Of a DNA stretch of 64,000 nucleotides, positions 1-64,000 are shown piece after piece. Origin of the DNA: Rubrivivax sp. (GTDB lineage Bacteria > Pseudomonadota > Gammaproteobacteria > Burkholderiales > Burkholderiaceae_C); contig DAORHX010000001.1 in assembly GCA_035438245.1 (NCBI GenBank), forward strand, positions 6,606 to 70,605. Reading direction: 5' to 3'. The position numbers and the translations under genes are program-made. The stretch's first letter is position 1. Every line of letters starts with the position of its first letter. The notes under the pieces were generated by a model. It made no database searches. It was not told the DNA's origin and worked only from the letters and a program-made list of their open reading frames with translations.

Positions 1-96
1 GGCGGAGCCCAAAAGGGCAAGCACGACCGCATGCCTTGCCGATCGCGATGGATCGGCAGGTGCTCGAAAGGATGGCGTCGACGGGTGCATCGGCAT
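1..96 (-). CDS. Possible N-terminus of a secreted protein running off the left edge
   Basis: ATG at 96 or 90 on the minus strand reads MPMHPSTPSFRAPADPSRSARHAVVLALLGSA to the edge (basic then hydrophobic, signal-peptide-like). Only 32 codons visible. Confidence 0.25.
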   Translation of the reverse strand, partial: MPMHPSTPSFRAPADPSRSARHAVVLALLGSA

Positions 97-576
97 CGGG
101 TGCCGGCACGGCATCGGCTCGGCTTGCGACGCGCTTCAGGGAGCGCCCGGCAATGAACGCCGGTGGATCACAAGCAAGGCTCTACGAACAGGTTCCACCA
201 AGCCACGACCTCGAGGGTCATGGCCAGCCCGATTCAAGGATCGGGCCTTCGGGGGCAGGTAACGACTGCGACGCCTTTCGCTCCGCGAAGGGAGCTGGCC
301 ATTAGGAGCGGCCATCGGGAGCCGACAGTGGACTACGGCCCGCGACCCAGGTCAATACGGGGCATCGGCAAACGGCGCGAATTCCGGGTGCTTTCGTGTG
401 GCGTTGAACGGCGGCGAAATGGGGCTCCATTTTCAGATCGACTGCCGAGGCTGCTTCGCCCCAGGGCTTGACATGAATGGGCTTGGCCTCTGGTTCGGAG
501 CCGGGGCGCCGCTGGGTGATGGTCGAGCGTATGGACGAAAGCACGCTCGGTGCCGGGCAAGGCGAGCAACTGTGAG

Positions 577-2224
577 CCTAAATCCGGCAGTTCAGCTGGT
601 ACAGGCGGCGGCTGAGCCAGGGCTGGTGCGGTGCTGATGGGTTTTGGCAAACTCACCCGATGGGTGAGTCAAGACGCAAGGCGCTTGTGGCGCGCCGAGA
701 GGCTGGCGATGCGAGCCCGACGCCGCAGCTGGTGGACACACTGGGTGGGCGCATGCATGTGCGCTGGGACGAGCACGCGGCGGCCACGCCCAACGGCCAG
801 CTCGTCTTCTTCGCCGAGTTCCTGGCGAGCACCGGCGTGTTCGACCGCTGGGTGTCATCGTGCCCGCTGTCGTACCGCAGCGGCAACGCACCGGACAAGC
901 GCGACGTGCTGGGCACGCTGATGCTGGCGATGCTGGCCGGGCACAAGCGCTACGCGCACATCACCGCGCTGCGCGGCGATGCGGTGGCCGCGCAGGCGCT
1001 GGGCATGGGCAGGATCGTCAGCGAAGACGCGCTGCGCCGGGCCATGGAGCGCATCGACGAGGCGGCCAGCACCGCGTGGATGCGCCCCAGCCTGATGCAC
1101 TCGGTACGCGAAGCGCTGGATCGGCCGTGGGTGCTGGACATCGATGCCAGCATCAAACCGCTGTACGGGCGCCAAGAAGGCGCCGAGGTCGGCTACAACC
1201 CGGCCAAGCCGATGCGCCCCAGCCACGTGCTGCACACCTTCTTGGTGGGCAACCTGCGCCTGGTGCTGGATGTGCAGGTCTCAACCGGCAAGCAGCACAC
1301 CAGCGCTCATGCCAAGGCCGCACTCGGGCAGTTGCTGGACGAACTCGGTGACAAGCGTCCGGCACTCGTGCGCGGCGACTCGGGTTACGGCAACGAAGGC
1401 ATCTTGCTGGAGCTCGAACAGCGCGGCCAGCGCTACCTGCTGCGGCTGCGCCAGACGGCCAACGTCAAGCGCCTGGTGGCCATGGCCTTCGGCCGCACGG
1501 ACTGGAGCCCAGCGGATGCCCAGGGCTGCCAGATGATCGAAGGCCAGGTGCGGCTGCACGGTTGGAGCCGAACGCGCCGCGTGGTCATCGTGCGCCAGCG
1601 CGTGCGCGGCGGTATCGCACGAGAGCGCCGCATCGACGAAGGCCGCCAACTGCAGCTGGACTTGGAGCCTGCCGTGTTCCAAGCCGGCGACAAGCTGTGG
1701 GAGTACGCGGTTCTGGTAACGGACGTGGACTACCCCATCGAGTCGGTGGCGCAGGTGTACCGCGACCGGGCTGATGCCGAGAACGCGTTCGACGAGCTGA
1801 AGAACCAGTGGGGCCTGAGCGGCTTCACCACGCAGGACATCAACCGCTGCCAGACCATGGCCCGGGCCTGTGCGCTGGTCTACAACTGGTGGAGTTGGTA
1901 CTGCCGTGCGGCACGCCCCGGCGCACGCATGGAGGCCATCACCAGCCGCCCGCTGCTGCTGGCCGCGGTGGGCAAGGCGGTCAACCACGCCAACCAGACG
2001 ACGCTGTACCTGACGCCGCTGCATGGCAAGGCGCAGATGCTCAAGACGCTCATTGCCAATATCGGCGAGGCTTTGCAGCACGTTCGGCAAGCTGCGGAGC
2101 AGTTCGCCCAAGCTGACCGCTGGACGCTACTGCTGCGCTATGTCAGCGACAAGATCGCGCCCACACTGCGCCCGTTTCAGCCTCCCAATGCGCTGCCAGC
2201 CACGGGGTAACTGCCGGATTTAGG
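577..2224 (+). mobile_element. IS1380-family insertion sequence, 1648 bp
   Basis: Perfect 16-bp terminal inverted repeats CCTAAATCCGGCAGTT (577-592) and AACTGCCGGATTTAGG (2209-2224). Direct repeat GTGAG at 572-576 and 2225-2229. A single transposase fills the element. Confidence 0.93.
660..2210 (+). CDS. IS1380-family DDE transposase
   Basis: 516 aa; VLDIDAS, VRGDSGY and YRDRADAENAFDELK DDE-type motifs; stop codon lies inside the right TIR. Confidence 0.9.
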   Translation: MGESRRKALVARREAGDASPTPQLVDTLGGRMHVRWDEHAAATPNGQLVFFAEFLASTGVFDRWVSSCPLSYRSGNAPDKRDVLGTLMLAMLAGHKRYAHITALRGDAVAAQALGMGRIVSEDALRRAMERIDEAASTAWMRPSLMHSVREALDRPWVLDIDASIKPLYGRQEGAEVGYNPAKPMRPSHVLHTFLVGNLRLVLDVQVSTGKQHTSAHAKAALGQLLDELGDKRPALVRGDSGYGNEGILLELEQRGQRYLLRLRQTANVKRLVAMAFGRTDWSPADAQGCQMIEGQVRLHGWSRTRRVVIVRQRVRGGIARERRIDEGRQLQLDLEPAVFQAGDKLWEYAVLVTDVDYPIESVAQVYRDRADAENAFDELKNQWGLSGFTTQDINRCQTMARACALVYNWWSWYCRAARPGARMEAITSRPLLLAAVGKAVNHANQTTLYLTPLHGKAQMLKTLIANIGEALQHVRQAAEQFAQADRWTLLLRYVSDKIAPTLRPFQPPNALPATG

Positions 2225-2394
2225 GTGAGTGGAGTGCTCCTGCAGTGTGATCTCGTGGCCCGCACAGGCCCCACCGCAGAGGCGGCAAGTGCGGGTGCAA
2301 TTGCAGTCGGGTGTCACCCCGCTCGCACCTGAGCGCTCGGTTGACGGCGCAACAACGCATGCGAGCGTGAGCGAATCAACTCGAGGAGCCCGGC

Positions 2395-2913
2395 ATGAGC
2401 ACCTTCTACTGGGTCAGCGGCCAACTGACCGAAGTCCATCGCTTCATCAACGTGCCGATGCGCTGGTGCGAACAGTACCCGGCGCGTGAACGGCGCGAGC
2501 TATGGATCGGCACGACGGAAGGGCGGGACGTCAAGATCGTCATCCACAGCCGCTTTCTGCCGGCGCGGCGCGGACATGACGTCAGCACCCTGCTGCTCGG
2601 CGACCTGCCGGTCGGCCTGTTCAACCGGAGCACCGGGGAGGGCATCAACTTCGTCCGCATCGACCCGCCGTTATTGTGGCGCCGATGCGATGCTGTGGTC
2701 GTTGCCGGGGCAGCGGCGGTCGGGATCGCCGCATACGCGCTTTCGTCATGGTCGTGGCTCCTCGCGGGCATGCCTGCTGCGGTGGTGTACGGGGCGGGTG
2801 CCTTTGGCCTCCGTCTGTTGTGGCGTTGGGTGGTCCGCGCGCAGGTCGATCGCGTCTTGGACCGCGAGGCGAGCGTCGTCAATGCGCGCTCGAAGCTGCG
2901 CCGGGTGAAGTAG
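2395..2913 (+). CDS. Hypothetical membrane protein
   Basis: 172 aa, GAGGAG RBS upstream, two C-terminal hydrophobic segments. Confidence 0.65.
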   Translation: MSTFYWVSGQLTEVHRFINVPMRWCEQYPARERRELWIGTTEGRDVKIVIHSRFLPARRGHDVSTLLLGDLPVGLFNRSTGEGINFVRIDPPLLWRRCDAVVVAGAAAVGIAAYALSSWSWLLAGMPAAVVYGAGAFGLRLLWRWVVRAQVDRVLDREASVVNARSKLRRVK

Positions 2914-3119
2914 GTTGATGGTGAGGCAGCCTGGTGCTGGCAAGTGAAGGTGCATGAGTGCTGCAAATCATCGGACGACCGTGAAGTCCATCCGAGTATT
3001 TGAAGCATGCCCGCTCCAGCCGTCGTTACCCAGCGCGACCTGGCGCTGGCGCAGCTCACGCGCCACGGCTTGGCTCGGCGCGCAGACTTCCGCGGCGCCG
3101 CGTCACGGCTACCACCGTG

Positions 3120-3406
3120 AGCGGCGATGCTCGCCGTACCCGATCACGCCGAACGGCGCGCCGCAGCAGAAGCGCTTCGTGTGCCGCGCGTTGCTCGAAA
3201 CCTATCGCAAGCTGTTCCGGTATGCGGACATCCCTTGCATCTGCACCCAGTCCGCGCGGCTGACGCTGATGTCCAGGATGTACGAGCGCGGCGCCGACGA
3301 GTACCAGGTCGGCGAGGTGCTCGGCATCGCCGAGCGCAGCGCCGTGCGCGAGCAGCTCGCACGACCGCGACCCTCGCTGGCGCAGCTGCTCGACGAGATG
3401 GTCTGA
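3120..3406 (+). pseudogene. C-terminal remnant of a tyrosine recombinase/site-specific integrase
   Basis: CRALLETYRKLFRYADIPCICTQSARLTLMSRMYERGADEYQVGEVLGI resembles the degenerate box-II region of integrases found beside DUF1173 genes. No plausible N-terminal domain; 5' limit approximate. Confidence 0.5.
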
Positions 3407-3410
3407 AGCG

Positions 3411-4641
3411 ATGAACGACGCGCGGCGCTTCGCGATCGATGGCCGGCTGATCGACGCCGACGACCGGCAACTTCAGCAGGCCTTGGCACGGGCCTACCAC
3501 TAGCCGGCGCGACCGCGCTGCCTGTGCATCCCCGGCGGCGTGGAGATGTACATCGCGCGGCACCGTGAGTTGCGTGGTCAAGCGCATGCCTGCCACCGGG
3601 CACCTGCACCACCTCGGCTGCCTATCGTTCGAACCCGAGCCGAGCCGATCGGGCCTGGGCGAGCTGATCGGCGAGGCTGTCCGGGAAGTCGAACCTGGAC
3701 TCGTCGAGTTGAGGGTGGATTTTCCGCGGACGCGCTTGATGCGCCGAGGTGCCGACCGCACGGAACCGAAGGAGATCACCGAGGTCGAGCAGCCACGCCG
3801 CCGCATGAGTCTGCGCGCGTTCACGCATTTCCTTTTCGAGCGGGCCGGCTTCAACCGGTGGAGCCCGGCCATGGAGGGCAAGCGCAACCAGGGCGTGATC
3901 CACAAGTACTTAATGGAGGCCGCCGATGGACTACTCGTCAAGGGCGAAGCGCTGGGCGCGAGGTTGTATGTCCTGGAGCCGTTCAGCGAGCAGCGCAAGG
4001 CCGAGATTGCCCAACGGCGACGCCGCAAGCTGTCCATCCTGAATCCGCACGGCGGAAGCCAGCCGATGGCTGTCGTGCTCGGCGAATTCAAGGCGTGCGA
4101 GGCATCACCGGCGGGTAGGCGCATCTGGATCCGCCGCATGCCGGACGCGCCATTGCTGATCTCGGAGCAGCTTTGGTGGCGTGCCGTTCGAACTTTCGGT
4201 CCGCTGTTCGAGGCGCGTGATGCCGATAGCGGCGTTGGTGTTCGACTCGTGGCTACCACACTGATCCGAGCCCGCTGGGAGCATACGTATGAGGTCGATT
4301 CCCTCAGCCTGATGTTGGCCAGCGAGCAATGGATACCCGTGGAGGGAGTGCACGAGATACTGTTGATCAAGGTGCTGGTCGAGCAAAGGAGGCGGTTCTT
4401 CAAGCCCACTTCGCTACGACGCCAGAAGCAGTTCGGTTTATGCGAATGTGCTGCTTGTCGATGCAGGCGCCGCGGCCGTGCCGATGCACATCTTCAGCCC
4501 ATTCATGAACAGAATGGACGCTTGGCGAAAGAGCGTGCAGTTGCTGCGGACAGCGCTTTGGCATGGGTGTGGTCGACCGATTGCGAGATGCCGGTGCTGC
4601 CGCCGTCGTCGTGCCCTTGGTTGACAGCGACTCGACCGTGA
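3411..4641 (+). pseudogene. DUF1173-family protein, pseudogene
   Basis: ATG 3411; in-frame TAG at 3501-3503; then PRCLCIPGGVEMYIAR; frameshift near 3570 into VVKRMPATGHLHHLGCLSFEP; further frameshifts near 4408 (KP/LRYDA) and about 4515. Confidence 0.75.
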
Positions 4642-4667
4642 CTTGTACGCCGTTGTGTCTGTCGTAC

Positions 4668-7600
4668 CTACATGCTCCTGCGGTACTGCCCGCCCACAGC
4701 GAACAGCGCGTTGGTGATCTGGCCGAGGGAGCAGCAGCGCACTGCCTCCATCAGCACCTCGAAGACGTTGCCATTGTCGATCACAGCGGCTTGCAGCCGC
4801 TTCAGCATCGCCGGCGCCTCGGCCGCATGGCGGGCGTGGAAGTCCTGCAGCCGCTTCAGCTGGCTCTGCTTTTCCTCCTCGGTGCTGCGCGCCAGCTCCA
4901 GCGCGGTCGGCACCGGGTCGCCATACGGGTTGCGGAAGGTGTTGACGCCGATGATGGGGTACTCGCCGGTGTGCTTGAGCATCTCGTAGTGCATGCTCTC
5001 TTCCTGTATCTTGCCGCGCTGGTAGCCGGTCTCCATCGCGCCCAGCACGCCGCCGCGCTCGGCGATCTTCTCGAACTCGGCCAGCACCGCTTCTTCGACC
5101 AGCTCGGTCAGCTCGTCGATGACGAACGCGCCCTGGTTCGGGTTCTCGTTCTTCGCCAGGCCCCATTCGCGGTTGATGATCAGTTGGATCGCCATCGCGC
5201 GGCGCACGCTGTCTTCCGTCGGCGTGGTGATGGCCTCGTCGAAGGCGTTGGTGTGCAGGCTGTTGCAGTTGTCGTAGATGGCGATCAGCGCCTGCAGCGT
5301 GGTGCGGATGTCGTTGAACTGGATCTCCTGCGCGTGCAGGCTGCGGCCGGAAGTCTGCACGTGGTACTTCAGCTTCTGGCTGCGTTCGTTGGCGCCGTAG
5401 CGGTCGCGCATCGCGGTGGCCCAGATGCGCCGCGCCACGCGGCCCATCACCGTGTACTCCGGGTCCATGCCGTTGCTGAAGAAGAAGCTCAGGTTCGGCG
5501 CGAAGTCGTCGATGTGCATGCCGCGCGCCAGGTAGGCCTCGACGAAGGTGAAGCCGTTGCTTAGCGTGAAGGCCAGCTGGCTGATCGGGTTGGCACCGGC
5601 TTCGGCGATGTGATAACCCGAGATGCTGACCGAGTAGAAGTTACGCACCTTGTGGTGCACGAAGTATTCGGCGATGTCGCCCATCACCTTCAGGCTGAAC
5701 TCGGTGCTGAAGATGCAGGTGTTCTGGCCCTGGTCTTCCTTCAGGATGTCGGCCTGCACCGTGCCGCGCACGTTCTCCAGCACCCAGGCGCGGATCTTGG
5801 CCGCCTCGTCGTCGGTGGGCTCGCGCTGGTTGTCGGCGCGGAACTTGTCCAGGTTCTGGTCGATGGCGGTGTTCATGAACATCGCCAGGATCGTCGGCGC
5901 CGGGCCGTTGATCGTCATGCTCACCGAGGTCGCCGGGTGCGTCAGGTCGAAGCCGCCGTACAGCACCTTCATGTCCTCCAGCGTGGCGATGCTGACGCCG
6001 CTGTTGCCCACCTTGCCGTAGATGTCGGGCCGCAGGTCCGGGTCGTTGCCGTACAGCGTCACCGAGTCGAAGGCGGTGCTCAGCCGCTTGGCCGGCATGC
6101 CTTCAGACAGCAGCTTGAAGCGCCGGTTGGTGCGGAAGGCGTCGCCCTCGCCAGCGAACATGCGTGTCGGGTCCTCGTTCTCGCGCTTGAAGGCGAAGGT
6201 GCCGGCGGTGTACGGGAAGCTGCCCGGCACGTTCTCCAGCATCAGCCACTTCAGCAGTTCGCCATGGTCCTCGTAGGCCGGCAGTGCCACCTTGCGGATC
6301 TTGTTGCCCGACAGCGTGGTGTGCACGAGCGCGGTGCGGATCTCCTTGTCGCGGATCTTCACCACGTACTCGTCGCCGGCATAGGCCTGCTGCATGTCCG
6401 GCCACATCGCCAGCAGCTTCTTCGAATGCGCGTCCAGGCCGGCCTCGCGCGTCTGCGCCAGGTCCATCACGGCTTCGACCGCGCGGTGGCGCTCGGGCTT
6501 GTCGGTCTGCAGCATCGCGGCGCTGGCCTTGAGCTGCTGCACCTCGCGCGCCAGCTTGGCCTGCGCGCGCGCATGGCGCTTGTAGCCGCGCACCGTGTCG
6601 GCGATGTCGGCCAGGTAGCGCGCACGCGCGCCGGGCACGATCGGCACCTGGTGCGTGCTGTGGCGCGTGGCCACCGCCGGCAGCGTGCCCTCGGTCAGCT
6701 TCAGGCCGAGCGCACCCAGACGCGGCTTCAGCGCCTGGTACAGCGCGGTCACGCCATCGTCGTTGAAGCGGCTGGCCATGGTGCCGAACACCGGCATCTG
6801 CTCTGGCGGCTGCTTGAAGGCCTCGCGGTTTCGCTGCACCTGCTTGGCCACATCGCGCAGCGCGTCGGCCGCGCCCTTGCGGTCGAACTTGTTGATGGCC
6901 ACGAACTCGGCGAAGTCGAGCATGTCGATCTTCTCCAGCTGGCTGGCCGCGCCGTATTCCGGCGTCATCACATACATCGGCACGTCCACCAACGGCACGA
7001 TCGCCGCATCGCCCTGGCCGATGCCCGAGGTCTCGACCACGATCAGGTCGAAGCCGGCCGCTTTGCAGGCCGCCACCACGTCGGGCAGCGCCTGGCTGAT
7101 CTCGCTGCCCGCGTCGCGCGTCGCCAGGCTGCGCATGTAGACACGCTGGCCGTCGTCGTCGCCGCTGGCCGCACGCCACGGGCCGATGGCGTTCATGCGG
7201 ATGCGGTCGCCGAGCAGCGCGCCGCCGCTCTTGCGGCGGCTGGGGTCGATGCTGATGACGGCAATCTGCAGCGCATCGCCTTGGTCCAGCCGCAGGCGGC
7301 GGATCAGCTCGTCGGTCAGGCTGCTCTTGCCCGCGCCGCCGGTGCCGGTGATGCCGAGCACGGGGGTGCGGATGTCCTTGGCTGCGGCCTGCAGCTCGTC
7401 CTTCAGCGCGGCCGGCGCCTTGCCGTTTTCCAGCGCGGTGATCAGTTGTGCCAGCGCGCGCCGCGCACCAGGGCCGCGGATCGCGGCCAGCTTCTTCGGC
7501 GCATGCGGCGACAGGTCCTGGTCGCTCCTCATCACCATCTCGCCGATCATGCCCTGCAGCCCCATGCGCTGGCCGTCCTCGGGGCTGTAGATGCGCGCCA

Positions 7601-7973
7601 CGCCGCTGGCCTGCAGCTCCTGGATCTCGGCCGGCACGATGACGCCGCCGCCACCGCCGAAGACCTTGATGTGCGCGCCACCGCGTTGCTTGAGCAGCTC
7701 GATCATGTACTTGAAGTACTCGACGTGGCCGCCCTGGTAGCTGCTGATGGCGATGCCCTGCACGTCTTCCTGCAGCGCGGCGGTCACCACCTCGTCCACC
7801 GAGCGGTTGTGGCCCAGGTGGATGACCTCGGCGCCCATGCCCTGCAGGATGCGCCGCATGATGTTGATGGCCGCGTCGTGGCCATCGAACAGCGATGCCG
7901 CCGTCACGAAACGCACCTTGTGCTTGGGCCGGTATTCGGCCAGCGCCTTGTATTCCGCAGAAAGATCGGTCAT
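4668..7973 (-). CDS. icmF: Fused isobutyryl-CoA mutase/G-protein chaperone (AdoCbl-dependent)
   Basis: N-terminal B12-binding FDGHDAAIN; MeaB-type GTPase ([19 protein letters not shown]); C-terminal mutase barrel ([28 protein letters not shown]). Start MTDLSAEY at 7973. Confidence 0.96.
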
Positions 7974-7986
7974 CGTCGCACCTGTA

Positions 7987-8919
7987 TCAGAGAGAGGCCA
8001 CCAGTTCCGGCACGGCGGTGAACAGATCGGCTTCGAGGCCATAGTCGGCAACGCTGAAGATCGGCGCCTCCGGGTCCTTGTTGATGGCCACGATGACCTT
8101 GCTGTCCTTCATGCCCGCCAGGTGCTGGATCGCCCCGCTGATGCCGCAGGCGATGTACAGCTGCGGTGCGACGATCTTGCCGGTCTGCCCCACCTGCCAG
8201 TCGTTGGGCGCATAGCCGGCGTCCACCGCGGCGCGGCTGGCGCCTAGCGCGGCCCCCAGCTTGTCGGCCAGCGGCGTCAGCACCTCGTTGAACTTCTCGC
8301 TGCTGCCCATCGCTCTTCCGCCGGAGACGATGATCTTGGCGGCGGTGAGCTCCGGCCGGTCGTTCTTGGCGATCTCGGCGCCGACGAAGCTCGACAGGCC
8401 GCTGTCGGGCGCCGCGGCGACGCTTTCCACCGCGGCGCTGCCGCCGCTGGCCGCCGCGGCGTCGAAGCCGGTGGTGCGTACCGTCAGCACCTTGACCGCA
8501 TCGGCGCTCTGCACGGTGGCGATGGCGTTGCCGGCATAGATCGGGCGCTCGAAGGTGTCCGGGCTGACCACCTTGGTGGCGTCGGAGATCTGCCCGACAT
8601 CGAGCTTGGCGGCCACGCGCGGGGCGACGTTCTTGCCGTGCGCGGTGGCCGGGAACAGGATGTGGCTGTAGTTCCCGGCGATCGCCAGCACCTGCGCGGC
8701 GACGTTCTCGGCCAGCTGTTCGGCCAGGCTGGCGCCGTCGGCGTGCAGCACCTTGGCCACGCCCTGGATCTGGGCGGCAGCCTGCGCCGCGCCGGCGGCG
8801 TTGTGGCCGGCCACCAGCACGTGCACCTCGGCGCCGCAGGCGATGGCCGCGGTGACGGTGTTCAGGGTGGCACCCTTCAGGGTGCCGTGGTCGTGTTCGG
8901 CGATGACGAGACTGCTCAT
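7987..8919 (-). CDS. etfA: Electron transfer flavoprotein alpha subunit
   Basis: [33 protein letters not shown] signature. Confidence 0.97.
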
Positions 8920-8920
8920 T

Positions 8921-9670
8921 TCAGATCACCTTCGAGACGTTCTTCAGCTTGTCCACCAGCGTGGCCACATCGGGCACCTTGATGCCAGCGCCGCGCTTGG
9001 GCGGCTCGGCGACCTTCAGCGTCTTGATCTTGGAGGCCACGTCGACGCCCAGGTCGGAGGGCTTCACGACCTCCAGCGGCTTCTTCTTGGCCTTCATGAT
9101 GTTGGGCAGCGTGACGTAGCGCGGTTCGTTCAGGCGCAGGTCGGTGGTGACGATGGCCGGCAGCTTCAGCTTCACCGTCTCCAGGCCACCGTCGACTTCA
9201 CGGGTGACGCTGGCAGAACCGTCCGCCACTTCGACTTTGCTGGCGAAGGTGCCCTGCGGCCTGTCCAACAGCGCGGCCAGCATCTGGCCAGTCTGGTTGC
9301 AGTCGTCGTCGATCGCCTGCTTGCCCAGGATCACCAGGCCGGGCCGTTCCTTGTCGACCAGAGCCTTGAGCAGCTTGGCGACCGCCAGCGGCTGCAGTTC
9401 TTCGGTGCTCTCCACCAGGATCGCCCGGTCGGCGCCGATGGCCATGGCGGTGCGCAGCGTCTCCTGGCACTGCGTGACGCCGCAGGACACGGCGATGACC
9501 TCGGTGGCCACGCCCTTCTCCTTCAGCCGCACCGCCTCTTCGACGCCGATCTCGTCGAAGGGGTTCATGCTCATCTTCACGTTAGCGATGTCCACGCTCG
9601 TGCCGTCGCTCTTGACGCGCACCTTGACGTTGTAGTCGACCACCCGCTTCACCGGGACCAGAACCTTCAT
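8921..9670 (-). CDS. etfB: Electron transfer flavoprotein beta subunit
   Basis: [20 protein letters not shown]; [16 protein letters not shown]; DLRLNEPRY. Confidence 0.97.
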
Positions 9671-9705
9671 TCGTGCTTCTCCTTGATGGTGTTACATCGC
9701 CGCGC

Positions 9706-10656
9706 TCAGCGCTGCAGCAGGTTGAGCCGCGCCAGCGTGACGCGCTCGGCCTCGACCGTGCGCTGCGCAAAGGCTTCGTACTCGGCGCTGCTCATCGGCA
9801 GGATCGGCATCTGGAAGCGCGCGAACGCGGCTTGCACCGACGCGTCGTCCAGCGCGGCCCGGAAGGCGTCGTGCAGCGTCTTCACGATCGCTGCATCGGT
9901 CCCCTTCGGCACGCCGATACCGAAGGGCGAATCGTTGACGATGTCCACGCCGGATTCACGCAGCGTGGGCACGTCGGGAAAGGCCGCCGCACGCTTCGAT
10001 CCCAGCGTGGCCAGCACACGGAGCTTGCCCGACTGCACGTGCGGCACGAACTCGGTGGTGCCGCTCATCATCTGCACTTGGCCGCTGAGCAGCGCCAGCA
10101 GCGCTTCGTTCGAGCCCTTGTAGGGCACGGCGGTCAGCTCCACGCCGGTCTTCAGCGCCAGTTCTTCCACCGCGAGATGGGGAGTGGTGCCGACCCCTGC
10201 ATGGCCGTAGGTGATGCTGCCCGGATGCTTGCGCGCGTCCACCAGCAGATCGCGCAGCGTACGCCAGGGCGAAGACGCCGGCACGGCGATGCCGAAGACA
10301 AAGCCCCCCAGGCCGGCAACGTAAGTGATGTCGCGCATCGGATCGAAGGTGGTCTTCTGCATCAGCGCGATGCGGAACACGGCCAGCGGCAGCAACGCCA
10401 CCATGTAGCCGTCCGGCTTGGCGCCTGCCAGTGCCATCGCTCCCAGCGCGCCGCCTGCCCCTGCCTTGTTTTCGACGGTGACCGGCACGCCGAGCCGGCG
10501 CGAGACCGACTCGGCCAGCGCGCGGCAGATGACGTCGGTCGAGCCGCCCGGCACGGAAGGGGCGATCAACATGATCGGTCGCGTCGGGAAGGCCGCTTGC
10601 GCGCGAACACCGCCAGCCGCTGCGGCCAGAGCCGCAACGAAGGAACGACGATCCAT
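9706..10656 (-). CDS. Bug/TctC tripartite tricarboxylate transporter substrate-binding protein
   Basis: RR-type signal; FPTRPIMLIAPSVPGGSTD, VENKAGAGG, VPYKGS, PDVPTLRESG. Confidence 0.9.
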   Translation of the reverse strand: MDRRSFVAALAAAAGGVRAQAAFPTRPIMLIAPSVPGGSTDVICRALAESVSRRLGVPVTVENKAGAGGALGAMALAGAKPDGYMVALLPLAVFRIALMQKTTFDPMRDITYVAGLGGFVFGIAVPASSPWRTLRDLLVDARKHPGSITYGHAGVGTTPHLAVEELALKTGVELTAVPYKGSNEALLALLSGQVQMMSGTTEFVPHVQSGKLRVLATLGSKRAAAFPDVPTLRESGVDIVNDSPFGIGVPKGTDAAIVKTLHDAFRAALDDASVQAAFARFQMPILPMSSAEYEAFAQRTVEAERVTLARLNLLQR

Positions 10657-10660
10657 CGCT

Positions 10661-11563
10661 TCAGCCTGTGGAGCGCTGGGTCTTCTCCTGCTCGGCCCGG
10701 CCGCGCACCAGCGCCTTGGCCTCGGCCCAATCCTCGGGCGTCAGCTTGCCCAGCGCGGCGAAGGTCGACGGTGCGGCCAAATGGTGGCCGCCGTCGATGG
10801 CGATGTTCACACCGGTCAGGTATTCGCAGCCGTCGGCCTGCAGGAAGGTCAGCAGGTTGCACAGTTCGGGCATGCGGCCGAAGCGGCCCATCGGCACCTC
10901 GTCGGCAGAGGCTGCGCCGACATTGGCCTTGGGAATCGGCGCCAGCTTTTCCCATGCGCTTTCGGTAGGGAAGGGGCCCGGCGCCACCGCGTTGACGCGA
11001 ATGTTGTGCTTGCCCCACTCGACCGCCAGCGACATCGTCATCGCATGCACCGCGGTCTTGGCCATCGTGCTCGGCAGCACATAGGCCGAGCCGGTCCAGA
11101 CCCAGGTTACGAGCATGCTCACCACCGAACCGGGCAGACCCTGGGCAATCCAGCGCTTGCCGCAGGACAAGGTGGCGAACAGCGCGCCGTCCATGACTGT
11201 GGAGCGCACTGCGGCAAAGCCGCGCGGGCTGATGTCTACCGAGGGCGCGATGAAATTCGCCGCGGCGTTGTTGACCAACCCGGTAAGTGGCCCACCGGCC
11301 CAGATGCGCTCGACCATGGCGTCGATGGCATCGGCATCGCGCACATCGCAGATGTGGTACTCGGCGCTGCCACCGTGCTGCGCGGCTGCGCGCAGTTCCT
11401 CCACTGCGCCTTGCAGAACCGCCTCGCGTCGGCCGCAGATATGCACTGAGGCCCCGTGCGCGACGAAGTGTCGTGCCAGCTCCTTGCCCAGGCCGGTGCC
11501 CCCGCCGGTGATGAGGATGCGCTTGCCGGCAAGCACGTCGGGGCGGAAATTGGATGTGGTCAT
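10661..11563 (-). CDS. SDR, 2,4-dienoyl-CoA reductase (DECR)-like
   Basis: ITGGGTGLG, LVNNAAANFI; lacks the canonical Tyr in YxxxK (PSTMAK), as in DECR-type SDRs. Start MTTSNF at 11563. Confidence 0.8.
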   Translation of the reverse strand: MTTSNFRPDVLAGKRILITGGGTGLGKELARHFVAHGASVHICGRREAVLQGAVEELRAAAQHGGSAEYHICDVRDADAIDAMVERIWAGGPLTGLVNNAAANFIAPSVDISPRGFAAVRSTVMDGALFATLSCGKRWIAQGLPGSVVSMLVTWVWTGSAYVLPSTMAKTAVHAMTMSLAVEWGKHNIRVNAVAPGPFPTESAWEKLAPIPKANVGAASADEVPMGRFGRMPELCNLLTFLQADGCEYLTGVNIAIDGGHHLAAPSTFAALGKLTPEDWAEAKALVRGRAEQEKTQRSTG

Positions 11564-11589
11564 GACGGTCTCTTTAGCTTTCAGGCGGT

Positions 11590-12777
11590 TCAAACGGGGT
11601 TCACGCCGGCAACACGTTCGCGGCGTGGCAGATGGCCGGCAAACAGCTGGCGGCCGATGATGTGCTTCATCACCTCGATCGAGCCACCGGCGATCTTGAC
11701 GATGCGCGCGTCGGCATAGGCACGGGCGATCGGGTACTCCCACATGTAGCCCCAACCGCCGAAGAGCTGCAGGCATTCGTCGACCACCTTGCAGTGCAGG
11801 TTCGACAGCCACATCTTGGCCATCGCGGCGTCCACCGCATCCAGTTCACCCTTGATGAAGGTGGCGATGCACTTGTCGGTGAACTGGCGGCCGATCACGG
11901 CTTCGGTCTTCAACTCCGCCAGCTTGAACTGCGTGTTCTGGAAGTCGCCGATGGTTTTTCCGAAGGCCTTGCGCCCGGCGGTGTATTCGACGGTCCAATC
12001 AACTACCGTCTCGGCGACCGTCGCCGAGCGGATGGCCTGTGCCAGGCGCTCCTGCGCCAGCTTGGTCATCATCAGTTCGAAGCCTTGGCCCTCCTCGCCC
12101 AGCATCGCCGACGCGGGCACGCGCACCTCGTCGAAGAACAACTCCGAGGTGTCCTGCGCCTTCATGCCCAGCTTGTGCAGGTTCTTGCCCCGTCGGAAGC
12201 CGGGCAGGCTGGTGTCGACGAGGAACAGCGTCACGCCCTTGGCGCCGGCGTTGCTGTCGGTCTTGGTGGCCAGCACGATCACATCGCACAGCTGACCGTT
12301 GGAGATGAACACCTTCTGGCCGCTGATGACGAAGTCGTCGCCGTCACGCACCGCCTTCGTGCGGATCGCCTTCAGGTCCGAGCCGGCATGCGGCTCGGTC
12401 ATGCCCAGCGAGCCGATGGCCTCGCCGCGCACCATCTTCGGCAGCCACTTCTTCTTCTGCGCTTCGGTGCCGAAGCTCAGGATGTAGGTGGCCACGAGGT
12501 CGCAGTGGATCATGAAGCCCGGGCCGCTGAAGCCGGAGCGCGCCATCTCCTCGAAGACGACGACGTCGAACAGGTAGTCCGCGCCGGCGCCGCCGTACTG
12601 CTCGGGCACGGTGCAGCAGAGAAGACCCGCGGCGCCGGCCTTGAGCCACAGCTCGCGCGGCACGATGCCGTCTACTTCCCACTTTGCGTGGTACGGGGCA
12701 ATCTCGTGCTCGATGAAACGCCGCACGGTGTCGCGGAAGGCTTCGTGGTCTTCGTTGAAGAGTTCGCGCTTGAACAT
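11590..12777 (-). CDS. Acyl-CoA dehydrogenase (LCAD-like)
   Basis: GMTEPHAGSDL, GQKVFISNG, QLFGGWGYMWEYPIARAYADAR. GAGG RBS before ATG 12777. Confidence 0.92.
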   Translation of the reverse strand: MFKRELFNEDHEAFRDTVRRFIEHEIAPYHAKWEVDGIVPRELWLKAGAAGLLCCTVPEQYGGAGADYLFDVVVFEEMARSGFSGPGFMIHCDLVATYILSFGTEAQKKKWLPKMVRGEAIGSLGMTEPHAGSDLKAIRTKAVRDGDDFVISGQKVFISNGQLCDVIVLATKTDSNAGAKGVTLFLVDTSLPGFRRGKNLHKLGMKAQDTSELFFDEVRVPASAMLGEEGQGFELMMTKLAQERLAQAIRSATVAETVVDWTVEYTAGRKAFGKTIGDFQNTQFKLAELKTEAVIGRQFTDKCIATFIKGELDAVDAAMAKMWLSNLHCKVVDECLQLFGGWGYMWEYPIARAYADARIVKIAGGSIEVMKHIIGRQLFAGHLPRRERVAGVNPV

Positions 12778-12788
12778 GATGGATGGCC

Positions 12789-13955
12789 TCAATACGACTT
12801 GGGAAGGTCCAGCACCTTTTCGGCGATGAAGGACAGGATCAGTTGTTCGGTGACCGGCGCGATGCGCGTGATCGTCACTTCGCGCATCAGCCTTTCGACG
12901 TGGTACTCCTTGGCGTAACCGAAACCGCCGTGCGTCAGCACCGCCTGCGTGCAGGCGTCGAAGCCGGCGCGCGCGCCCAGGAACTTGGCAGTGTTGGCCT
13001 CCGCGCCGCAGGGCTGGTGGTTGTCGTACAGCCAGGCGCCCTTCATCACCATCGTCCAGGCGGCTTCCAGCGCCATCCAGCGCTCGGCCAGCGGATGCTG
13101 AATGCCCTGGTTCTGGCCGATCGGACGGTCGAAAACGATGCGCTCGCGCGCGTAGCGCGTGGCACGGCGCAGCGCGTCCTGGCCGATGGCGATGGCCTCG
13201 CTAGCCACCAGCAGGCGCTCCGGGTTCAGGCTGTGCAGGATGTAGCTGAAGCCCTTGCCTTCCTCGCCGATGCGGTCGCTCTCGGGAATGAACAAGCCAT
13301 CGATAAAGATGGCGTTGCTGTCCACCGCCTTGCGGCCCATCTTCGGAATGCGCCGCACCTCGATCTTGCTGCGGTCCAGGTCGGTGTAGAAGATGGTGAT
13401 GCCGTCGGTCGGGCGCTTGCAGTCCTCGAGCTTGGTGGTGCGCGTCAGCAGCATGATCTTGCTCGCCACCTGCGCGGTGCTGGTCCAGACCTTCTGCCCG
13501 TGCACCAGATAGCCGCCCGGCACCTTCTGCGCGAAGGTCTTGATGGCGGTGGTGTTCAGCCCGGCATCGGGCTCGGTGAAGCCGAAGGCGCATTGGTCCT
13601 GGCCGGCCACCAGGCGCGGGATCCAGCGTGCCTTCTGCTCCGGCGTGCCGAACACGACGATGGGATGAGGCCCGAACAGGTTGATATGCACCGTGCTGGC
13701 CGACGCCATGCCGCCGCCGTGGCTGGCGACCTCGTGCATCATGATCGCGGCCTCGGTGACGCCCAGGCCCGCGCCGCCGTATTCGGTGGGCATGGTGATG
13801 CCCAGCCAGCCGGCATCGGCCATCGCGCGGTGGAACTCGCGCGGGAACTCGCCGTCCTCGTCGCGCGCCAGCCAGTAGTCGTCGTCGAAGCGCTTGACGA
13901 CTGCGGCGACGCCGTCGCGGATCGCGCGGTGGTCTTCGCTGAGCGAAAAGTCCAT
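12789..13955 (-). CDS. Acyl-CoA dehydrogenase
   Basis: FGFTEPDAG, GQKVWTS, THGGFGYAKEYHVER. Confidence 0.92.
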   Translation of the reverse strand: MDFSLSEDHRAIRDGVAAVVKRFDDDYWLARDEDGEFPREFHRAMADAGWLGITMPTEYGGAGLGVTEAAIMMHEVASHGGGMASASTVHINLFGPHPIVVFGTPEQKARWIPRLVAGQDQCAFGFTEPDAGLNTTAIKTFAQKVPGGYLVHGQKVWTSTAQVASKIMLLTRTTKLEDCKRPTDGITIFYTDLDRSKIEVRRIPKMGRKAVDSNAIFIDGLFIPESDRIGEEGKGFSYILHSLNPERLLVASEAIAIGQDALRRATRYARERIVFDRPIGQNQGIQHPLAERWMALEAAWTMVMKGAWLYDNHQPCGAEANTAKFLGARAGFDACTQAVLTHGGFGYAKEYHVERLMREVTITRIAPVTEQLILSFIAEKVLDLPKSY

Positions 13956-13969
13956 CGGTTCGTATCTCC

Positions 13970-14845
13970 TTATCGCGCCGCGTCCAGGGTACGCAGTGCT
14001 TGGGTGAGGTGGGGTTTGTCGACCATCACGCCGTCGATCGACAGCGTGCCGGCCTCGGGTTGGGCAGCGAAAGCTTCGACGACCCGGCGCGCATGCGCGA
14101 TCTCCGGCTCACTTGGGCTGTAGGCCGTGTTGATGGTCTCGACCTGGTCAGGGTGGATCGCGATGCGGCCACGAAAGCCACGCCGGCGGGAAGCGCGGCA
14201 GGCCTCGGCCAGTCCCGCAGCGTCGCGGAAGTCGGCATGCAGCGTGTCGATCGGCGGCACACCGGCGGCTCCGGCGGCGGTCAGGCACAGCGAGGCTGCC
14301 CACTGATACAGCGGCGAGAACGCACCGCCTTCATCGCGGTTGGAGACAGCCCCGATGGCCGCCGAAAGGTCTTCGGCGCCCCAGGTCACGCCCGCCAGGC
14401 GCGGAATCGGCGCACAGAAGCCCTGCATGTTCAGCAGCGCCTGCGGCGTCTCGGTGGCCACCGGCACGATCTTCACGCTGCCTGGCTCGAGCCCGGCGCG
14501 GGCCTCGAGCGCGTCCAAGCCGTGGCCCAGTTGCAGCAGGTCGGCGGCGCTGCGTGTCTTTGGCAACAGGATGCCGGCCAGGCCGGGCACCACCACGGCC
14601 GCCAGGTCAGGCATCGCCAGCGCCGTGTCCAGGGGATTGATGCGCACGAACAGGCGCGGGCCGATCACCGCGGCATGCGCGGCGATGAACTCCGCGGCCA
14701 TCGCGCGCGCCATCGGCTTGCGCGTCTCGGCAACGGCGTCCTCCAGGTCGAGGATCAGCACGTCGGCCGGACTGGCACGCGACTTGTCGAGCTTGCGCTC
14801 GCTGTCGGCCGGCACGAACAGCATCGAGCGCAGTTTGAAGCTCAT
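13970..14845 (-). CDS. CitE-like acyl-CoA lyase (HpcH/HpaI aldolase/citrate lyase family)
   Basis: LRSMLFVPAD, ILDLEDAV, VRIN, GAEDLSA, IHPDQV, MVDKPHL. Confidence 0.9.
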   Translation of the reverse strand: MSFKLRSMLFVPADSERKLDKSRASPADVLILDLEDAVAETRKPMARAMAAEFIAAHAAVIGPRLFVRINPLDTALAMPDLAAVVVPGLAGILLPKTRSAADLLQLGHGLDALEARAGLEPGSVKIVPVATETPQALLNMQGFCAPIPRLAGVTWGAEDLSAAIGAVSNRDEGGAFSPLYQWAASLCLTAAGAAGVPPIDTLHADFRDAAGLAEACRASRRRGFRGRIAIHPDQVETINTAYSPSEPEIAHARRVVEAFAAQPEAGTLSIDGVMVDKPHLTQALRTLDAAR

Positions 14846-15294
14846 GCGGGCTTCCTCAACATCAGCGCCTGGCGGGTGCAGGTGCAGACCTCTTCGCCGC
14901 GCTGGTTCAGGCCCTGGTGCAGGAAGGTCACGATGCCCGCGTTCGGGCGCGACTTGCTCTCGCGCAGATCCTTCACCGTGGTGCGCGAGCGGATCGTGTC
15001 GCCGTGGAACACCGGCTTCGGGAATCGGGTGTCGCTCATGCCGAGATTGGCGACCGTCGTGCCCAGCGTGGTGTCTTGCACCGACAGGCCGATCACCAGG
15101 CCGAGCGTGAAGATGCTGTTCACCAGCGGCTGGCCGAACTCGGTGTTCTTGCAGTACTCGAAATCGATGTGGATCTGTGCCGGGTTGTAGGTGGCGTTGC
15201 TGAACCACATGTTGTCGGCCTCGGTCACGGTGCGGCGGATCTCATGCTCGAAAACCTGCCCGACCTCGAATTCCTCGAACCATCGGCCTGCCAT
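14842..15294 (-). CDS. MaoC-family (R)-specific enoyl-CoA hydratase
   Basis: GRWFEEFEVGQVFEH, RTVTEADN, NPAQIHID, FPKPVFHGDT; 4-bp overlap with the citE-like gene. Confidence 0.9.
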   Translation of the reverse strand: MAGRWFEEFEVGQVFEHEIRRTVTEADNMWFSNATYNPAQIHIDFEYCKNTEFGQPLVNSIFTLGLVIGLSVQDTTLGTTVANLGMSDTRFPKPVFHGDTIRSRTTVKDLRESKSRPNAGIVTFLHQGLNQRGEEVCTCTRQALMLRKPA

Positions 15295-15342
15295 TGGTAG
15301 TTCCCCTCGTCGCGTTAGTGGCGTAGCGTATGGATGTGGACG

Positions 15343-15356
15343 GTACGCATGTGTAC
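15343..15356. promoter_or_regulatory. Palindromic operator copy 1 (GTACGCATGTGTAC)
   Basis: Divergent intergenic region; identical to the copy at 40552; overlaps a TACTAT -10-like hexamer. Confidence 0.75.
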
Positions 15357-15411
15357 TATATCAAAGTGCCCGCAATTGCAACTCGGGTCGAACCTTGATA
15401 TGGAGTGTTCC

Positions 15412-16422
15412 GTGAGTGACGCAAAGACCCACCGCCAAGTGATCCTGGCAAGCCGACCCGAGGGCATCCCGCAGGCCGAGCACTTCCGTATCGTCGAGGC
15501 GCCGCTGCCGCTGCCCGGCCCGGGGCAGGTGCGGGTGCGCAACCGCTGGCTGTCGGTGGAGCCGGCGATGCGCGGCTGGGTCAATGCCGCGGCCAACTAT
15601 GCCGAGCCGGTTCCGGTCGGTGGCGTGATGCGCTCTTTCGCGGTGGGGCATATCGATTGCTCCAATCACCCGGACTGGGCGGTGGGCACGCCGGTCACCG
15701 GCCTCTTCGGCTGGCAGGAGGCCGCGGTGCTCGACCCAACCCAGATCCAGCGCCGCGTTAACGACGGCGATCTGCCGCTGTCCACCGCGCTGGGCGTGAT
15801 GGGCATCAACGGCGTCACCGCCCACTACGGGCTGCTGCAGATCGGCCGGCCGCAGCCGGGCGACACAGTGGTGGTGTCGACCGCGGCCGGCGCGGTGGGC
15901 TCGGTGGTGGGGCAGATCGCGAAGATCATCGGGTGCCGCAGCATCGGCATCGCCGGCGGCGAGGCCAAGCGCCGCCTGTGCGTCGAGCGCTTCGGCTACG
16001 ACGCTGCGCTGGACTACAAGGCACCTGGCTTCGAGCAGGCGCTGGCTCGGGCCTGCGAGGGCGGCGTGAATGTCTACTTCGACAACACCGCCGGCGCGAT
16101 CAGCGACGCCGCGATGACCCATCTGGCGCCGGGCGCGCGTGTGGTGATCTGCGGCACGGCGTCAGTGGCCAGCTGGCAGCCGGCCCCGCTCGGGCCGAGG
16201 GTGGAGCGGCACCTGTTGGTCAAGCGCGCCAGCATGCAGGGTTTCGTGATCTTCGATCATCCGCAGCACGGTGACGTGGCTCGCGCAGACCTCGGGCGCT
16301 GGATCCGCGAGGACCGGTTGCACTATGTCGAGGAAACACTCGACGGCATCGACCAGGCGCCCGATGCGATCGCCGGGCTGTACCGCGGCGAAAACCTGGG
16401 CAAGCGGCTGATACGCCTTTAG
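15412..16422 (+). CDS. NADP-dependent MDR oxidoreductase (PTGR/CurA/YncB family ene-reductase)
   Basis: RQVILASRPEGIP, LSVEPAMRG, AAGAVGSVVGQIAK, GENLGKRLI. GGAG RBS before GTG 15412. Confidence 0.9.
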   Translation: MSDAKTHRQVILASRPEGIPQAEHFRIVEAPLPLPGPGQVRVRNRWLSVEPAMRGWVNAAANYAEPVPVGGVMRSFAVGHIDCSNHPDWAVGTPVTGLFGWQEAAVLDPTQIQRRVNDGDLPLSTALGVMGINGVTAHYGLLQIGRPQPGDTVVVSTAAGAVGSVVGQIAKIIGCRSIGIAGGEAKRRLCVERFGYDAALDYKAPGFEQALARACEGGVNVYFDNTAGAISDAAMTHLAPGARVVICGTASVASWQPAPLGPRVERHLLVKRASMQGFVIFDHPQHGDVARADLGRWIREDRLHYVEETLDGIDQAPDAIAGLYRGENLGKRLIRL

Positions 16423-16505
16423 CGCTCAAAGCAAATGTGGCTTTGCCACTTTGCTTGACCCCCCACGGGGGGGCGGGCTGGGCGTAGCCTGGCCCTGGGG
16501 GCGCT
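16421..16505. repeat. Multi-hairpin REP-like element or bidirectional terminator between convergent genes
   Basis: AGCAAA-T-GTGGC-TTT-GCCAC-TTTGCT stem (16430-16455), C6-AC-G7 stem, GGGCTGGGC-GTA-GCCTGGCCC stem, all closed by AGCGC...GCGCT. Confidence 0.55.
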
Positions 16506-16507
16506 TT

Positions 16508-16975
16508 TCAGCGTTCGGGCAGTCCCGGCAGCTGCAGCCGGTGGTCGCTGTCGGTGTCGGGCAGCAGCGGGCCGCGGCGGAAGACACCGCTGGCGCGGGC
16601 CACGGTCTTGCCGTCGTAGCGAATCACACCCTGCGAGAAGACCAGGTTCTTCGTCACCTCCAGGATGTCGGCTTCGCCCTGCACCCAATGGCCGAGCGGC
16701 GCGCCGTTCATGAAGTCCAGCTGCAGGCTGATGGTCGGCAGGAACTGCCGCGGGATGTCGGTCTGGTATTGCGCTGCGCTGGACAGCACGATGTCGGCCA
16801 GCAGGCTCAGCATGCCGCCGTGGCAGTTGTTCCCAGGGTTGACCTGGTGCGGCTGCACGACGAAGCCGACCTGCAGATGTGGGTCGTGCCAGCGTGCATA
16901 TAGCTCGGCGCTGTGCGTGGCGAAGGTGCTGCCCAGTTTGACGGGCAGGAAGCCGAGTGGAATCGGATCGGGCAT
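16508..16975 (-). CDS. PaaI-family thioesterase
   Basis: NPGNNCHGGMLSLLAD hot-dog motif. Confidence 0.85.
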   Translation of the reverse strand: MPDPIPLGFLPVKLGSTFATHSAELYARWHDPHLQVGFVVQPHQVNPGNNCHGGMLSLLADIVLSSAAQYQTDIPRQFLPTISLQLDFMNGAPLGHWVQGEADILEVTKNLVFSQGVIRYDGKTVARASGVFRRGPLLPDTDSDHRLQLPGLPER

Positions 16976-16981
16976 GGTGCT

Positions 16982-18223
16982 TCAGAGTCGTGCGGCGATG
17001 GCTTCCCAGGCATCGGCCAGAGCCTCGCGGTGGAAACGGTCGGCGATGGCGATCAGTGCCATCGCGCGCGCGGCCAGTGATAGGCCGCGCAGTTCGGCGA
17101 TGCCGTTTTCGGTAACCACGGCGTCGGCAAGCTGCCGCGGCAGCGTCACCAGGCTCTGCGTCCCGAGTGCCGGCACGATGCGCGAAACCGAGCCGCCCTT
17201 GGCGGTAGCTGGTAGCGCGATCACCAGGCGGCCACCGGGTGAGGCCAGTGCCCCTTGCGCGAAGGCAGGCAGACCGCCGGCGCCAGCCTGGATCACACCA
17301 TTGGTGCGCTCGGCATTGACCTGTCCGAACAGATCGACCTCAACCGCGCCATTCACCGCGATGAAGCGCGGCAACGTGGCAATCAGCGCCGGGTTGTGCG
17401 TGAAGCCCACGTCCTGCAGCTTCAGCTTCGGCAGTACCGCGGCCAGCTCGCGCAGCGCGGGGCCGCCGAGGATCACGCCGGTGTGGATGTCGGCGTCGGG
17501 GTCCATCGCACCGGACTCCCACAGCGCGCTGAAGGCGCCCGGCAGCATGCCGCCGTGGAAACGCAGGTGCCGGTGGCCACACAGCGCATGGGCCATGGCC
17601 ATCGGCACGCCACCGATGCCGAACTGCAGCGTGTCTCCGTCGCGCACCAGCGTCGCGACATGGACGCCGATGCGCGCCTCGAGTTCGCCCGTCGACGCTT
17701 CGGCAAAGTCGTTCAAGGGGGTGTCGGCCTCCACCGCAACGTCGATCTCCGAACGATGCACGCGGAACGTCGACGGTAGGCGCGGCAAGCGCGGGTTGAA
17801 GTGCACGACACGCCGCCGCGCGCGTTTCCACGCCAGTGGCGCGAAGTCCGCGGCCAGCCCCGGCGCGCACCAGCCCTGCGCGTCCGGCGGGCTCAGCTGC
17901 GCAATCACCACATCATAGGGTTCGTCCTCGCGCAGGTGGCGCGCGATGCCCAGGTAGTCCTGGCTCGGCAGCTCGGCGCGTCCCTCGGCCAAGCCGCGGC
18001 GCAGCGCCGCCGACATGAACCAGCCGCGCTGCCGCGCCTGCGGGTGCACCGCCAGATAGTCCGTCTTGTCGATGCCCGGGAACTGCACGCCGGCGAAGGT
18101 CACGCCGCTGGCGCGCTCCGGATCGGCACGCAATTCCTCGGCCAGCAGCGCGGATTCGTTGGACAGTGTCGGCACCCAGATCTTCAGGCCCGGGGCTAGG
18201 ACATCTCTGAGTCGCGCCTTCAT
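16982..18223 (-). CDS. Acetyl-CoA hydrolase/4-hydroxybutyrate CoA-transferase family protein
   Basis: GDTLQFGIGGVP, AVNGAVEVDLFGQVNAE, SRIVP, DAVVTENGIAELRG. Confidence 0.85.
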   Translation of the reverse strand: MKARLRDVLAPGLKIWVPTLSNESALLAEELRADPERASGVTFAGVQFPGIDKTDYLAVHPQARQRGWFMSAALRRGLAEGRAELPSQDYLGIARHLREDEPYDVVIAQLSPPDAQGWCAPGLAADFAPLAWKRARRRVVHFNPRLPRLPSTFRVHRSEIDVAVEADTPLNDFAEASTGELEARIGVHVATLVRDGDTLQFGIGGVPMAMAHALCGHRHLRFHGGMLPGAFSALWESGAMDPDADIHTGVILGGPALRELAAVLPKLKLQDVGFTHNPALIATLPRFIAVNGAVEVDLFGQVNAERTNGVIQAGAGGLPAFAQGALASPGGRLVIALPATAKGGSVSRIVPALGTQSLVTLPRQLADAVVTENGIAELRGLSLAARAMALIAIADRFHREALADAWEAIAARL

Positions 18224-18600
18224 CTTTGTCGGTTCAGCTGCGCTTCGCCACTCAATACTTCGGTGTGCTCCGTGGTGGCACGCAGCGTGTAGTGCGCCTC
18301 GGAGTTGGTCGCGCTGCGCAGCGCGGCCGTCAACTCGATGGCATCGCCTGCCAGTGCCACACCGACGAAGCGCGTGTGCAGGCGCAGCAGCGCATGCGGC
18401 CCAAACTCGCGTGTGAACAGCCGGCCGGCCAACGCCATGCTGAGCATGCCGTGCACCACCGGCTTGTCGAAGCCCGCGCGGCGCGCCACATCCGGGTCCA
18501 AGTGCAGCGGATTGTGGTCACCCGAGGCGGCGGCGAAGAGCGCCAGCTGCAGCGGAGTGACCGGCGCGATCTGCATCCTCAGTTCAGCGGGCCAGCTCAT
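18220..18600 (-). CDS. MaoC-family dehydratase (catalytic subunit)
   Basis: FAAASGDHNPLHLD...VVHGML. Confidence 0.88.
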   Translation of the reverse strand: MSWPAELRMQIAPVTPLQLALFAAASGDHNPLHLDPDVARRAGFDKPVVHGMLSMALAGRLFTREFGPHALLRLHTRFVGVALAGDAIELTAALRSATNSEAHYTLRATTEHTEVLSGEAQLNRQR

Positions 18601-19046
18601 GATCCGATGCGGTTGCGCACGAGGATGGTCTGGGTGCTGCGTGCCACGGCACGGCCAGTGACGCGGTAGTCGGTGTCCACGACGATGAAGCTCAGCGCGC
18701 CGTCTTTCTTGTCGAAGATGCGGTCGATGCGGCGTTGCAGTTCCACGGTGTCGCCCACGTGCACGGGTGCGAGATAGTCGAACTGCTGCTCGGCATGCAG
18801 CACACCGAACAGTGGCACCTGCAGCAGCTGCAGCAGCGCGGCGCTGCTGAAGTGTTCGCCTTCGATCGCCTTCAGGTAGGTCGGCGGCAGCGGGCAGGCC
18901 GCCAGTCCTGCCGACGAGGCCGCGGCAGGATCCCAGTACACCGGGTCGTTCTCGCCCACGGCCTGACAGAAGAGCTTGACACGCCAGGCGTCGATGGGCA
19001 CACGCGTCGGCGGCGTCTCGAAGCCGACCTTGGTGCGGTCGATCAT
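18597..19046 (-). CDS. MaoC N-terminal/FAS1-like dehydratase partner subunit
   Basis: VKLFCQAVGENDPVYWD, PPTY, VLHAEQQFDYLAPVHVGD. Start MIDRTKVG at 19046. Confidence 0.82.
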   Translation of the reverse strand: MIDRTKVGFETPPTRVPIDAWRVKLFCQAVGENDPVYWDPAAASSAGLAACPLPPTYLKAIEGEHFSSAALLQLLQVPLFGVLHAEQQFDYLAPVHVGDTVELQRRIDRIFDKKDGALSFIVVDTDYRVTGRAVARSTQTILVRNRIGS

Positions 19047-20491
19047 CGATTGGCTTGCCAGCTCAGCGGGCCGCCGCTCCAAGCCGGCGCGGCGCCGGCC
19101 AGGCAGGCGGCCACGTCGATGAAGGCCGGATCGCTGTTCTGTGCCCAGGCTGCTGCCAGCTGCGCCTGTTCTTCCAGCGGCCGTCCGCGCAAGGCCGCGA
19201 GGCGGCTGGCCGGGCCGGGCGTGCGCCAGGGCAACGACCACAGGCGCATCGCCAGAGCCGCCATCGCAGCTGCCTGTGCTTCGTTTGCACCGGCGATCTC
19301 CACCACCCGACCGTAGGGCCCCTGCGGCGACAGCACAAGCTGGGCGCCGGCCACGGCATCGGACGCATCGGCGGTAGTGCGCAGCGCGGCGCGATGCACC
19401 GCTCCGGCTCGGTCGATGACTTCGATCGTGTCGATCGGCAGGGCTGCATCGGCCTGTAGCGGCAGATTCAGCCGGCTCAACGCAGCCTGCCAAGCCACGC
19501 GGCCTTCGCTGATCGGTCCGAGGCGCAGGCTTTCCACCGCCACGCCGGCGGGCGGGGCAAGTTCCTTCTCGGCGCGCAACCGCTCCAGGAACAGTGTGCG
19601 TACCATGCGGCCAGCCACCGGGTTGAACATCAGGCGCAGGAAGTTGTTCATCTCCACGGTCGTCGCTTCGGCCAGCGACAGTCGGGCGCCATACAGGACG
19701 CTGTCGACGATCGCCGCATATGCCGGGTAGAGTTCGTAATCCGCGCTCGAGACGCCATGCTTCTCCGCGGCAGCGGCCGACACGTCGTCGCCGGGAGCCG
19801 GCACATCTGCCTGCCCCAGGTGCTTGAACTTCAGCGTCGGGTCGTAGGCGGTGTCATGCAGCGCACGTGCCACGGCCTTGGCTTCGGCCAGCAGTTTGGC
19901 GGCCGGCGCAGCAGCGGACACGATGCCCAGCTTCAGCGCGGTGCCAGGGTCGACCGGCTGGCCGCTGAGCAGCATCTTCATCGCAGGTTCGAAGCCGGCC
20001 AGGCGTGGCAGCCTTTGCGTGCCGCCGGCGCCGGGTAGCAGGCCCCAGCGCACCTCGGGCACGCCCAGTTGCAGCCGCGGGTCGTCGGCCACCAATCGCA
20101 TGCGGCAGGCGAGGGCGAGCTCCAGCCCACCGCCCAGCGCCAGGCCGTTCACTGCGGCGACATAGGGCTTGGCCGACGCTTCCAGGCGCACGAACTGCCG
20201 TCCGAGCCGGCCGCACATCTCGAACATCTGCGCGTGGGTGCGCGTGCGCGCGGCGTCGCAGTAGCCGCGCACCATCTCCAGGTCAGCTCCGGCTAAGAAG
20301 CTGCTCTTGCCGGAGGTGATCACGCAACTGCGAACTCCAGGATCGGCATCGACGCGGTCCATCAGTGCGTCCAGCGCGTCCATCAGCTCGACCGAGAACA
20401 CGTTCATCGTGCGCTCGCCCATGTCGATGGTCGCGACCAGCACGCCGTCGGCGTCCAGCGCGGTGGTGATGGGGCTTGCCACGGCGCTCAA
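19043..20491 (-). CDS. FadJ/FadB-type enoyl-CoA hydratase domain with degenerate C-terminal region
   Basis: SFLAGADL, ALGGGLELALAC, GVPEVRWGLLPGAGGTQRLPRL, YPAYAAI; no GxGxMG NAD-binding motif follows. Confidence 0.85.
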   Translation of the reverse strand: MSAVASPITTALDADGVLVATIDMGERTMNVFSVELMDALDALMDRVDADPGVRSCVITSGKSSFLAGADLEMVRGYCDAARTRTHAQMFEMCGRLGRQFVRLEASAKPYVAAVNGLALGGGLELALACRMRLVADDPRLQLGVPEVRWGLLPGAGGTQRLPRLAGFEPAMKMLLSGQPVDPGTALKLGIVSAAAPAAKLLAEAKAVARALHDTAYDPTLKFKHLGQADVPAPGDDVSAAAAEKHGVSSADYELYPAYAAIVDSVLYGARLSLAEATTVEMNNFLRLMFNPVAGRMVRTLFLERLRAEKELAPPAGVAVESLRLGPISEGRVAWQAALSRLNLPLQADAALPIDTIEVIDRAGAVHRAALRTTADASDAVAGAQLVLSPQGPYGRVVEIAGANEAQAAAMAALAMRLWSLPWRTPGPASRLAALRGRPLEEQAQLAAAWAQNSDPAFIDVAACLAGAAPAWSGGPLSWQANR

Positions 20492-21282
20492 CCCGCGAAC
20501 TTCTTGAAGTCCGGCTTGCGCTTCTCGTTGAACGCGCGCACGCCTTCCTTGGACTCTTCACTCTGGTAGTAGCCCTTGACCGCAGCCACGCCCATGAAGC
20601 TGATGCCGCGGATGTTCTCGCTGTCGGCGTTGAACGAGCGTTTGGCGATGGCGATCGCCGTCGGACTCATCGCGTTGATCTCGGCCGCCCAGGCTTCGCA
20701 CTCGGCATCGAGCTGGTCGTGCGGCACGACCTTGTTCGCCAGGCCCCAGTCCAGCGCCTGCTGCGCCGACACGCGGCGGCAGGTGAACCACATCTCGCGC
20801 GCGCGCTTCTCGCCGACCACGCGCGCGAGGTAGGCGGTGCCGAAGCCCGGATCGACCGAGCCGACCTTCGGGCCGACCTGGCCGAACTGTGCCTTCTCGG
20901 AGGCGATCGTCAGGTCGCAGATCGTCGCGAAGACGTTGCCGCCGCCGATGGCGAAGCCCTGCACGCGGGCGATCACGACCTTGCGGCAGTCGCGGATGGC
21001 GCTTTGCAGTTCCTCGATCGGCAGGCCGACCATGCCGCGCGGACCGTAGAGCCCGTCTTCCGAGAGGTGGACCTTCTGGTCGCCGCCGGTGCAGAAGGCC
21101 TTGTCGCCGGCGCCGCTGAAGATCACGGTGTTGACCGAACGTTCCTCGTCGGCACGCCTAAACGCCAGGATCAGTTCCTCGACGGTCTGGGTGCGGAAGG
21201 CGTTGAAGACCTCCGGACGGTTGATCGTGATGCGGACGGCGTTCTCGCCGACCTCGTAGGTGATGTCCTTGTACTCGGCCAT
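20488..21282 (-). CDS. badI: 2-ketocyclohexanecarboxyl-CoA hydrolase
   Basis: AFCTGGDQ, RGMVGLPIEELQSAIRD, GGGNVFATICDLTIASEKAQFGQVGPKVGSVDPGFGT match the BadI branch of the MenB-like family; adjacent to badH. Confidence 0.88.
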   Translation of the reverse strand: MAEYKDITYEVGENAVRITINRPEVFNAFRTQTVEELILAFRRADEERSVNTVIFSGAGDKAFCTGGDQKVHLSEDGLYGPRGMVGLPIEELQSAIRDCRKVVIARVQGFAIGGGNVFATICDLTIASEKAQFGQVGPKVGSVDPGFGTAYLARVVGEKRAREMWFTCRRVSAQQALDWGLANKVVPHDQLDAECEAWAAEINAMSPTAIAIAKRSFNADSENIRGISFMGVAAVKGYYQSEESKEGVRAFNEKRKPDFKKFAG

Positions 21283-21326
21283 AGTGTGCTCGTTGATGAG
21301 GATGGAGAAGAGGAGGAGATCGGCGT

Positions 21327-22097
21327 TCAGCCGTGCATCGACAGGCCGCCGGAGACGCTGATCGTCTGTCCGGTCATGAAGGCCGCATCGTCGCTGGCCA
21401 GGAAGGCCACCAGTCCGGGGTAGTCGTCGGGCACGCCGATGCGGCCCAGCGGCACCCCCTTGACCATCGCGTCGCGGATCTTCTGGCCGGCCTCGCCGGT
21501 GCCGACGAAGGCGTCCATCGCCGGCGTGTCGGTGGGGCCGGGGCAGACGGTGTTGATGGTCACGTTGGCGCGCGCCAGTTCGCGCGCCAGCGCCTTGCTG
21601 AAGGCAATGGTTGCACCCTTGCAGCCGGAGTACACCACCTCGCCGCTGCTGCCGACACGACCGGCATCCGAGGCGATCTGCACGATGCGGCCGCTCTTGC
21701 GTGCGGCCATGCCCTGCGCCACCGCGTGCGTCATGTGCAACGGGCCGAACCAGTTGATCGCGGTGACCTTTTGCCAGAAGGCCGGCTCGGTTTTCAGGAA
21801 GGGCATCGGCGTGTCCCAGCCGGCGTTGTTGACCAGGATGTCGGTGCCCGCACCCGCCTGCTGCTCGAAGGCCGCGACCGCCGCCGTCACCGCCGCGTAG
21901 TCGGTGATGTCGCATCGGACGGCCAGGGCCTTGCCGCCGGCGGCTTCGATGGCGCTCACCGTCTCGGCGGCGCCGGCTTCGTTGATGTCGAACACGCCGA
22001 CGACGCAGCCTTCGGCCGCGAGGCGGTTGGCGATGGCGCGGCCGATGCCGCTGCCGGCGCCGGTGACGATGGCGGTCTTGCGCTGAAGTCCTCGCAT
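21327..22097 (-). CDS. badH: 2-hydroxycyclohexanecarboxyl-CoA dehydrogenase
   Basis: NNAGWD, IASDAGRVGSSGEVVYSGCKG, VCPGPTDT, SVSGGLSMHG. Confidence 0.86.
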   Translation of the reverse strand: MRGLQRKTAIVTGAGSGIGRAIANRLAAEGCVVGVFDINEAGAAETVSAIEAAGGKALAVRCDITDYAAVTAAVAAFEQQAGAGTDILVNNAGWDTPMPFLKTEPAFWQKVTAINWFGPLHMTHAVAQGMAARKSGRIVQIASDAGRVGSSGEVVYSGCKGATIAFSKALARELARANVTINTVCPGPTDTPAMDAFVGTGEAGQKIRDAMVKGVPLGRIGVPDDYPGLVAFLASDDAAFMTGQTISVSGGLSMHG

Positions 22098-22128
22098 GTC
22101 TGCTTTCTCCTTGGGAATGAAATGGGTG

Positions 22129-23343
22129 TCAGGCGCCGAGCCGACCGACGATCGACACGGCGCAGACGTTCTGGTGCGGATGGCCGCCGAGGTTGTGCGT
22201 CAGGCCAAGGTCCACGCGCGGCAGCTGGCGGCGTTCGGCGCGGCCGTGGATCTGCAGCCAGATCTCGTAGACCATGCGCAGCCCAGAGGCGCCGATCGGG
22301 TGGCCGAAGCACTTCAGCCCGCCGTCGGGCTGCACCGGCAGCGCGCCGTCGCGGTCGAACACGCCGTCGAGCACGTCATGGATGGCTCGCCCCGGTGCGC
22401 TGAACTGCAGGTCTTCCATCAACACGGCTTCGGTGATCGAGAAGCAGTCGTGCACCTCGGCCATCTGGATCTGCCGCCGCGGGTCGGCGAGACCGGCCGA
22501 CGCATAGGCGCGGGCACCGGCCTCGCGCGCGGTCTGGATGCTCGCACCGTCCCATGCCGTGGGGCCGCTGAAGCTTTGCTCCTCGCCGTTGCTGACCGAT
22601 ACCTCCAGCGCCTTGATCGTCACCACCTCGCGGTCCGGGTGCAGGGCCTTGGCGATCTCGGGCGTGGTCAGGATCGCGCAGGCCGCACCGTCGCTGACGC
22701 CGCAGCAGTCGTACAGGCCCAGCGGCGCGGCGATGGTCGCGGCTTTCAGCACGTCGTCTTCGGTGATCGCATTGCGCAGGTGCGCCTTCGGGTTCAGTGC
22801 CGCATTGGCGTGGCTCTTCACCGAGACATGGGCCATCGCGCGCTTCAGGTCAGGCAGCGCGACACCGTGCTTCGCCGCATAGGCCGAGGCCAGTTGCGCG
22901 AAGGCGCCGGGCGCCGTGCTGTTGGGCAGCCACAGGTCGTTGGCGACGCCGCGCGTGCGCACTGGCAGGCCGCCATAACCGGTGTCCTTGAGCTTCTCGA
23001 CACCGAGCGCCAGCACGATGTCATAGGCGCCGGCCGCCACCGCGTAGGCCGCGGCACGCAGCGCCTCGGTGCCGGTGGCGCAGGCGTTCTCGACCCGTGT
23101 GGCAGCGATGCGCGGCAGGCGCAGCGCCGCGGCCAGCGGCCCCGCGGTCTTGCCGACGTTGTTCTCTTCCAGGCACACGCCGAGCCAGGCGGCCTCGATC
23201 TGCTTGATGCCGATGCCGGCGTCGGCCTTCGCTTCCTTGAAGGCTTCGAGCATCAGCTCGTCGGCGCCCATGTCCCAGCGCTCGCCGAAGCGCGAGCAGC
23301 CCATACCGAGGATCGCGACCTTGTCGCGGATGCCGCTGGCCAT
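22129..23343 (-). CDS. SCP2-type thiolase (acetyl-CoA acetyltransferase family)
   Basis: RVENACATG (Cys), EVHDCFSITE, GHPIGASG, HNLGG. Confidence 0.9.
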   Translation of the reverse strand: MASGIRDKVAILGMGCSRFGERWDMGADELMLEAFKEAKADAGIGIKQIEAAWLGVCLEENNVGKTAGPLAAALRLPRIAATRVENACATGTEALRAAAYAVAAGAYDIVLALGVEKLKDTGYGGLPVRTRGVANDLWLPNSTAPGAFAQLASAYAAKHGVALPDLKRAMAHVSVKSHANAALNPKAHLRNAITEDDVLKAATIAAPLGLYDCCGVSDGAACAILTTPEIAKALHPDREVVTIKALEVSVSNGEEQSFSGPTAWDGASIQTAREAGARAYASAGLADPRRQIQMAEVHDCFSITEAVLMEDLQFSAPGRAIHDVLDGVFDRDGALPVQPDGGLKCFGHPIGASGLRMVYEIWLQIHGRAERRQLPRVDLGLTHNLGGHPHQNVCAVSIVGRLGA

Positions 23344-24815
23344 CAGTGCTTCTCCCCGTTGTCTGTGGCCGCATCGCGCAGTGGCGTGGCCTTCCAGAAA
23401 TAGCGGCGGAAGCCGCGGTTGCGGTCGAACTCCTTGACGCGGTAAACCATGCGCAACGGCAGACCGACCTTCAACTCGCCGGGGTCGGTGTCGGCGAACT
23501 CCATCAGCACGCGGCCGCCGCCTTCAAAATCGACATGCCCGAACTGGAAGGGCGGGTGCGGCGTATAGGCGAGAAAGTCACTGGTGTGCGAAAGCACCCG
23601 CGCCGGCGCATCGGCCAGGCTTAGGCTGGTCTGCTGACCTTCGGCGCGGCATTCGGGGTTGACGCACAGCGCACTGCGCGGGAACTGCACCGTGCCGCAC
23701 GCGCTGCAGCGTCCGCCTTCGAATCGCGCCATGCGCGGCAGGTCACGCCAAGCGGCGGTGAGTGCGGTCTTGTTGTCCATCTCGGCACGCATGCCCCATT
23801 CCAGATCGATCTGTCCGGTGAAGGACAGGTACTTCAGGTAGCTCGTCTCCGGCTTGCCCGGCTCAGGCTCGGTGCCGGGGCAAGGCATGTCGGTCCGCCG
23901 CAGCAGAAGCGCATCGCAGCCGCTGCCGAAGGCAGCCACGAGGATCAGTGCGCCGGGCCGCGCGGCGCGCAGCGCCACGTCCAGCATCGCCAGCGGCTGG
24001 GCGGCGCCCAGGTCGCCGCCATCTTCATGTCCTGGGGACACCAGTGCGGCCGGAGCGATGCCGAGCTTCTTCGCCATCGCCTCGTTGATCTTCGGCAGTG
24101 GCGCAGGCATCGCGAAATGCGCGACGTCGCCGGCAGCGACGCCGGCGTCAGCCAGGCAACGGCGCAGCGTGTCCACGGCGAACTTCATATAGCCCTCGTC
24201 GCGCACCCAGCGTTCTTCCCAGCCGTAGTCGTGGGCCTGGCCGGTTTCGCGGAAATGGTCGACCAGGTCGGCATGCACGCTGCGATGGGCGACGAACTCG
24301 GCGATCGCGGGCCCGGCACCGATCAACACACCGGCCGCGCCGTCGCCTTGGATCATCTCCTGCGTGCTCGCTGGCCGGGGGATGCGTCGCTCTGCTGCCA
24401 GCAGCAGCGTCGAACTGCCCGCAGGCCGGCGCAGCGCCGCGGCCAGTTCGCTCAACCCGCAGCGTGTGCTCGACGCGACGTCCCGCAACACGGTATCGTC
24501 ATCGAGTCCGATCGCTGCGGCGACGATGCCGGCATTCAGCCGGTCGGCAAAGGGCAAGGTCGTCGACGCCAGCGTCAGCTCACAGGGACCGGAGCCGGGT
24601 TGCAGTTGAGGCAGGCGGCGTGCTGCTTCCACCGCCATCGTCACGCAGTCCTCATCCCAGCTCGCGATTGCGCGCCGGCCCTTGGCCAGGCCACGCAGGC
24701 CAGGCGCCATCCAACGGTGCTGCGCGGCCACCTCGCTGCGTTCGAGACGCAGGCGGGGCAGGTACCGTGTGGTGGCGATCAGGCCGGGGGGCTCTCCTGG
24801 GGTGCGTGTGTTCAT
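23343..24815 (-). CDS. HMG-CoA synthase-like domain fused to DUF35 (Zn-ribbon + OB-fold)
   Basis: YLPRLRL...DEDCVTMAVEAAR; C-terminal CSACGTVQFP...CVNPEC and OB-fold ending RRYFWKATP; coupled to the thiolase. Confidence 0.85.
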   Translation of the reverse strand: MNTRTPGEPPGLIATTRYLPRLRLERSEVAAQHRWMAPGLRGLAKGRRAIASWDEDCVTMAVEAARRLPQLQPGSGPCELTLASTTLPFADRLNAGIVAAAIGLDDDTVLRDVASSTRCGLSELAAALRRPAGSSTLLLAAERRIPRPASTQEMIQGDGAAGVLIGAGPAIAEFVAHRSVHADLVDHFRETGQAHDYGWEERWVRDEGYMKFAVDTLRRCLADAGVAAGDVAHFAMPAPLPKINEAMAKKLGIAPAALVSPGHEDGGDLGAAQPLAMLDVALRAARPGALILVAAFGSGCDALLLRRTDMPCPGTEPEPGKPETSYLKYLSFTGQIDLEWGMRAEMDNKTALTAAWRDLPRMARFEGGRCSACGTVQFPRSALCVNPECRAEGQQTSLSLADAPARVLSHTSDFLAYTPHPPFQFGHVDFEGGGRVLMEFADTDPGELKVGLPLRMVYRVKEFDRNRGFRRYFWKATPLRDAATDNGEKH

Positions 24816-24863
24816 CGGGCTTCGGGTTCGACCGGGGTGCGTGATTTCATGCTGTGATGCATG

Positions 24864-24877
24864 ATACGCTAGCGAAC
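24864..24877. promoter_or_regulatory. Palindromic operator copy 2 (ATACGCTAGCGAAC)
   Basis: Divergent region between the HMGS-DUF35/badHI operon and the SDR-BKACE operon. Confidence 0.6.
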
Positions 24878-24946
24878 GATTTAGAAACAGTCCCCGAGCC
24901 ATCTAAACGGCCAGGGTTTTCCCCAGACTGAAGAAAGCGAGAGACG

Positions 24947-25861
24947 ATGAATAAATTGCTCGATGGCAAAGTGGCGCTGGTCACCGGTGGTGGCCGCGGC
25001 GTCGGACGCGGCATCGCGATCATGCTCGCGGAGGCGGGCGCCAAGGTGGTGGTCAACGACCTCGGCGCGACGCTGGAAGGCGAAGCCAGCGGCGAGCAGC
25101 CCGCGCACGAGGTGGTCGCGGCGATCCAGGCCGCCGGCGGCGAGGCCAGCGTCGACGGCGGGTCGGTGGCCGACTGGAATGCAGCGCACAACATGGTCGA
25201 GGCCGCGGTGGAACGCTACGGCCGCATCGACATCGTGATCAACAACGCCGGCATCCTGCGCGACGTGATGTTCCATCGCATGAGCGAGCCGGAGTTCGAC
25301 CAGGTGCTCGGCGTGCATCTGAAGGGCACCTTCAATGTCAGCCGTGCCGCGGCACCGCACTTCAAGGCCCAGGGCAGCGGGGTCTATGTGCACATGAGTT
25401 CGACCTCGGGGCTGATCGGCAACATGGGGCAAGCCAACTACGCCGCCGCCAAGCTCGGCATCGCGGCGCTGTCGAAGTCGATCGCCATCGACATGCACAA
25501 GTTCGGCGTGCGCTCGAACGCCGTGGCGCCGTTCGCCTGGACGCGCATGATCGATTCGATCCCGAACGAGACGCCGGAACAGAAGAAGCGCGTCGACGGC
25601 CTGAAGAAGCTGGTGCCGGAGAAGGTGGCGCCCTTCGTCGTCGCGCTGTGCGCGGACGCGGCGAGCGATGTCACCGGGCAGATCTTCGGCGTGCGCAACA
25701 ACGAGATCTATCTGTTCAGCCAGCCGCGGCCGATCCGCAGCGCGCATCGCGGCGAAGGCTGGACGCCCGAGTCCGTGCTCGACACGGCGTTGCCGATGCT
25801 GCGCGCCGACTTCTATGGACTCGACCGTTCAGCCGATGTCTTCACCTGGGACCCGGTCTGA
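24947..25861 (+). CDS. SDR, MFE-2/3-hydroxyacyl-CoA dehydrogenase-like
   Basis: TGGGRGVG, VVVNDLG, NNAGILRD, GQANYAAAKLG. Confidence 0.88.
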   Translation: MNKLLDGKVALVTGGGRGVGRGIAIMLAEAGAKVVVNDLGATLEGEASGEQPAHEVVAAIQAAGGEASVDGGSVADWNAAHNMVEAAVERYGRIDIVINNAGILRDVMFHRMSEPEFDQVLGVHLKGTFNVSRAAAPHFKAQGSGVYVHMSSTSGLIGNMGQANYAAAKLGIAALSKSIAIDMHKFGVRSNAVAPFAWTRMIDSIPNETPEQKKRVDGLKKLVPEKVAPFVVALCADAASDVTGQIFGVRNNEIYLFSQPRPIRSAHRGEGWTPESVLDTALPMLRADFYGLDRSADVFTWDPV

Positions 25862-25875
25862 AGGAGCACGCAGCC

Positions 25876-26805
25876 ATGACGCAGCGAAAAATCATCATCA
25901 CTTGCGCCGTCACGGGCGCGATCCACACGCCGTCGATGTCGCCGTATCTGCCGGTGACGGCACAGGAAATCGCCGATGCGGCGGTAGGGGCCGCCGAGGC
26001 CGGCGCGGCGATCATCCACCTGCATGCGCGCGACCCGGTCACGGGCAAGCCCGACCAGCGGCCCGAGGCCTTCGTGCCTTTCCTGAAAGACATCAAGGTG
26101 CGCTGCGACGCGGTCGTCAACCTGACCACCGGCGGCTCACCCTACATGACGGTGCAGGAGCGCATGCAGCCGGCCAAGGTGTTGAAGCCGGAAGTTGCTT
26201 CGATGAACATGGGCACGATGAACTTCGGCCTGTTCCCGATGCTCAAGCGCTTCAAGGAGTTCAAGCACGACTGGGAGCGGCCCTACCTGGAAGGCAGCAA
26301 GGACCTGATCTTCCGCAACACCTACGGCGACCTGGAGACGGTGCTGACCGAGTTGTCGGCCAACCAGACGCGCTACGAGTTCGAGTGCTACGACACCTCG
26401 CACCTGTACAACCTGGCGCACTTCGTCGAGCGCGGGTTAGTGAAGGCGCCGTTCTTCGTGCAGACCGTGTTCGGCATCCTTGGCGGCATCGGCAGCCACC
26501 CGGACGATGTCATGCACATGAAGCGCACTGCCGACCGGCTGTTTGGCAGCGACTACCGCTGGTCGGTGCTTGGTGCCGGCCGCAGCCAGATGCCGATCGC
26601 GGCGATGGCGGCCGCCATGGGCGGCAACGTTCGCGTCGGCCTCGAGGACAGCCTGTGGATCGGCGCCGGGCAGTTGGCCAAGTCGAATGCCGACCAGGTG
26701 CGCAAGGCGCGCGAGATCATCGAAGGGCTGGGGCTGCAGGTAGCGACACCGGCCGAAGCGCGGCAGATCCTGGAGCTGAAAGGCAGGGACGCGGTCGCGT
26801 TCTAG
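25876..26805 (+). CDS. Beta-keto acid cleavage enzyme (BKACE/Kce family)
   Basis: IITCAVTGAIHTPSMSPYLP, IIHLHARDP, EFECYD, NVRVGLEDSL. Confidence 0.92.
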   Translation: MTQRKIIITCAVTGAIHTPSMSPYLPVTAQEIADAAVGAAEAGAAIIHLHARDPVTGKPDQRPEAFVPFLKDIKVRCDAVVNLTTGGSPYMTVQERMQPAKVLKPEVASMNMGTMNFGLFPMLKRFKEFKHDWERPYLEGSKDLIFRNTYGDLETVLTELSANQTRYEFECYDTSHLYNLAHFVERGLVKAPFFVQTVFGILGGIGSHPDDVMHMKRTADRLFGSDYRWSVLGAGRSQMPIAAMAAAMGGNVRVGLEDSLWIGAGQLAKSNADQVRKAREIIEGLGLQVATPAEARQILELKGRDAVAF

Positions 26806-26808
26806 AAT

Positions 26809-26822
26809 GTTCGCATCCTTAC
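26809..26822. promoter_or_regulatory. Degenerate operator copy 3 (GTTCGCATCCTTAC), possible marR autoregulation site
   Basis: In the 48-bp gap upstream of marR; weaker match to the consensus. Confidence 0.4.
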
Positions 26823-26853
26823 AGTAATAGGTCGCTCAACCGGCCGGCGGATC

Positions 26854-27324
26854 ATGGCAAGCACCAGCGAACCGCACACCATCGATTGGGAATTGCGCCT
26901 CGGCTTTCTGATTCACGACGTGTCGCGCCTGCGGCGCAGCGCCTTCGACCGCTGCATGAAGCCGTTAAGCGTGACTCGCTCGCAGTGGTGGGTGCTGGCC
27001 TACCTGTCGCGCGAGGACGGCATGACGCAGAGCCAGCTGGCCGACGAGCTGGACCTGGGTAAAGTGGCCGTCGGTGGCCTGATCGACCGGCTGGAGAAGT
27101 CCGGGCTGGTGAGGCGCGAAGCCGACGCGACCGACCGGCGCGTGAACCGCGTATATCTCGAGTCGAAGGGCAAGCAGCTGATCACCCGTTTGCGCAAGAT
27201 CAACCACCGGATGAACGAGCGCATCCTCGGCACCCTGCCCCACGACCAACTGGAGAACGCCGCTGCCACGCTGGCGGCAATGAAGCACAACCTGATCGAG
27301 TATCTGGATACCGACCAAGTCTGA
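26854..27324 (+). CDS. MarR-family transcriptional regulator
   Basis: LGFLIHDVSRLRR, VTRSQWWVL, LIDRLEKSGLVRR...DRRVNRVYL. Confidence 0.95.
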   Translation: MASTSEPHTIDWELRLGFLIHDVSRLRRSAFDRCMKPLSVTRSQWWVLAYLSREDGMTQSQLADELDLGKVAVGGLIDRLEKSGLVRREADATDRRVNRVYLESKGKQLITRLRKINHRMNERILGTLPHDQLENAAATLAAMKHNLIEYLDTDQV

Positions 27325-27375
27325 AAGTCCTCCTCGGGTTCACCCTAGGTGGCTCCTGTAGAACGCAGGTGTATA

Positions 27376-27389
27376 GTACTCTAGCGTAC
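27376..27389. promoter_or_regulatory. Palindromic operator copy 4 (TA-GTACTCTAGCGTAC-TA)
   Basis: Upstream of aliA; overlaps a TATAGT -10-like hexamer. Confidence 0.78.
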
Positions 27390-27447
27390 TAAAGTACCTT
27401 TGCAGCGTCGCTACGCCGGTGGCGGCTGCTCTTCGCAGGAGACTCAG

Positions 27448-29070
27448 ATGACAGCTGGCCGATTCGACGCTGCGGCGCACGCGCGCCGCATGCGTGATGC
27501 GGGTTTCTGGCTCGACACCGCGTTCGACGAGTTCGTCGTTCGCGCGATCGAGTCCAAGCCGGACAAGCCGGCTCTGGCGGCCTATCGTGCGGACCGCGAG
27601 CAACCGTGGCGCATCGATTGGCGCGGCTTCGGCGACCTGGTCGCGCGCTGTGCCGCGGGGCTGGAAGATCTGGGTGTGGGACCCGGCGACATCGTCGCCG
27701 TGCAGCTGCCCAACTGGTGGGAGTTCGTCGTCGTGTCGCTGGCGGCCAATCGCATCGGTGCGGTGGTGAACCCCCTGATGCCGATCTTCCGTGAACGCGA
27801 GCTGTCCTACATGCTGGGCTTTGCCGAGGCCAAGGTGCTAGTCGTGCCGAAACTGTTCCGCGGCTTCGACCATGCCGCGATGGCACGCTCGCTGCAGCGC
27901 GAGCTGCCGGCGCTGCAGCACGTGATTGTCGTCGACGAGGACGGGGAAAACGGTTTCGAGCGCAAGTTGCTCTCGGGCAGCCGCCGCATCGAGTCCACTC
28001 GCCCGCCGCGCTTGGCGCCCGATGCGAATGCGGTGGTGATGTTCACCTCCGGCACCACTGGTTCGCCCAAGGGCGTGATCCACACCCACAACACGATGTT
28101 GGCCTGCAACCGGGCGCTGGCCGGCCGCTTCGGGCTGGATGGCGACGATGTGCTGCTGGCCTGCTCGCCGTTGGGCCACATGACGGGCTACGCTGCCGTG
28201 ATGCTGCTGGGCATCAGCCTCGGCGCCACGGTCGTCCTGCAAGACGTGTGGGAGGGCAAGCGCGGCGTCACGATCATGGCCGACGAAGGTGTCACCTTCA
28301 CAGCGGCGTCGACGCCTTTCCTGTCGGACATCTGCGAAAGCGTAGCCGCTGGCGCGCCGCGGCCGATGCGGCTGCGCAACTTCCTGTGCGGCGGGGCGCC
28401 GATCCCGCCGATACTGATCGAGCGCGCGCGGCGCGAACTCGACCTGATGGTCTGTTCGCTGTGGGGCATGACCGAATCGCTGTCGAGCACGCTGACCGAA
28501 CCCGCACGCGCCGCCGACAAGTCGGCTACGAGCGACGGCCGGACGCTCGATGGCGTGGAAGTCAAGATCGTCGACTTCGACGGCAAGCCGTTGCCCGTCG
28601 GCGAGACCGGCCGCCTGCTGGTGCGCGGCGCGCAGATGCTCATGGGCTACTACAAGCGACCGGACATCGAGACCTTCGATGCCGAAGGCTGGTTCGATAC
28701 CGGCGACCTGGCCTATGCCGACGACGAGGGCTACATCCGTATCAACGGGCGCACCAAGGATGTGCTGATCCGCGGCGGCGAGAACGTACCGGTGGTCGAG
28801 ATCGAGGCGCTGCTGTACAAGCACCCGTCGGTGGCCGACGCGTCGCTGGTGGGTTACCCCGATGCACGCCTCGGCGAACGCGGCTGCGCCTTCGTCGTGC
28901 TGCGACCGGGAGCGTCGCTGTCGCTCGAAGAACTGCAGGCCTATATGGCCGAGAGCAAGGTGGCCAAGCAGTACTGGCCCGAGCGGGTGGAGGTGGTCAC
29001 CGCACTGCCGCGCACGCCCAGCGGCAAGATCCAGAAGTTCAAGCTGCGCGAGCTGGCCGCTGGCGGTTGA
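27448..29070 (+). CDS. aliA: Cyclohexanecarboxylate-CoA ligase
   Basis: ANL motifs FTSGTTGSPKG, WGMTE, WFDTGD, PSGKIQKF plus AliA-like QLPNWWEF, NPLMPIFREREL, IRGGENVPVVEIE; badH, badI and aliB in the same cluster. Confidence 0.82.
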   Translation: MTAGRFDAAAHARRMRDAGFWLDTAFDEFVVRAIESKPDKPALAAYRADREQPWRIDWRGFGDLVARCAAGLEDLGVGPGDIVAVQLPNWWEFVVVSLAANRIGAVVNPLMPIFRERELSYMLGFAEAKVLVVPKLFRGFDHAAMARSLQRELPALQHVIVVDEDGENGFERKLLSGSRRIESTRPPRLAPDANAVVMFTSGTTGSPKGVIHTHNTMLACNRALAGRFGLDGDDVLLACSPLGHMTGYAAVMLLGISLGATVVLQDVWEGKRGVTIMADEGVTFTAASTPFLSDICESVAAGAPRPMRLRNFLCGGAPIPPILIERARRELDLMVCSLWGMTESLSSTLTEPARAADKSATSDGRTLDGVEVKIVDFDGKPLPVGETGRLLVRGAQMLMGYYKRPDIETFDAEGWFDTGDLAYADDEGYIRINGRTKDVLIRGGENVPVVEIEALLYKHPSVADASLVGYPDARLGERGCAFVVLRPGASLSLEELQAYMAESKVAKQYWPERVEVVTALPRTPSGKIQKFKLRELAAGG

Positions 29071-29096
29071 CGGCATTGTCGAAGCCGAGGCCCGGG

Positions 29097-29894
29097 ATGC
29101 CTGAAGCCCTGATGCTGGAGCGGCTGGACGGCGGCATCGTGCTGCTGCGCCTGAACCGCCCCGACCGGCTCAACGCGCTGAGCGATGCGATGGTGGCCGA
29201 CCTCGGCCGCCACCTAGACGCGCTGGCGCTGGACACCGAGGCGCGCGTGCTGGTGATCACCGGAGAAGGCCGCGGTTTTTGCGCGGGCTTCGATCTGAGC
29301 CTGGCCGATGCCGCGCCGGGCGAAGGGCAGCTGGGCGAAGCCGCCGCATGGACGATGCGGCAGGAAGCCTTTGCCGGGCTGATCACCAAGATGCGCGCGC
29401 TGCGCCAGCCGGTGATTGCCGCGATCAACGGCCTGGCCAACGGCGCCGGGCTGGCGCTGGCGCTCGCCGCCGAGCTGCGCTATGCGGCGGCATCGGCGCG
29501 CTTCAACGCCGCGTTCGTGAAGGTCGGCATGTCGGGCTGCGACATGGGCGTGAGCTGGCTGCTGCCGCGTTGCGTGGGGCTGGCGCGCTCGTTCGAGATT
29601 CTTCTCACCGGTCGCATGGTCGACGCGGCCGAGGCCGACCGCATTGGCCTCGTCACCGCTACCGTGCCTGATGAAGATCTGCTGCCGCGTGCGCTGGCCA
29701 CCGCGCGTGCGATTGCCGAGAACGATGGCTTCGCAGTATGGATGACCAAGCGAGGCGGATGGGCCAATGCCGAAGCGGCCAGCCTGCAGGCCGCGATCGA
29801 GCTGGAGAACCGCACGCAAATCCTGGCGCGCACGACCGGCGAGCTGGGGCGGGCGGCAAAGGCGCTGGTGGGGCGACGGCGGGCTGGCCCGTGA
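29097..29894 (+). CDS. Enoyl-CoA hydratase/isomerase family protein
   Basis: LNRPDRLNAL, GFCAGFDL, FVKVGMSGCDMGVSWLLPR. Confidence 0.88.
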   Translation: MPEALMLERLDGGIVLLRLNRPDRLNALSDAMVADLGRHLDALALDTEARVLVITGEGRGFCAGFDLSLADAAPGEGQLGEAAAWTMRQEAFAGLITKMRALRQPVIAAINGLANGAGLALALAAELRYAAASARFNAAFVKVGMSGCDMGVSWLLPRCVGLARSFEILLTGRMVDAAEADRIGLVTATVPDEDLLPRALATARAIAENDGFAVWMTKRGGWANAEAASLQAAIELENRTQILARTTGELGRAAKALVGRRRAGP

Positions 29895-30772
29895 CCCCAT
29901 GCGATATCCCCACACCGGCACATATGGCCGGTCAGGGCTCGCCGCTCGTGCTACTGCATGGCCTGGGTGGTACCTGGCACATCTGGAAGCCGGTATTGCC
30001 TGCGCTCGAGGCGCATCATCGGGTGATCGCGTTGACACTGCCGGGCCACCACGGAGCCCCTGCCTATGACGGCAGCGGCGATGCGGCGGTCGCTGGTCTC
30101 GCCGACCAGGTTATCGATACTCTGCGGCAACAGGGGATAGCCCGTGCGCACGTTGCCGGCAACTCGCTCGGCGGCTGGCTCGCGATTGAGCTCGCCCGGC
30201 GCGGCTTCGCAATGTCGGTGACGGCGTTCTCGCCGGCCGGGGCGTGGCGCAGCGACGCCGATTACCGCGCTGTCGCGACGCCTTTCCGCATCTTCTATGC
30301 GATCGTCGGCGTGATTCTCTTCATCGCCCGGCTGTTCAACGGCGCGACCTGGCTGCGCAAGGCGCTGACGCGGCAGATGATGGAGCACGGCGAACGCTTG
30401 TCGGCTGCTGACTTCCTCGGCATGTTGCGCGCGATGGCGAACACGAGCGTCCTGCGCGGGTTGCTGCGGACGATGGGGCGCGATGGCCCCGTCGCGCCGC
30501 TCGATGCCGGCAGCGTGCCGATCCGCATCGCCTGGGGCGCGTGCGACGCGGTCATTCCGTACCCGCGCTACGGGGCGCCGTTCGTGGAGCGCATCGGCGG
30601 GGCCGAGGCGACCACCGTCGCGGGTGTCGGCCACGTGCCGACGTATGACGACCCGGCGCGCATAGCGGCGAGCATCCTCGAGGTCACGCGGCGCGCCGAG
30701 GAGTCGTCCGCGCGCGCAGACGATGCACCCGCCAAGGTCCTCGCAGCGACGGACGCGGGGAGGGTGCAATGA
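29891..30772 (+). CDS. Alpha/beta hydrolase
   Basis: LVLLHGLGG, GNSLGG nucleophile elbow, GVGHVPTYDDP; GTG start overlaps the upstream stop. Confidence 0.85.
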   Translation: MTPCDIPTPAHMAGQGSPLVLLHGLGGTWHIWKPVLPALEAHHRVIALTLPGHHGAPAYDGSGDAAVAGLADQVIDTLRQQGIARAHVAGNSLGGWLAIELARRGFAMSVTAFSPAGAWRSDADYRAVATPFRIFYAIVGVILFIARLFNGATWLRKALTRQMMEHGERLSAADFLGMLRAMANTSVLRGLLRTMGRDGPVAPLDAGSVPIRIAWGACDAVIPYPRYGAPFVERIGGAEATTVAGVGHVPTYDDPARIAASILEVTRRAEESSARADDAPAKVLAATDAGRVQ

Positions 30773-32601
30773 CCGCAACCGTCGGCGCCATGCTGCGTTC
30801 GCGCAAACGCAACGCGAACGCCGTGCTCGCGACCGAGCGCTTCCGCGGCCAGGTCGCGCTGCTGGCCGGGCGGCTGCAGCGGCCGCTGGACGAGGTGACG
30901 AAGGAGGCCAGCGAGGGCATGCGCGAGATCGCGAGCGTGCAGCATCCGGCCTTCGCCGCGATGTTCGACCACGGCCTCGGACCGATGCACACGCGCGCCT
31001 TCACGATCGATGTCGACCAGGAGGGCCTGAAGGAGCTGAAGCGTCTGGACAAGGACCACTCGCTGGTTTTCCTGCCGACGCATCGCAGCTACGCCGACGC
31101 CTTCATCCTGACCCAGACCCTGCGCGAAGGCGGCATGCCGCGGAACTTCATCCTCGGCGGCAACAACCTCGGCTTCTTCCCGCTCGGCACGATCATCCGC
31201 CGCTCGGGCGGCGTGCTGATGCGACGCAGCTTCCAGGACGACGAGGTCTACAAGTTCGTCGTGCGCGAGTACCTCGGGTACCTCGCCGCGCAGGGCAACA
31301 ACCTCGAGTGGTACATGGAAGGCGGCCGCTCGCGCACCGGCAAGTTGCGGCCGCCGAAGTACGGGCTGCTGCGCTACCTGGTCGACGCGGTCGAGAGCGG
31401 CGTGACGCGGGACATGCTGCTCGTGCCGGTGGCGATCACCTACGACCAGTTGCACGAGATCGGCATGATGGCCGCGGAAGAGAGCGGCGCGCGGAAGGCG
31501 AAGGAGGGCGTGCGCTGGCTGGCCGACTACGCGCGCATGCAGCAGAAGTGGATCGGCACCGCCTACGTGCGCTTCGGCGAGCCGCTGTCGCTGAAGGAGG
31601 CGCTGCGGCGGGCCGATGCGGAGCAGGGGGGTGGCCGGTGGACGGTCGAGAAGATCGCCTTCGAGGTCTTCTCGCGGATCAACCGCGTCACGCCGGTCAC
31701 CGCGCCGGCGCTGGTCACGCTCGCGCTGCTCGGTGTCGGCGACCGCGGGCTGACGCTCAGCGAAGTTCAACGGCTGGTGCTGCCGTTGCACGGCTACGCG
31801 GTGCAGCGTGGGCTGCCCACCGCCACGGTCGACGGCCTGAAGACCGAAATCGGCCTCGCCGATGTGCTCGACTCGCTGGCGAAGTCCGGCGTCGTGCGGC
31901 GCTATGCCAAGGGCCTCGAGCCGGTCTACGGCATCAACCCCGGGCAGCATTCGGTGGCGGCGTTTTACCGCAACAGCGCCATCCACTGGTTCGTCAACCG
32001 CGCAATTACCGAGCTGGCGTGGTCGATGGAACTCGGCGCGCCGGCCGATGACCCGTTGGAGTCCGCCTGGCAGCGCAGCTTCGCACTGCGCGACCTGCTC
32101 AAGTTCGACTTCTTCTTCAGCGAGCGCGAGGCTTTCCGTGAAGAAATCAAGGCTGAGATGCGCCTGCTCGACCCCCGCTTCCGCGTCCGCGCCGCCGAAC
32201 CAGCAACGCGCCACGAGACCTTGCTCGAGGCGCCGTTCCTGGTCGCGCACCGCGTGCTGACAGCCTTCATCGAGGCCTACTACGTCGTCGCCGACCGGCT
32301 GGCCGCGCATCCGGCCGACGTCGCGGTGGACAAGCCCGCGTTCCTCGACCTGTGCGTAAACGTCGGCAAGCAGTACCTGATGCAGAGGCGGCTGCAGAGC
32401 CCCGAGTGCATCTCCAAGGAGCTGTTCGGCAACGCATTGCTGCTGGCGGCCAACCGCAACCTGTTGAAGCCCGGCGATCCAACGCTCGCGGCGCGCCGCG
32501 CCGACTTCGCGAAGGAACTGACGGCGCTCGTCACTGCCACCGGAGCGATCGATGCGCTGGACCAGCAACGGATGCCGGCGCGCCTGGGGGCAACCGCATG
32601 A
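30769..32601 (+). CDS. plsB: Glycerol-3-phosphate O-acyltransferase (PlsB, actinobacterial-type)
   Basis: HRSYAD (HxxxxD), [31 protein letters not shown]. Confidence 0.88.
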
Positions 32602-34079
32602 ATGCACGACCACGTTCCGACGACAACGAGAACGCGCTCGCCGACGCGCTGGCCGTCATCGAGTCCAGCCCCGACGGCCCGCAGGTCGGCGCCTTTTTCG
32701 ACTACGACGGTACGCTGATCGACGGCTACTCCGCCGCTGCCTACATCACCGACCGCATCAAGCGCCGCGACATGGGGGCGCGCGAGCTTGCCGACACGGT
32801 TGCGCTGATGCGCAAGGGGGACCTCAGCGACGCGGAGTTCGCCGAGGTCATCGGCAAGGGCATCCTCGACTGGACCGGCCTCACCGAGGACGAAATGCGT
32901 GCGATGTGGCGCCGCCTGTTCGCGAGCAAGACCGGCGCCACACTGTTCCCCGAGGCCTGGAAGCTGGTGCGCGCGCACCAGCGCAAGGGCCATACGGTGG
33001 CGATCGCGTCGTCGGCGACCGTCTACCAGATCGAGCCGATCGCCGAGGAATACGGCATCGAGCACATCTTGTGCACACGGGCGCGGGTGCGCAACGGCAA
33101 GCTCACCGGCGGGCTGATTGGTCAGCCGATGTGGGGGGAAGGCAAGGCCGCCGGCGTGACCGCCTTCGCGAAGGCGCAGGGCATCGACCTGCGCGCGAGT
33201 TTCGGCTACGCCAACGGCAACGAAGACATTCCGTTCCTGCGCTCGCTCGGGCACCCGCACGCGGTGCAGCCCAAGCCTGCGCTGGAACAGATCGCCGCGC
33301 TCGACGGCTGGCCGATCCTGCGCTGGGAGCGCCGTCACCGCGGCACGTCGAAGGCGATGGTGCGCACGGCGGGCGCCTACGGCGCGATGGCTGCGGCCTT
33401 CCTGGCCGGCCTCGGCTACGCAAAGGCAACCGGCCGCACGCGGCGCGCGGTGGACTTCATCACCTCGGTGGCAAGCGATGCGGCGCTGGCCGTGGCCGGC
33501 ATCGAGGTCGAGGTCATCGACGAGCACAACCTGTGGGCGCAGCGGCCGTGCGTGTTCATCATCAACCACCAGAGCAAGGTGGACATGTTTCTGATGATGT
33601 ACCTGATCCGCCGCGGCTTTACCGGCGTGGCAAAGAAGGAGGCGCAGAACACGCCCGGCTTCGGCACCTTCATGCGCATGGCCGACATGGCCTTTGTCGA
33701 CCGCAGCCATACCGGCAAGGCGATCGACGCGCTGCAGCCCGCGGTCGACCGGCTGAAGCAGGGCCTGTGCGTCGCCATCGCCCCGGAAGGCACGCGCTCA
33801 TGGTCGCCGCGCGTCGGCCCGTTCAAGAAGGGTGCTTTCCACATGGCGCGCCAGGCCGGTGTGCCGGTGGTGCCGGTGGTGATCCGCAACGCCGGCGAGG
33901 TGATGGGCCGCAACGACCAGACGATGCGCGCCGGTACCGTGCAGGTCGCGGTGCTGCCGCCGGTCGACGTCGGCAGGTGGCGTCCGGAGGAGATGGACGA
34001 GCGCGTCGAGGAGGTGCGCCGGAAGTTTGTGGCTACGCTGGAGCACTGGCCGGGCGAGCCGGCCGGGAGCAAGACATGA
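32598..34079 (+). CDS. HAD-IB phosphatase/1-acylglycerol-3-phosphate acyltransferase fusion
   Basis: N-terminal [10 protein letters not shown]; C-terminal NHQSKVD, APEGTRS, PFKKGAF. Confidence 0.9.
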
Positions 34080-35083
34080 GCCGCCAGGTGCGCATCGCGG
34101 TGCTCGGCGCCGGCTCTTGGGGCACGACGGTGGCGTCCCTTGCCGCCCGCAACACGCCGACCGTGCTCTGGGCCCGCCGCCCCGAGCAGGCGGAGCAGAT
34201 CGAGCGCGAGCACCGCAACGAGACCTACCTGAAGGGACTGTCCCTGCATCCCGCGTTGCGCGCGACTGCACAGCTCGACGAGGCGGTGGGCGACTGCGAC
34301 GTGCTGGTGGTGGGCGTGCCGTCGCACAGCTTCCGCGAGACGCTTCAGGCGGTCGCACCCCACATGCGGCCCTGGGTGCCGGTGCTGAGCCTAGCGAAGG
34401 GTCTCGAGCAGGGCACGCGGCAGCGCATGACGCAGATCATCCACGAGCAGCTGCCTGGCCATCCCGCGGGCCTGCTCGCCGGCCCCAACATCGCGCGCGA
34501 GGTGCTGCAGGGCCTCGCGGCGGCCGCGGTGCTGGCGATGCCCGACGAGGAGGTCGCGCACGCGCTGCAGCCACTGTTCGCGAGCCCGGTGTTCCGGGTC
34601 TACACGAACAGCGACGTCACGGGTTGCGAGCTCGGTGGGCCGCTGAAGAACGTGATCGCGATATCGGCCGGCATGGCCGACGGCCTGGGCGTCGGCGAGA
34701 ACACGCGGGCGATGGTCATCACGCGGGGCCTGGCCGAGATCACGCGGCTCGGCGTGGCGCTCGGGGGGCGCGCCGATACCTTCGCGGGCCTCACGGGACT
34801 GGGCGACCTGCTGACCACCTGTATGAGTCCGCTGTCGCGCAATCGCCAGGTGGGCATGCAGTTCGCGCAGGGCCGCAAGACCGCCGAGATCGTGGCATCG
34901 ATGAACATGGTTGCCGAAGGAATCAAGACCAGCAGCGTCGTGATGGAACTTGCCGCTGCCCACGGCATCGAGATGCCGATCGCCGCCGAGGTGGCGGCCG
35001 TGGTGCGCGGCGAGCGCGGAGCGGTCGAGGCCTTCCGCGGGCTGCGACGTCTAGCGCCGGGCGCAGAAAGAGGTGTCGCTTGA
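34076..35083 (+). CDS. gpsA: NAD(P)H-dependent glycerol-3-phosphate dehydrogenase
   Basis: [43 protein letters not shown]. Confidence 0.93.
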
Positions 35084-36726
35084 GCAAATCACCGAAGGTG
35101 CAGAACGTGGGCGCAATGCCGAAAGGGGTCGACAACGAGGTGCTGGCCGAGTTGCGGCGCTGGGGCGGGCCGGCCGAGATGAGCGCCTTCGAGGCGCTGA
35201 TGTGGCTGTGCGAGGAGGACCCCCGCCTGCGCTCGACCACGACCTCGGTGTTGATCCTCGACCGCGAGCCGTCATGGCCGCGCTTCCACGCCGACCATCG
35301 CTGGCTGGCTGAGGCGGTGCCGCGCTTTCGCCAGCACGTCGTCGTGCCGGCGTTCGGAGTTGGCCAGCCGACCTGGGCCGAGGACCCGGACTTCGAGCTC
35401 GACTATCACGTGCGGCGCCAGCGCCTGGCGGGACCGGGCACCGACCGCCAGCTGCTCGACGCGGCGGCCGTCATCGCGATGGCGCCGTTCGACCGCGCGA
35501 AGCCGCCCTGGGAAGCGACGCTGATTGAAGGCCTCGAGGGGGGGCGCGCCGCCTACGTGCTAAAGCTGCACCACGCGGTCTCGGACGGGCTGGGCATCAT
35601 GCAGTTGCTCAGCCGCGTCTTCACACGCGACCGCGGCGAAGTCGTACGCCCGAAGCCGCCGGCACGCGACCGCGGCCGGGTGCGGCCGAAGACGCCGCTC
35701 ACTCTCGGCGTGAAGGCGCTGGCCGGCGCGACGGCGGCGCTGCCGCGCCGGGCCGGCTGGGCCGCCAAACTGATCGCCCGCCACGTCGGCAACCTGGCGA
35801 ACGATCGCGAGGCGTCGCTCGAAACGCTCGGATACCTTGCGTCGGCGAAGCGCATGCTGGGCGGCAAGCCGGTCGAAGGTTCGAGGCTCTTCGCCAGACG
35901 CAGCCTGACGCGGCGGCTCGATACGATCGAAATGCCGCTCGCAGGGTTCAAGGCCGCCGCCAAGGCGGCGGACGCCTCGATCAACGATGCCTTCCTGAGC
36001 GCGATGATGGGCGGGTTCCGGCGCTACCACGAGGAGATGGGCGTGGCCGTGCGCGACATGCCGATCGGCTTTCCGATCAGCCTGCGCAGCGGCAGCGACC
36101 CGATGGGTGGCAACAAGTTTGCCGGCTCGCAGTACGACGCGCCGATCGGCGAGAAGGACCCGATCGAACGCATCCGCCACGTGCAGCGCTTCGTCAAGCA
36201 GACCCGCGCCGAGCCGGCACTGGACGCGATGATCCGCCTCACGCCGGTGCTCTCGCGGCTGCCGATCACGCTCGTCACACGGATGATGGCTGGATTCACC
36301 GAATCGCAGGATGCGCAGATCAGCAATATCCCGGGCATCCCCGACACGGTGTACCTCGCCGGCGCGGAAGTGACGCACTACTGGCCGTTCGCGCCGGCGC
36401 CGGGCTGCGGAATGATGATCACGATGCTGTCGCACAACGGGCGCTGCTGCATCGGCATCAACAGCGATACCGCGGCCGTGACCGAGCCCGAGCTGCTGGT
36501 CGAATGCCTGCGCGCAGGGCTGAACGAAGTCCTCGCGCTGGCCGACGTGCCGCTGAGCGTGCCAGCGACCGCGGACGAGGGCCCGCGGGCGCGGACGCCC
36601 AAGGCGACGCCGAAGAACGCACCGGCCAAGCGGAAGACGGCTCCGGTCGGAAGCAACGCGACCCCGCGCGCGCCAGCGCGAAAGGCGGCTCGCACCATTT
36701 CCAAACCGAGAAGGAAGCAACCATGA
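35080..36726 (+). CDS. Wax ester synthase/diacylglycerol acyltransferase (WS/DGAT)
   Basis: KLHHAVSDG catalytic motif, [15 protein letters not shown]. Start is TTG 35080 (overlapping the gpsA stop) or ATG 35116. Confidence 0.9.
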
Positions 36727-37481
36727 CGACTGAAACCATCATGCAGGGCGCCGAGCCCTTCTTCTACAAGGGCAACGACATCGGCGTGCTCGTCTGCCAT
36801 GGCTTCACGGGCACGACGCAGAGCATGCGCGGCCTGGGCCAGAAGCTCAACGAAGCCGGCTACACGACGATCGGCCCGCGCCTGAAGGGCCATGGCGTGT
36901 CGCCGCAGTCGATGGCCAAGACCACGGCGAGCGACTGGATCGCCTCGGTCGACGAGGCGCTGGCCGAGCTGCGCAAGAGCTGCTCGCAAATCTTCATGAC
37001 CGGGCTTTCGATGGGTGGCACGCTGACTTTGTACGCGGCGGCCAAGTACCCCGACGTGATGAAGGGCGCGATCACGATCAACGCGCCGGTGCAGATCGAC
37101 GTGCCCGACCTGGCCGGTCTGGCGTTGGAATCGGCGGTGCCCGAGATGATCCCCGGCGTCGGCTCCGACATCAAGGCGACCGGCGTCACCGAACTGGCGT
37201 ACGCCGAGCTTCCGGTTGCCGCGCTGCGGCAGATCTACGTGCTGTGCGCGGTCACACGCGATCTGCTGCCGCGGATCAAGTGCCCCACGCTGGTGATGCA
37301 GTCGCGTGACGACCATATCGTGAACCCGGGCAACGGGCCGCGCATCGTCGAGGGGATCGGCAAGGACAAGGCCGAGCTCCTGTGGCTCGAAAACTCGTTC
37401 CACGTCGCGACGCTCGACCACGACAAGGACATCATCAGTGCGCGCGCGGCAGCGTTCATCAAGGGCATCGCTGGACGCTGA
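36723..37481 (+). CDS. Carboxylesterase/monoacylglycerol lipase (YvaK/Est30-like)
   Basis: VCHGFTGT, GLSMGG, DDHIV, SFHVATLDHD. Confidence 0.88.
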   Translation: MTTETIMQGAEPFFYKGNDIGVLVCHGFTGTTQSMRGLGQKLNEAGYTTIGPRLKGHGVSPQSMAKTTASDWIASVDEALAELRKSCSQIFMTGLSMGGTLTLYAAAKYPDVMKGAITINAPVQIDVPDLAGLALESAVPEMIPGVGSDIKATGVTELAYAELPVAALRQIYVLCAVTRDLLPRIKCPTLVMQSRDDHIVNPGNGPRIVEGIGKDKAELLWLENSFHVATLDHDKDIISARAAAFIKGIAGR

Positions 37482-37632
37482 GCGATCGTGACCGTCCCCC
37501 TGCCGAAAGCGGGGCGCAGCTTTAACGAGGGCGGCGGGCCGACACCGACACGGCCCGGGGTGATGCATTGCGTGCTGCGGTTGTCCGGCGCCTCCAACTG
37601 CCGCCTTCTGCTCAGTGCGCGAGCGGGCGGAA

Positions 37633-38610
37633 TCAAGCCATCGCAGTCAGCCTCAGCCGCAGTAGCGCAATCACGCCATCGATCGTCGGTGTCGCCACGC
37701 CCGTCAGCTCGCGCACCGCCTGAAGCGAATCGCTCAGCACCGCCAGCTCCGGAGGTCGGCCGCGCTCGACGTCCTGCAGCATCGACATCTTGTGCGCACC
37801 GGCGTTGCGAGCCGCGGCGATGCGCTCGTCGATGCTGATCGGCAGTCGCGGCACTCCGGTGGCTGCCGCCAGCGCATCGGCTTCTTCCATCATGCGCCGC
37901 ACCAGCGCCACCGTGTCGGAGTCGGCGCACAGGCGGTCCAGCGTCGCGCCGGTAAGTACGGCCACCGGGTTCCAGCACAAACTGCTGATCATCTTGGCCC
38001 AGATCCAGGCGCGGATGTCGTGAACGATCTGCGCGTTCAGGTTCGCAGCGTTCATCGCCTCCGCCAGGCGCTGCAGCCGTGGGCTGGCGCTGCCGTCGGG
38101 TTCGCCGATCGGAAAGCGCAGCAGCTTGCCGTCGTGATGCACGACGCCCGGCGCGACGACCTCGGTGGCCACCCAGTAGACGCAGCCGATCGCCCGCTCG
38201 GGGCCGAGCGTGCACCACTGCGCGCTGCCCGGATCCAGACGCTCGACGCGGCGGCCGGCCAGCGCGCCGGGCAGGTCGTGGAAGTACCAGTACGGGATAC
38301 CGGTGGTCGGCGGCACGACGGCGGTATGCGGCCCCAGCAGCGGCTGCAGGCCGGGCAGCGCTAGTGTCATCTGGTGCTGCTTCAGCGCTACGAACACGAT
38401 GTCCTGCCAGCCCAGTTCTTCCGGTATGTCTGTAGCGCGCACGCGGGCGATGGTCTCGCCCTGCGGCGTCTGCAACCGCAGGCCGTGCGTGCGGATCGCC
38501 GCCAGGTGCGCGCCGCGCGCGACGACGCTCAGCTCCAGGCCCGGCACCTGCGCCAGCCGCCCGGCGACGAAGCCGCCGATCGCGCCAGCGCCGAAGACGC
38601 AAATGCGCAT
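37633..38610 (-). CDS. Ketopantoate reductase family protein (PanE2-like)
   Basis: FGAGAIGG, TGIPYWYF, IWAKM, HKMSMLQDVERGR. Confidence 0.85.
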   Translation of the reverse strand: MRICVFGAGAIGGFVAGRLAQVPGLELSVVARGAHLAAIRTHGLRLQTPQGETIARVRATDIPEELGWQDIVFVALKQHQMTLALPGLQPLLGPHTAVVPPTTGIPYWYFHDLPGALAGRRVERLDPGSAQWCTLGPERAIGCVYWVATEVVAPGVVHHDGKLLRFPIGEPDGSASPRLQRLAEAMNAANLNAQIVHDIRAWIWAKMISSLCWNPVAVLTGATLDRLCADSDTVALVRRMMEEADALAAATGVPRLPISIDERIAAARNAGAHKMSMLQDVERGRPPELAVLSDSLQAVRELTGVATPTIDGVIALLRLRLTAMA

Positions 38611-38621
38611 CGCGGCCCGCG

Positions 38622-39506
38622 TCAGTTGTGCATCGTGGCCAGGCCACGGTCGAGCAGCCGCACACCGCGTTCGACCGCGCTGACGCGAAACTGCCAGGTG
38701 AGAGCATCACGACGGAACAGCTCCACGCGCACTGTGTCGCCGGGCAGGCCTGGCGCGACGAAGCGCGCCGCCAACGTGCGCAGGCGCTCGGGGTGTGCCA
38801 ACCCGGCGGCGTGCAGCAGGGCGCGGCAGGCAATACCGAGATTGTTCAGCCCGTGCGAGATCGGGCGCTCGAAGCCGGCCTCGCGGGCGATCGCCGGGTC
38901 GGCATGGATCGGCATCCAGTCGCGGCTGGCGATGCGGTACAGCAGCGCGGCATGCGCTGGCGTGCTCAGGTCAACGATGGCTGTCGCGTCGGCCCGGGCA
39001 TCGATAGGCGGCAGCGGCGCCGCGGCGTGCTGCGGCTCGCCCCAATCTCCGCAGCCGCCGTCGCCCCGCAGGAAATGCAGGCTCTGCAGGCTGGCCAGGT
39101 GCGTGCCCTGCGCACGCTCGAAAAGCTCGGTGTCGATCTGCAGTACCGCACCGCGGCCGGCGCCCTTGTCCTGCACGCGCACCAGCCGGTGCTCGGTGCG
39201 CACGCGGCCTGCCGCCGGCAGCGGCGCGTGCAGCTGCAGGTGCTGCTCGCCATGCACGATGCGCTTCCAGTCGATGCCCGTGGCCGGGCCGTGCTGCCAG
39301 AAGGGCTGCCAGCCCAGCACCATGGCCATCGAAGGCACCACGCGCTGCGCGTGGCCCGCCGCTGCCTCGTACACGTAGGGCAGCTCCTCGGCATTGAGCG
39401 GGTCGCGGCCAAAGCCCACCGCCAGCGCATAGAGCAGGCTGTCGGGCCAGCTGTAGTCCTGCTCGGTCGGTGCGAAGCGCAGGCTGGACACGTAGTCCAG
39501 GTTCAT
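38622..39506 (-). CDS. Double hot-dog enoyl-CoA hydratase 2 (MFE-2 hydratase-like)
   Basis: LLYALAVG, IVHGEQHL, YRIASRDWMPIHADP, ISHGL. Confidence 0.85.
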   Translation of the reverse strand: MNLDYVSSLRFAPTEQDYSWPDSLLYALAVGFGRDPLNAEELPYVYEAAAGHAQRVVPSMAMVLGWQPFWQHGPATGIDWKRIVHGEQHLQLHAPLPAAGRVRTEHRLVRVQDKGAGRGAVLQIDTELFERAQGTHLASLQSLHFLRGDGGCGDWGEPQHAAAPLPPIDARADATAIVDLSTPAHAALLYRIASRDWMPIHADPAIAREAGFERPISHGLNNLGIACRALLHAAGLAHPERLRTLAARFVAPGLPGDTVRVELFRRDALTWQFRVSAVERGVRLLDRGLATMHN

Positions 39507-40531
39507 GCCGGCACGGTGACGACGATCTTCCCGAACTGCTCGCCGGCATGCAGCCGGTCGAAGGCGGCGTGCACCTGGTCCAGTGGGACCTGCTGGTCGA
39601 TGACGGGGTGCAGCCCACCGCGCGCGAACATCGCCACCAGCTGGCGGAACTCGTCGACGCTGCCGCCGGTGGAGCCGTAGACCTCCAGCTGGCGGATGAA
39701 CATCCGCTGGATGTCGGCGCCCGGGTTCGAGCCGGTGGTGGCGCCGCAGGTCACCAGCCGGCCACCGCGGCGCAGGCTCTTCAGCGAGTCGGCCCAGCTC
39801 GCCTGGCCGACGCTGTCGATCACCATGTCCACGCCTTCGCCGCCGGTCATCTCCAGCACGCGCGCGGCCACTTTGTCGCTGCGGTAGTTGACACCGCCGC
39901 TGGCGCCCAGCTCGATGGCGCGCGCGATCTTGGCGTCGCTGCTGCTGGTCACCAGCACGCGCGCGCCCGCCCTCAGCGCCAGCTGCAGACAGGCCACGGC
40001 GACGCCGCCGCCAATGCCGACGATCAGCACCGTTTCGCCGGCGCGCAGCGCGCGCTTGCCGAACAGCATCCGCCAGGCGGTGAGATGGCCGGTCATCAGC
40101 GCGCCGGCGGCCACCAGGTCGGCATCGTCGGGCAGCGGGAAGAAGCAGTGCGCCGGCATGGCGACGTATTCCGCCAGCGAGCCGTGGCGGTGCTCGCCCA
40201 TGATGTCGGCGTTCAGGCAAAGCGGATGGTCCCCCGCCAGGCAGTAGCGGCAATGGCCGCAGAAGGCATTGGGGTAGAGGATGGCCTTCTGGCCCGCGCG
40301 CAGCCCGCTGCCCTCGGGCGCGTGGGCCACGACGCCGGCCGCCTCGACGCCTTGCACGATCGGCAAAGCATGTGTGATGCCGACGCCGACATCGCGCATG
40401 TACAGGTCGACTCGGTTCAGCCCCACCGCGTGCACGCGCAGCAGTGCTTCGCCGGCGCGTGGTATCGGCGCGGGGAAGTCGCGCAGCTTCAGGCCTTCGC
40501 GGCCCCGGGATTCGAGAACGGCAGCTTTCAT
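39503..40531 (-). CDS. Zinc-binding MDR dehydrogenase/quinone oxidoreductase-like
   Basis: CGHCRYCLAGDHPLC structural Zn site, GIGGGVA, GEQFGKIV. Confidence 0.85.
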   Translation of the reverse strand: MKAAVLESRGREGLKLRDFPAPIPRAGEALLRVHAVGLNRVDLYMRDVGVGITHALPIVQGVEAAGVVAHAPEGSGLRAGQKAILYPNAFCGHCRYCLAGDHPLCLNADIMGEHRHGSLAEYVAMPAHCFFPLPDDADLVAAGALMTGHLTAWRMLFGKRALRAGETVLIVGIGGGVAVACLQLALRAGARVLVTSSSDAKIARAIELGASGGVNYRSDKVAARVLEMTGGEGVDMVIDSVGQASWADSLKSLRRGGRLVTCGATTGSNPGADIQRMFIRQLEVYGSTGGSVDEFRQLVAMFARGGLHPVIDQQVPLDQVHAAFDRLHAGEQFGKIVVTVPA

Positions 40532-40551
40532 GGCCGATAGCATACTAGATA

Positions 40552-40565
40552 GTACGCATGTGTAC
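40552..40565. promoter_or_regulatory. Palindromic operator copy 5 (GTACGCATGTGTAC)
   Basis: Divergent region; identical to copy 1. Confidence 0.75.
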
Positions 40566-40615
40566 GACAACGGGAAAACCCGCAGACACCTTGTCCGATG
40601 GTTATGATCGAATTC

Positions 40616-40629
40616 GTACGGTAGCGAAC
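40616..40629. promoter_or_regulatory. Palindromic operator copy 6 (TTC-GTACGGTAGCGAAC-GAA)
   Basis: 10 bp upstream of the SDR start at 40640. Confidence 0.7.
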
Positions 40630-40639
40630 GAAATAGCAA

Positions 40640-41398
40640 ATGGGTCGTCTCGAAGGAATTGTCTGCGTAGTCACCGGCGCCGCACGCGGCATCGGCTGGG
40701 CCATCGCCGAGCGCCTGGCGCGCGAGGGCGGCCGGGTAGCGGCGTGGGACGTCAGCGAGCGGCGCCTGGGCCCGGCGGTCGATGAACTGCGCGGCCAGGG
40801 CCTGGACGTGCGCGCCTTCGTCTGCGATGTCGGCCGGCGCGACGCGGTGGCGGCGGCGATGGGCGATGTCGAAAGCACCTTCGGGGCACCGGTCGGTGTG
40901 CTGGTGAACAACGCGGTCTGGGCGCGCTTCGGGCCGCTCGAGGCCATCGACGAGGCCATGGCCGAGCAGACCCTGGCGGTGGGTCTGAAAGCGCTGATGT
41001 GGACGCTTCAGGCGGCGGTACCGCAAATGCGGCGGCGCGGCGGCGGCAGCGTCATCAATCTCAGCTCGACCTCGGCGCTGCATCCGGTGACTGAATCGAT
41101 CGTCTACGCCGCGATGAAGGCGGGCGTGCTCGGCCTGACACGCGCGGCGGCGGTGGAGTTGGCGCGCGACCGCATCCGCGTCAACAGCGTGATTCCGGGC
41201 ATGGTGGGCACGCCGGCGTCGAAGGCACAGTTCGACGCGCCGACGCTGGCGGCACGCGAGGCGGCAATGCCGCTCGGCCGCTTTGGCCGGCCCGAGGACA
41301 TCGCCGCGGCGGTGGCCTACCTGGCCAGCGACGACAGCGCCTACGTGCACGGTGCGGAATTGTTGGTGGACGGTGGATGGACGGTGGGTATCCAATGA
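40640..41398 (+). CDS. Classical SDR oxidoreductase
   Basis: TGAARGIG, LVNNA, YAAMK, VDGG. Confidence 0.9.
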   Translation: MGRLEGIVCVVTGAARGIGWAIAERLAREGGRVAAWDVSERRLGPAVDELRGQGLDVRAFVCDVGRRDAVAAAMGDVESTFGAPVGVLVNNAVWARFGPLEAIDEAMAEQTLAVGLKALMWTLQAAVPQMRRRGGGSVINLSSTSALHPVTESIVYAAMKAGVLGLTRAAAVELARDRIRVNSVIPGMVGTPASKAQFDAPTLAAREAAMPLGRFGRPEDIAAAVAYLASDDSAYVHGAELLVDGGWTVGIQ

Positions 41399-42183
41399 AA
41401 CGACTCCAAGGACGGGTGTGCGTGGTGACCGGTGGCGGCAGCGGCATCGGCCGAGCCAGCGCGCTGCGTTTCGCGGAAGAGGGGGCGTCGGTGCTGGTGG
41501 TCGGCCGCAGCGCGGACAACATCGAGGAGGTGTCATCGGCCGTTCACCAGGCCGGCGGCCGCGCGCAGGCGCTGCGTGCCGACACCACCGACGAAGACGA
41601 AGTGCAGCGCGTTGTGCAGTGCTGTGTCGCTGAGTTCGGTTCCCTCGATGTCTTCTTCGCCAACGCCGGCACGCCAGGCACTAACGCTGGCATCCTGGAA
41701 CAGACGATCGAAGAATGGCAGGACGTGTGGCGCGTCAACGTTCTCAGCTGCATGCTGGCGATCAAGCACGCCGGCCGGGTAATGCGCGAGCAGCGTCGCG
41801 GCTCGATCATCCTCACCTCTTCGGCCGCCTCGCTGCGCGCGAACGCGGGCGCCATCAGCTACAGCGCCAGCAAGGCGGCGGTGAACAGCCTGGCGCAGAC
41901 GGCGGCCAACGCCTTTGCCGGTACCGGCGTGCGCGTCAACGCGCTGCTGCCCGGTCTGGTCGAGACGAAGATGACACGCAAGGTCTTCGAGTACGCGCGC
42001 GAGCGCGGCAAAGAGGGCCGCATCGGCCACATGACACCGCTGCAGCGGGCAGGCCGGCCGGAGGAGATCGCCGCGATGGCCGCCTTCCTGGCCAGCGACG
42101 ACAGCTCCTTCGTCACGGGGCAGCTTTACGCGGTCGACGGTGGCGTGAGCAGCACGCACCCGCACGGGAAGATTCCGGTCTAA
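41395..42183 (+). CDS. Classical SDR oxidoreductase
   Basis: TGGGSGIG, FANAG, YSASK. Confidence 0.9.
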   Translation: MKRLQGRVCVVTGGGSGIGRASALRFAEEGASVLVVGRSADNIEEVSSAVHQAGGRAQALRADTTDEDEVQRVVQCCVAEFGSLDVFFANAGTPGTNAGILEQTIEEWQDVWRVNVLSCMLAIKHAGRVMREQRRGSIILTSSAASLRANAGAISYSASKAAVNSLAQTAANAFAGTGVRVNALLPGLVETKMTRKVFEYARERGKEGRIGHMTPLQRAGRPEEIAAMAAFLASDDSSFVTGQLYAVDGGVSSTHPHGKIPV

Positions 42184-42204
42184 AAATCTGAGGAGTTTGC
42201 ATCG

Positions 42205-43464
42205 ATGGACTTTCGTTTGCCCGAAGCGGTCAGCGCCAAGCTGGCCGAGCTGGATGCCTTCATCGACAAGGAGATCAAGCCGCTGGAGCGCGAGCACCCG
42301 CAGTACTTCGACCACCGCCGCGAATACGCGCGCACCGACTGGGAGAACGATGGCCGGCCGCACCCGAAATGGCGCGAGCTGATCAGCGAGATGGAGCACC
42401 GCGCCGACCGCGCCGGCCACCTGCGCCTGGGCTTGCCCAAAAGCTGCGGCGGCGGCGCTGCCGACAGCCTGATGATCGCCGCGATCCGCGAGCATCTGGC
42501 GGCCAAGGGGCTGGGCTTGCACAACGACCTGCAGGACGAGTCGTCGATCGTCGGCAACTTCCCCATCATTCCGGTGCTCGATGCCTACGGCACGCCGGAA
42601 CAGAAGACCTACATCGAAGGCATCATCAGCGGCAAGAAGCACCTGAGCTTCGGCCTCACCGAACCCGGCCACGGCAGCGACGCCACCTGGCTGGAGACCA
42701 CCGCGGTGCGCGATGGCGCGCAGTGGGTGATCAACGGCATGAAGCGCTGGAACAGCCAGGTCGCTCGCGCGCATGCCAACCTGGTGTTCGCGCGCAGCTC
42801 CGGCAAGCCGGGCGATGGCAAGGGCATCACCGCGTTCATCGTGCCCACCGCCACGCCCGGCCACAAGGTCCTGTACAACCACTGGACCTTCAACATGCCC
42901 TCGGACCATGCCGAGACCGAACTGAAGGACGTGCGCGTGCCCGACAGCGCCATCCTGCACAAGGAAGGCGAAGGCCTGATGGTGGCGCAGCGCTTCGTGC
43001 ACGAGAACCGCATCCGCCAGGCCGCGGCCAGCGCCGGCGCCGCGCGCTACTGCATCACCCAGGCGGCGAAGTACGCGCGTGAACGCATCGCCTTCGGCGA
43101 GCCGCTGTCGAAGAAGCAAGCGGTGCAGTTTCCGTTGGTCGAGCTGTATGCCGAATGCGAAATGGTGCGCAACTACATCTTCCGCACCGCGTGGGAGATG
43201 GGCCGGCGCGATCCGCTGGAGATCAGCGACATGGTCTCGATCTGCAACTTCCGCGCGAACCGGCTGTGTTGCGAGGCGGCCGACCGGGCGATGCAGATCC
43301 ACGGCGGAATGGGCTACAGCCGGGCGATGCCCTTCGAGCACATCTACCGCCACCATCGCCGCTACCGCATCACCGAAGGGACCGAAGAGGTGCAGATGCG
43401 CCGCGTCGCGCAGTACCTGTTCGGCTTCAGCGGCAAGGCGGCCAACTCCAGCGCGGCAGCGTGA
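42205..43464 (+). CDS. Acyl-CoA dehydrogenase
   Basis: FGLTEPGHGSDA, QIHGGMGYS, RYRITEGTEE; coupled to a phosphotransferase. Confidence 0.9.
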   Translation: MDFRLPEAVSAKLAELDAFIDKEIKPLEREHPQYFDHRREYARTDWENDGRPHPKWRELISEMEHRADRAGHLRLGLPKSCGGGAADSLMIAAIREHLAAKGLGLHNDLQDESSIVGNFPIIPVLDAYGTPEQKTYIEGIISGKKHLSFGLTEPGHGSDATWLETTAVRDGAQWVINGMKRWNSQVARAHANLVFARSSGKPGDGKGITAFIVPTATPGHKVLYNHWTFNMPSDHAETELKDVRVPDSAILHKEGEGLMVAQRFVHENRIRQAAASAGAARYCITQAAKYARERIAFGEPLSKKQAVQFPLVELYAECEMVRNYIFRTAWEMGRRDPLEISDMVSICNFRANRLCCEAADRAMQIHGGMGYSRAMPFEHIYRHHRRYRITEGTEEVQMRRVAQYLFGFSGKAANSSAAA

Positions 43465-44510
43465 ATCCGCCAGGCGACGGTGCCGCAACCAGCGAGCGCG
43501 GCATCGACTTCGATGTCGGCGCGCTCGACGCCTACCTGCGCGAGCGACTCGGACATGGGCGCGAGGCGCTGTCGGTGCAGCGCACCGAAGGCGGCATGTC
43601 GAACCCGACCTACTTCCTGGCGCGCGGTGACTGGCAGGCGGTGCTGCGCAAGCAGCCGGCCGGGCCGGTGCTGCCTTCAGCCCATGCCATCGATCGCGAA
43701 TGGCGCGTGCTGAGCGCGCTGCAGCGCAGCCCGATACCGGTGCCAGAGCCGCTGCACTGGTGCGCCGAGCGCGAGGTCATCGGCACGCCGTTCTACCTGA
43801 TGCAGCGGCTGCAGGGCCGTGTGTTCCACGACTTCGCCACGCCCGGGGTCACGCCCGCCGAGCGCAGGGCGATGTTCGAGGCGATGGTCGGCACGATGGC
43901 CGCGATGCATCGCCTCGATCTCGGCGCGCTCTTTCTGGCCGACTATGGCCGGCCGGGCAACTACTTCGCGCGCCAGCTGAAGCGCTGGTCCGAGCAGTGG
44001 GCCGGCTTCAGGCGCGGCGACGACGACAACCCGGCGCTGGACCGCATCGTCGCGTGGCTTGCCGAACGTGTGCCCGACAGCGAGCTGCAGGCGCTGTGCC
44101 ACGGGGACTTCCGCATGAGCAACCTGATGTTCCACGCCAGCGAGCCGCGCGTGGTCGGCGTGCTCGACTGGGAGCTGTCGACGTTAGGGCACCCGTTGGT
44201 CGACGTGGCCTACAACAGCCAGGCCTGGCGCATGGCGCCCGACGAAAACGGCGGACTGCTCGGGCTCGACCTGGCCGCGCTGGGCATCCCCAGCGAGCAG
44301 GACTACCTGGAGCGTTACTACGCGCTGGCCGGCGCGACCGAACGGATGACCACTTTCCACCAGGTGTTCGCGATGTTCCGTGGCGCGGTCGGCAGCGCCG
44401 GCGTGGCGCGCCGCGGCGAGCAGGGCATCGGCTTCCTGCCCGACGCCGCCCGCGTCGGCCGCAGGCTGGCGTTGGCGTATGCGAACCGTGGTTTGGCGCT
44501 GATCGCATGA
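43461..44510 (+). CDS. APH-fold phosphotransferase (ACAD10/11 kinase- or LvaA-like)
   Basis: GGMSNPTY, VLRKQP, SAHAIDREW, HGDFRMSNL, VLDWELSTLGHP. Confidence 0.9.
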   Translation: MNPPGDGAATSERGIDFDVGALDAYLRERLGHGREALSVQRTEGGMSNPTYFLARGDWQAVLRKQPAGPVLPSAHAIDREWRVLSALQRSPIPVPEPLHWCAEREVIGTPFYLMQRLQGRVFHDFATPGVTPAERRAMFEAMVGTMAAMHRLDLGALFLADYGRPGNYFARQLKRWSEQWAGFRRGDDDNPALDRIVAWLAERVPDSELQALCHGDFRMSNLMFHASEPRVVGVLDWELSTLGHPLVDVAYNSQAWRMAPDENGGLLGLDLAALGIPSEQDYLERYYALAGATERMTTFHQVFAMFRGAVGSAGVARRGEQGIGFLPDAARVGRRLALAYANRGLALIA

Positions 44511-44562
44511 TGAAGCCCGACGCCACCCCTCGGCCGCGGCGATCGCCACGCGGTCTCCGCTG

Positions 44563-45792
44563 ATGGAGCGCATCGCCGTCGTCGGCCCGGGGCTGATGGG
44601 CCTGGGCATCACACGCATCGCCGCGGCGGCCGGGTGCGAGGTGCTGCTGCTCGGGCGCGATCCGGCGGCCGCGCTGGTGGGGCGTCAGCGCTTGGCAGCG
44701 CAGCTCGAACGCGAGGTGGCACGCGGGCGCACGACGGCGGAGCAGAGCGCGCGCGTGCTTGCGGGGGTGCGCGCCGCAAGTTCGGATGCCGAACTGGGCG
44801 GCTGCACGCTGGCCATCGAATCGGTGCCCGAGGAACGCGCGCTCAAGCTCGACACGCTGCGCCGCCTGCAGGCCGCGTTGCCGCCGGCGGCGCTGATCGC
44901 CAGCAACACCAGCGGGCTGCCGATCAGCGGCCTGGCGCGCTCTCTCGACCAGCCCGAGCGCTTCCTCGGCCTGCACTTCTTTTCGCCGGTGGAACGCATG
45001 AAGCTGGTCGAGGTGGTGCGCGGCGAAGCGACTGCGGCTTCGACGCTGCGCGCTGCGCTGGACTTCGTGCGACGGTTGGGCCAGGTGCCGGTGGTGGTGC
45101 GCGATGGCCCCGGCTTCTTCACCTCGCGGGTGTTCGCGGCCTACCTGGATGAGGCGCTGGCGCTGGTAGGGGAGGGTGTACCGCCGAGCGATGTCGATGC
45201 AGTCGCCCGCGAGCTGGGTCGCGCGATCGGACCGCTCGCGCTGCTCGACGACATCTCTCTGGCGCTGAACCTGCAGCAGATCGAACAGGCGCGCGCCGAT
45301 GGGCTGCCGGCTTTGCGCTGCCGCCCGCTGGGCGCGCCGGTGCTTGCGGCGATGGTCGCCGCGGGGCGATCGGGGCGCCGTCAAGGCGGTGGCTTCTACG
45401 ACATCGCCAGCGACGGCGCGCGTGTGCCCTGGTCCGGTCTCGCGCGCCTGTTCTCAGGCCGGACGGCCGGGATGCCCCCCGAGGCCATCGCACAGCGCCT
45501 GCGCTGGATCGAGGCGATCGAGGCACTGCATTGTCTCGAAGAAGGCGTGCTGGACAGCGCCGACGATGCCGATGCCGCCACGATGCTTGGCCTGGCCTAT
45601 CCGCGCGCAGATGGCGGCGTGCTGAGCTGGGTGGAGCGCTTCGGGCTGGCCGGTTTCGTCGCACGGGCGGTCGTGCTGGCCGAGCGCCACGGCGAGCGCT
45701 TTCGCCCATCGCCATGGCTGCGCGGCGTGGCCGCGGCCGATGGCGGCCTGCGCCGCTGGCGCTCCTCGAACTCAGAAGGAACACTGCCATGA
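44563..45792 (+). CDS. 3-hydroxyacyl-CoA dehydrogenase (FadJ C-terminal half-like)
   Basis: VGPGLMG, IESVPE, ASNTSGLPI, GLHFFSPVERMKLVEVV, two C-terminal helical domains. Confidence 0.88.
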   Translation: MERIAVVGPGLMGLGITRIAAAAGCEVLLLGRDPAAALVGRQRLAAQLEREVARGRTTAEQSARVLAGVRAASSDAELGGCTLAIESVPEERALKLDTLRRLQAALPPAALIASNTSGLPISGLARSLDQPERFLGLHFFSPVERMKLVEVVRGEATAASTLRAALDFVRRLGQVPVVVRDGPGFFTSRVFAAYLDEALALVGEGVPPSDVDAVARELGRAIGPLALLDDISLALNLQQIEQARADGLPALRCRPLGAPVLAAMVAAGRSGRRQGGGFYDIASDGARVPWSGLARLFSGRTAGMPPEAIAQRLRWIEAIEALHCLEEGVLDSADDADAATMLGLAYPRADGGVLSWVERFGLAGFVARAVVLAERHGERFRPSPWLRGVAAADGGLRRWRSSNSEGTLP

Positions 45793-46898
45793 ATGGACCG
45801 CTGCATGGCCTGCGCATCCTCGAACTGGCCGCGATCGGGCCGGCGCCGTTCTGCGGCGCGTTGCTGGCTGACCTGGGCGCCGATGTCGTGCGCGTTGACC
45901 GTGTGCTCGCGCCCGGCCGTGAGCCGGAGCAACCGCCCCGCTTCGATTTCTACAACCGCAACAAGCGATCGGTGGCGCTCGATCTGAAGACGCCGCAGGG
46001 GCTGGGCACAGTGCTGGACTTGGTGGCACGCGCCGATGTGCTGCTCGAGGGCTTTCGTCCCGGCGTTACCGAGCGCCTCGGTCTCGGGCCTGATGTGTGC
46101 CTGGCGCGCAACCCGCGGCTGGTCTATGGCCGCATGACCGGCTGGGGCCAGGACGGCCCGCTGGCCCATGAAGCCGGGCACGATATCAACTATCTGGCGA
46201 TCACCGGTGCCCTCGGCAGCCTGGGGGCGCCGGGAACGCCGCCGCCGCCGCCACTGAACCTGGTCGCTGACCTTGGCGGCGGCGCGATGTACCTCGCCGT
46301 CGGCGTGCTGGCTGCGGCCTGGACGGCGCGCGCCAGCGGGCGCGGGCAAGTGGTCGATGCAGCAATGGTCGACGGCGTGGCGCACCTGATGTCGGCCTTC
46401 CAGGCCTACCGGCAGCAGGGCACGTGGACCGCGAACCGAGGCGAGAACATCGTCGACGGTGGGGCGCCGTTCTACGGCACCTACGAGACCGCCGATGGCC
46501 GCTATGTCGCCGTCGGTGCGATCGAGCCGCAGTTCTATGCCGCGCTGCTGGCGGTGATGGATCTGGACCCGACTACCTTGCCGCCACAGAACGAGCGCGC
46601 GTCGTGGCCGGCGATGCGTGGTCGCTTCGCCGAGGTATTCCGCAAGCGTACCCAGCAGGCCTGGGTGGAAGCAGCCGCGGGCCGCGATGCCTGTCTGGCT
46701 CCGGTGCTGAGCATCGACGAGGCGCCGCAGCACCCGCAGATGGCGGCGCGCGGCACCTTCAGCGATTTCGACGGCCTGAAGCACCCGTCCCCGGCGCCCC
46801 GCTTCTCGGTGACGCCCAGCTCGCTGCGCAGGCCGGCGCCGTTGCCCGGCGAGCATCAGCAGGAAGTGCTGAGCGACTGGGGCGTGACGGCAGCCTAA
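45789..46898 (+). CDS. Alpha-methylacyl-CoA racemase-like CaiB/BaiF family protein
   Basis: IGPAPFCG, EGFRPGVTERLGLG, GHDINY and NLVADLGGG (racemase His/Asp positions). Confidence 0.85.
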   Translation: MNGPLHGLRILELAAIGPAPFCGALLADLGADVVRVDRVLAPGREPEQPPRFDFYNRNKRSVALDLKTPQGLGTVLDLVARADVLLEGFRPGVTERLGLGPDVCLARNPRLVYGRMTGWGQDGPLAHEAGHDINYLAITGALGSLGAPGTPPPPPLNLVADLGGGAMYLAVGVLAAAWTARASGRGQVVDAAMVDGVAHLMSAFQAYRQQGTWTANRGENIVDGGAPFYGTYETADGRYVAVGAIEPQFYAALLAVMDLDPTTLPPQNERASWPAMRGRFAEVFRKRTQQAWVEAAAGRDACLAPVLSIDEAPQHPQMAARGTFSDFDGLKHPSPAPRFSVTPSSLRRPAPLPGEHQQEVLSDWGVTAA

Positions 46899-46942
46899 GA
46901 CGCTGGACGCGCTGCGCAGCGCTGGAAAATACTTAGTGTAAA

Positions 46943-46956
46943 GTACACTAGTGTAA
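46943..46956. promoter_or_regulatory. Palindromic operator copy 7 (GTACACTAGTGTAA)
   Basis: AT-rich gap upstream of aliB; TAGTGTAA is also repeated 15 bp earlier. Confidence 0.72.
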
Positions 46957-46990
46957 TATATGATGAACCGATCCGCAGGAGACAACGACG

Positions 46991-48142
46991 ATGGTGCTGA
47001 CCGACGACCAGAAGGCCTTGCAGGAGACCGCCCGCCGCTTCGCCCGCGAACGCTTGCTGCCGCAGTATCAGAAGCGCGAGAAGAGCGGCGAGCTCGACCG
47101 CGAGCTGATCGCCGAGATGGGCCGGCTCGGCCTGCTCGGCACCGATCTACCCGAGGAGTTGGGCGGCCTGGGCGTCGATGCGGTGACCACCGGGCTGATC
47201 GCCGAAGAGCTGGCCTATGGCGACTTCAACGTCAGCGCCGTGCCGGTGGGCATTTCGCTCAACGGCGCGATCCTGATGCGCCACGCGCCGCCCGAGGTGG
47301 TGCGCGAATGGGTGCCGCGCATGACGCGCGGCGAGGCGGTGGTGGCGATCTGCCTGACCGAGCCGCGCGGCGGCTCCGACGCGAGCAACCTCATGCTCAA
47401 GGCGCGGCGCGAGGGTGACCACTATGTCATCAACGGCGAGAAGACCTCGATCACCTTCGCCGACCGCGCCGATGCCTACCTGATCTTCGCACGCACCGGC
47501 AGGCCGGAAGAGGGTGCAAAGGGGGTCAGCGCCTTCTTCATCCCCTACGAAGGCACTAAAGGCATCTCCCGCACCAAGTTCGACGACGTGGGCAGCGCAA
47601 TCATCGGCCGCGGCTCGGTGTTCTTCGACGACGTGCGTGTGCCGCTCAGCCACCGGTTGGGCGACGAAGGCAAGGGCTTTACGCAGGTGATGCAGGGCTT
47701 CGACTACAGCCGTGCCCTGATCGGCCTGCAATGCGTGGGCGCGGCGCAGGCCAGCCTTGACGAGGCCTGGGATTACAGCAAGGAGCGCGAGGCCTTCGGC
47801 AGGCCGATCGGCCAGTTCCAAGGCGTGAGCTTCCCGCTGGCCGAAGGCGAGTCGCAGATCGCCGCGGTGCGGCAGCTCTGCTACCACGCTTTGGCGTTGA
47901 GGGATGCGGGTCTGCCGCATACCTCGGAGGCGGCGATGTGCAAATGGATGGGGCCGCGCAACGCCTTCGACGTGATCCACCAGTGCCTGCTGACCTTCGG
48001 CCACTACGGCTGGAGCAAGGACTTGCCTCACCAGCAACGCATGCGCGACGTGATGGGGCTGGAGATCGGCGACGGCACCGCGCAGATCATGAAGCTGATC
48101 ATCGCGCGCGAACGCATCGGTCGCGCGGCCGTCCAGTACTGA
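46991..48142 (+). CDS. aliB: Cyclohexanecarboxyl-CoA dehydrogenase
   Basis: LTEPRGGSDA, GEKTSITFA, GRGSVFFD, QGFDYSRALIGLQC, PHQQRMRDVMGLEIGDGTAQIMK. Confidence 0.85.
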   Translation: MVLTDDQKALQETARRFARERLLPQYQKREKSGELDRELIAEMGRLGLLGTDLPEELGGLGVDAVTTGLIAEELAYGDFNVSAVPVGISLNGAILMRHAPPEVVREWVPRMTRGEAVVAICLTEPRGGSDASNLMLKARREGDHYVINGEKTSITFADRADAYLIFARTGRPEEGAKGVSAFFIPYEGTKGISRTKFDDVGSAIIGRGSVFFDDVRVPLSHRLGDEGKGFTQVMQGFDYSRALIGLQCVGAAQASLDEAWDYSKEREAFGRPIGQFQGVSFPLAEGESQIAAVRQLCYHALALRDAGLPHTSEAAMCKWMGPRNAFDVIHQCLLTFGHYGWSKDLPHQQRMRDVMGLEIGDGTAQIMKLIIARERIGRAAVQY

Positions 48143-48157
48143 GGAAGCATTGCACCC

Positions 48158-49033
48158 ATGGGCTACCAGTCGATCTTCAGGGCGGGGCTGTTCGCCGGCC
48201 AGACCATCATCGTCACCGGCGGCGGCAGCGGCATCGGCCGCTGCACCGCGCACGAGCTGGCCGCGCTCGGTGCGCATGTCGCGCTGGTCGGGCGCAAGCT
48301 GGACAAGCTGCAGGCTGTGCAGGCCGAAATCGCCGAGGACGGTGGCAGCGCCAGCTGCCACGCCGCAGACATCCGCGAGGAGCCGATGGTCGTCGATGTC
48401 ATCGAAGCGGTGTTGCGCGAACGCGGCCGCATCGATGCGCTGGTCAACAACGCCGGCGGCCAGTACCGCACGGCGATGAAGACCATCAGCACCAAGGGCT
48501 TCGAGGCGGTGGTGCGCAGCAACCTCACCGGCGGCTTCATCTTCATGCGCGAGGTCTTCAACCGATGGATGGAGCAGCACGGCGGTGCGATCGTCAACGT
48601 CATCGCCGACATCTGGCATGGCTGGCCGGACTATGCGCACTCCGGAGCGGCGCGCGGCGGCATGCTGACGCTGACCGAGACCGCTGCCTGCGAATGGGCC
48701 GCCAGCGGCGTGCGCGTCAACTGCGTGGCGCCCAGCGGCATCGCCTCCAGCGGCTTCGACACCTACACGCCCGAGGCCAAGGCCAAGATCCTCCAGTTTC
48801 CGCCTACGGTACCGCTGCAACGCTACGGCACCGAAGCCGAGATCTCGTCGGCCATTGTCTATCTGCTGTCGCCGGCGGCGGCCTACATCACCGGCTCGTG
48901 CCTGCGCGTCGACGGCGGTACGCCCAACAACAAGCCCAGCTACTGGAAAGTCCAGCCCAGCCGCAACAACGTCCCCTTCGAAGGCTTTCATCGCGCGGTG
49001 CAGCCGGATCTCCTGAAGCACGGGGTCCGCTGA
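48158..49033 (+). CDS. SDR, AtuB/peroxisomal trans-2-enoyl-CoA reductase-like
   Basis: SIFRAGLFAGQTIIVTGGGSGIGRCTAHELAALGA, NNAGGQY, HSGAARGGM, GFHRA. Confidence 0.85.
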   Translation: MGYQSIFRAGLFAGQTIIVTGGGSGIGRCTAHELAALGAHVALVGRKLDKLQAVQAEIAEDGGSASCHAADIREEPMVVDVIEAVLRERGRIDALVNNAGGQYRTAMKTISTKGFEAVVRSNLTGGFIFMREVFNRWMEQHGGAIVNVIADIWHGWPDYAHSGAARGGMLTLTETAACEWAASGVRVNCVAPSGIASSGFDTYTPEAKAKILQFPPTVPLQRYGTEAEISSAIVYLLSPAAAYITGSCLRVDGGTPNNKPSYWKVQPSRNNVPFEGFHRAVQPDLLKHGVR

Positions 49034-49035
49034 CG

Positions 49036-49620
49036 ATGAGGCTTACGCTGGTGCGCCACGGACGGCCGGATGAAGGCAATGCGGCGCGGCCGCATGACCC
49101 ACCGCTGAGGGCAGACGGCCAACGCCAGGCCGAGGCGGTAGCGAGGCTGCTGGCAGACGAGGGCGTCACATCGATCGTCGCCAGTCCGTTGTTGCGCGCT
49201 CACGAGACCGCGCTGCCGTTGGCTGGGAGGCTCGGACTCCCGATCCGCACCGTCGAGGGCTGGGCCGAAGCCGACCGGCACGTAGCCCACTATCGCAGCA
49301 CCGAGACGCTGCGTGCGCTGGGTGATGCCGAATGGCAACTCTTTCTCGACGATCCGGTGCTCTATCTCGGTGGGGACCCACAGGTTTTTCGCGGCACCGT
49401 GCTCGATGCCTTGCTCGCTGCGGCGGAAGGCGACGAGAAAGCACATGTCGCGGTGTTTACCCATGGCTTGCCGATCAATGTCACGCTGGCGTGTGTGCTG
49501 GGGTTGGAGAAGATCGTGCACTTCCGTCCTGGCTATGGCTCGGTCACCCGGCTTCTCGCGCGCGCCGGGCGCTTCGGCGTGGTCAGCGTCAACGAAAGCG
49601 CGCACTTCAGACTGTCATGA
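49036..49620 (+). CDS. Histidine phosphatase family protein
   Basis: LVRHG, SPLLRAHETA, VFTHG. Confidence 0.88.
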   Translation: MRLTLVRHGRPDEGNAARPHDPPLRADGQRQAEAVARLLADEGVTSIVASPLLRAHETALPLAGRLGLPIRTVEGWAEADRHVAHYRSTETLRALGDAEWQLFLDDPVLYLGGDPQVFRGTVLDALLAAAEGDEKAHVAVFTHGLPINVTLACVLGLEKIVHFRPGYGSVTRLLARAGRFGVVSVNESAHFRLS

Positions 49621-50645
49621 CCCAACTCATCGACGACGCCGCGCTCGCGCCGCGCATCAGGCGCTACCTGTCCGACCAAGTCGGCCACCCGGTGCACGTG
49701 GGCACCATCCGGCGCTTCCCGGTGGGCTTCTCGTGGCTGACCTATGCGGTGCCGGTGGACGGCCTCGACGAGGCTGGCCCGCGCGAGCTGATCTTGCGCC
49801 TCGGGCCGGACTACGGGCTGTTCGCTCCCTACAGCGCATTGCCGCAGGTGCTGGCGATGCGCTCGCTCGAGGGCAGCGGCGTGGCGGTGCCGCGCGCCTT
49901 CTGGCACGACGACGACCCGACAATCCTGGGCGCGCCCTTCATGTTCAGCGACAAGGCCGAAGGTGAGGCCGTCGTGCCCTGGGTGTCGCCGAGCGAGCCG
50001 CCGCTTGAGGAAGGCCTACGCATCCGGCTCGCGCACCAGTTCATCGATTGCCTGGCCGCGCTGCATCGCGTCGACTGGCGCCAGCAGCCCATCGCCGCGA
50101 TGGCCGGCGACGTCGACGAGCGCAACGCTGCGCTGCGCAGCGTGCAGACTTGGGAGGCGTTGATCCAGCGTTGGCAGATGCGGCCTTACCCGCTGGCCGA
50201 CTGGGGTCTGCGTTGGCTGAAGGCGCATTGCCCGACGGCACCGCGTGTCACGATCGTGCACGGCGACTATCGCACCGGCAACTTCCTGCAAACCGATGGC
50301 GCCATCACCGCCATTCTCGACTGGGAACTGGTGCACCTGGGCGACCCGCACGAAGACCTGGCCTGGGCCAGCATGCCCATGTACAAGGGCGGCACGCCCT
50401 ATATCGGCCGTCTGGCTGAACCGGAGCTGTTCTACGGGCGTTATGCCGACAAAGCGGGCATCGAGGTGTCGATGGACGCCGTGCGCTACTACCAGGTGTT
50501 CTCGCTGCTGAAGCTGGCTGCTACACACATGGCGGCGGCGCGTTGCTTCGAGGAAGGCCGCTTCAACGACATGCGCATGCCGGCGATGGGCAGCCAGATC
50601 GCGACCTGCCTTCGTCAGATGGACAAACTGATCGAATCCGCATGA
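49617..50645 (+). CDS. APH-fold phosphotransferase (LvaA-like)
   Basis: GFSWLTY, LILRLGP, VHGDYRTGNF, ILDWELVHLGDPHEDLAW. Confidence 0.9.
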   Translation: MTQLIDDAALAPRIRRYLSDQVGHPVHVGTIRRFPVGFSWLTYAVPVDGLDEAGPRELILRLGPDYGLFAPYSALPQVLAMRSLEGSGVAVPRAFWHDDDPTILGAPFMFSDKAEGEAVVPWVSPSEPPLEEGLRIRLAHQFIDCLAALHRVDWRQQPIAAMAGDVDERNAALRSVQTWEALIQRWQMRPYPLADWGLRWLKAHCPTAPRVTIVHGDYRTGNFLQTDGAITAILDWELVHLGDPHEDLAWASMPMYKGGTPYIGRLAEPELFYGRYADKAGIEVSMDAVRYYQVFSLLKLAATHMAAARCFEEGRFNDMRMPAMGSQIATCLRQMDKLIESA

Positions 50646-50721
50646 CGACCCCCATGTTCACACTATTCGCTGCCCGCCGAGGAGGTTCGATCCTCTTTGG
50701 GGACACCCTGCAGGAGGCCGA

Positions 50722-51192
50722 ATGAACAACTCCTTTCCCCGCCTGATCGATGGCATGTGCGCCACGCTGCGTGCCGAGGTGCTGAGTCGTCTCGACGATG
50801 AATTCGCGCGCGGCCAGGTGTTCGGTGTCATCAATCTGCTGAACACCTTCAAGGTGCGCGCCGACTGGTCGGCCGGCTTCCTGCTCGAGCAGATCGCGGC
50901 GCAGCAGCGTGCGCTGGACGCGATCCGGCCGCTGGTCGGTCTCGCATTTCCCGACGAAGCACTGCCTCGGCCGGTCCCGGCGGGCGAGCTGCTTGCACGA
51001 CGCGATGCAGGCAACCGCACGTTGGCCGAAGTGATGGCCTGGCTCGACGGCGACGGCGTGCAGCTACCGCCGGAGCGACGGGCCGAGGTCGAGGCGCAGC
51101 TGCGGCAGGCAATGCGTGCCGAGGTCGAACTCGAGCTGAAGAACTCGCCGCGACCCCTGTTTGCCGAGATGTCGAGCGGTCGCGAAGGCTGA
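50722..51192 (+). CDS. Small helical protein, possible LvaB-like kinase partner
   Basis: 156 aa, GGAGG RBS, directly after the kinase gene; function inferred from position only. Confidence 0.65.
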   Translation: MNNSFPRLIDGMCATLRAEVLSRLDDEFARGQVFGVINLLNTFKVRADWSAGFLLEQIAAQQRALDAIRPLVGLAFPDEALPRPVPAGELLARRDAGNRTLAEVMAWLDGDGVQLPPERRAEVEAQLRQAMRAEVELELKNSPRPLFAEMSSGREG

Positions 51193-51256
51193 TCCCTTCG
51201 GCACAGCGCCCGTGTCGGTGCGACTCGGGACAAACCCGACTACGTACTCCGTGTCA

Positions 51257-51293
51257 TTGACGATGTACTGATGCATATCGTACACTAGCGAAC
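51257..51293 (+). promoter_or_regulatory. Sigma70-like promoter overlapped by operator copy 8 (GTACACTAGCGAAC, 51280-51293)
   Basis: TTGACG at 51257-51262, 18-bp spacer, TACACT at 51281-51286 inside the palindrome. Confidence 0.68.
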
Positions 51294-51320
51294 AAATAGA
51301 CCGTCTTCAGGAGACAAGCC

Positions 51321-52514
51321 ATGCCCTCTCTCGTCCGCCGAACCCTCTGTGCCGCCTCGCTGGCGATCGCCGTTCCCTTCGCAACCGCGCAGCCGGCAGC
51401 GCCGATCAAGGTCGGCCTGCTGTTGATCGACAGCGGCCCCTTTGCCACCTACGCCGGCCTGATGGAATCCGGCGCCAAGGCAGCCGTGGAAATCCTTAAC
51501 GCCGAGGGCGGTGCGCTCGGGCGAAAGTTCGAGCTCGTCATCCAGGCGCACTCGGGCACGCCGGCAGGCGCCGTGGCCGCGGCCACCAAGCTGGCGCAGC
51601 AGGGCGGTGTGTCGATGATCATGGGCCAGACGCAAAGCTCGCACTCGCTGGCACTGGTGCCGAAGCTCGAGTCGCTGAACGTCCTGCAGATCGACCACTA
51701 TGCGCAGAGCAACGACCTGATGACCAAGTCCTGCGCGCCGAACTACTTCCGCGTCAACACACCCGATGCGCTGACCACACGGATGATGCAGGAGTTCGTC
51801 AAGACCAGCGGCGCCAAGACCTGGAACCTGATCTCGATGGACTATGCCGCCGGGCAGAGCTTCTCGAAGAGCTTTGCCGAACTGGTGGGCAGCAGCGGCG
51901 GCAGCGTGCAGCAGAGCCTGTTCTCGCCGCAGGGCACGGCGGACTTCGGCAGCTACATCTCGCAGCTGTCCAAGCCGACCGATGCGTTGGTGGTGACGCT
52001 CTTCATGAGCGATGGCCAGTCCTTTGCCAAGCAGTCCAAGCAGTTCGGCCTGTTCGACAAGTACAAGCTGGTGCTGGGCAACGGCTTTGCGACCGACTTC
52101 CAGCTCGAGGCGATGGGTGACAACGTGCTCGGCGTCTACAACACGCTGAGCTGGACGCCGGAGCTGCCCGGCACCCGCAATGCGGCCTACGTCAAGGAGT
52201 TCGAGCGCATCGCCAAGCGCCGCCCCTTCTACACTGATGCCGACATGATGGCCACGCTGGAGACCTACCGTGCCGGGGTTATCAAGGCCGGGTCCACCGA
52301 CCCGGACAAAGTGCGTAAGGCACTCGAGGGGCTGAAGATCGACACGATCTTCGGCAACGTCGAAATGCGCGCTGCCGACCATCACCTGATCCGCCAGCAC
52401 GGCATGGCGCAGGTGGTGAAGGGACCCGGCGGCAAGAACGTCTTCCAGATGAAGGTCGTCAAGTCCGGACCGGAGATCTATCCGCCGGCCAGTGCCGAGT
52501 GCAAGGCGAGCTGA
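51321..52514 (+). CDS. Liv-type ABC transporter substrate-binding protein
   Basis: Signal peptide; IKVGLL, GGALGRKFEL, DFGSYISQL. Confidence 0.9.
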   Translation: MPSLVRRTLCAASLAIAVPFATAQPAAPIKVGLLLIDSGPFATYAGLMESGAKAAVEILNAEGGALGRKFELVIQAHSGTPAGAVAAATKLAQQGGVSMIMGQTQSSHSLALVPKLESLNVLQIDHYAQSNDLMTKSCAPNYFRVNTPDALTTRMMQEFVKTSGAKTWNLISMDYAAGQSFSKSFAELVGSSGGSVQQSLFSPQGTADFGSYISQLSKPTDALVVTLFMSDGQSFAKQSKQFGLFDKYKLVLGNGFATDFQLEAMGDNVLGVYNTLSWTPELPGTRNAAYVKEFERIAKRRPFYTDADMMATLETYRAGVIKAGSTDPDKVRKALEGLKIDTIFGNVEMRAADHHLIRQHGMAQVVKGPGGKNVFQMKVVKSGPEIYPPASAECKAS

Positions 52515-52527
52515 TGAGGTCAAAGAC

Positions 52528-53400
52528 GTGGACTTCTCCCACCTCGTCAATGTCGCGCAGTTCGCCAATGCGCTGGCGCTGGCGTCGCTGCTGACCATTC
52601 TGGCCAGCGGGCTGGCCCTGATCTTCGGCCTGCGCGACGTGATGAACTTCGGCCACGGTGCCTTCTACATGCTCGGTGCCTATGTCGGCTATACAGTCGG
52701 CAAGAGCCTGGGTTTCTGGGCGGCGCTGGTCATCGTTCCGCTGCTGCTCGCCGCGGTTGGCGCGGTCTTCGAGCTGGCGGTGCTGCGGCCGTTGCAGAAG
52801 CGCTCGCACATGGACGTGGCGTTGGTTACCTTCGGGCTGGCGCTGATCATCGGTCCGGTGGTGCACAAGATCTGGGGCACGGTGCCGCTGTCGGTGGAGC
52901 CGCCACCCGCGCTGGAGGGCTCGGTGAACCTCTTCGGCACGATGTACCCGTCCTACCGGCTGTTCCTGATCGCGGTCGGCTTCGGCACCTGCCTGGCGCT
53001 CGCCGCGTGGCTGAAGTTCACACGCAGCGGCATGTACACGCGCGCTGTCAGCCAGCAGCCGCACGTGGCGCGAATGATGGGCGTCAACACCGACCGGCTG
53101 AGCCTGATGGTCGTGTGTCTGGGGATCGCCTTTGCCGGGTTGGCGGGCGTGCTGGCCGGGCCCTATCTGTCGGTCGACCCCGGCATGGGCGGCAGCATCC
53201 TGATCAGTTGCCTGATCGTGGTCGTCGTCGGCGGTTTGGGCAGCATCGGCGGCGCGATTGCCGCCGCGCTGGTCTACGGCTTCATCCAGGTGATCGGCAC
53301 CGTACTGTTTCCGGCGCTCGCCGTGCTCGCGCCCTATCTGCTGCTCTTCGGCGTGCTGCTGTGGCGGCCGCAGGGCTTCGGCCGCGGGAGGGTAGCCTGA
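52528..53400 (+). CDS. Liv-type ABC permease (LivH-like)
   Basis: GLALIFGLRDVMNFGHG, VVVVGGLGSIGG, LWRPQG. Confidence 0.9.
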   Translation: MDFSHLVNVAQFANALALASLLTILASGLALIFGLRDVMNFGHGAFYMLGAYVGYTVGKSLGFWAALVIVPLLLAAVGAVFELAVLRPLQKRSHMDVALVTFGLALIIGPVVHKIWGTVPLSVEPPPALEGSVNLFGTMYPSYRLFLIAVGFGTCLALAAWLKFTRSGMYTRAVSQQPHVARMMGVNTDRLSLMVVCLGIAFAGLAGVLAGPYLSVDPGMGGSILISCLIVVVVGGLGSIGGAIAAALVYGFIQVIGTVLFPALAVLAPYLLLFGVLLWRPQGFGRGRVA

Positions 53401-54401
53401 TGGGTGCGGTGATGAGCGCCGCCAAGCCGGCGTCGCGGCCGGTGGTGTCAAGGCGTTCGCCCTGGCGCTCACTGATCGTCGTCGGCGCCGTCACGGTGGT
53501 CGGTTGCTTCCTTCCTTGGGTGCTGACCAGCAGCTTCTATCTCAGCCTGCTGATCAACGGCGTGTTGCTCGGCATCGCCGCGGTAGGCATCGGCTTCCTG
53601 ATGCATCAATGCGGGCTGGTGATGTTCGGCGTGGCCGCTTTCATCGGCCTACCGGCCTATCTGCTGGGCATTTTCACCACCCATCTCGGCATCGGCTTGG
53701 CTTGGGCTGTGCCATTGGCGCTGCTCGTCAGCACGGCCTTCGCGGCACTCAGCGGTGCGCTGGTCGTGCGTGCGCGTCCGCTGCCCTTTGCGATGCTGAC
53801 GCTGGCGCTGGCGCAGATGCTCAAGTCGATGTCCACGCTGCAGGTGATGCGGCCCGTGACCGGTGGCGACGACGGCCTGACGATGACTTTCACCGGTAGC
53901 TTCTTGGGCCTGTCGCAGGCCGGTCTGGCCAAAGCCTCAACCTTCTGGCCGCTGGCCTGGGTGGCGCTGTGTTTGGTGATGTGGCTACTGTGGAGCGCGG
54001 CGCATTCGCGCTTCGGCCAGGTGCTGCGCGCCACACAGGCCAATGAGGAACGCATGCGTTTCTCGGGCTTCGATACCTACGTGCCGCGCTGGCTGGCCTT
54101 CGTGTTGACGAGCTTTGTCGTCTCGATCGCTGGGGTGTTGATGGCGCTGCATTCGGCCTTTGCGTCGCCGGAGCTGCTGGACTTTGCCACCGGCGGACAC
54201 GCGCTGGTGGCGATGCTGGTCGGCGGGGGCGGCACCGTCGGCGGCCCGCTGCTGGGTGCGCTGCTCTACACCTGGGGTCAGGATGCCTTCGGCGCCACTG
54301 GTTACCTGGAGCTACTCACCGGCATCGCGGTCGTGGTCATGATCGCCGCGTTTCCGCAAGGTGCGATGGGCTTCCTGCTCAAACTGTGGAGGCGCCGCTG
54401 A
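53400..54401 (+). CDS. Liv-type ABC permease (LivM-like)
   Basis: FAMLTLALAQM, TGGDDG, SRFGQVLRA, VGGGGTVGGPLLG. Confidence 0.9.
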   Translation: MGAVMSAAKPASRPVVSRRSPWRSLIVVGAVTVVGCFLPWVLTSSFYLSLLINGVLLGIAAVGIGFLMHQCGLVMFGVAAFIGLPAYLLGIFTTHLGIGLAWAVPLALLVSTAFAALSGALVVRARPLPFAMLTLALAQMLKSMSTLQVMRPVTGGDDGLTMTFTGSFLGLSQAGLAKASTFWPLAWVALCLVMWLLWSAAHSRFGQVLRATQANEERMRFSGFDTYVPRWLAFVLTSFVVSIAGVLMALHSAFASPELLDFATGGHALVAMLVGGGGTVGGPLLGALLYTWGQDAFGATGYLELLTGIAVVVMIAAFPQGAMGFLLKLWRRR

Positions 54402-54402
54402 C

Positions 54403-55101
54403 ATGCTGCGAGTCGAAGACCTGAGTGTCAGCTATGGCAGCGTCCAGGCGTTGGCCGGGGTCAACCTGGAAGTGGCCGAACGCGGTGTGTTGCACGGCAT
54501 CATCGGTCCGAACGGTGCCGGCAAGAGCACGTTGATGGATGCGATCACCGGCCGGCGCCGACCCACGGGAGGGCGCGTGTTTGTCGACGGCCAGGACATC
54601 ACGCAGCGCAGCGTCGTCTGGCGCCGGCGCGCGGGCATGTCGCGCTCGTTCCAGCGCACCAGCATCTTCCCCGGCATCAGCGTACGCGAGCAACTGGAGC
54701 TGGTGGCGTCGCAGTTGAACGAGCCCGATCTGGACGAAATCGTCGAAGCCTTCGAACTGCGCGCTGCGCTAGACCAGCCGGCCGACGGCATCGCTTATGG
54801 CGACCAGCGGCGGGTCGATATCGCGCTGGCGATGATCGGCAAGCCGAGCCTGATGCTGTTGGATGAACCTGCCGCGGGCTTGTCGACGACGGAGACGGTG
54901 GCGCTGTTCGAGCACCTGGTAAAGCTGGTGAAACATCGACGCGTAACTGCACTCGTGGTCGAGCACGACGTCGACGCGGTGTTCCGCTTCTGCGACGCGG
55001 TGACGGCGCTGGACCTCGGACGCGTGATCGCCAGTGGCGCACCGGAGCAGGTGCGCAAGGATCCGCGCGTCATTTCCGCCTATTTGGGGACGGCCGCATG
55101 A
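54403..55101 (+). CDS. ABC ATP-binding protein (LivG-like)
   Basis: GPNGAGKST, LLDEPAAG, VVEHD. Confidence 0.92.
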   Translation: MLRVEDLSVSYGSVQALAGVNLEVAERGVLHGIIGPNGAGKSTLMDAITGRRRPTGGRVFVDGQDITQRSVVWRRRAGMSRSFQRTSIFPGISVREQLELVASQLNEPDLDEIVEAFELRAALDQPADGIAYGDQRRVDIALAMIGKPSLMLLDEPAAGLSTTETVALFEHLVKLVKHRRVTALVVEHDVDAVFRFCDAVTALDLGRVIASGAPEQVRKDPRVISAYLGTAA

Positions 55102-55793
55102 GCTTCATCTCGATCCGTGGGCTGACGGCCGGCTACGGCAAGTCGGTCGTGCTGCGTGGCATCGACCTAGAGGTGGACGAAGGCGAATCCGTTGCCGTGG
55201 TGGGCAAGAACGGCGCCGGCAAGTCCACGCTGATCAACAGCTTCTTCGGCGGTACCACGCTGAAGGGCGGCAGCATCAACGTAGGCGGTGTCGCCCTCGA
55301 GAAGCTCCCATCCTACGCCGCGCCCAAGCATGGCGTCAGCGTCAGCCCTCAGGGGCGGCTGATCCTGGCGCACTTGACGGTGCAGGAGAACCTGTTGCTC
55401 GGCGCCGCCAGCGGCCGCAAGGGGCACTGGACGCTGCAGCGCATCTTCGAGCTGTTTCCGATCCTGCAGGAGCGCCGGCATCGCATGGGCACCGCGCTTT
55501 CCGGCGGTCAACAGCAGATGCTGGCGGTGGGCCGCGCGCTGCTTAGCAACCCGAAGGTGATCCTGCTCGACGAGCCGACCGAAGGCCTGTCGCCCGTATT
55601 GGTCGACGACTTGGTCACCACCTTCAACAAGATCCGCGCCGCGGGCACCGGGGTGCTGGTGGTCGAGCAGCACCTGAACCTGGTGCGGCGCACGACTCAG
55701 CGCTTCGTCGTGATGGCCAAGGGCGAGATCATCGACCGCGGCCGCACCGAGGACATCGACAGTGAACAGCACAGGGCGGCGCTGGCTTTCTGA
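55098..55793 (+). CDS. ABC ATP-binding protein (LivF-like)
   Basis: GKNGAGKST, LSGGQQQM, LLDEPTEG. Confidence 0.92.
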   Translation: MSFISIRGLTAGYGKSVVLRGIDLEVDEGESVAVVGKNGAGKSTLINSFFGGTTLKGGSINVGGVALEKLPSYAAPKHGVSVSPQGRLILAHLTVQENLLLGAASGRKGHWTLQRIFELFPILQERRHRMGTALSGGQQQMLAVGRALLSNPKVILLDEPTEGLSPVLVDDLVTTFNKIRAAGTGVLVVEQHLNLVRRTTQRFVVMAKGEIIDRGRTEDIDSEQHRAALAF

Positions 55794-55866
55794 ACGGGCG
55801 CAAAGGTTGCGCTGAGTCCGCCGGCCTACTGGAGAAGCGCTTGGTGCGAGCGCGTGGAGGTGCCCG

Positions 55867-56739
55867 ATGCAGCAGTCCGAACCGCTTCGCGCTGTGGGTG
55901 CCGCGGACCTTCACGACGTAGTCGATGCACTGGGCAGTCGTTGCTTCGGCCCGAGGATGGCGGCCTATGCCGATTCAGTGTTTGGCGGGCATGTCTGCTT
56001 CGCTTATCACCACGAACTCGGCCAGATGCGCGCGCTGGCCGCTGGTCACGTGCCCCCCGACCCGACCAACGTGCTGGTTCCCAATGTCTGGAGGTACACG
56101 CGGCAGCGGGAGTGGGAGCGCGACGCGTGCCTGGCTCGCGGCATGTCATCGATCTCAGCACATTTGACGGACGCACATTTTCACGATCACCGAGGTATCG
56201 AGTCGCGGCGTCATTGGCCATGGCAGATCCCGACGCCGCTCGTGGACAAGATCCTGCTCTGTCGCAGTACGGCAGAAGGCGATTTCATTCTCGAGTTTTC
56301 GCGTTGGGGAGACTGCGCCGAATTCGATCGGCCGGCCATCCAGCGCGCGGTCGAGACCGGCCGGCTGCTGATCACCCTGGCAACCTTGCACCGCCGAATG
56401 CTGGTCTCACAGCGCGACCCCGCTACCGCATTCGGTTCCTCGAGCGAGATCGAACAATGCCTCGCCCGCACGACCAGCTTAACGGCCCGCGAGCGTCAGG
56501 TTTGCGCACTCCAATTGATCGGCGCCAACGGATCGGCCATCGGCGCCGAACTCGGCATTGAGGCCGAGAGCGTCAAGTCCTATCGAAAACGCGCGTACCT
56601 TCGACTCGGTGTTTCCAGCGAGCGAGAGCTCCTGCTGAAGTTCCTGTCGCTTCGCGCCGCGTGGAAGGGGCGCAGCCACGATCTGGGCACACCCTCCGAT
56701 CCATGGCGCATGCCTTTCTTGCTCGAAGGGACCGCATAG
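55867..56739 (+). CDS. LuxR-family HTH transcriptional regulator
   Basis: C-terminal LTARERQVC...IGAELGIEAESVKSYRKRAYLRLGV. Confidence 0.8.
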   Translation: MQQSEPLRAVGAADLHDVVDALGSRCFGPRMAAYADSVFGGHVCFAYHHELGQMRALAAGHVPPDPTNVLVPNVWRYTRQREWERDACLARGMSSISAHLTDAHFHDHRGIESRRHWPWQIPTPLVDKILLCRSTAEGDFILEFSRWGDCAEFDRPAIQRAVETGRLLITLATLHRRMLVSQRDPATAFGSSSEIEQCLARTTSLTARERQVCALQLIGANGSAIGAELGIEAESVKSYRKRAYLRLGVSSERELLLKFLSLRAAWKGRSHDLGTPSDPWRMPFLLEGTA

Positions 56740-56771
56740 ATCCGTGCGACGCGCCCGCCCATCGTTGTTGT

Positions 56772-58331
56772 TCAGGATGTCGCGCAGGTGTAGTTTGCCG
56801 CGTCGTTAACGTCACCGCTTCCTTTGTAGCGCGGGAAAGTCGGATAGCGGCACAGCGGCCGCGACAGGACCGTCGCTCCCGTGCTGCTGTTGACCCGCTT
56901 GGTCGTCAGATCGCCGGGGGCCGTGTTCTGCGTCACCCATGCATCAAGCGCCGGCAGCATAGAAGTCGATTGGTCCGCGCCCGTACCACCGCCGCAATGC
57001 TGGACGCCAGGCGATACATAGAGCCGGGAGAAGCTGTCCATGGCAGCCTGTCCGCCCGCTGCCGTCTTTACGGCATCGTAGTAGTCGATCGTGCTCTGCA
57101 ACGGCACCGCCGCATCGGCCGCGCCGTGCCACAACAGCAGCTTCGCGCCCGTTAGTCTGAACGAAGTCATGTTGGGATCGGTGACGTCGATCTCGTCGGC
57201 CATTGCCTGCACGATGGCCGCGTTGGCCTTGAAATCGTAGTCGACCCAGTTTGCCGCGGGGTCGCCGCCGAGCAGATTCTTTACCACCGACGCCCCGAAT
57301 AGTCCGGTGATGGTCGAAGCAGGGTTGCCGATGATCCAGCTGGCCCAACCACCAGGCACCGCGATCTCGCCCAGCAGGGCAAACGGCGAGTGGCTCGTGA
57401 CATTTGGTGTGCCGGCACCGCCAGTCATGCGCGAGGTCGCAGACGCGACGACATTGATCTGCGCATCCGAGAGGCAACTGTCGCTTTCGTCGCCGCCGGA
57501 CGGACAGCGCAGCACGCTGGCGTCGTAGCGACAGGCAGCGATGTTCGAGATGATGCCGTCGCTCACGCCGTCCAGGGCGTCGCAGGAAGCCATCAGCGAC
57601 GACGACAACAACGTTAACTTGGCGCTGGTGAAGGTGCTGCCGGGAACTCGGGCGAGCAATCGTGCTGTGCGCTGGTAGTTTTCGATCGGAGCCACGAACT
57701 TCGCGGGCGCCTTCGCGATCACGCCGTCGAACATGGTCGGGAATCGCAGGGCGGTCATCAACCCTTCGCGACCACCGTTCGAGCAGCCTTCGAAGTAAGA
57801 GCGCGTAGGTGCGGCGCCGTAGGCCGATTCGGTGATCTGCTTGGCCGCCGCCGCCACCGTCGGTACCGACAGTCGCGAGAAAAGCCGAAGGGCCACAGGA
57901 TCACCGAGCGCGAACGAGCCGTCCAGAGCCGACGTCCCGGTGTGGCCGCTGTCGCTGGACACGTCGACGTACCCTTGGTTCAGGGCCGAGTTGTCTGCGG
58001 CAGGGATGGATCCGTTGAAGCCGCCTCCGCCCCCATAGTGCAGCTTGCCGTTCCACGACACGGGCAAGCGCATCTCGAAGTTGAGTTTCGGGGCGATCTG
58101 TGCCGTGACCTTGCAGTACTCGGGCACCGCCGGCGCAGCGCCCGAGGCAGCCGCTGCAGGCACCATTGCCGTTGCCGAGATCGCAGCGCCACCAATGGAC
58201 TGGGTGGCCAAGCCGGCGCAGGTGCTTGCGCTGACGGTTGGCACAGGCTCGTCATCGTCGCTGCCGCATGCCGTCAGGCCTATGGCGACCACAGCCCCTG
58301 CGCACCATGCGATCGTCGTCTTTTGCTTCAT
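56772..58331 (-). CDS. Tannase/feruloyl esterase family lipoprotein
   Basis: Lipobox GLTA-C; GCSNGG, WHGAAD, GVQHCGGG (CS-D-HC motif); SRPLCRYP. Confidence 0.9.
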   Translation of the reverse strand: MKQKTTIAWCAGAVVAIGLTACGSDDDEPVPTVSASTCAGLATQSIGGAAISATAMVPAAAASGAAPAVPEYCKVTAQIAPKLNFEMRLPVSWNGKLHYGGGGGFNGSIPAADNSALNQGYVDVSSDSGHTGTSALDGSFALGDPVALRLFSRLSVPTVAAAAKQITESAYGAAPTRSYFEGCSNGGREGLMTALRFPTMFDGVIAKAPAKFVAPIENYQRTARLLARVPGSTFTSAKLTLLSSSLMASCDALDGVSDGIISNIAACRYDASVLRCPSGGDESDSCLSDAQINVVASATSRMTGGAGTPNVTSHSPFALLGEIAVPGGWASWIIGNPASTITGLFGASVVKNLLGGDPAANWVDYDFKANAAIVQAMADEIDVTDPNMTSFRLTGAKLLLWHGAADAAVPLQSTIDYYDAVKTAAGGQAAMDSFSRLYVSPGVQHCGGGTGADQSTSMLPALDAWVTQNTAPGDLTTKRVNSSTGATVLSRPLCRYPTFPRYKGSGDVNDAANYTCATS

Positions 58332-58403
58332 CGGTGTCTCCAAGAATGTCTAGTGCCTCCGAGTGGAGGGACAAGGCACGATAGAGATCGATGCATCACA
58401 CGT

Positions 58404-58452
58404 CTGCCCCCCGGGGGGGTTGGTGCGAACCCGCAGTTGCCCGCGGCGCACC
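58404..58452. repeat. REP-like element
   Basis: CTGCCCCCCGGGGGGGTT then a GGTGCG...CGCACC stem; 15/18 identical to 50670-50687. Confidence 0.4.
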
Positions 58453-58457
58453 CTCGG

Positions 58458-59567
58458 TCAGATCGCCGGGTGTTCCTGCACTTCGGCGTACTTTGGGTAG
58501 CCTTTGGCTACGCCGTATTCGATGATGCCGTAGCCCACCTGGTCGCCATCGCGCACCTCGATGACCTGGTCGGCCAGCGTGCGGATCTTGCGGCGAGTCG
58601 CGGGATCCTGCAGGTCCCAGGCCTCGTGCGCGGTGAAAAGCTTGCCCTTGTCGTCGCCGTGGAACCAACCGTCGAGGCCACCGTAGAGCCCGCCCTTCAG
58701 GTAGTAGCGTGTCGGCAGCGCGCGCACCTGCACCGTGCGGCGTTCGCCGCTGGCGAAAGTCAGCTCGAAGCTGGCATGGTCCAGGCTCTGGCCCAGCGGG
58801 TCGGCGAGCCACTTGGCTTCGTGCTGCACCGTCACCAGCTGGTCGCGTCCCGAAGCCTTGCTGCCGAGCGGCCGCACCTGCTCGCCGCTGAGGTAGATCA
58901 GGTCGCCCGGCCCGCGCTCCTTGAAGAAGATGACCAGGCCATGGTCCTTGAACTGCGCGGTGGTCCAGCAGAAGAAGAATGGGGGGTAGAAGGTCAGCGG
59001 CGGCGCGGTCTCGTCGCTGCGCATCTCGGCGCGCACGCCCCAGCTGTGGTCGCGCTGGCCGAGCCAGGAGTCCACCGCCATGCGTCGACCGTCGAACTCC
59101 AACCAGCCGGTGTAACGGCCCATCTGCTGGGCACGGTACATGTGCTCGGTGACGCGGCCGTCCCGCCGGCGCAGGTGGCCGGCCTCCTCGTGCGGGTTCA
59201 GCGTGGCGTGAAACTCCAGTTCGAAGCGCAGGCCGGAATCGTTCTCGGAGAGCGACAGCGTGTGCCGCTTCAGCCCTTCGATGACGCGGATCGACAGTGG
59301 CCCGATCGTCGTATTCAGTGGATCCGGCCGCAGCCGGCGGCTGGCGCGAAAGTTCCACTGGCGTCCCGGCACCGCCACGCCGGCGAAGCCGTCCATCACG
59401 TTGCGGTTCGGGTGATAGCCCAGGCCGATGTCGAAGATCACATCGCCGCCGGGCGCGGGGTGGCCGGTGTACCAGAGCCGCTCCATCCACGCCGGATCAC
59501 TGTTGTCGATCTGGTCGAAAGTCGTGGGCAACTGGTGGCCGATGAGGTCGTCTTGAGGGGTCAGCAT
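58458..59567 (-). CDS. Hypothetical beta-rich protein
   Basis: 369 aa with clean codon bias; ERLWY, YHPNRNVMDGF, GQRDHSWGVR motifs; operator upstream. Confidence 0.8.
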   Translation of the reverse strand: MLTPQDDLIGHQLPTTFDQIDNSDPAWMERLWYTGHPAPGGDVIFDIGLGYHPNRNVMDGFAGVAVPGRQWNFRASRRLRPDPLNTTIGPLSIRVIEGLKRHTLSLSENDSGLRFELEFHATLNPHEEAGHLRRRDGRVTEHMYRAQQMGRYTGWLEFDGRRMAVDSWLGQRDHSWGVRAEMRSDETAPPLTFYPPFFFCWTTAQFKDHGLVIFFKERGPGDLIYLSGEQVRPLGSKASGRDQLVTVQHEAKWLADPLGQSLDHASFELTFASGERRTVQVRALPTRYYLKGGLYGGLDGWFHGDDKGKLFTAHEAWDLQDPATRRKIRTLADQVIEVRDGDQVGYGIIEYGVAKGYPKYAEVQEHPAI

Positions 59568-59598
59568 GATCAGCGGGAATTCCAGGATGGCAATATTA

Positions 59599-59612
59599 GT
59601 ACATTAGCGTAC
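59599..59612. promoter_or_regulatory. Palindromic operator copy 9 (GTACATTAGCGTAC)
   Basis: Divergent 77-bp gap between the hypothetical gene and the crotonase pair. Confidence 0.75.
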
Positions 59613-59644
59613 AGTCTGCATTTCTGCAACCCGTACGGACCCGC

Positions 59645-60448
59645 ATGACCATGGACAACCAGGCTGTTCGACTCGAGATGAAGGGCGCGCTGGCGCTCGT
59701 CACGCTGACCCAGGCCGCAAGAGGCAACCCCTTCGACGGCGACTTCACGCGCGATTTCAAGCGCGTGGCGGCCGAGCTGTGGGACCATCAGGAGGCGGGG
59801 CGTTTGCGCGCTGTCCTGTTGCAGGCAGAGGGCGCCAATTTCAGCTACGGCGGCGACCTGAAGAGTTTCTATCCGGTTCGCGACAAGCTCGGTTCGCTGG
59901 TGCGCGAGTGGACCGGAAGCCTTCATATGGGGCTGCAACGATTCTGGCAATTGCCGGTGCCGGTAGTGTGTGCGGTGCAGGGTTTTGCGATGGGCGGCGG
60001 CGTGGCTCTGCTGGCTGGTGCGGACGTGGTGCTCGCCGGTGAAACCGCGCGCTTCGGCTCAGCCTTCGCGCAACTGGGCTTCAGCTGCGACTCGGGTTCG
60101 AGCCTGACGCTCACCGCGCGCATGGGCCCGGCTCGCGCCAAGCGCTTCGTACTGCTGGCCGAGGTGTTGAGCAGTGCCGACGCGCTGCAGGCCGGGCTGG
60201 CCGACCGCGTGGTATCTGATGAGCGGCTGCAGGAAGAGGCCGCGGCGCTCGCGCAGCGGCTGGCCGAGGGACCGACGATGGCCTACGGAGAGATCAAGCG
60301 CCTGTTCCTTGCCGCCGGGGGCGCCCAACTCACGGCCCAGCTCGAGGACGAGGCGCTGACGCTGGCGCGCGTGGCGGGCAGTGCCGATGCGCAGGAGGGC
60401 ATCAGCGCGATGGTTGAGCGGCGCAAGCCCGTGTTCAAGGGCGCGTGA
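59645..60448 (+). CDS. Enoyl-CoA hydratase/isomerase (PaaG-like)
   Basis: FSYGGDL, AMGGGVAL, GFSCDSG, RKPVFKG. Confidence 0.88.
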   Translation: MTMDNQAVRLEMKGALALVTLTQAARGNPFDGDFTRDFKRVAAELWDHQEAGRLRAVLLQAEGANFSYGGDLKSFYPVRDKLGSLVREWTGSLHMGLQRFWQLPVPVVCAVQGFAMGGGVALLAGADVVLAGETARFGSAFAQLGFSCDSGSSLTLTARMGPARAKRFVLLAEVLSSADALQAGLADRVVSDERLQEEAAALAQRLAEGPTMAYGEIKRLFLAAGGAQLTAQLEDEALTLARVAGSADAQEGISAMVERRKPVFKGA

Positions 60449-61212
60449 TGCCGGAGGCCTACGAAACCTTGCTCGTCGAGCGCAGCCCCGATGGCTTTGC
60501 GACCGTCGCCTTCAATCGGCCGGAAAAGCTGAACACGTTGTCGATCGCGCTGCGTCGCGAGCTGGTGCAGGCGATATCCGAACTGGAGGCCGATCCGGCG
60601 ATCCGCGTGCTGATCCTCACCGGCACGGGGCGGGCCTTCACCGCTGGGCTCGACCTCGACGAATGGAGCGTGGCGCCGGCGGCGGCCGCCTGGGAACTCG
60701 ATGCAGTGGCTGCGCTGCGGCAGTTCAGCGGCCCGGTCATCGGCGCGATCAACGGCCTGGCGATCACCGGCGGCGTCGAGATCGCATTGGCCTGTGACCT
60801 GTTGATCGCGTCCAGCGACGCGCGCTTCGCCGATACGCACGCCAAGGTCGGCCTACTGCCGGGCTGGGGCGGGTCGGTGCGCTTGCAGCAGCGTCTGGGA
60901 CCACACCGCGCCAAGGAACTCGCGCTGACCGGCCGCTTCTTCAGCGCCGAAGAAGCGCTGTCCTGGGGTTTCGTCAACCGCGTGGTGCCGCCCGAGCGAC
61001 TGCGCGCGGAAGCCGAGGCGCTGGCGCGCGAGATGCTGGCCAATGTGCCCGAAGGGCTGGTGGCCTACAAGCGGCTGCTCGATGCCGAAGCCGGGCTGAC
61101 ATTGACCGAGGCCTTACAGCTCGAACGCACCACCGCCCAGGCCGCGAACCTGGCGGTCACGCGCGAGGAGATCGACGCGCGACTGGCGCGTTTGCGCCGG
61201 CAGGCGCGCTGA
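60445..61212 (+). CDS. Enoyl-CoA hydratase family protein
   Basis: FNRPEKLNTL, FTAGLDL, AITGGVEIALACD, ADTHAKVGLLPGWG. Confidence 0.88.
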   Translation: MMPEAYETLLVERSPDGFATVAFNRPEKLNTLSIALRRELVQAISELEADPAIRVLILTGTGRAFTAGLDLDEWSVAPAAAAWELDAVAALRQFSGPVIGAINGLAITGGVEIALACDLLIASSDARFADTHAKVGLLPGWGGSVRLQQRLGPHRAKELALTGRFFSAEEALSWGFVNRVVPPERLRAEAEALAREMLANVPEGLVAYKRLLDAEAGLTLTEALQLERTTAQAANLAVTREEIDARLARLRRQAR

Positions 61213-61231
61213 GCAGTCCCGCGGCGCGTCC

Positions 61232-62419
61232 TCAGCCCATCTTGCATTCAGCACTCGGCGGCAGCGTGATCCGGGCCGCCGGCTCTACCGAGCGCAACAC
61301 GATCTCGCCCTTCCCGGGTGCTGCCTTCACGGCCTGCACGACGACCATCGGCCGCACCAGCTGGTGGTCGGCAGCGCGCATCTCCACGGGCCCGACGATC
61401 GTGTCCAGCGTCAGCCCGTTGAGTGCCGTGCGCACCGCCGCGACGTCGGCGGACTTGGCCTTCACAATCGCCTCGTGCACCAGCACGAAGGCCAGGTAGG
61501 CATCGGCCGCCAGGTAGCTGGGTTTGCGGTTGAAGCGGCTCTCGAAGGCCTTGACGAACTCGGCATTGGCCTCGCCGGGCAGCTGCCAGAAGTAGCTCTG
61601 CGAGGACCACACGCCGGCAGTGGTGTCCCCCTGGCCGGCGATCAGGATCTCGTTGACCATCGACGCGCTCATCACCAGCTTGTACTTGTCGAACAGGCCG
61701 AAAGGCGCCTGCTGCTTGGCCAGCGCGATGCCCGCCGAGCCGGGCATGTACATAACCAACGAGTCGGCCGGCTTGGCCTGCAGCTGCGCGATCTGGCCGC
61801 CGAAGTCGGTGGTGTTCAGCGGGGCGAAGATCTCCTTGCCGATCGATCCACCGAAGCTCGGCAACACACCGACGAAGCGCTTGGTGGCGTCGCGCGCCGC
61901 GGCGATGTCGGCCATCAGCAGGTCGAAGCTCTTGGCGCCGTTGCGCTGCGCCAGTTCGCGCCAGACCTGGACCTGGCTCGAATCGCTGATGCCGACGCGA
62001 AAGTAATTGGCGGCGCAGTTCTTGCCCGTCAGGTCGTCACTGGCTGCGGTCGCATCCAGGTACAGCGCGTCCAGATCGGCGAGCTTTGCACTCACCGCCA
62101 GTGAGTTGCCCGAGGGGCTGATCCCGGTGAAGAAGGACACTCCCTGCTGGCGCACCAGTTTGGTCGCGGCGGCAATGGCGCCTGCCGGTGGGCCGTCATG
62201 GCCCTGAATCACCAACTCGTACTTGCGCCCCAGCGCCCCGCCGCGGGCGTTGAGAGTCTCGACGGCCAACATGGCACCGTCGTTGATGGCGCCGGCGCTT
62301 ACCGCCAGCGGGCCGGCGTCGATCGTGATCACGCCGAGCTTGATCGTCTGCTGTGCAAGTGCGGCACCGTGCAGCGCACCAGCCAGGGCCAGCGCAGCCA
62401 GCATGCTCGTCTTCATCAT
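61232..62419 (-). CDS. Liv-type ABC substrate-binding protein (orphan paralog)
   Basis: Signal peptide; GGALGRKYEL, CAANYFRV, EMRAADHQL; similar to 51321-52514. Confidence 0.9.
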   Translation of the reverse strand: MMKTSMLAALALAGALHGAALAQQTIKLGVITIDAGPLAVSAGAINDGAMLAVETLNARGGALGRKYELVIQGHDGPPAGAIAAATKLVRQQGVSFFTGISPSGNSLAVSAKLADLDALYLDATAASDDLTGKNCAANYFRVGISDSSQVQVWRELAQRNGAKSFDLLMADIAAARDATKRFVGVLPSFGGSIGKEIFAPLNTTDFGGQIAQLQAKPADSLVMYMPGSAGIALAKQQAPFGLFDKYKLVMSASMVNEILIAGQGDTTAGVWSSQSYFWQLPGEANAEFVKAFESRFNRKPSYLAADAYLAFVLVHEAIVKAKSADVAAVRTALNGLTLDTIVGPVEMRAADHQLVRPMVVVQAVKAAPGKGEIVLRSVEPAARITLPPSAECKMG

Positions 62420-62437
62420 GGTTTCACTCTCCTGTGT

Positions 62438-63997
62438 TCAACTGATCTTGCGATCGCGGCCCGCCCAGTACGGGTCGCGCAGCACGTTCTTGCGCACCTT
62501 GCCCACGGGTGTAACCGGCAGCGGGTCCGCACGGAACTCGTAGCTGCGCGGCACCTTGTAGCCTCCGATGTGCCGGCGGCAATGCGCGTCGAGTTCGGCC
62601 TCGGTCACGTTCATGCCGTCCTTCGGCACGACCACAGCGTGCACGCTCTCTCCCCACTGAGCGCTCGGGATGCCGATCACCGCGGCTTCGCGCACGGCGG
62701 GGTGCAGGAACAGCACGCGCTCGACCTCGATCGAATAGACGTTCTCGCCGCCGCTGACGATCATGTCCTTGATGCGGTCGGCGACGTAGAGAAATCCGTC
62801 CTCGTCCATCGTGCCGGCGTCGCCGGTGTGCATCCAGCCGTCTTTCAGCACTGCGGCTGTCGCCGCCGGGTTGTTGAAGTAGCCGTTCATCAGCATGTCG
62901 CTGCGCACGACGATTTCGCCCAGCGTGTCCGGCGGCGCCTCCCGGCCATTGGGCAGCAGGATCCGGATCTCGTTGCCCGGCGCCGGTTGCCCGGCCGAGC
63001 GCAGGCGCCTGGCCTTCGGGCCACTGGTCAGGTGGTCGCGCCAGCGCAGGATGGTGGCGAAGCCGCCGGTTTCGGTCATGCCGAAGACCTGGAAGAAGCG
63101 CCAGGAGGGGAGCTTCTGCATCGCTTCGGTGATCAGCGCTTCGGGCATCGGGCTGCCGCCGTAGACGCAGGTGCGCAGGCTCGACAGGTCGTAGCGCTCG
63201 AAGTCAGGATGCCGGATCAGCATGTTGATCATCGTCGGCACCAGCACCGCGTTGGTGGCCTTGTGCTCTGAAATCGCCTGCATCACCGCCACCGGGTCGA
63301 ACTTCGGCAGCGGGATGTGCGTCCCCCCGGCCAGCGTGATGTAGAGCAGGGCGCTGGCACCGGCAAAGTGGAAGTAGCCGGCGACGTAGACGAAGCTCAG
63401 GTCCTCGATGTCGGGCAGCCAGGCCAGGTAGCCCAGCGTGGCGACGAACAGGCCGCGGTGGCTCATCATCACGCCCTTGGGGTGTGCGGTGGTCCCGCCG
63501 GTGTAGAAAATCACCCAGAGGTCTTCGCCGCTGCGGCCGGCATCGGGCATCGGCTCATGGCTGGCGATCAGCGTCTCGTAGTCGAGCAGTCCTTCGGGGC
63601 AGGCCGCTTCGCCGATCCAGACCAGATGCTTGACCCAGTCGAGGCGGCGCCGCAGCTCCAAAGCCTGTTCGAGGAAGCTGTCATCGACGAACAGCACCGA
63701 GGATCTCGAATCCGTCAGCGCATAGATGTTCTCCTCGACCGACCAGCGGATGTTCAGCGGCGCGAAGGCACCGCCGGCCCAGGGCACCGCGAAGAAGAGC
63801 TCGATGTAGCGGTCGGAGTTCATCGCCAGCGCGGCGACGAACTTCCCGTCCTCGATGCCCAGCGCGCGCAGGGCCGCGGCCAGGCGCGGCACGCGCGCGC
63901 CGACCTCCTTCCAGCTGCGGCGGCGGCCATTGCAGATCGTGGCCGCGTGCTGCGGCTGGCAGGCGACGGCCTGGGTCAGAAAACGGGTGCCTTGCAT
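62438..63997 (-). CDS. Long-chain acyl-CoA synthetase (AMP-binding)
   Basis: FYTGGTTAHPKG, FGMTE, WMHTGD, DRIKDMIVSGGENVY, PVGKVRK. Confidence 0.93.
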   Translation of the reverse strand: MQGTRFLTQAVACQPQHAATICNGRRRSWKEVGARVPRLAAALRALGIEDGKFVAALAMNSDRYIELFFAVPWAGGAFAPLNIRWSVEENIYALTDSRSSVLFVDDSFLEQALELRRRLDWVKHLVWIGEAACPEGLLDYETLIASHEPMPDAGRSGEDLWVIFYTGGTTAHPKGVMMSHRGLFVATLGYLAWLPDIEDLSFVYVAGYFHFAGASALLYITLAGGTHIPLPKFDPVAVMQAISEHKATNAVLVPTMINMLIRHPDFERYDLSSLRTCVYGGSPMPEALITEAMQKLPSWRFFQVFGMTETGGFATILRWRDHLTSGPKARRLRSAGQPAPGNEIRILLPNGREAPPDTLGEIVVRSDMLMNGYFNNPAATAAVLKDGWMHTGDAGTMDEDGFLYVADRIKDMIVSGGENVYSIEVERVLFLHPAVREAAVIGIPSAQWGESVHAVVVPKDGMNVTEAELDAHCRRHIGGYKVPRSYEFRADPLPVTPVGKVRKNVLRDPYWAGRDRKIS

Positions 63998-64000
63998 ATT

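What the first reader, a model, noticed from the sequence alone, without database searches (positions are those of the whole stretch)
15343..59612. Nine copies of a 14-bp palindromic operator tie the cluster into one probable MarR regulon
Seen in sequence: GTACGCATGTGTAC (15343 and 40552, identical), ATACGCTAGCGAAC (24864), GTTCGCATCCTTAC (26809, weak), GTACTCTAGCGTAC (27376), GTACGGTAGCGAAC (40616), GTACACTAGTGTAA (46943), GTACACTAGCGAAC (51280), GTACATTAGCGTAC (59599). Consensus GTACRCTAGYGWAC. All are intergenic, at all four divergent promoter regions and ahead of aliA, aliB, the ABC operon and marR. Several overlap -10-like hexamers, the position expected for a repressor. Known: MarR repressors of CoA pathways (BadR, CouR, FerC) are released by acyl-CoA thioesters. 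Inference: the MarR at 26854 represses about 50 genes through this site and senses an alicyclic acyl-CoA. I do not recognise the motif as a described one.
Basis: partly seen in the sequence, partly recalled or inferred. Interest (0 to 1): 0.8.

Follow-up and report, generated by a model that had tools for sequence, protein, structure and literature searches.

The report
MarR operator for terpenoid-acid degradation island
A real 22-base palindrome sits in front of nearly every operon of a large gene cluster and travels with one MarR-type regulator gene across many bacteria; it is likely the switch by which that regulator keeps off a pathway predicted to break down cyclic plant terpene acids, an ordinary kind of control whose site we did not find described.

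Summary
All nine sites are real and intergenic. They are the core of a ~22-bp palindrome, TAT-N-GTACRCWWGYGTAC-N-ATA. The motif is cluster-specific and tracks the MarR at 26854. 52 of 59 orthologous marR loci carry it, against 0 of 19 distant-MarR loci. In the genus, 11 of 11 genomes with the MarR have ≥3 exact sites, against 1 of 152 without. A de novo search upstream of marR in other genomes recovers it without using the window. Three more sites extend the regulon: 23 bp past the window end, and two on contig C8 (alcohol/aldehyde dehydrogenases; a cumate-type dioxygenase with a CymR-like box). The cluster is not the cyclohexanecarboxylate bad-ali pathway. aliA/aliB/badH/badI fall below equivalog cut-offs and there is no BadR operator. 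The ring hydrolase is 85% identical to Castellaniella defragrans MrcE, in mrcHGFED gene order, and the MarR is 53% identical to that monoterpene island's uncharacterised CDM25292. Best reading: a SlyA-like MarR autorepressor of perillate-type (4-substituted cyclohexene) acid catabolism. Binding, repression and the effector (CoA ester or free acid) are untested. New member of a known kind; moderately interesting as a candidate regulator and biosensor for monoterpene catabolism.

The parts
15343..15356 (.). Operator core GTACGCATGTGTAC between divergent maoC (15294,-) and curA-like oxidoreductase (15412,+)
   Evidence: site at this position in 5 of 5 other clusters
24864..24877 (.). Operator core ATACGCTAGCGAAC between divergent OB-fold/thiolase/mrc-like operon (24815,-) and SDR (24947,+)
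   Evidence: 5 of 5
26809..26822 (.). Operator core GTTCGCATCCTTAC directly after a conserved TAGAAT (-10-like), 31 bp before marR: predicted autoregulatory site
   Evidence: 3 of 5 at >=13 bits
26854..27324 (+). MarR-family regulator, 156 aa, SlyA-like; 53% identical to C. defragrans CDM25292; predicted cognate repressor
27376..27389 (.). Operator core GTACTCTAGCGTAC before the AliA-like acyl-CoA ligase
   Evidence: 4 of 5
40552..40565 (.). Operator core GTACGCATGTGTAC, divergent qor/SDR region, site 1
40616..40629 (.). Operator core GTACGGTAGCGAAC, divergent qor/SDR region, site 2
   Evidence: (two sites in 4 of 5 other clusters, one in the fifth)
46943..46956 (.). Operator core GTACACTAGTGTAA before the AliB-like acyl-CoA dehydrogenase
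   Evidence: 5 of 5
51280..51293 (.). Operator core GTACACTAGCGAAC containing the -10 (TACACT) of a TTGACG-18-TACACT promoter, before the ABC transporter
   Evidence: 5 of 5
59599..59612 (.). Operator core GTACATTAGCGTAC between divergent Rv3169-family gene and enoyl-CoA hydratases
   Evidence: 5 of 5
4668..15294 (-). Predicted target operon: MaoC hydratase, CitE-like lyase, two acyl-CoA dehydrogenases, 2,4-dienoyl-CoA reductase-like SDR, TctC, ETF b/a, IcmF (last four not found in the five compared clusters)
15412..16422 (+). Predicted target: CurA-like NADPH oxidoreductase
16508..24815 (-). Predicted target operon: OB-fold protein, thiolase, MrcD-like SDR, MrcE-like ring hydrolase (20488-21282), MrcF-like hydratase, MrcG/H-like MaoC proteins, acetyl-CoA hydrolase/transferase, thioesterase
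24947..26805 (+). Predicted target: SDR and beta-keto acid cleavage enzyme (NF053538 above cut-off)
27448..37481 (+). Predicted target: AliA-like ligase and enoyl-CoA hydratase, followed by an accessory lipid cassette (hydrolase, GPAT, HAD-acyltransferase, GpsA, WS/DGAT, hydrolase)
37633..40531 (-). Predicted target operon: quinone oxidoreductase, MFE-2-type hydratase, PanE-like reductase
40640..46898 (+). Predicted target operon: two SDRs, acyl-CoA dehydrogenase, APH-type kinase, 3-hydroxyacyl-CoA dehydrogenase, CoA transferase III
46991..51192 (+). Predicted target operon: AliB-like acyl-CoA dehydrogenase, SDR, histidine phosphatase, APH-type kinase, unknown 156 aa
51321..55793 (+). Predicted target: Liv-type ABC transporter
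56772..59567 (-). Predicted target: Rv3169-family protein, then tannase/feruloyl-esterase family (accessory)
59645..61212 (+). Predicted target: two enoyl-CoA hydratase-family proteins
61232..63997 (-). Predicted target: acyl-CoA ligase and binding protein; its site ATACACTAGCGCAC lies 23 bp past the window end (G000:C1:70628)
   Evidence: 4 of 5

Best explanation
The palindrome lies before nearly every operon of the cluster and travels with the MarR gene at 26854, so it is likely the operator through which that MarR dimer represses itself and a pathway predicted to degrade cyclic monoterpenoid (perillate-type) acids. Shown: the site, its 22-bp form TAT-N-GTACRCWWGYGTAC-N-ATA, its position at 12 promoter regions in this genome, and its co-occurrence with this MarR clade. 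Inferred from MarR-family knowledge: recognition helices read the 14-bp core, wings read the AT-rich flanks, and occupancy of the -10/+1 region blocks RNA polymerase (about 85% that this MarR is the binder). Inferred from homology: the targets take up a 4-substituted cyclohexene/cyclohexane acid, ligate it to CoA, and hydrate, oxidise and open the ring (MrcF/D/E type) before beta-oxidation; side branches on contig C8 would supply the acid from the alcohol and aldehyde and handle the aromatic analogue cumate (about 60-65%). Untested: the inducer, most likely the first CoA thioester such as perillyl-CoA (about 55%), otherwise the free acid.
For: Site at >=15 bits in 52 of 59 orthologous marR loci (106 sites in 911 kb) against 0 of 19 distant-MarR loci (321 kb). 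Genus of 163 other genomes: 11 of 11 with the MarR have 3-7 exact matches to RTACRBTAGYGHAC; of 152 without, 18 have one, one has two, one has three, and the latter five hits have no cluster genes beside them. 37 of 40 equivalent promoter regions in five other clusters carry a site. De novo palindrome search on 58 marR-upstream regions of other genomes gave GTACGCATGCGTAC; its PWM put 8 window sites in the top 10 genome hits. The site stays before marR when neighbours change (L020, L035, L045). Flanks not used in training are conserved (A 78%, T 68%; 134 sites). The recognition-helix region GKVA(V/I)GGLIDRL is nearly invariant among close orthologues. The window LuxR was not found in 12 of 12 MarR-bearing genomes; no other regulator is shared by the five clusters. 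Motif also beside 49-60% identical MarRs in related clusters: Tistrella 8 sites, L141, L144, L147, L152. Pathway: ring hydrolase 85% to MrcE CDM25251, in one clade with it (99/96) apart from BadI; gene order mrcH-G-F-E-D, maoC-citE-ACD and ligase-ECH as in PMC4109377 Table 1; MarR 53% to CDM25292. C8 dioxygenase in 7 of 11 MarR genomes against 1 of 152 (63% only), a site before 8 of 8, beside a CymR-type box; C8 GMC oxidoreductase in 10 of 11 against 1 of 152.
Against: No binding or expression data. MarR and cluster are inherited together, so co-occurrence cannot formally separate this MarR from an unlinked factor. G105 has cluster genes and three sites but no MarR orthologue was found; its contig breaks inside the SDR that normally precedes marR. 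7 of 59 orthologue loci had no site at >=15 bits. At 50-60% MarR identity the motif fades: Azoarcus 2 sites, Sphingopyxis 1, Diaphorobacter, Novosphingobium and Paraburkholderia PGU19 none at >=17 bits. C. defragrans DNA could not be fetched, so the motif was not tested in the island itself; CDM25292 lies in a sister clade, not the window's clade, and that island has three MarRs. 32 of 36 ring hydrolases from orthologue loci form a sister clade only 69-75% identical to MrcE, so the substrate may differ. The MrcE reaction is itself a prediction in PMC4109377. A site lay within 1.5 kb of the GMC gene in only 2 of 12 other loci. The CoA-contacting Arg36/Arg38 of R. jostii CouR map to T41/S43 here.
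Confidence: 0.7

Rival explanations
1. Same MarR and operator, but the pathway serves other substituted alicyclic acids (4-alkyl- or 4-hydroxy-cyclohexanecarboxylates, naphthenic acids), or several substrates, rather than monoterpenoids.
For: Most orthologous clusters carry the sister ring hydrolase (69-75% to MrcE). The cluster holds modules not listed in the C. defragrans island (two APH-type kinases, Rv3169 family, tannase family). The AliA-like ligase could not be compared with GeoC.
Against: The window's own hydrolase is in the MrcE clade; mrc gene order is kept; a cumate-type dioxygenase is co-regulated.
Confidence: 0.17
2. BadR-like regulon for cyclohexanecarboxylate, induced by cyclohexanecarboxyl-CoA or 2-ketocyclohexanecarboxyl-CoA.
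For: Best NCBIfam hits of four genes are aliA, aliB, badH and badI; BadR is a MarR (PMC9795900).
Against: All four are below cut-off (705/792, 551/575, 335/431, 393/468). The BadR operator is CAATnnATTG, absent from the window. 0 of 8 bad-ali-type loci carry this motif. A BadI above cut-off is encoded elsewhere in the genome (C248, 528/468).
Confidence: 0.05
3. The site is bound by another factor (the window LuxR, a GntR/FadR or TetR, or an unlinked regulator), and marR is only one of its targets.
For: GT...AC palindromes are typical of GntR operators (recalled); one cluster (G151) has a GntR; marR has a site upstream like any target.
Against: LuxR not found in 12 of 12 genomes; the G151 GntR has only a 37% homologue in this genome; the TetR is missing from 3 of 8 dioxygenase loci that keep the site; sites are restricted to cluster promoters and do not cluster in MarR-lacking genomes.
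Confidence: 0.07
4. Chance, or just back-to-back -10 promoter elements.
For: The core holds TAnnnT hexamers on both strands.
Against: Almost absent from about 965 kb of other non-coding DNA; present at non-divergent promoters; recovered de novo in other genomes.
Confidence: 0.01

Closest known systems
BadR (R. palustris; Aromatoleum sp. CIB), PMC9795900
   Same: MarR repressor of a CoA-dependent alicyclic ring-cleavage pathway with aliA/aliB/badH/badI homologues
   Different: Operator CAATnnATTG, not this motif; five-gene pathway against about 40-55 genes; target genes here miss the bad-ali cut-offs; the MarR beside a plasmid badI gene is only 36% identical over 80 aa
Monoterpene island of Castellaniella defragrans 65Phen (mrcA-H, geoC; MarR CDM25292), PMC4109377
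   Same: MrcE 85% identical, mrcHGFED order, maoC-citE-ACD, hypothetical-thiolase-acetyl-CoA hydrolase, ETF, ligase-ECH; MarR 53% identical
   Different: No regulator or operator is characterised in that paper; ctm, ldi, geoA/geoB and the RND pump are not among the window's annotated genes (rest of genome not searched); extra ABC, kinase, lipid and dioxygenase modules here
SlyA/RovA (PDB 3Q5F)
   Same: Closest solved structure by sequence (E 2e-15); short palindromic core with central W-W (SlyA operator recalled, not from a call)
   Different: About 30% identity; base-reading residues S62/V64/R65 align to A72/G74/G75; local catabolic repressor rather than global virulence regulator
CouR / FerC, PMC4737184
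   Same: MarR repressors of CoA-dependent catabolism released by an acyl-CoA thioester
   Different: Distant (E 1.6e-8 and 2e-6); hydroxycinnamate pathway; Arg36/Arg38 not conserved here
CymR and cmt operon (P. putida F1, B. xenovorans LB400), PMC5224996
   Same: C8 promoter has ACAAACAGAC-N6-GTCTGAAAGT beside a TetR and Rieske dioxygenase genes
   Different: TetR family; here the promoter also carries the MarR site; identity to CmtAb was not tested

Membership tests
MarR family | MarR winged-helix domain | tested here: met
   PF12802/PF01047 above cut-off; best PDB match SlyA
MarR family | Palindromic operator at its own promoter | tested here: met
   Site conserved before marR orthologues and recovered de novo; sequence evidence only
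MarR family | Binds the operator, represses, and is released by a ligand | not testable with these tools
   Needs EMSA or reporter assay
BadR regulon (bad-ali) | Operator CAATnnATTG | tested here: not met
   0 matches in window; five CAAN4TTG matches, none at the promoter sites
BadR regulon (bad-ali) | aliA, aliB, badH, badI equivalogs | tested here: not met
   All four below TIGR cut-offs; ring hydrolase outside the badI-annotated clade
BadR regulon (bad-ali) | CHC-CoA or 2-keto-CHC-CoA as effector | not testable with these tools
   Experiment needed
mrc monoterpene ring-cleavage cluster | MrcE orthologue | tested here: met
   85% to CDM25251; same clade, 99/96
mrc monoterpene ring-cleavage cluster | mrcH-G-F-E-D gene order | tested here: met
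   By annotation and via the Azoarcus KH32C relatives named in the paper (45, 46, 40, 89, 71% identity); accession matching inferred from gene order
mrc monoterpene ring-cleavage cluster | GeoC perillate-CoA ligase, MrcA-C, CtmAB | not tested
   Sequences not obtained; ligase-ECH pairing matches only by annotation
mrc monoterpene ring-cleavage cluster | Growth on or induction by perillate | not testable with these tools
   Uncultured genome; experiment needed
CouR-type CoA-sensing MarR | Arg36/Arg38 CoA-phosphate contacts | tested here: inconclusive
   Map to T41/S43 via SlyA T30/T32, with invariant R42 between; the paper notes that R. palustris CouR and the Sphingobium SYK-6 homologue also lack them
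CymR/cmt locus (contig C8) | ACAAACAGAC-N6-GTCTGTTTGT box before a cumate dioxygenase | tested here: inconclusive
   Left arm exact, right arm 7 of 10; dioxygenase not compared with CmtAb

The most novel reading that the evidence does not exclude
This MarR clade is the uncharacterised master repressor of oxygen-independent monoterpene ring cleavage across beta- and alpha-proteobacteria, including CDM25292 of C. defragrans. It senses perillyl-CoA and, with a CymR-like TetR, jointly gates an aerobic cumate branch, giving one 22-bp signature by which p-menthane catabolic genes can be found in genomes and a ready biosensor for cyclic monoterpenoid acids.
Probability: 0.3. Interest if true: 0.6.

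Novelty: new member of a known kind. Interest (0 to 1): 0.42.

Why it matters
MarR repression of a CoA-dependent catabolic cluster is a familiar design, so this would not surprise a specialist in kind. Its value is practical. It names a testable regulator-operator pair for mrc-type monoterpene ring cleavage, for which the defining paper lists MarR genes but no regulation. It delimits the pathway by a sequence signature and pulls in unlinked genes (alcohol and aldehyde dehydrogenases, a cumate-type dioxygenase, Rv3169-family and kinase genes of unknown role). It shows the pathway is patchily spread in Comamonadaceae and Sphaerotilaceae (11 of 163 genomes in this genus). It also offers a candidate natural sensor for cyclic monoterpenoid acids, a class for which PMC12980060 resorts to engineering CymR.

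Tried and rejected
A loose pattern over 41 relatives was too noisy (23 of 41 matched). A metagenome scan with MrcE alone found nothing. A search of 400 genomes of the order found no MrcE-clade gene besides the window's, so C. defragrans DNA was never examined. The single-sequence AlphaFold model (pLDDT 68) added nothing and was not taken further. The one RNA run (share 0.09) held a relative at about 89% identity with flat contig depth and says nothing on expression. Sigma-70 scans showed no enrichment. Earlier scan notes returned nothing. Literature: six exact 14-mers gave 0 papers; searches on BadR/MarR operators, Castellaniella/mrc/perillyl-CoA and Comamonadaceae MarR regulons listed no description of this regulator. 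Subscription journals, RegPrecise and supplementary tables were not searched. Genome hits C26:14935, C658:25/C197:22 (identical contig ends) and C170, C27 were rejected as chance or unresolved: they fall below the gap in the 22-bp ranking. LuxR, GntR and BadR readings were rejected as above. No complex prediction was run because ligand binding cannot be scored.
Full report
Observation. All nine 14-mers are at the coordinates given. With corrected start codons all lie between genes: four divergent regions (15294/15412, 24815/24947, 40531/40640 with two sites, 59567/59645) and four unidirectional starts (marR, the AliA-like ligase, the AliB-like dehydrogenase, the ABC operon). The window is C1:6606-70605 of a fragmented 4.7-Mb genome whose closest marR relatives come from Rubrivivax-labelled assemblies. 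A PWM from the nine sites ranks eight in the top nine genome hits, with leave-one-out scores of 15.6-21.4 bits, and 9.7 for 26809. Only 2 hits reach 14 bits in 964,631 ORF-masked bases of other contigs, and column-permuted palindromic matrices give 0.56 window hits on average (max 8 in 300 permutations) against 9.

The site is longer than reported. In 134 sites from orthologous loci the flanks, which were not in the training matrix, are conserved: TAT-N-GTACRCWWGYGTAC-N-ATA, with A 78% and T 68% at the inner flank positions. A short core with AT-rich flanks fits wing contacts of MarR dimers (general knowledge). A 22-bp matrix from 100 distinct orthologue sites (picked with the window matrix, so not independent) ranks exactly 12 sites on top of this genome: the nine, one 23 bp past the window end before the ligase at 63997, and two on contig C8; the twelfth scores 18.1 and the next 16.3. 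Still, a conserved TAGAAT directly precedes the marR site and the 51280 site contains the -10 of a TTGACG-18-TACACT promoter.

Which regulator. 52 of 59 loci with a 65-84% identical MarR have a site of at least 15 bits, against 0 of 19 loci with distant MarRs; L068 (49%, no site) was in neither group. Among 163 other genomes of the genus, 11 have the MarR and all 11 have 3-7 exact matches; of 152 without, 18 have one, one has two and one has three, and those five hits lie away from cluster genes. The pattern was designed after seeing orthologue sites, and several handles are the same contigs as loci, so these sets are not independent; kinship also inflates counts. In five extended clusters 37 of 40 equivalent promoter regions carry a site. 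The least circular test, a de novo palindrome search on 58 marR-upstream regions of other genomes, returned GTACGCATGCGTAC and placed 8 window sites in the top 10 genome hits: seven of the nine plus one at 51265; 24864 ranked 24th and 40616 was outside the top 25. The window LuxR was not found in 12 MarR-bearing genomes, and unmatched ORFs of the five clusters held only one GntR and one TetR, the GntR without an orthologue here. One genome, G105, has cluster genes and three sites but no MarR hit; its contig ends inside the gene that normally precedes marR, so it is inconclusive. With MarRs at 49-60% identity the motif persists in Tistrella (8 sites) and four metagenome loci, is sparse in Azoarcus (2) and Sphingopyxis (1), and is absent at threshold in three others.

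What is regulated. Four genes have bad-ali best hits but all miss the cut-offs. BadR's operator is CAATnnATTG (PMC9795900, passages read), which does not occur in the window; eight bad-ali-type loci lack the present motif, and this genome has a BadI above cut-off elsewhere. The ring hydrolase is instead 85% identical to MrcE CDM25251 of Castellaniella defragrans and 89.6% to its Azoarcus KH32C relative, and groups with them (99/96) apart from badI-annotated proteins. Table 1 of PMC4109377 (parts 2-4 of 6 and passages read) shows the same blocks: mrcH-G-F-E-D, hydratase-citrate lyase-dehydrogenase, hypothetical-thiolase-acetyl-CoA hydrolase-ETF, ligase-hydratase, and three MarR genes. One of these, CDM25292, is 53% identical to the window MarR and sits in a sister clade. 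In that paper mrcF and mrcC mutants fail on limonene, but the MrcE reaction is a prediction and no regulation was studied. The two C8 sites fit the theme. One lies between a GMC oxidoreductase/aldehyde dehydrogenase pair and an ABC transporter. The other lies before a Rieske dioxygenase, next to ACAAACAGAC-N6-GTCTGAAAGT, close to the CymR box given in PMC5224996 (passages read). The dioxygenase occurs in 7 of 11 MarR genomes and in one of 152 others at only 63%, has a site in 8 of 8 loci by one or the other matrix, and shares a contig with the island in G063. The GMC gene occurs in 10 of 11 against 1 of 152 but has a nearby site in only 2 of 12 other loci. Against a firm substrate call, 32 of 36 hydrolases from orthologue loci form a sister clade at 69-75% identity to MrcE, and GeoC and CmtAb were not compared.

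Mechanism. The MarR dimer likely occupies the -10/+1 regions and represses itself and about 40 conserved genes (about 55 here with accessory genes). A pathway metabolite would release it. By analogy with BadR, CouR and FerC the first CoA thioester is the best guess, but the nearest solved relative is SlyA, and the CoA-contacting arginines of R. jostii CouR are not conserved, a test that the same paper shows is not decisive (PMC4737184, passages read). Binding, repression and effector are all untested.

Novelty. The design is a known kind. The motif was not found in the open full-text library, nor a characterised regulator for this cluster type (listings seen). Subscription journals, RegPrecise and supplementary tables were not searched and could hold it. 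Verdict: observation confirmed, regulon well supported by comparison, pathway reassigned from cyclohexanecarboxylate to mrc type; new member of a known kind, interest 0.42.

Noticed in passing
G000:C8:16700-16800 (L002:8733-8790): One promoter carries both a CymR-type box and the MarR site. The TetR and the box are missing in 3 of 8 orthologous loci that keep the MarR site, suggesting optional double control of the dioxygenase branch.
   Followed up: partly
window 29900-37481: Lipid cassette (hydrolase, GPAT, HAD-acyltransferase, GpsA, WS/DGAT, hydrolase) sits after the ligase here, directly before marR in L020, L035 and L045, and partly in L141; it might store terpenoid acyl groups as wax esters (untested).
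   Followed up: partly
window 42205-44510 and 49033-51192: Two APH-type kinases paired with acyl-CoA dehydrogenases, a phosphatase and a small unknown protein recall the lva/ACAD10-11 4-hydroxyacyl-CoA module (recalled, not tested).
   Followed up: no
window 20488-21282: The ring hydrolase belongs to the MrcE clade while the closest clusters (e.g. L009, MarR 84% identical) carry the sister clade, hinting at replacement of this gene and a possible shift of substrate.
   Followed up: partly
window 51265-51278: A second, weaker site-like sequence lies 15 bp before 51280; it scores 19.1 with the de novo matrix and below 13 with the pooled one.
   Followed up: partly
G000:C248, C18, C124: Further BadI (above and at cut-off) and AliB-like genes lie outside the island, with no CAATnnATTG box and no MarR site.
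   Followed up: partly
G000:C76:2780-4015: A second, 60% identical Rieske dioxygenase with extradiol dioxygenase and SDR, without the site.
   Followed up: no
window 660-2210: Transposase (DDE_Tnp_1 family) at the left edge of the island; C1 is 65-71% G+C against 69.7% for the genome.
   Followed up: no
G065:C32, G065:C7, G111, L063: Some genomes carry two or three paralogues of this MarR (52-76% identity) beside partial clusters.
   Followed up: no
window 58458-59567: Rv3169-family protein of unknown function is kept in all five compared clusters with a site upstream.
   Followed up: no
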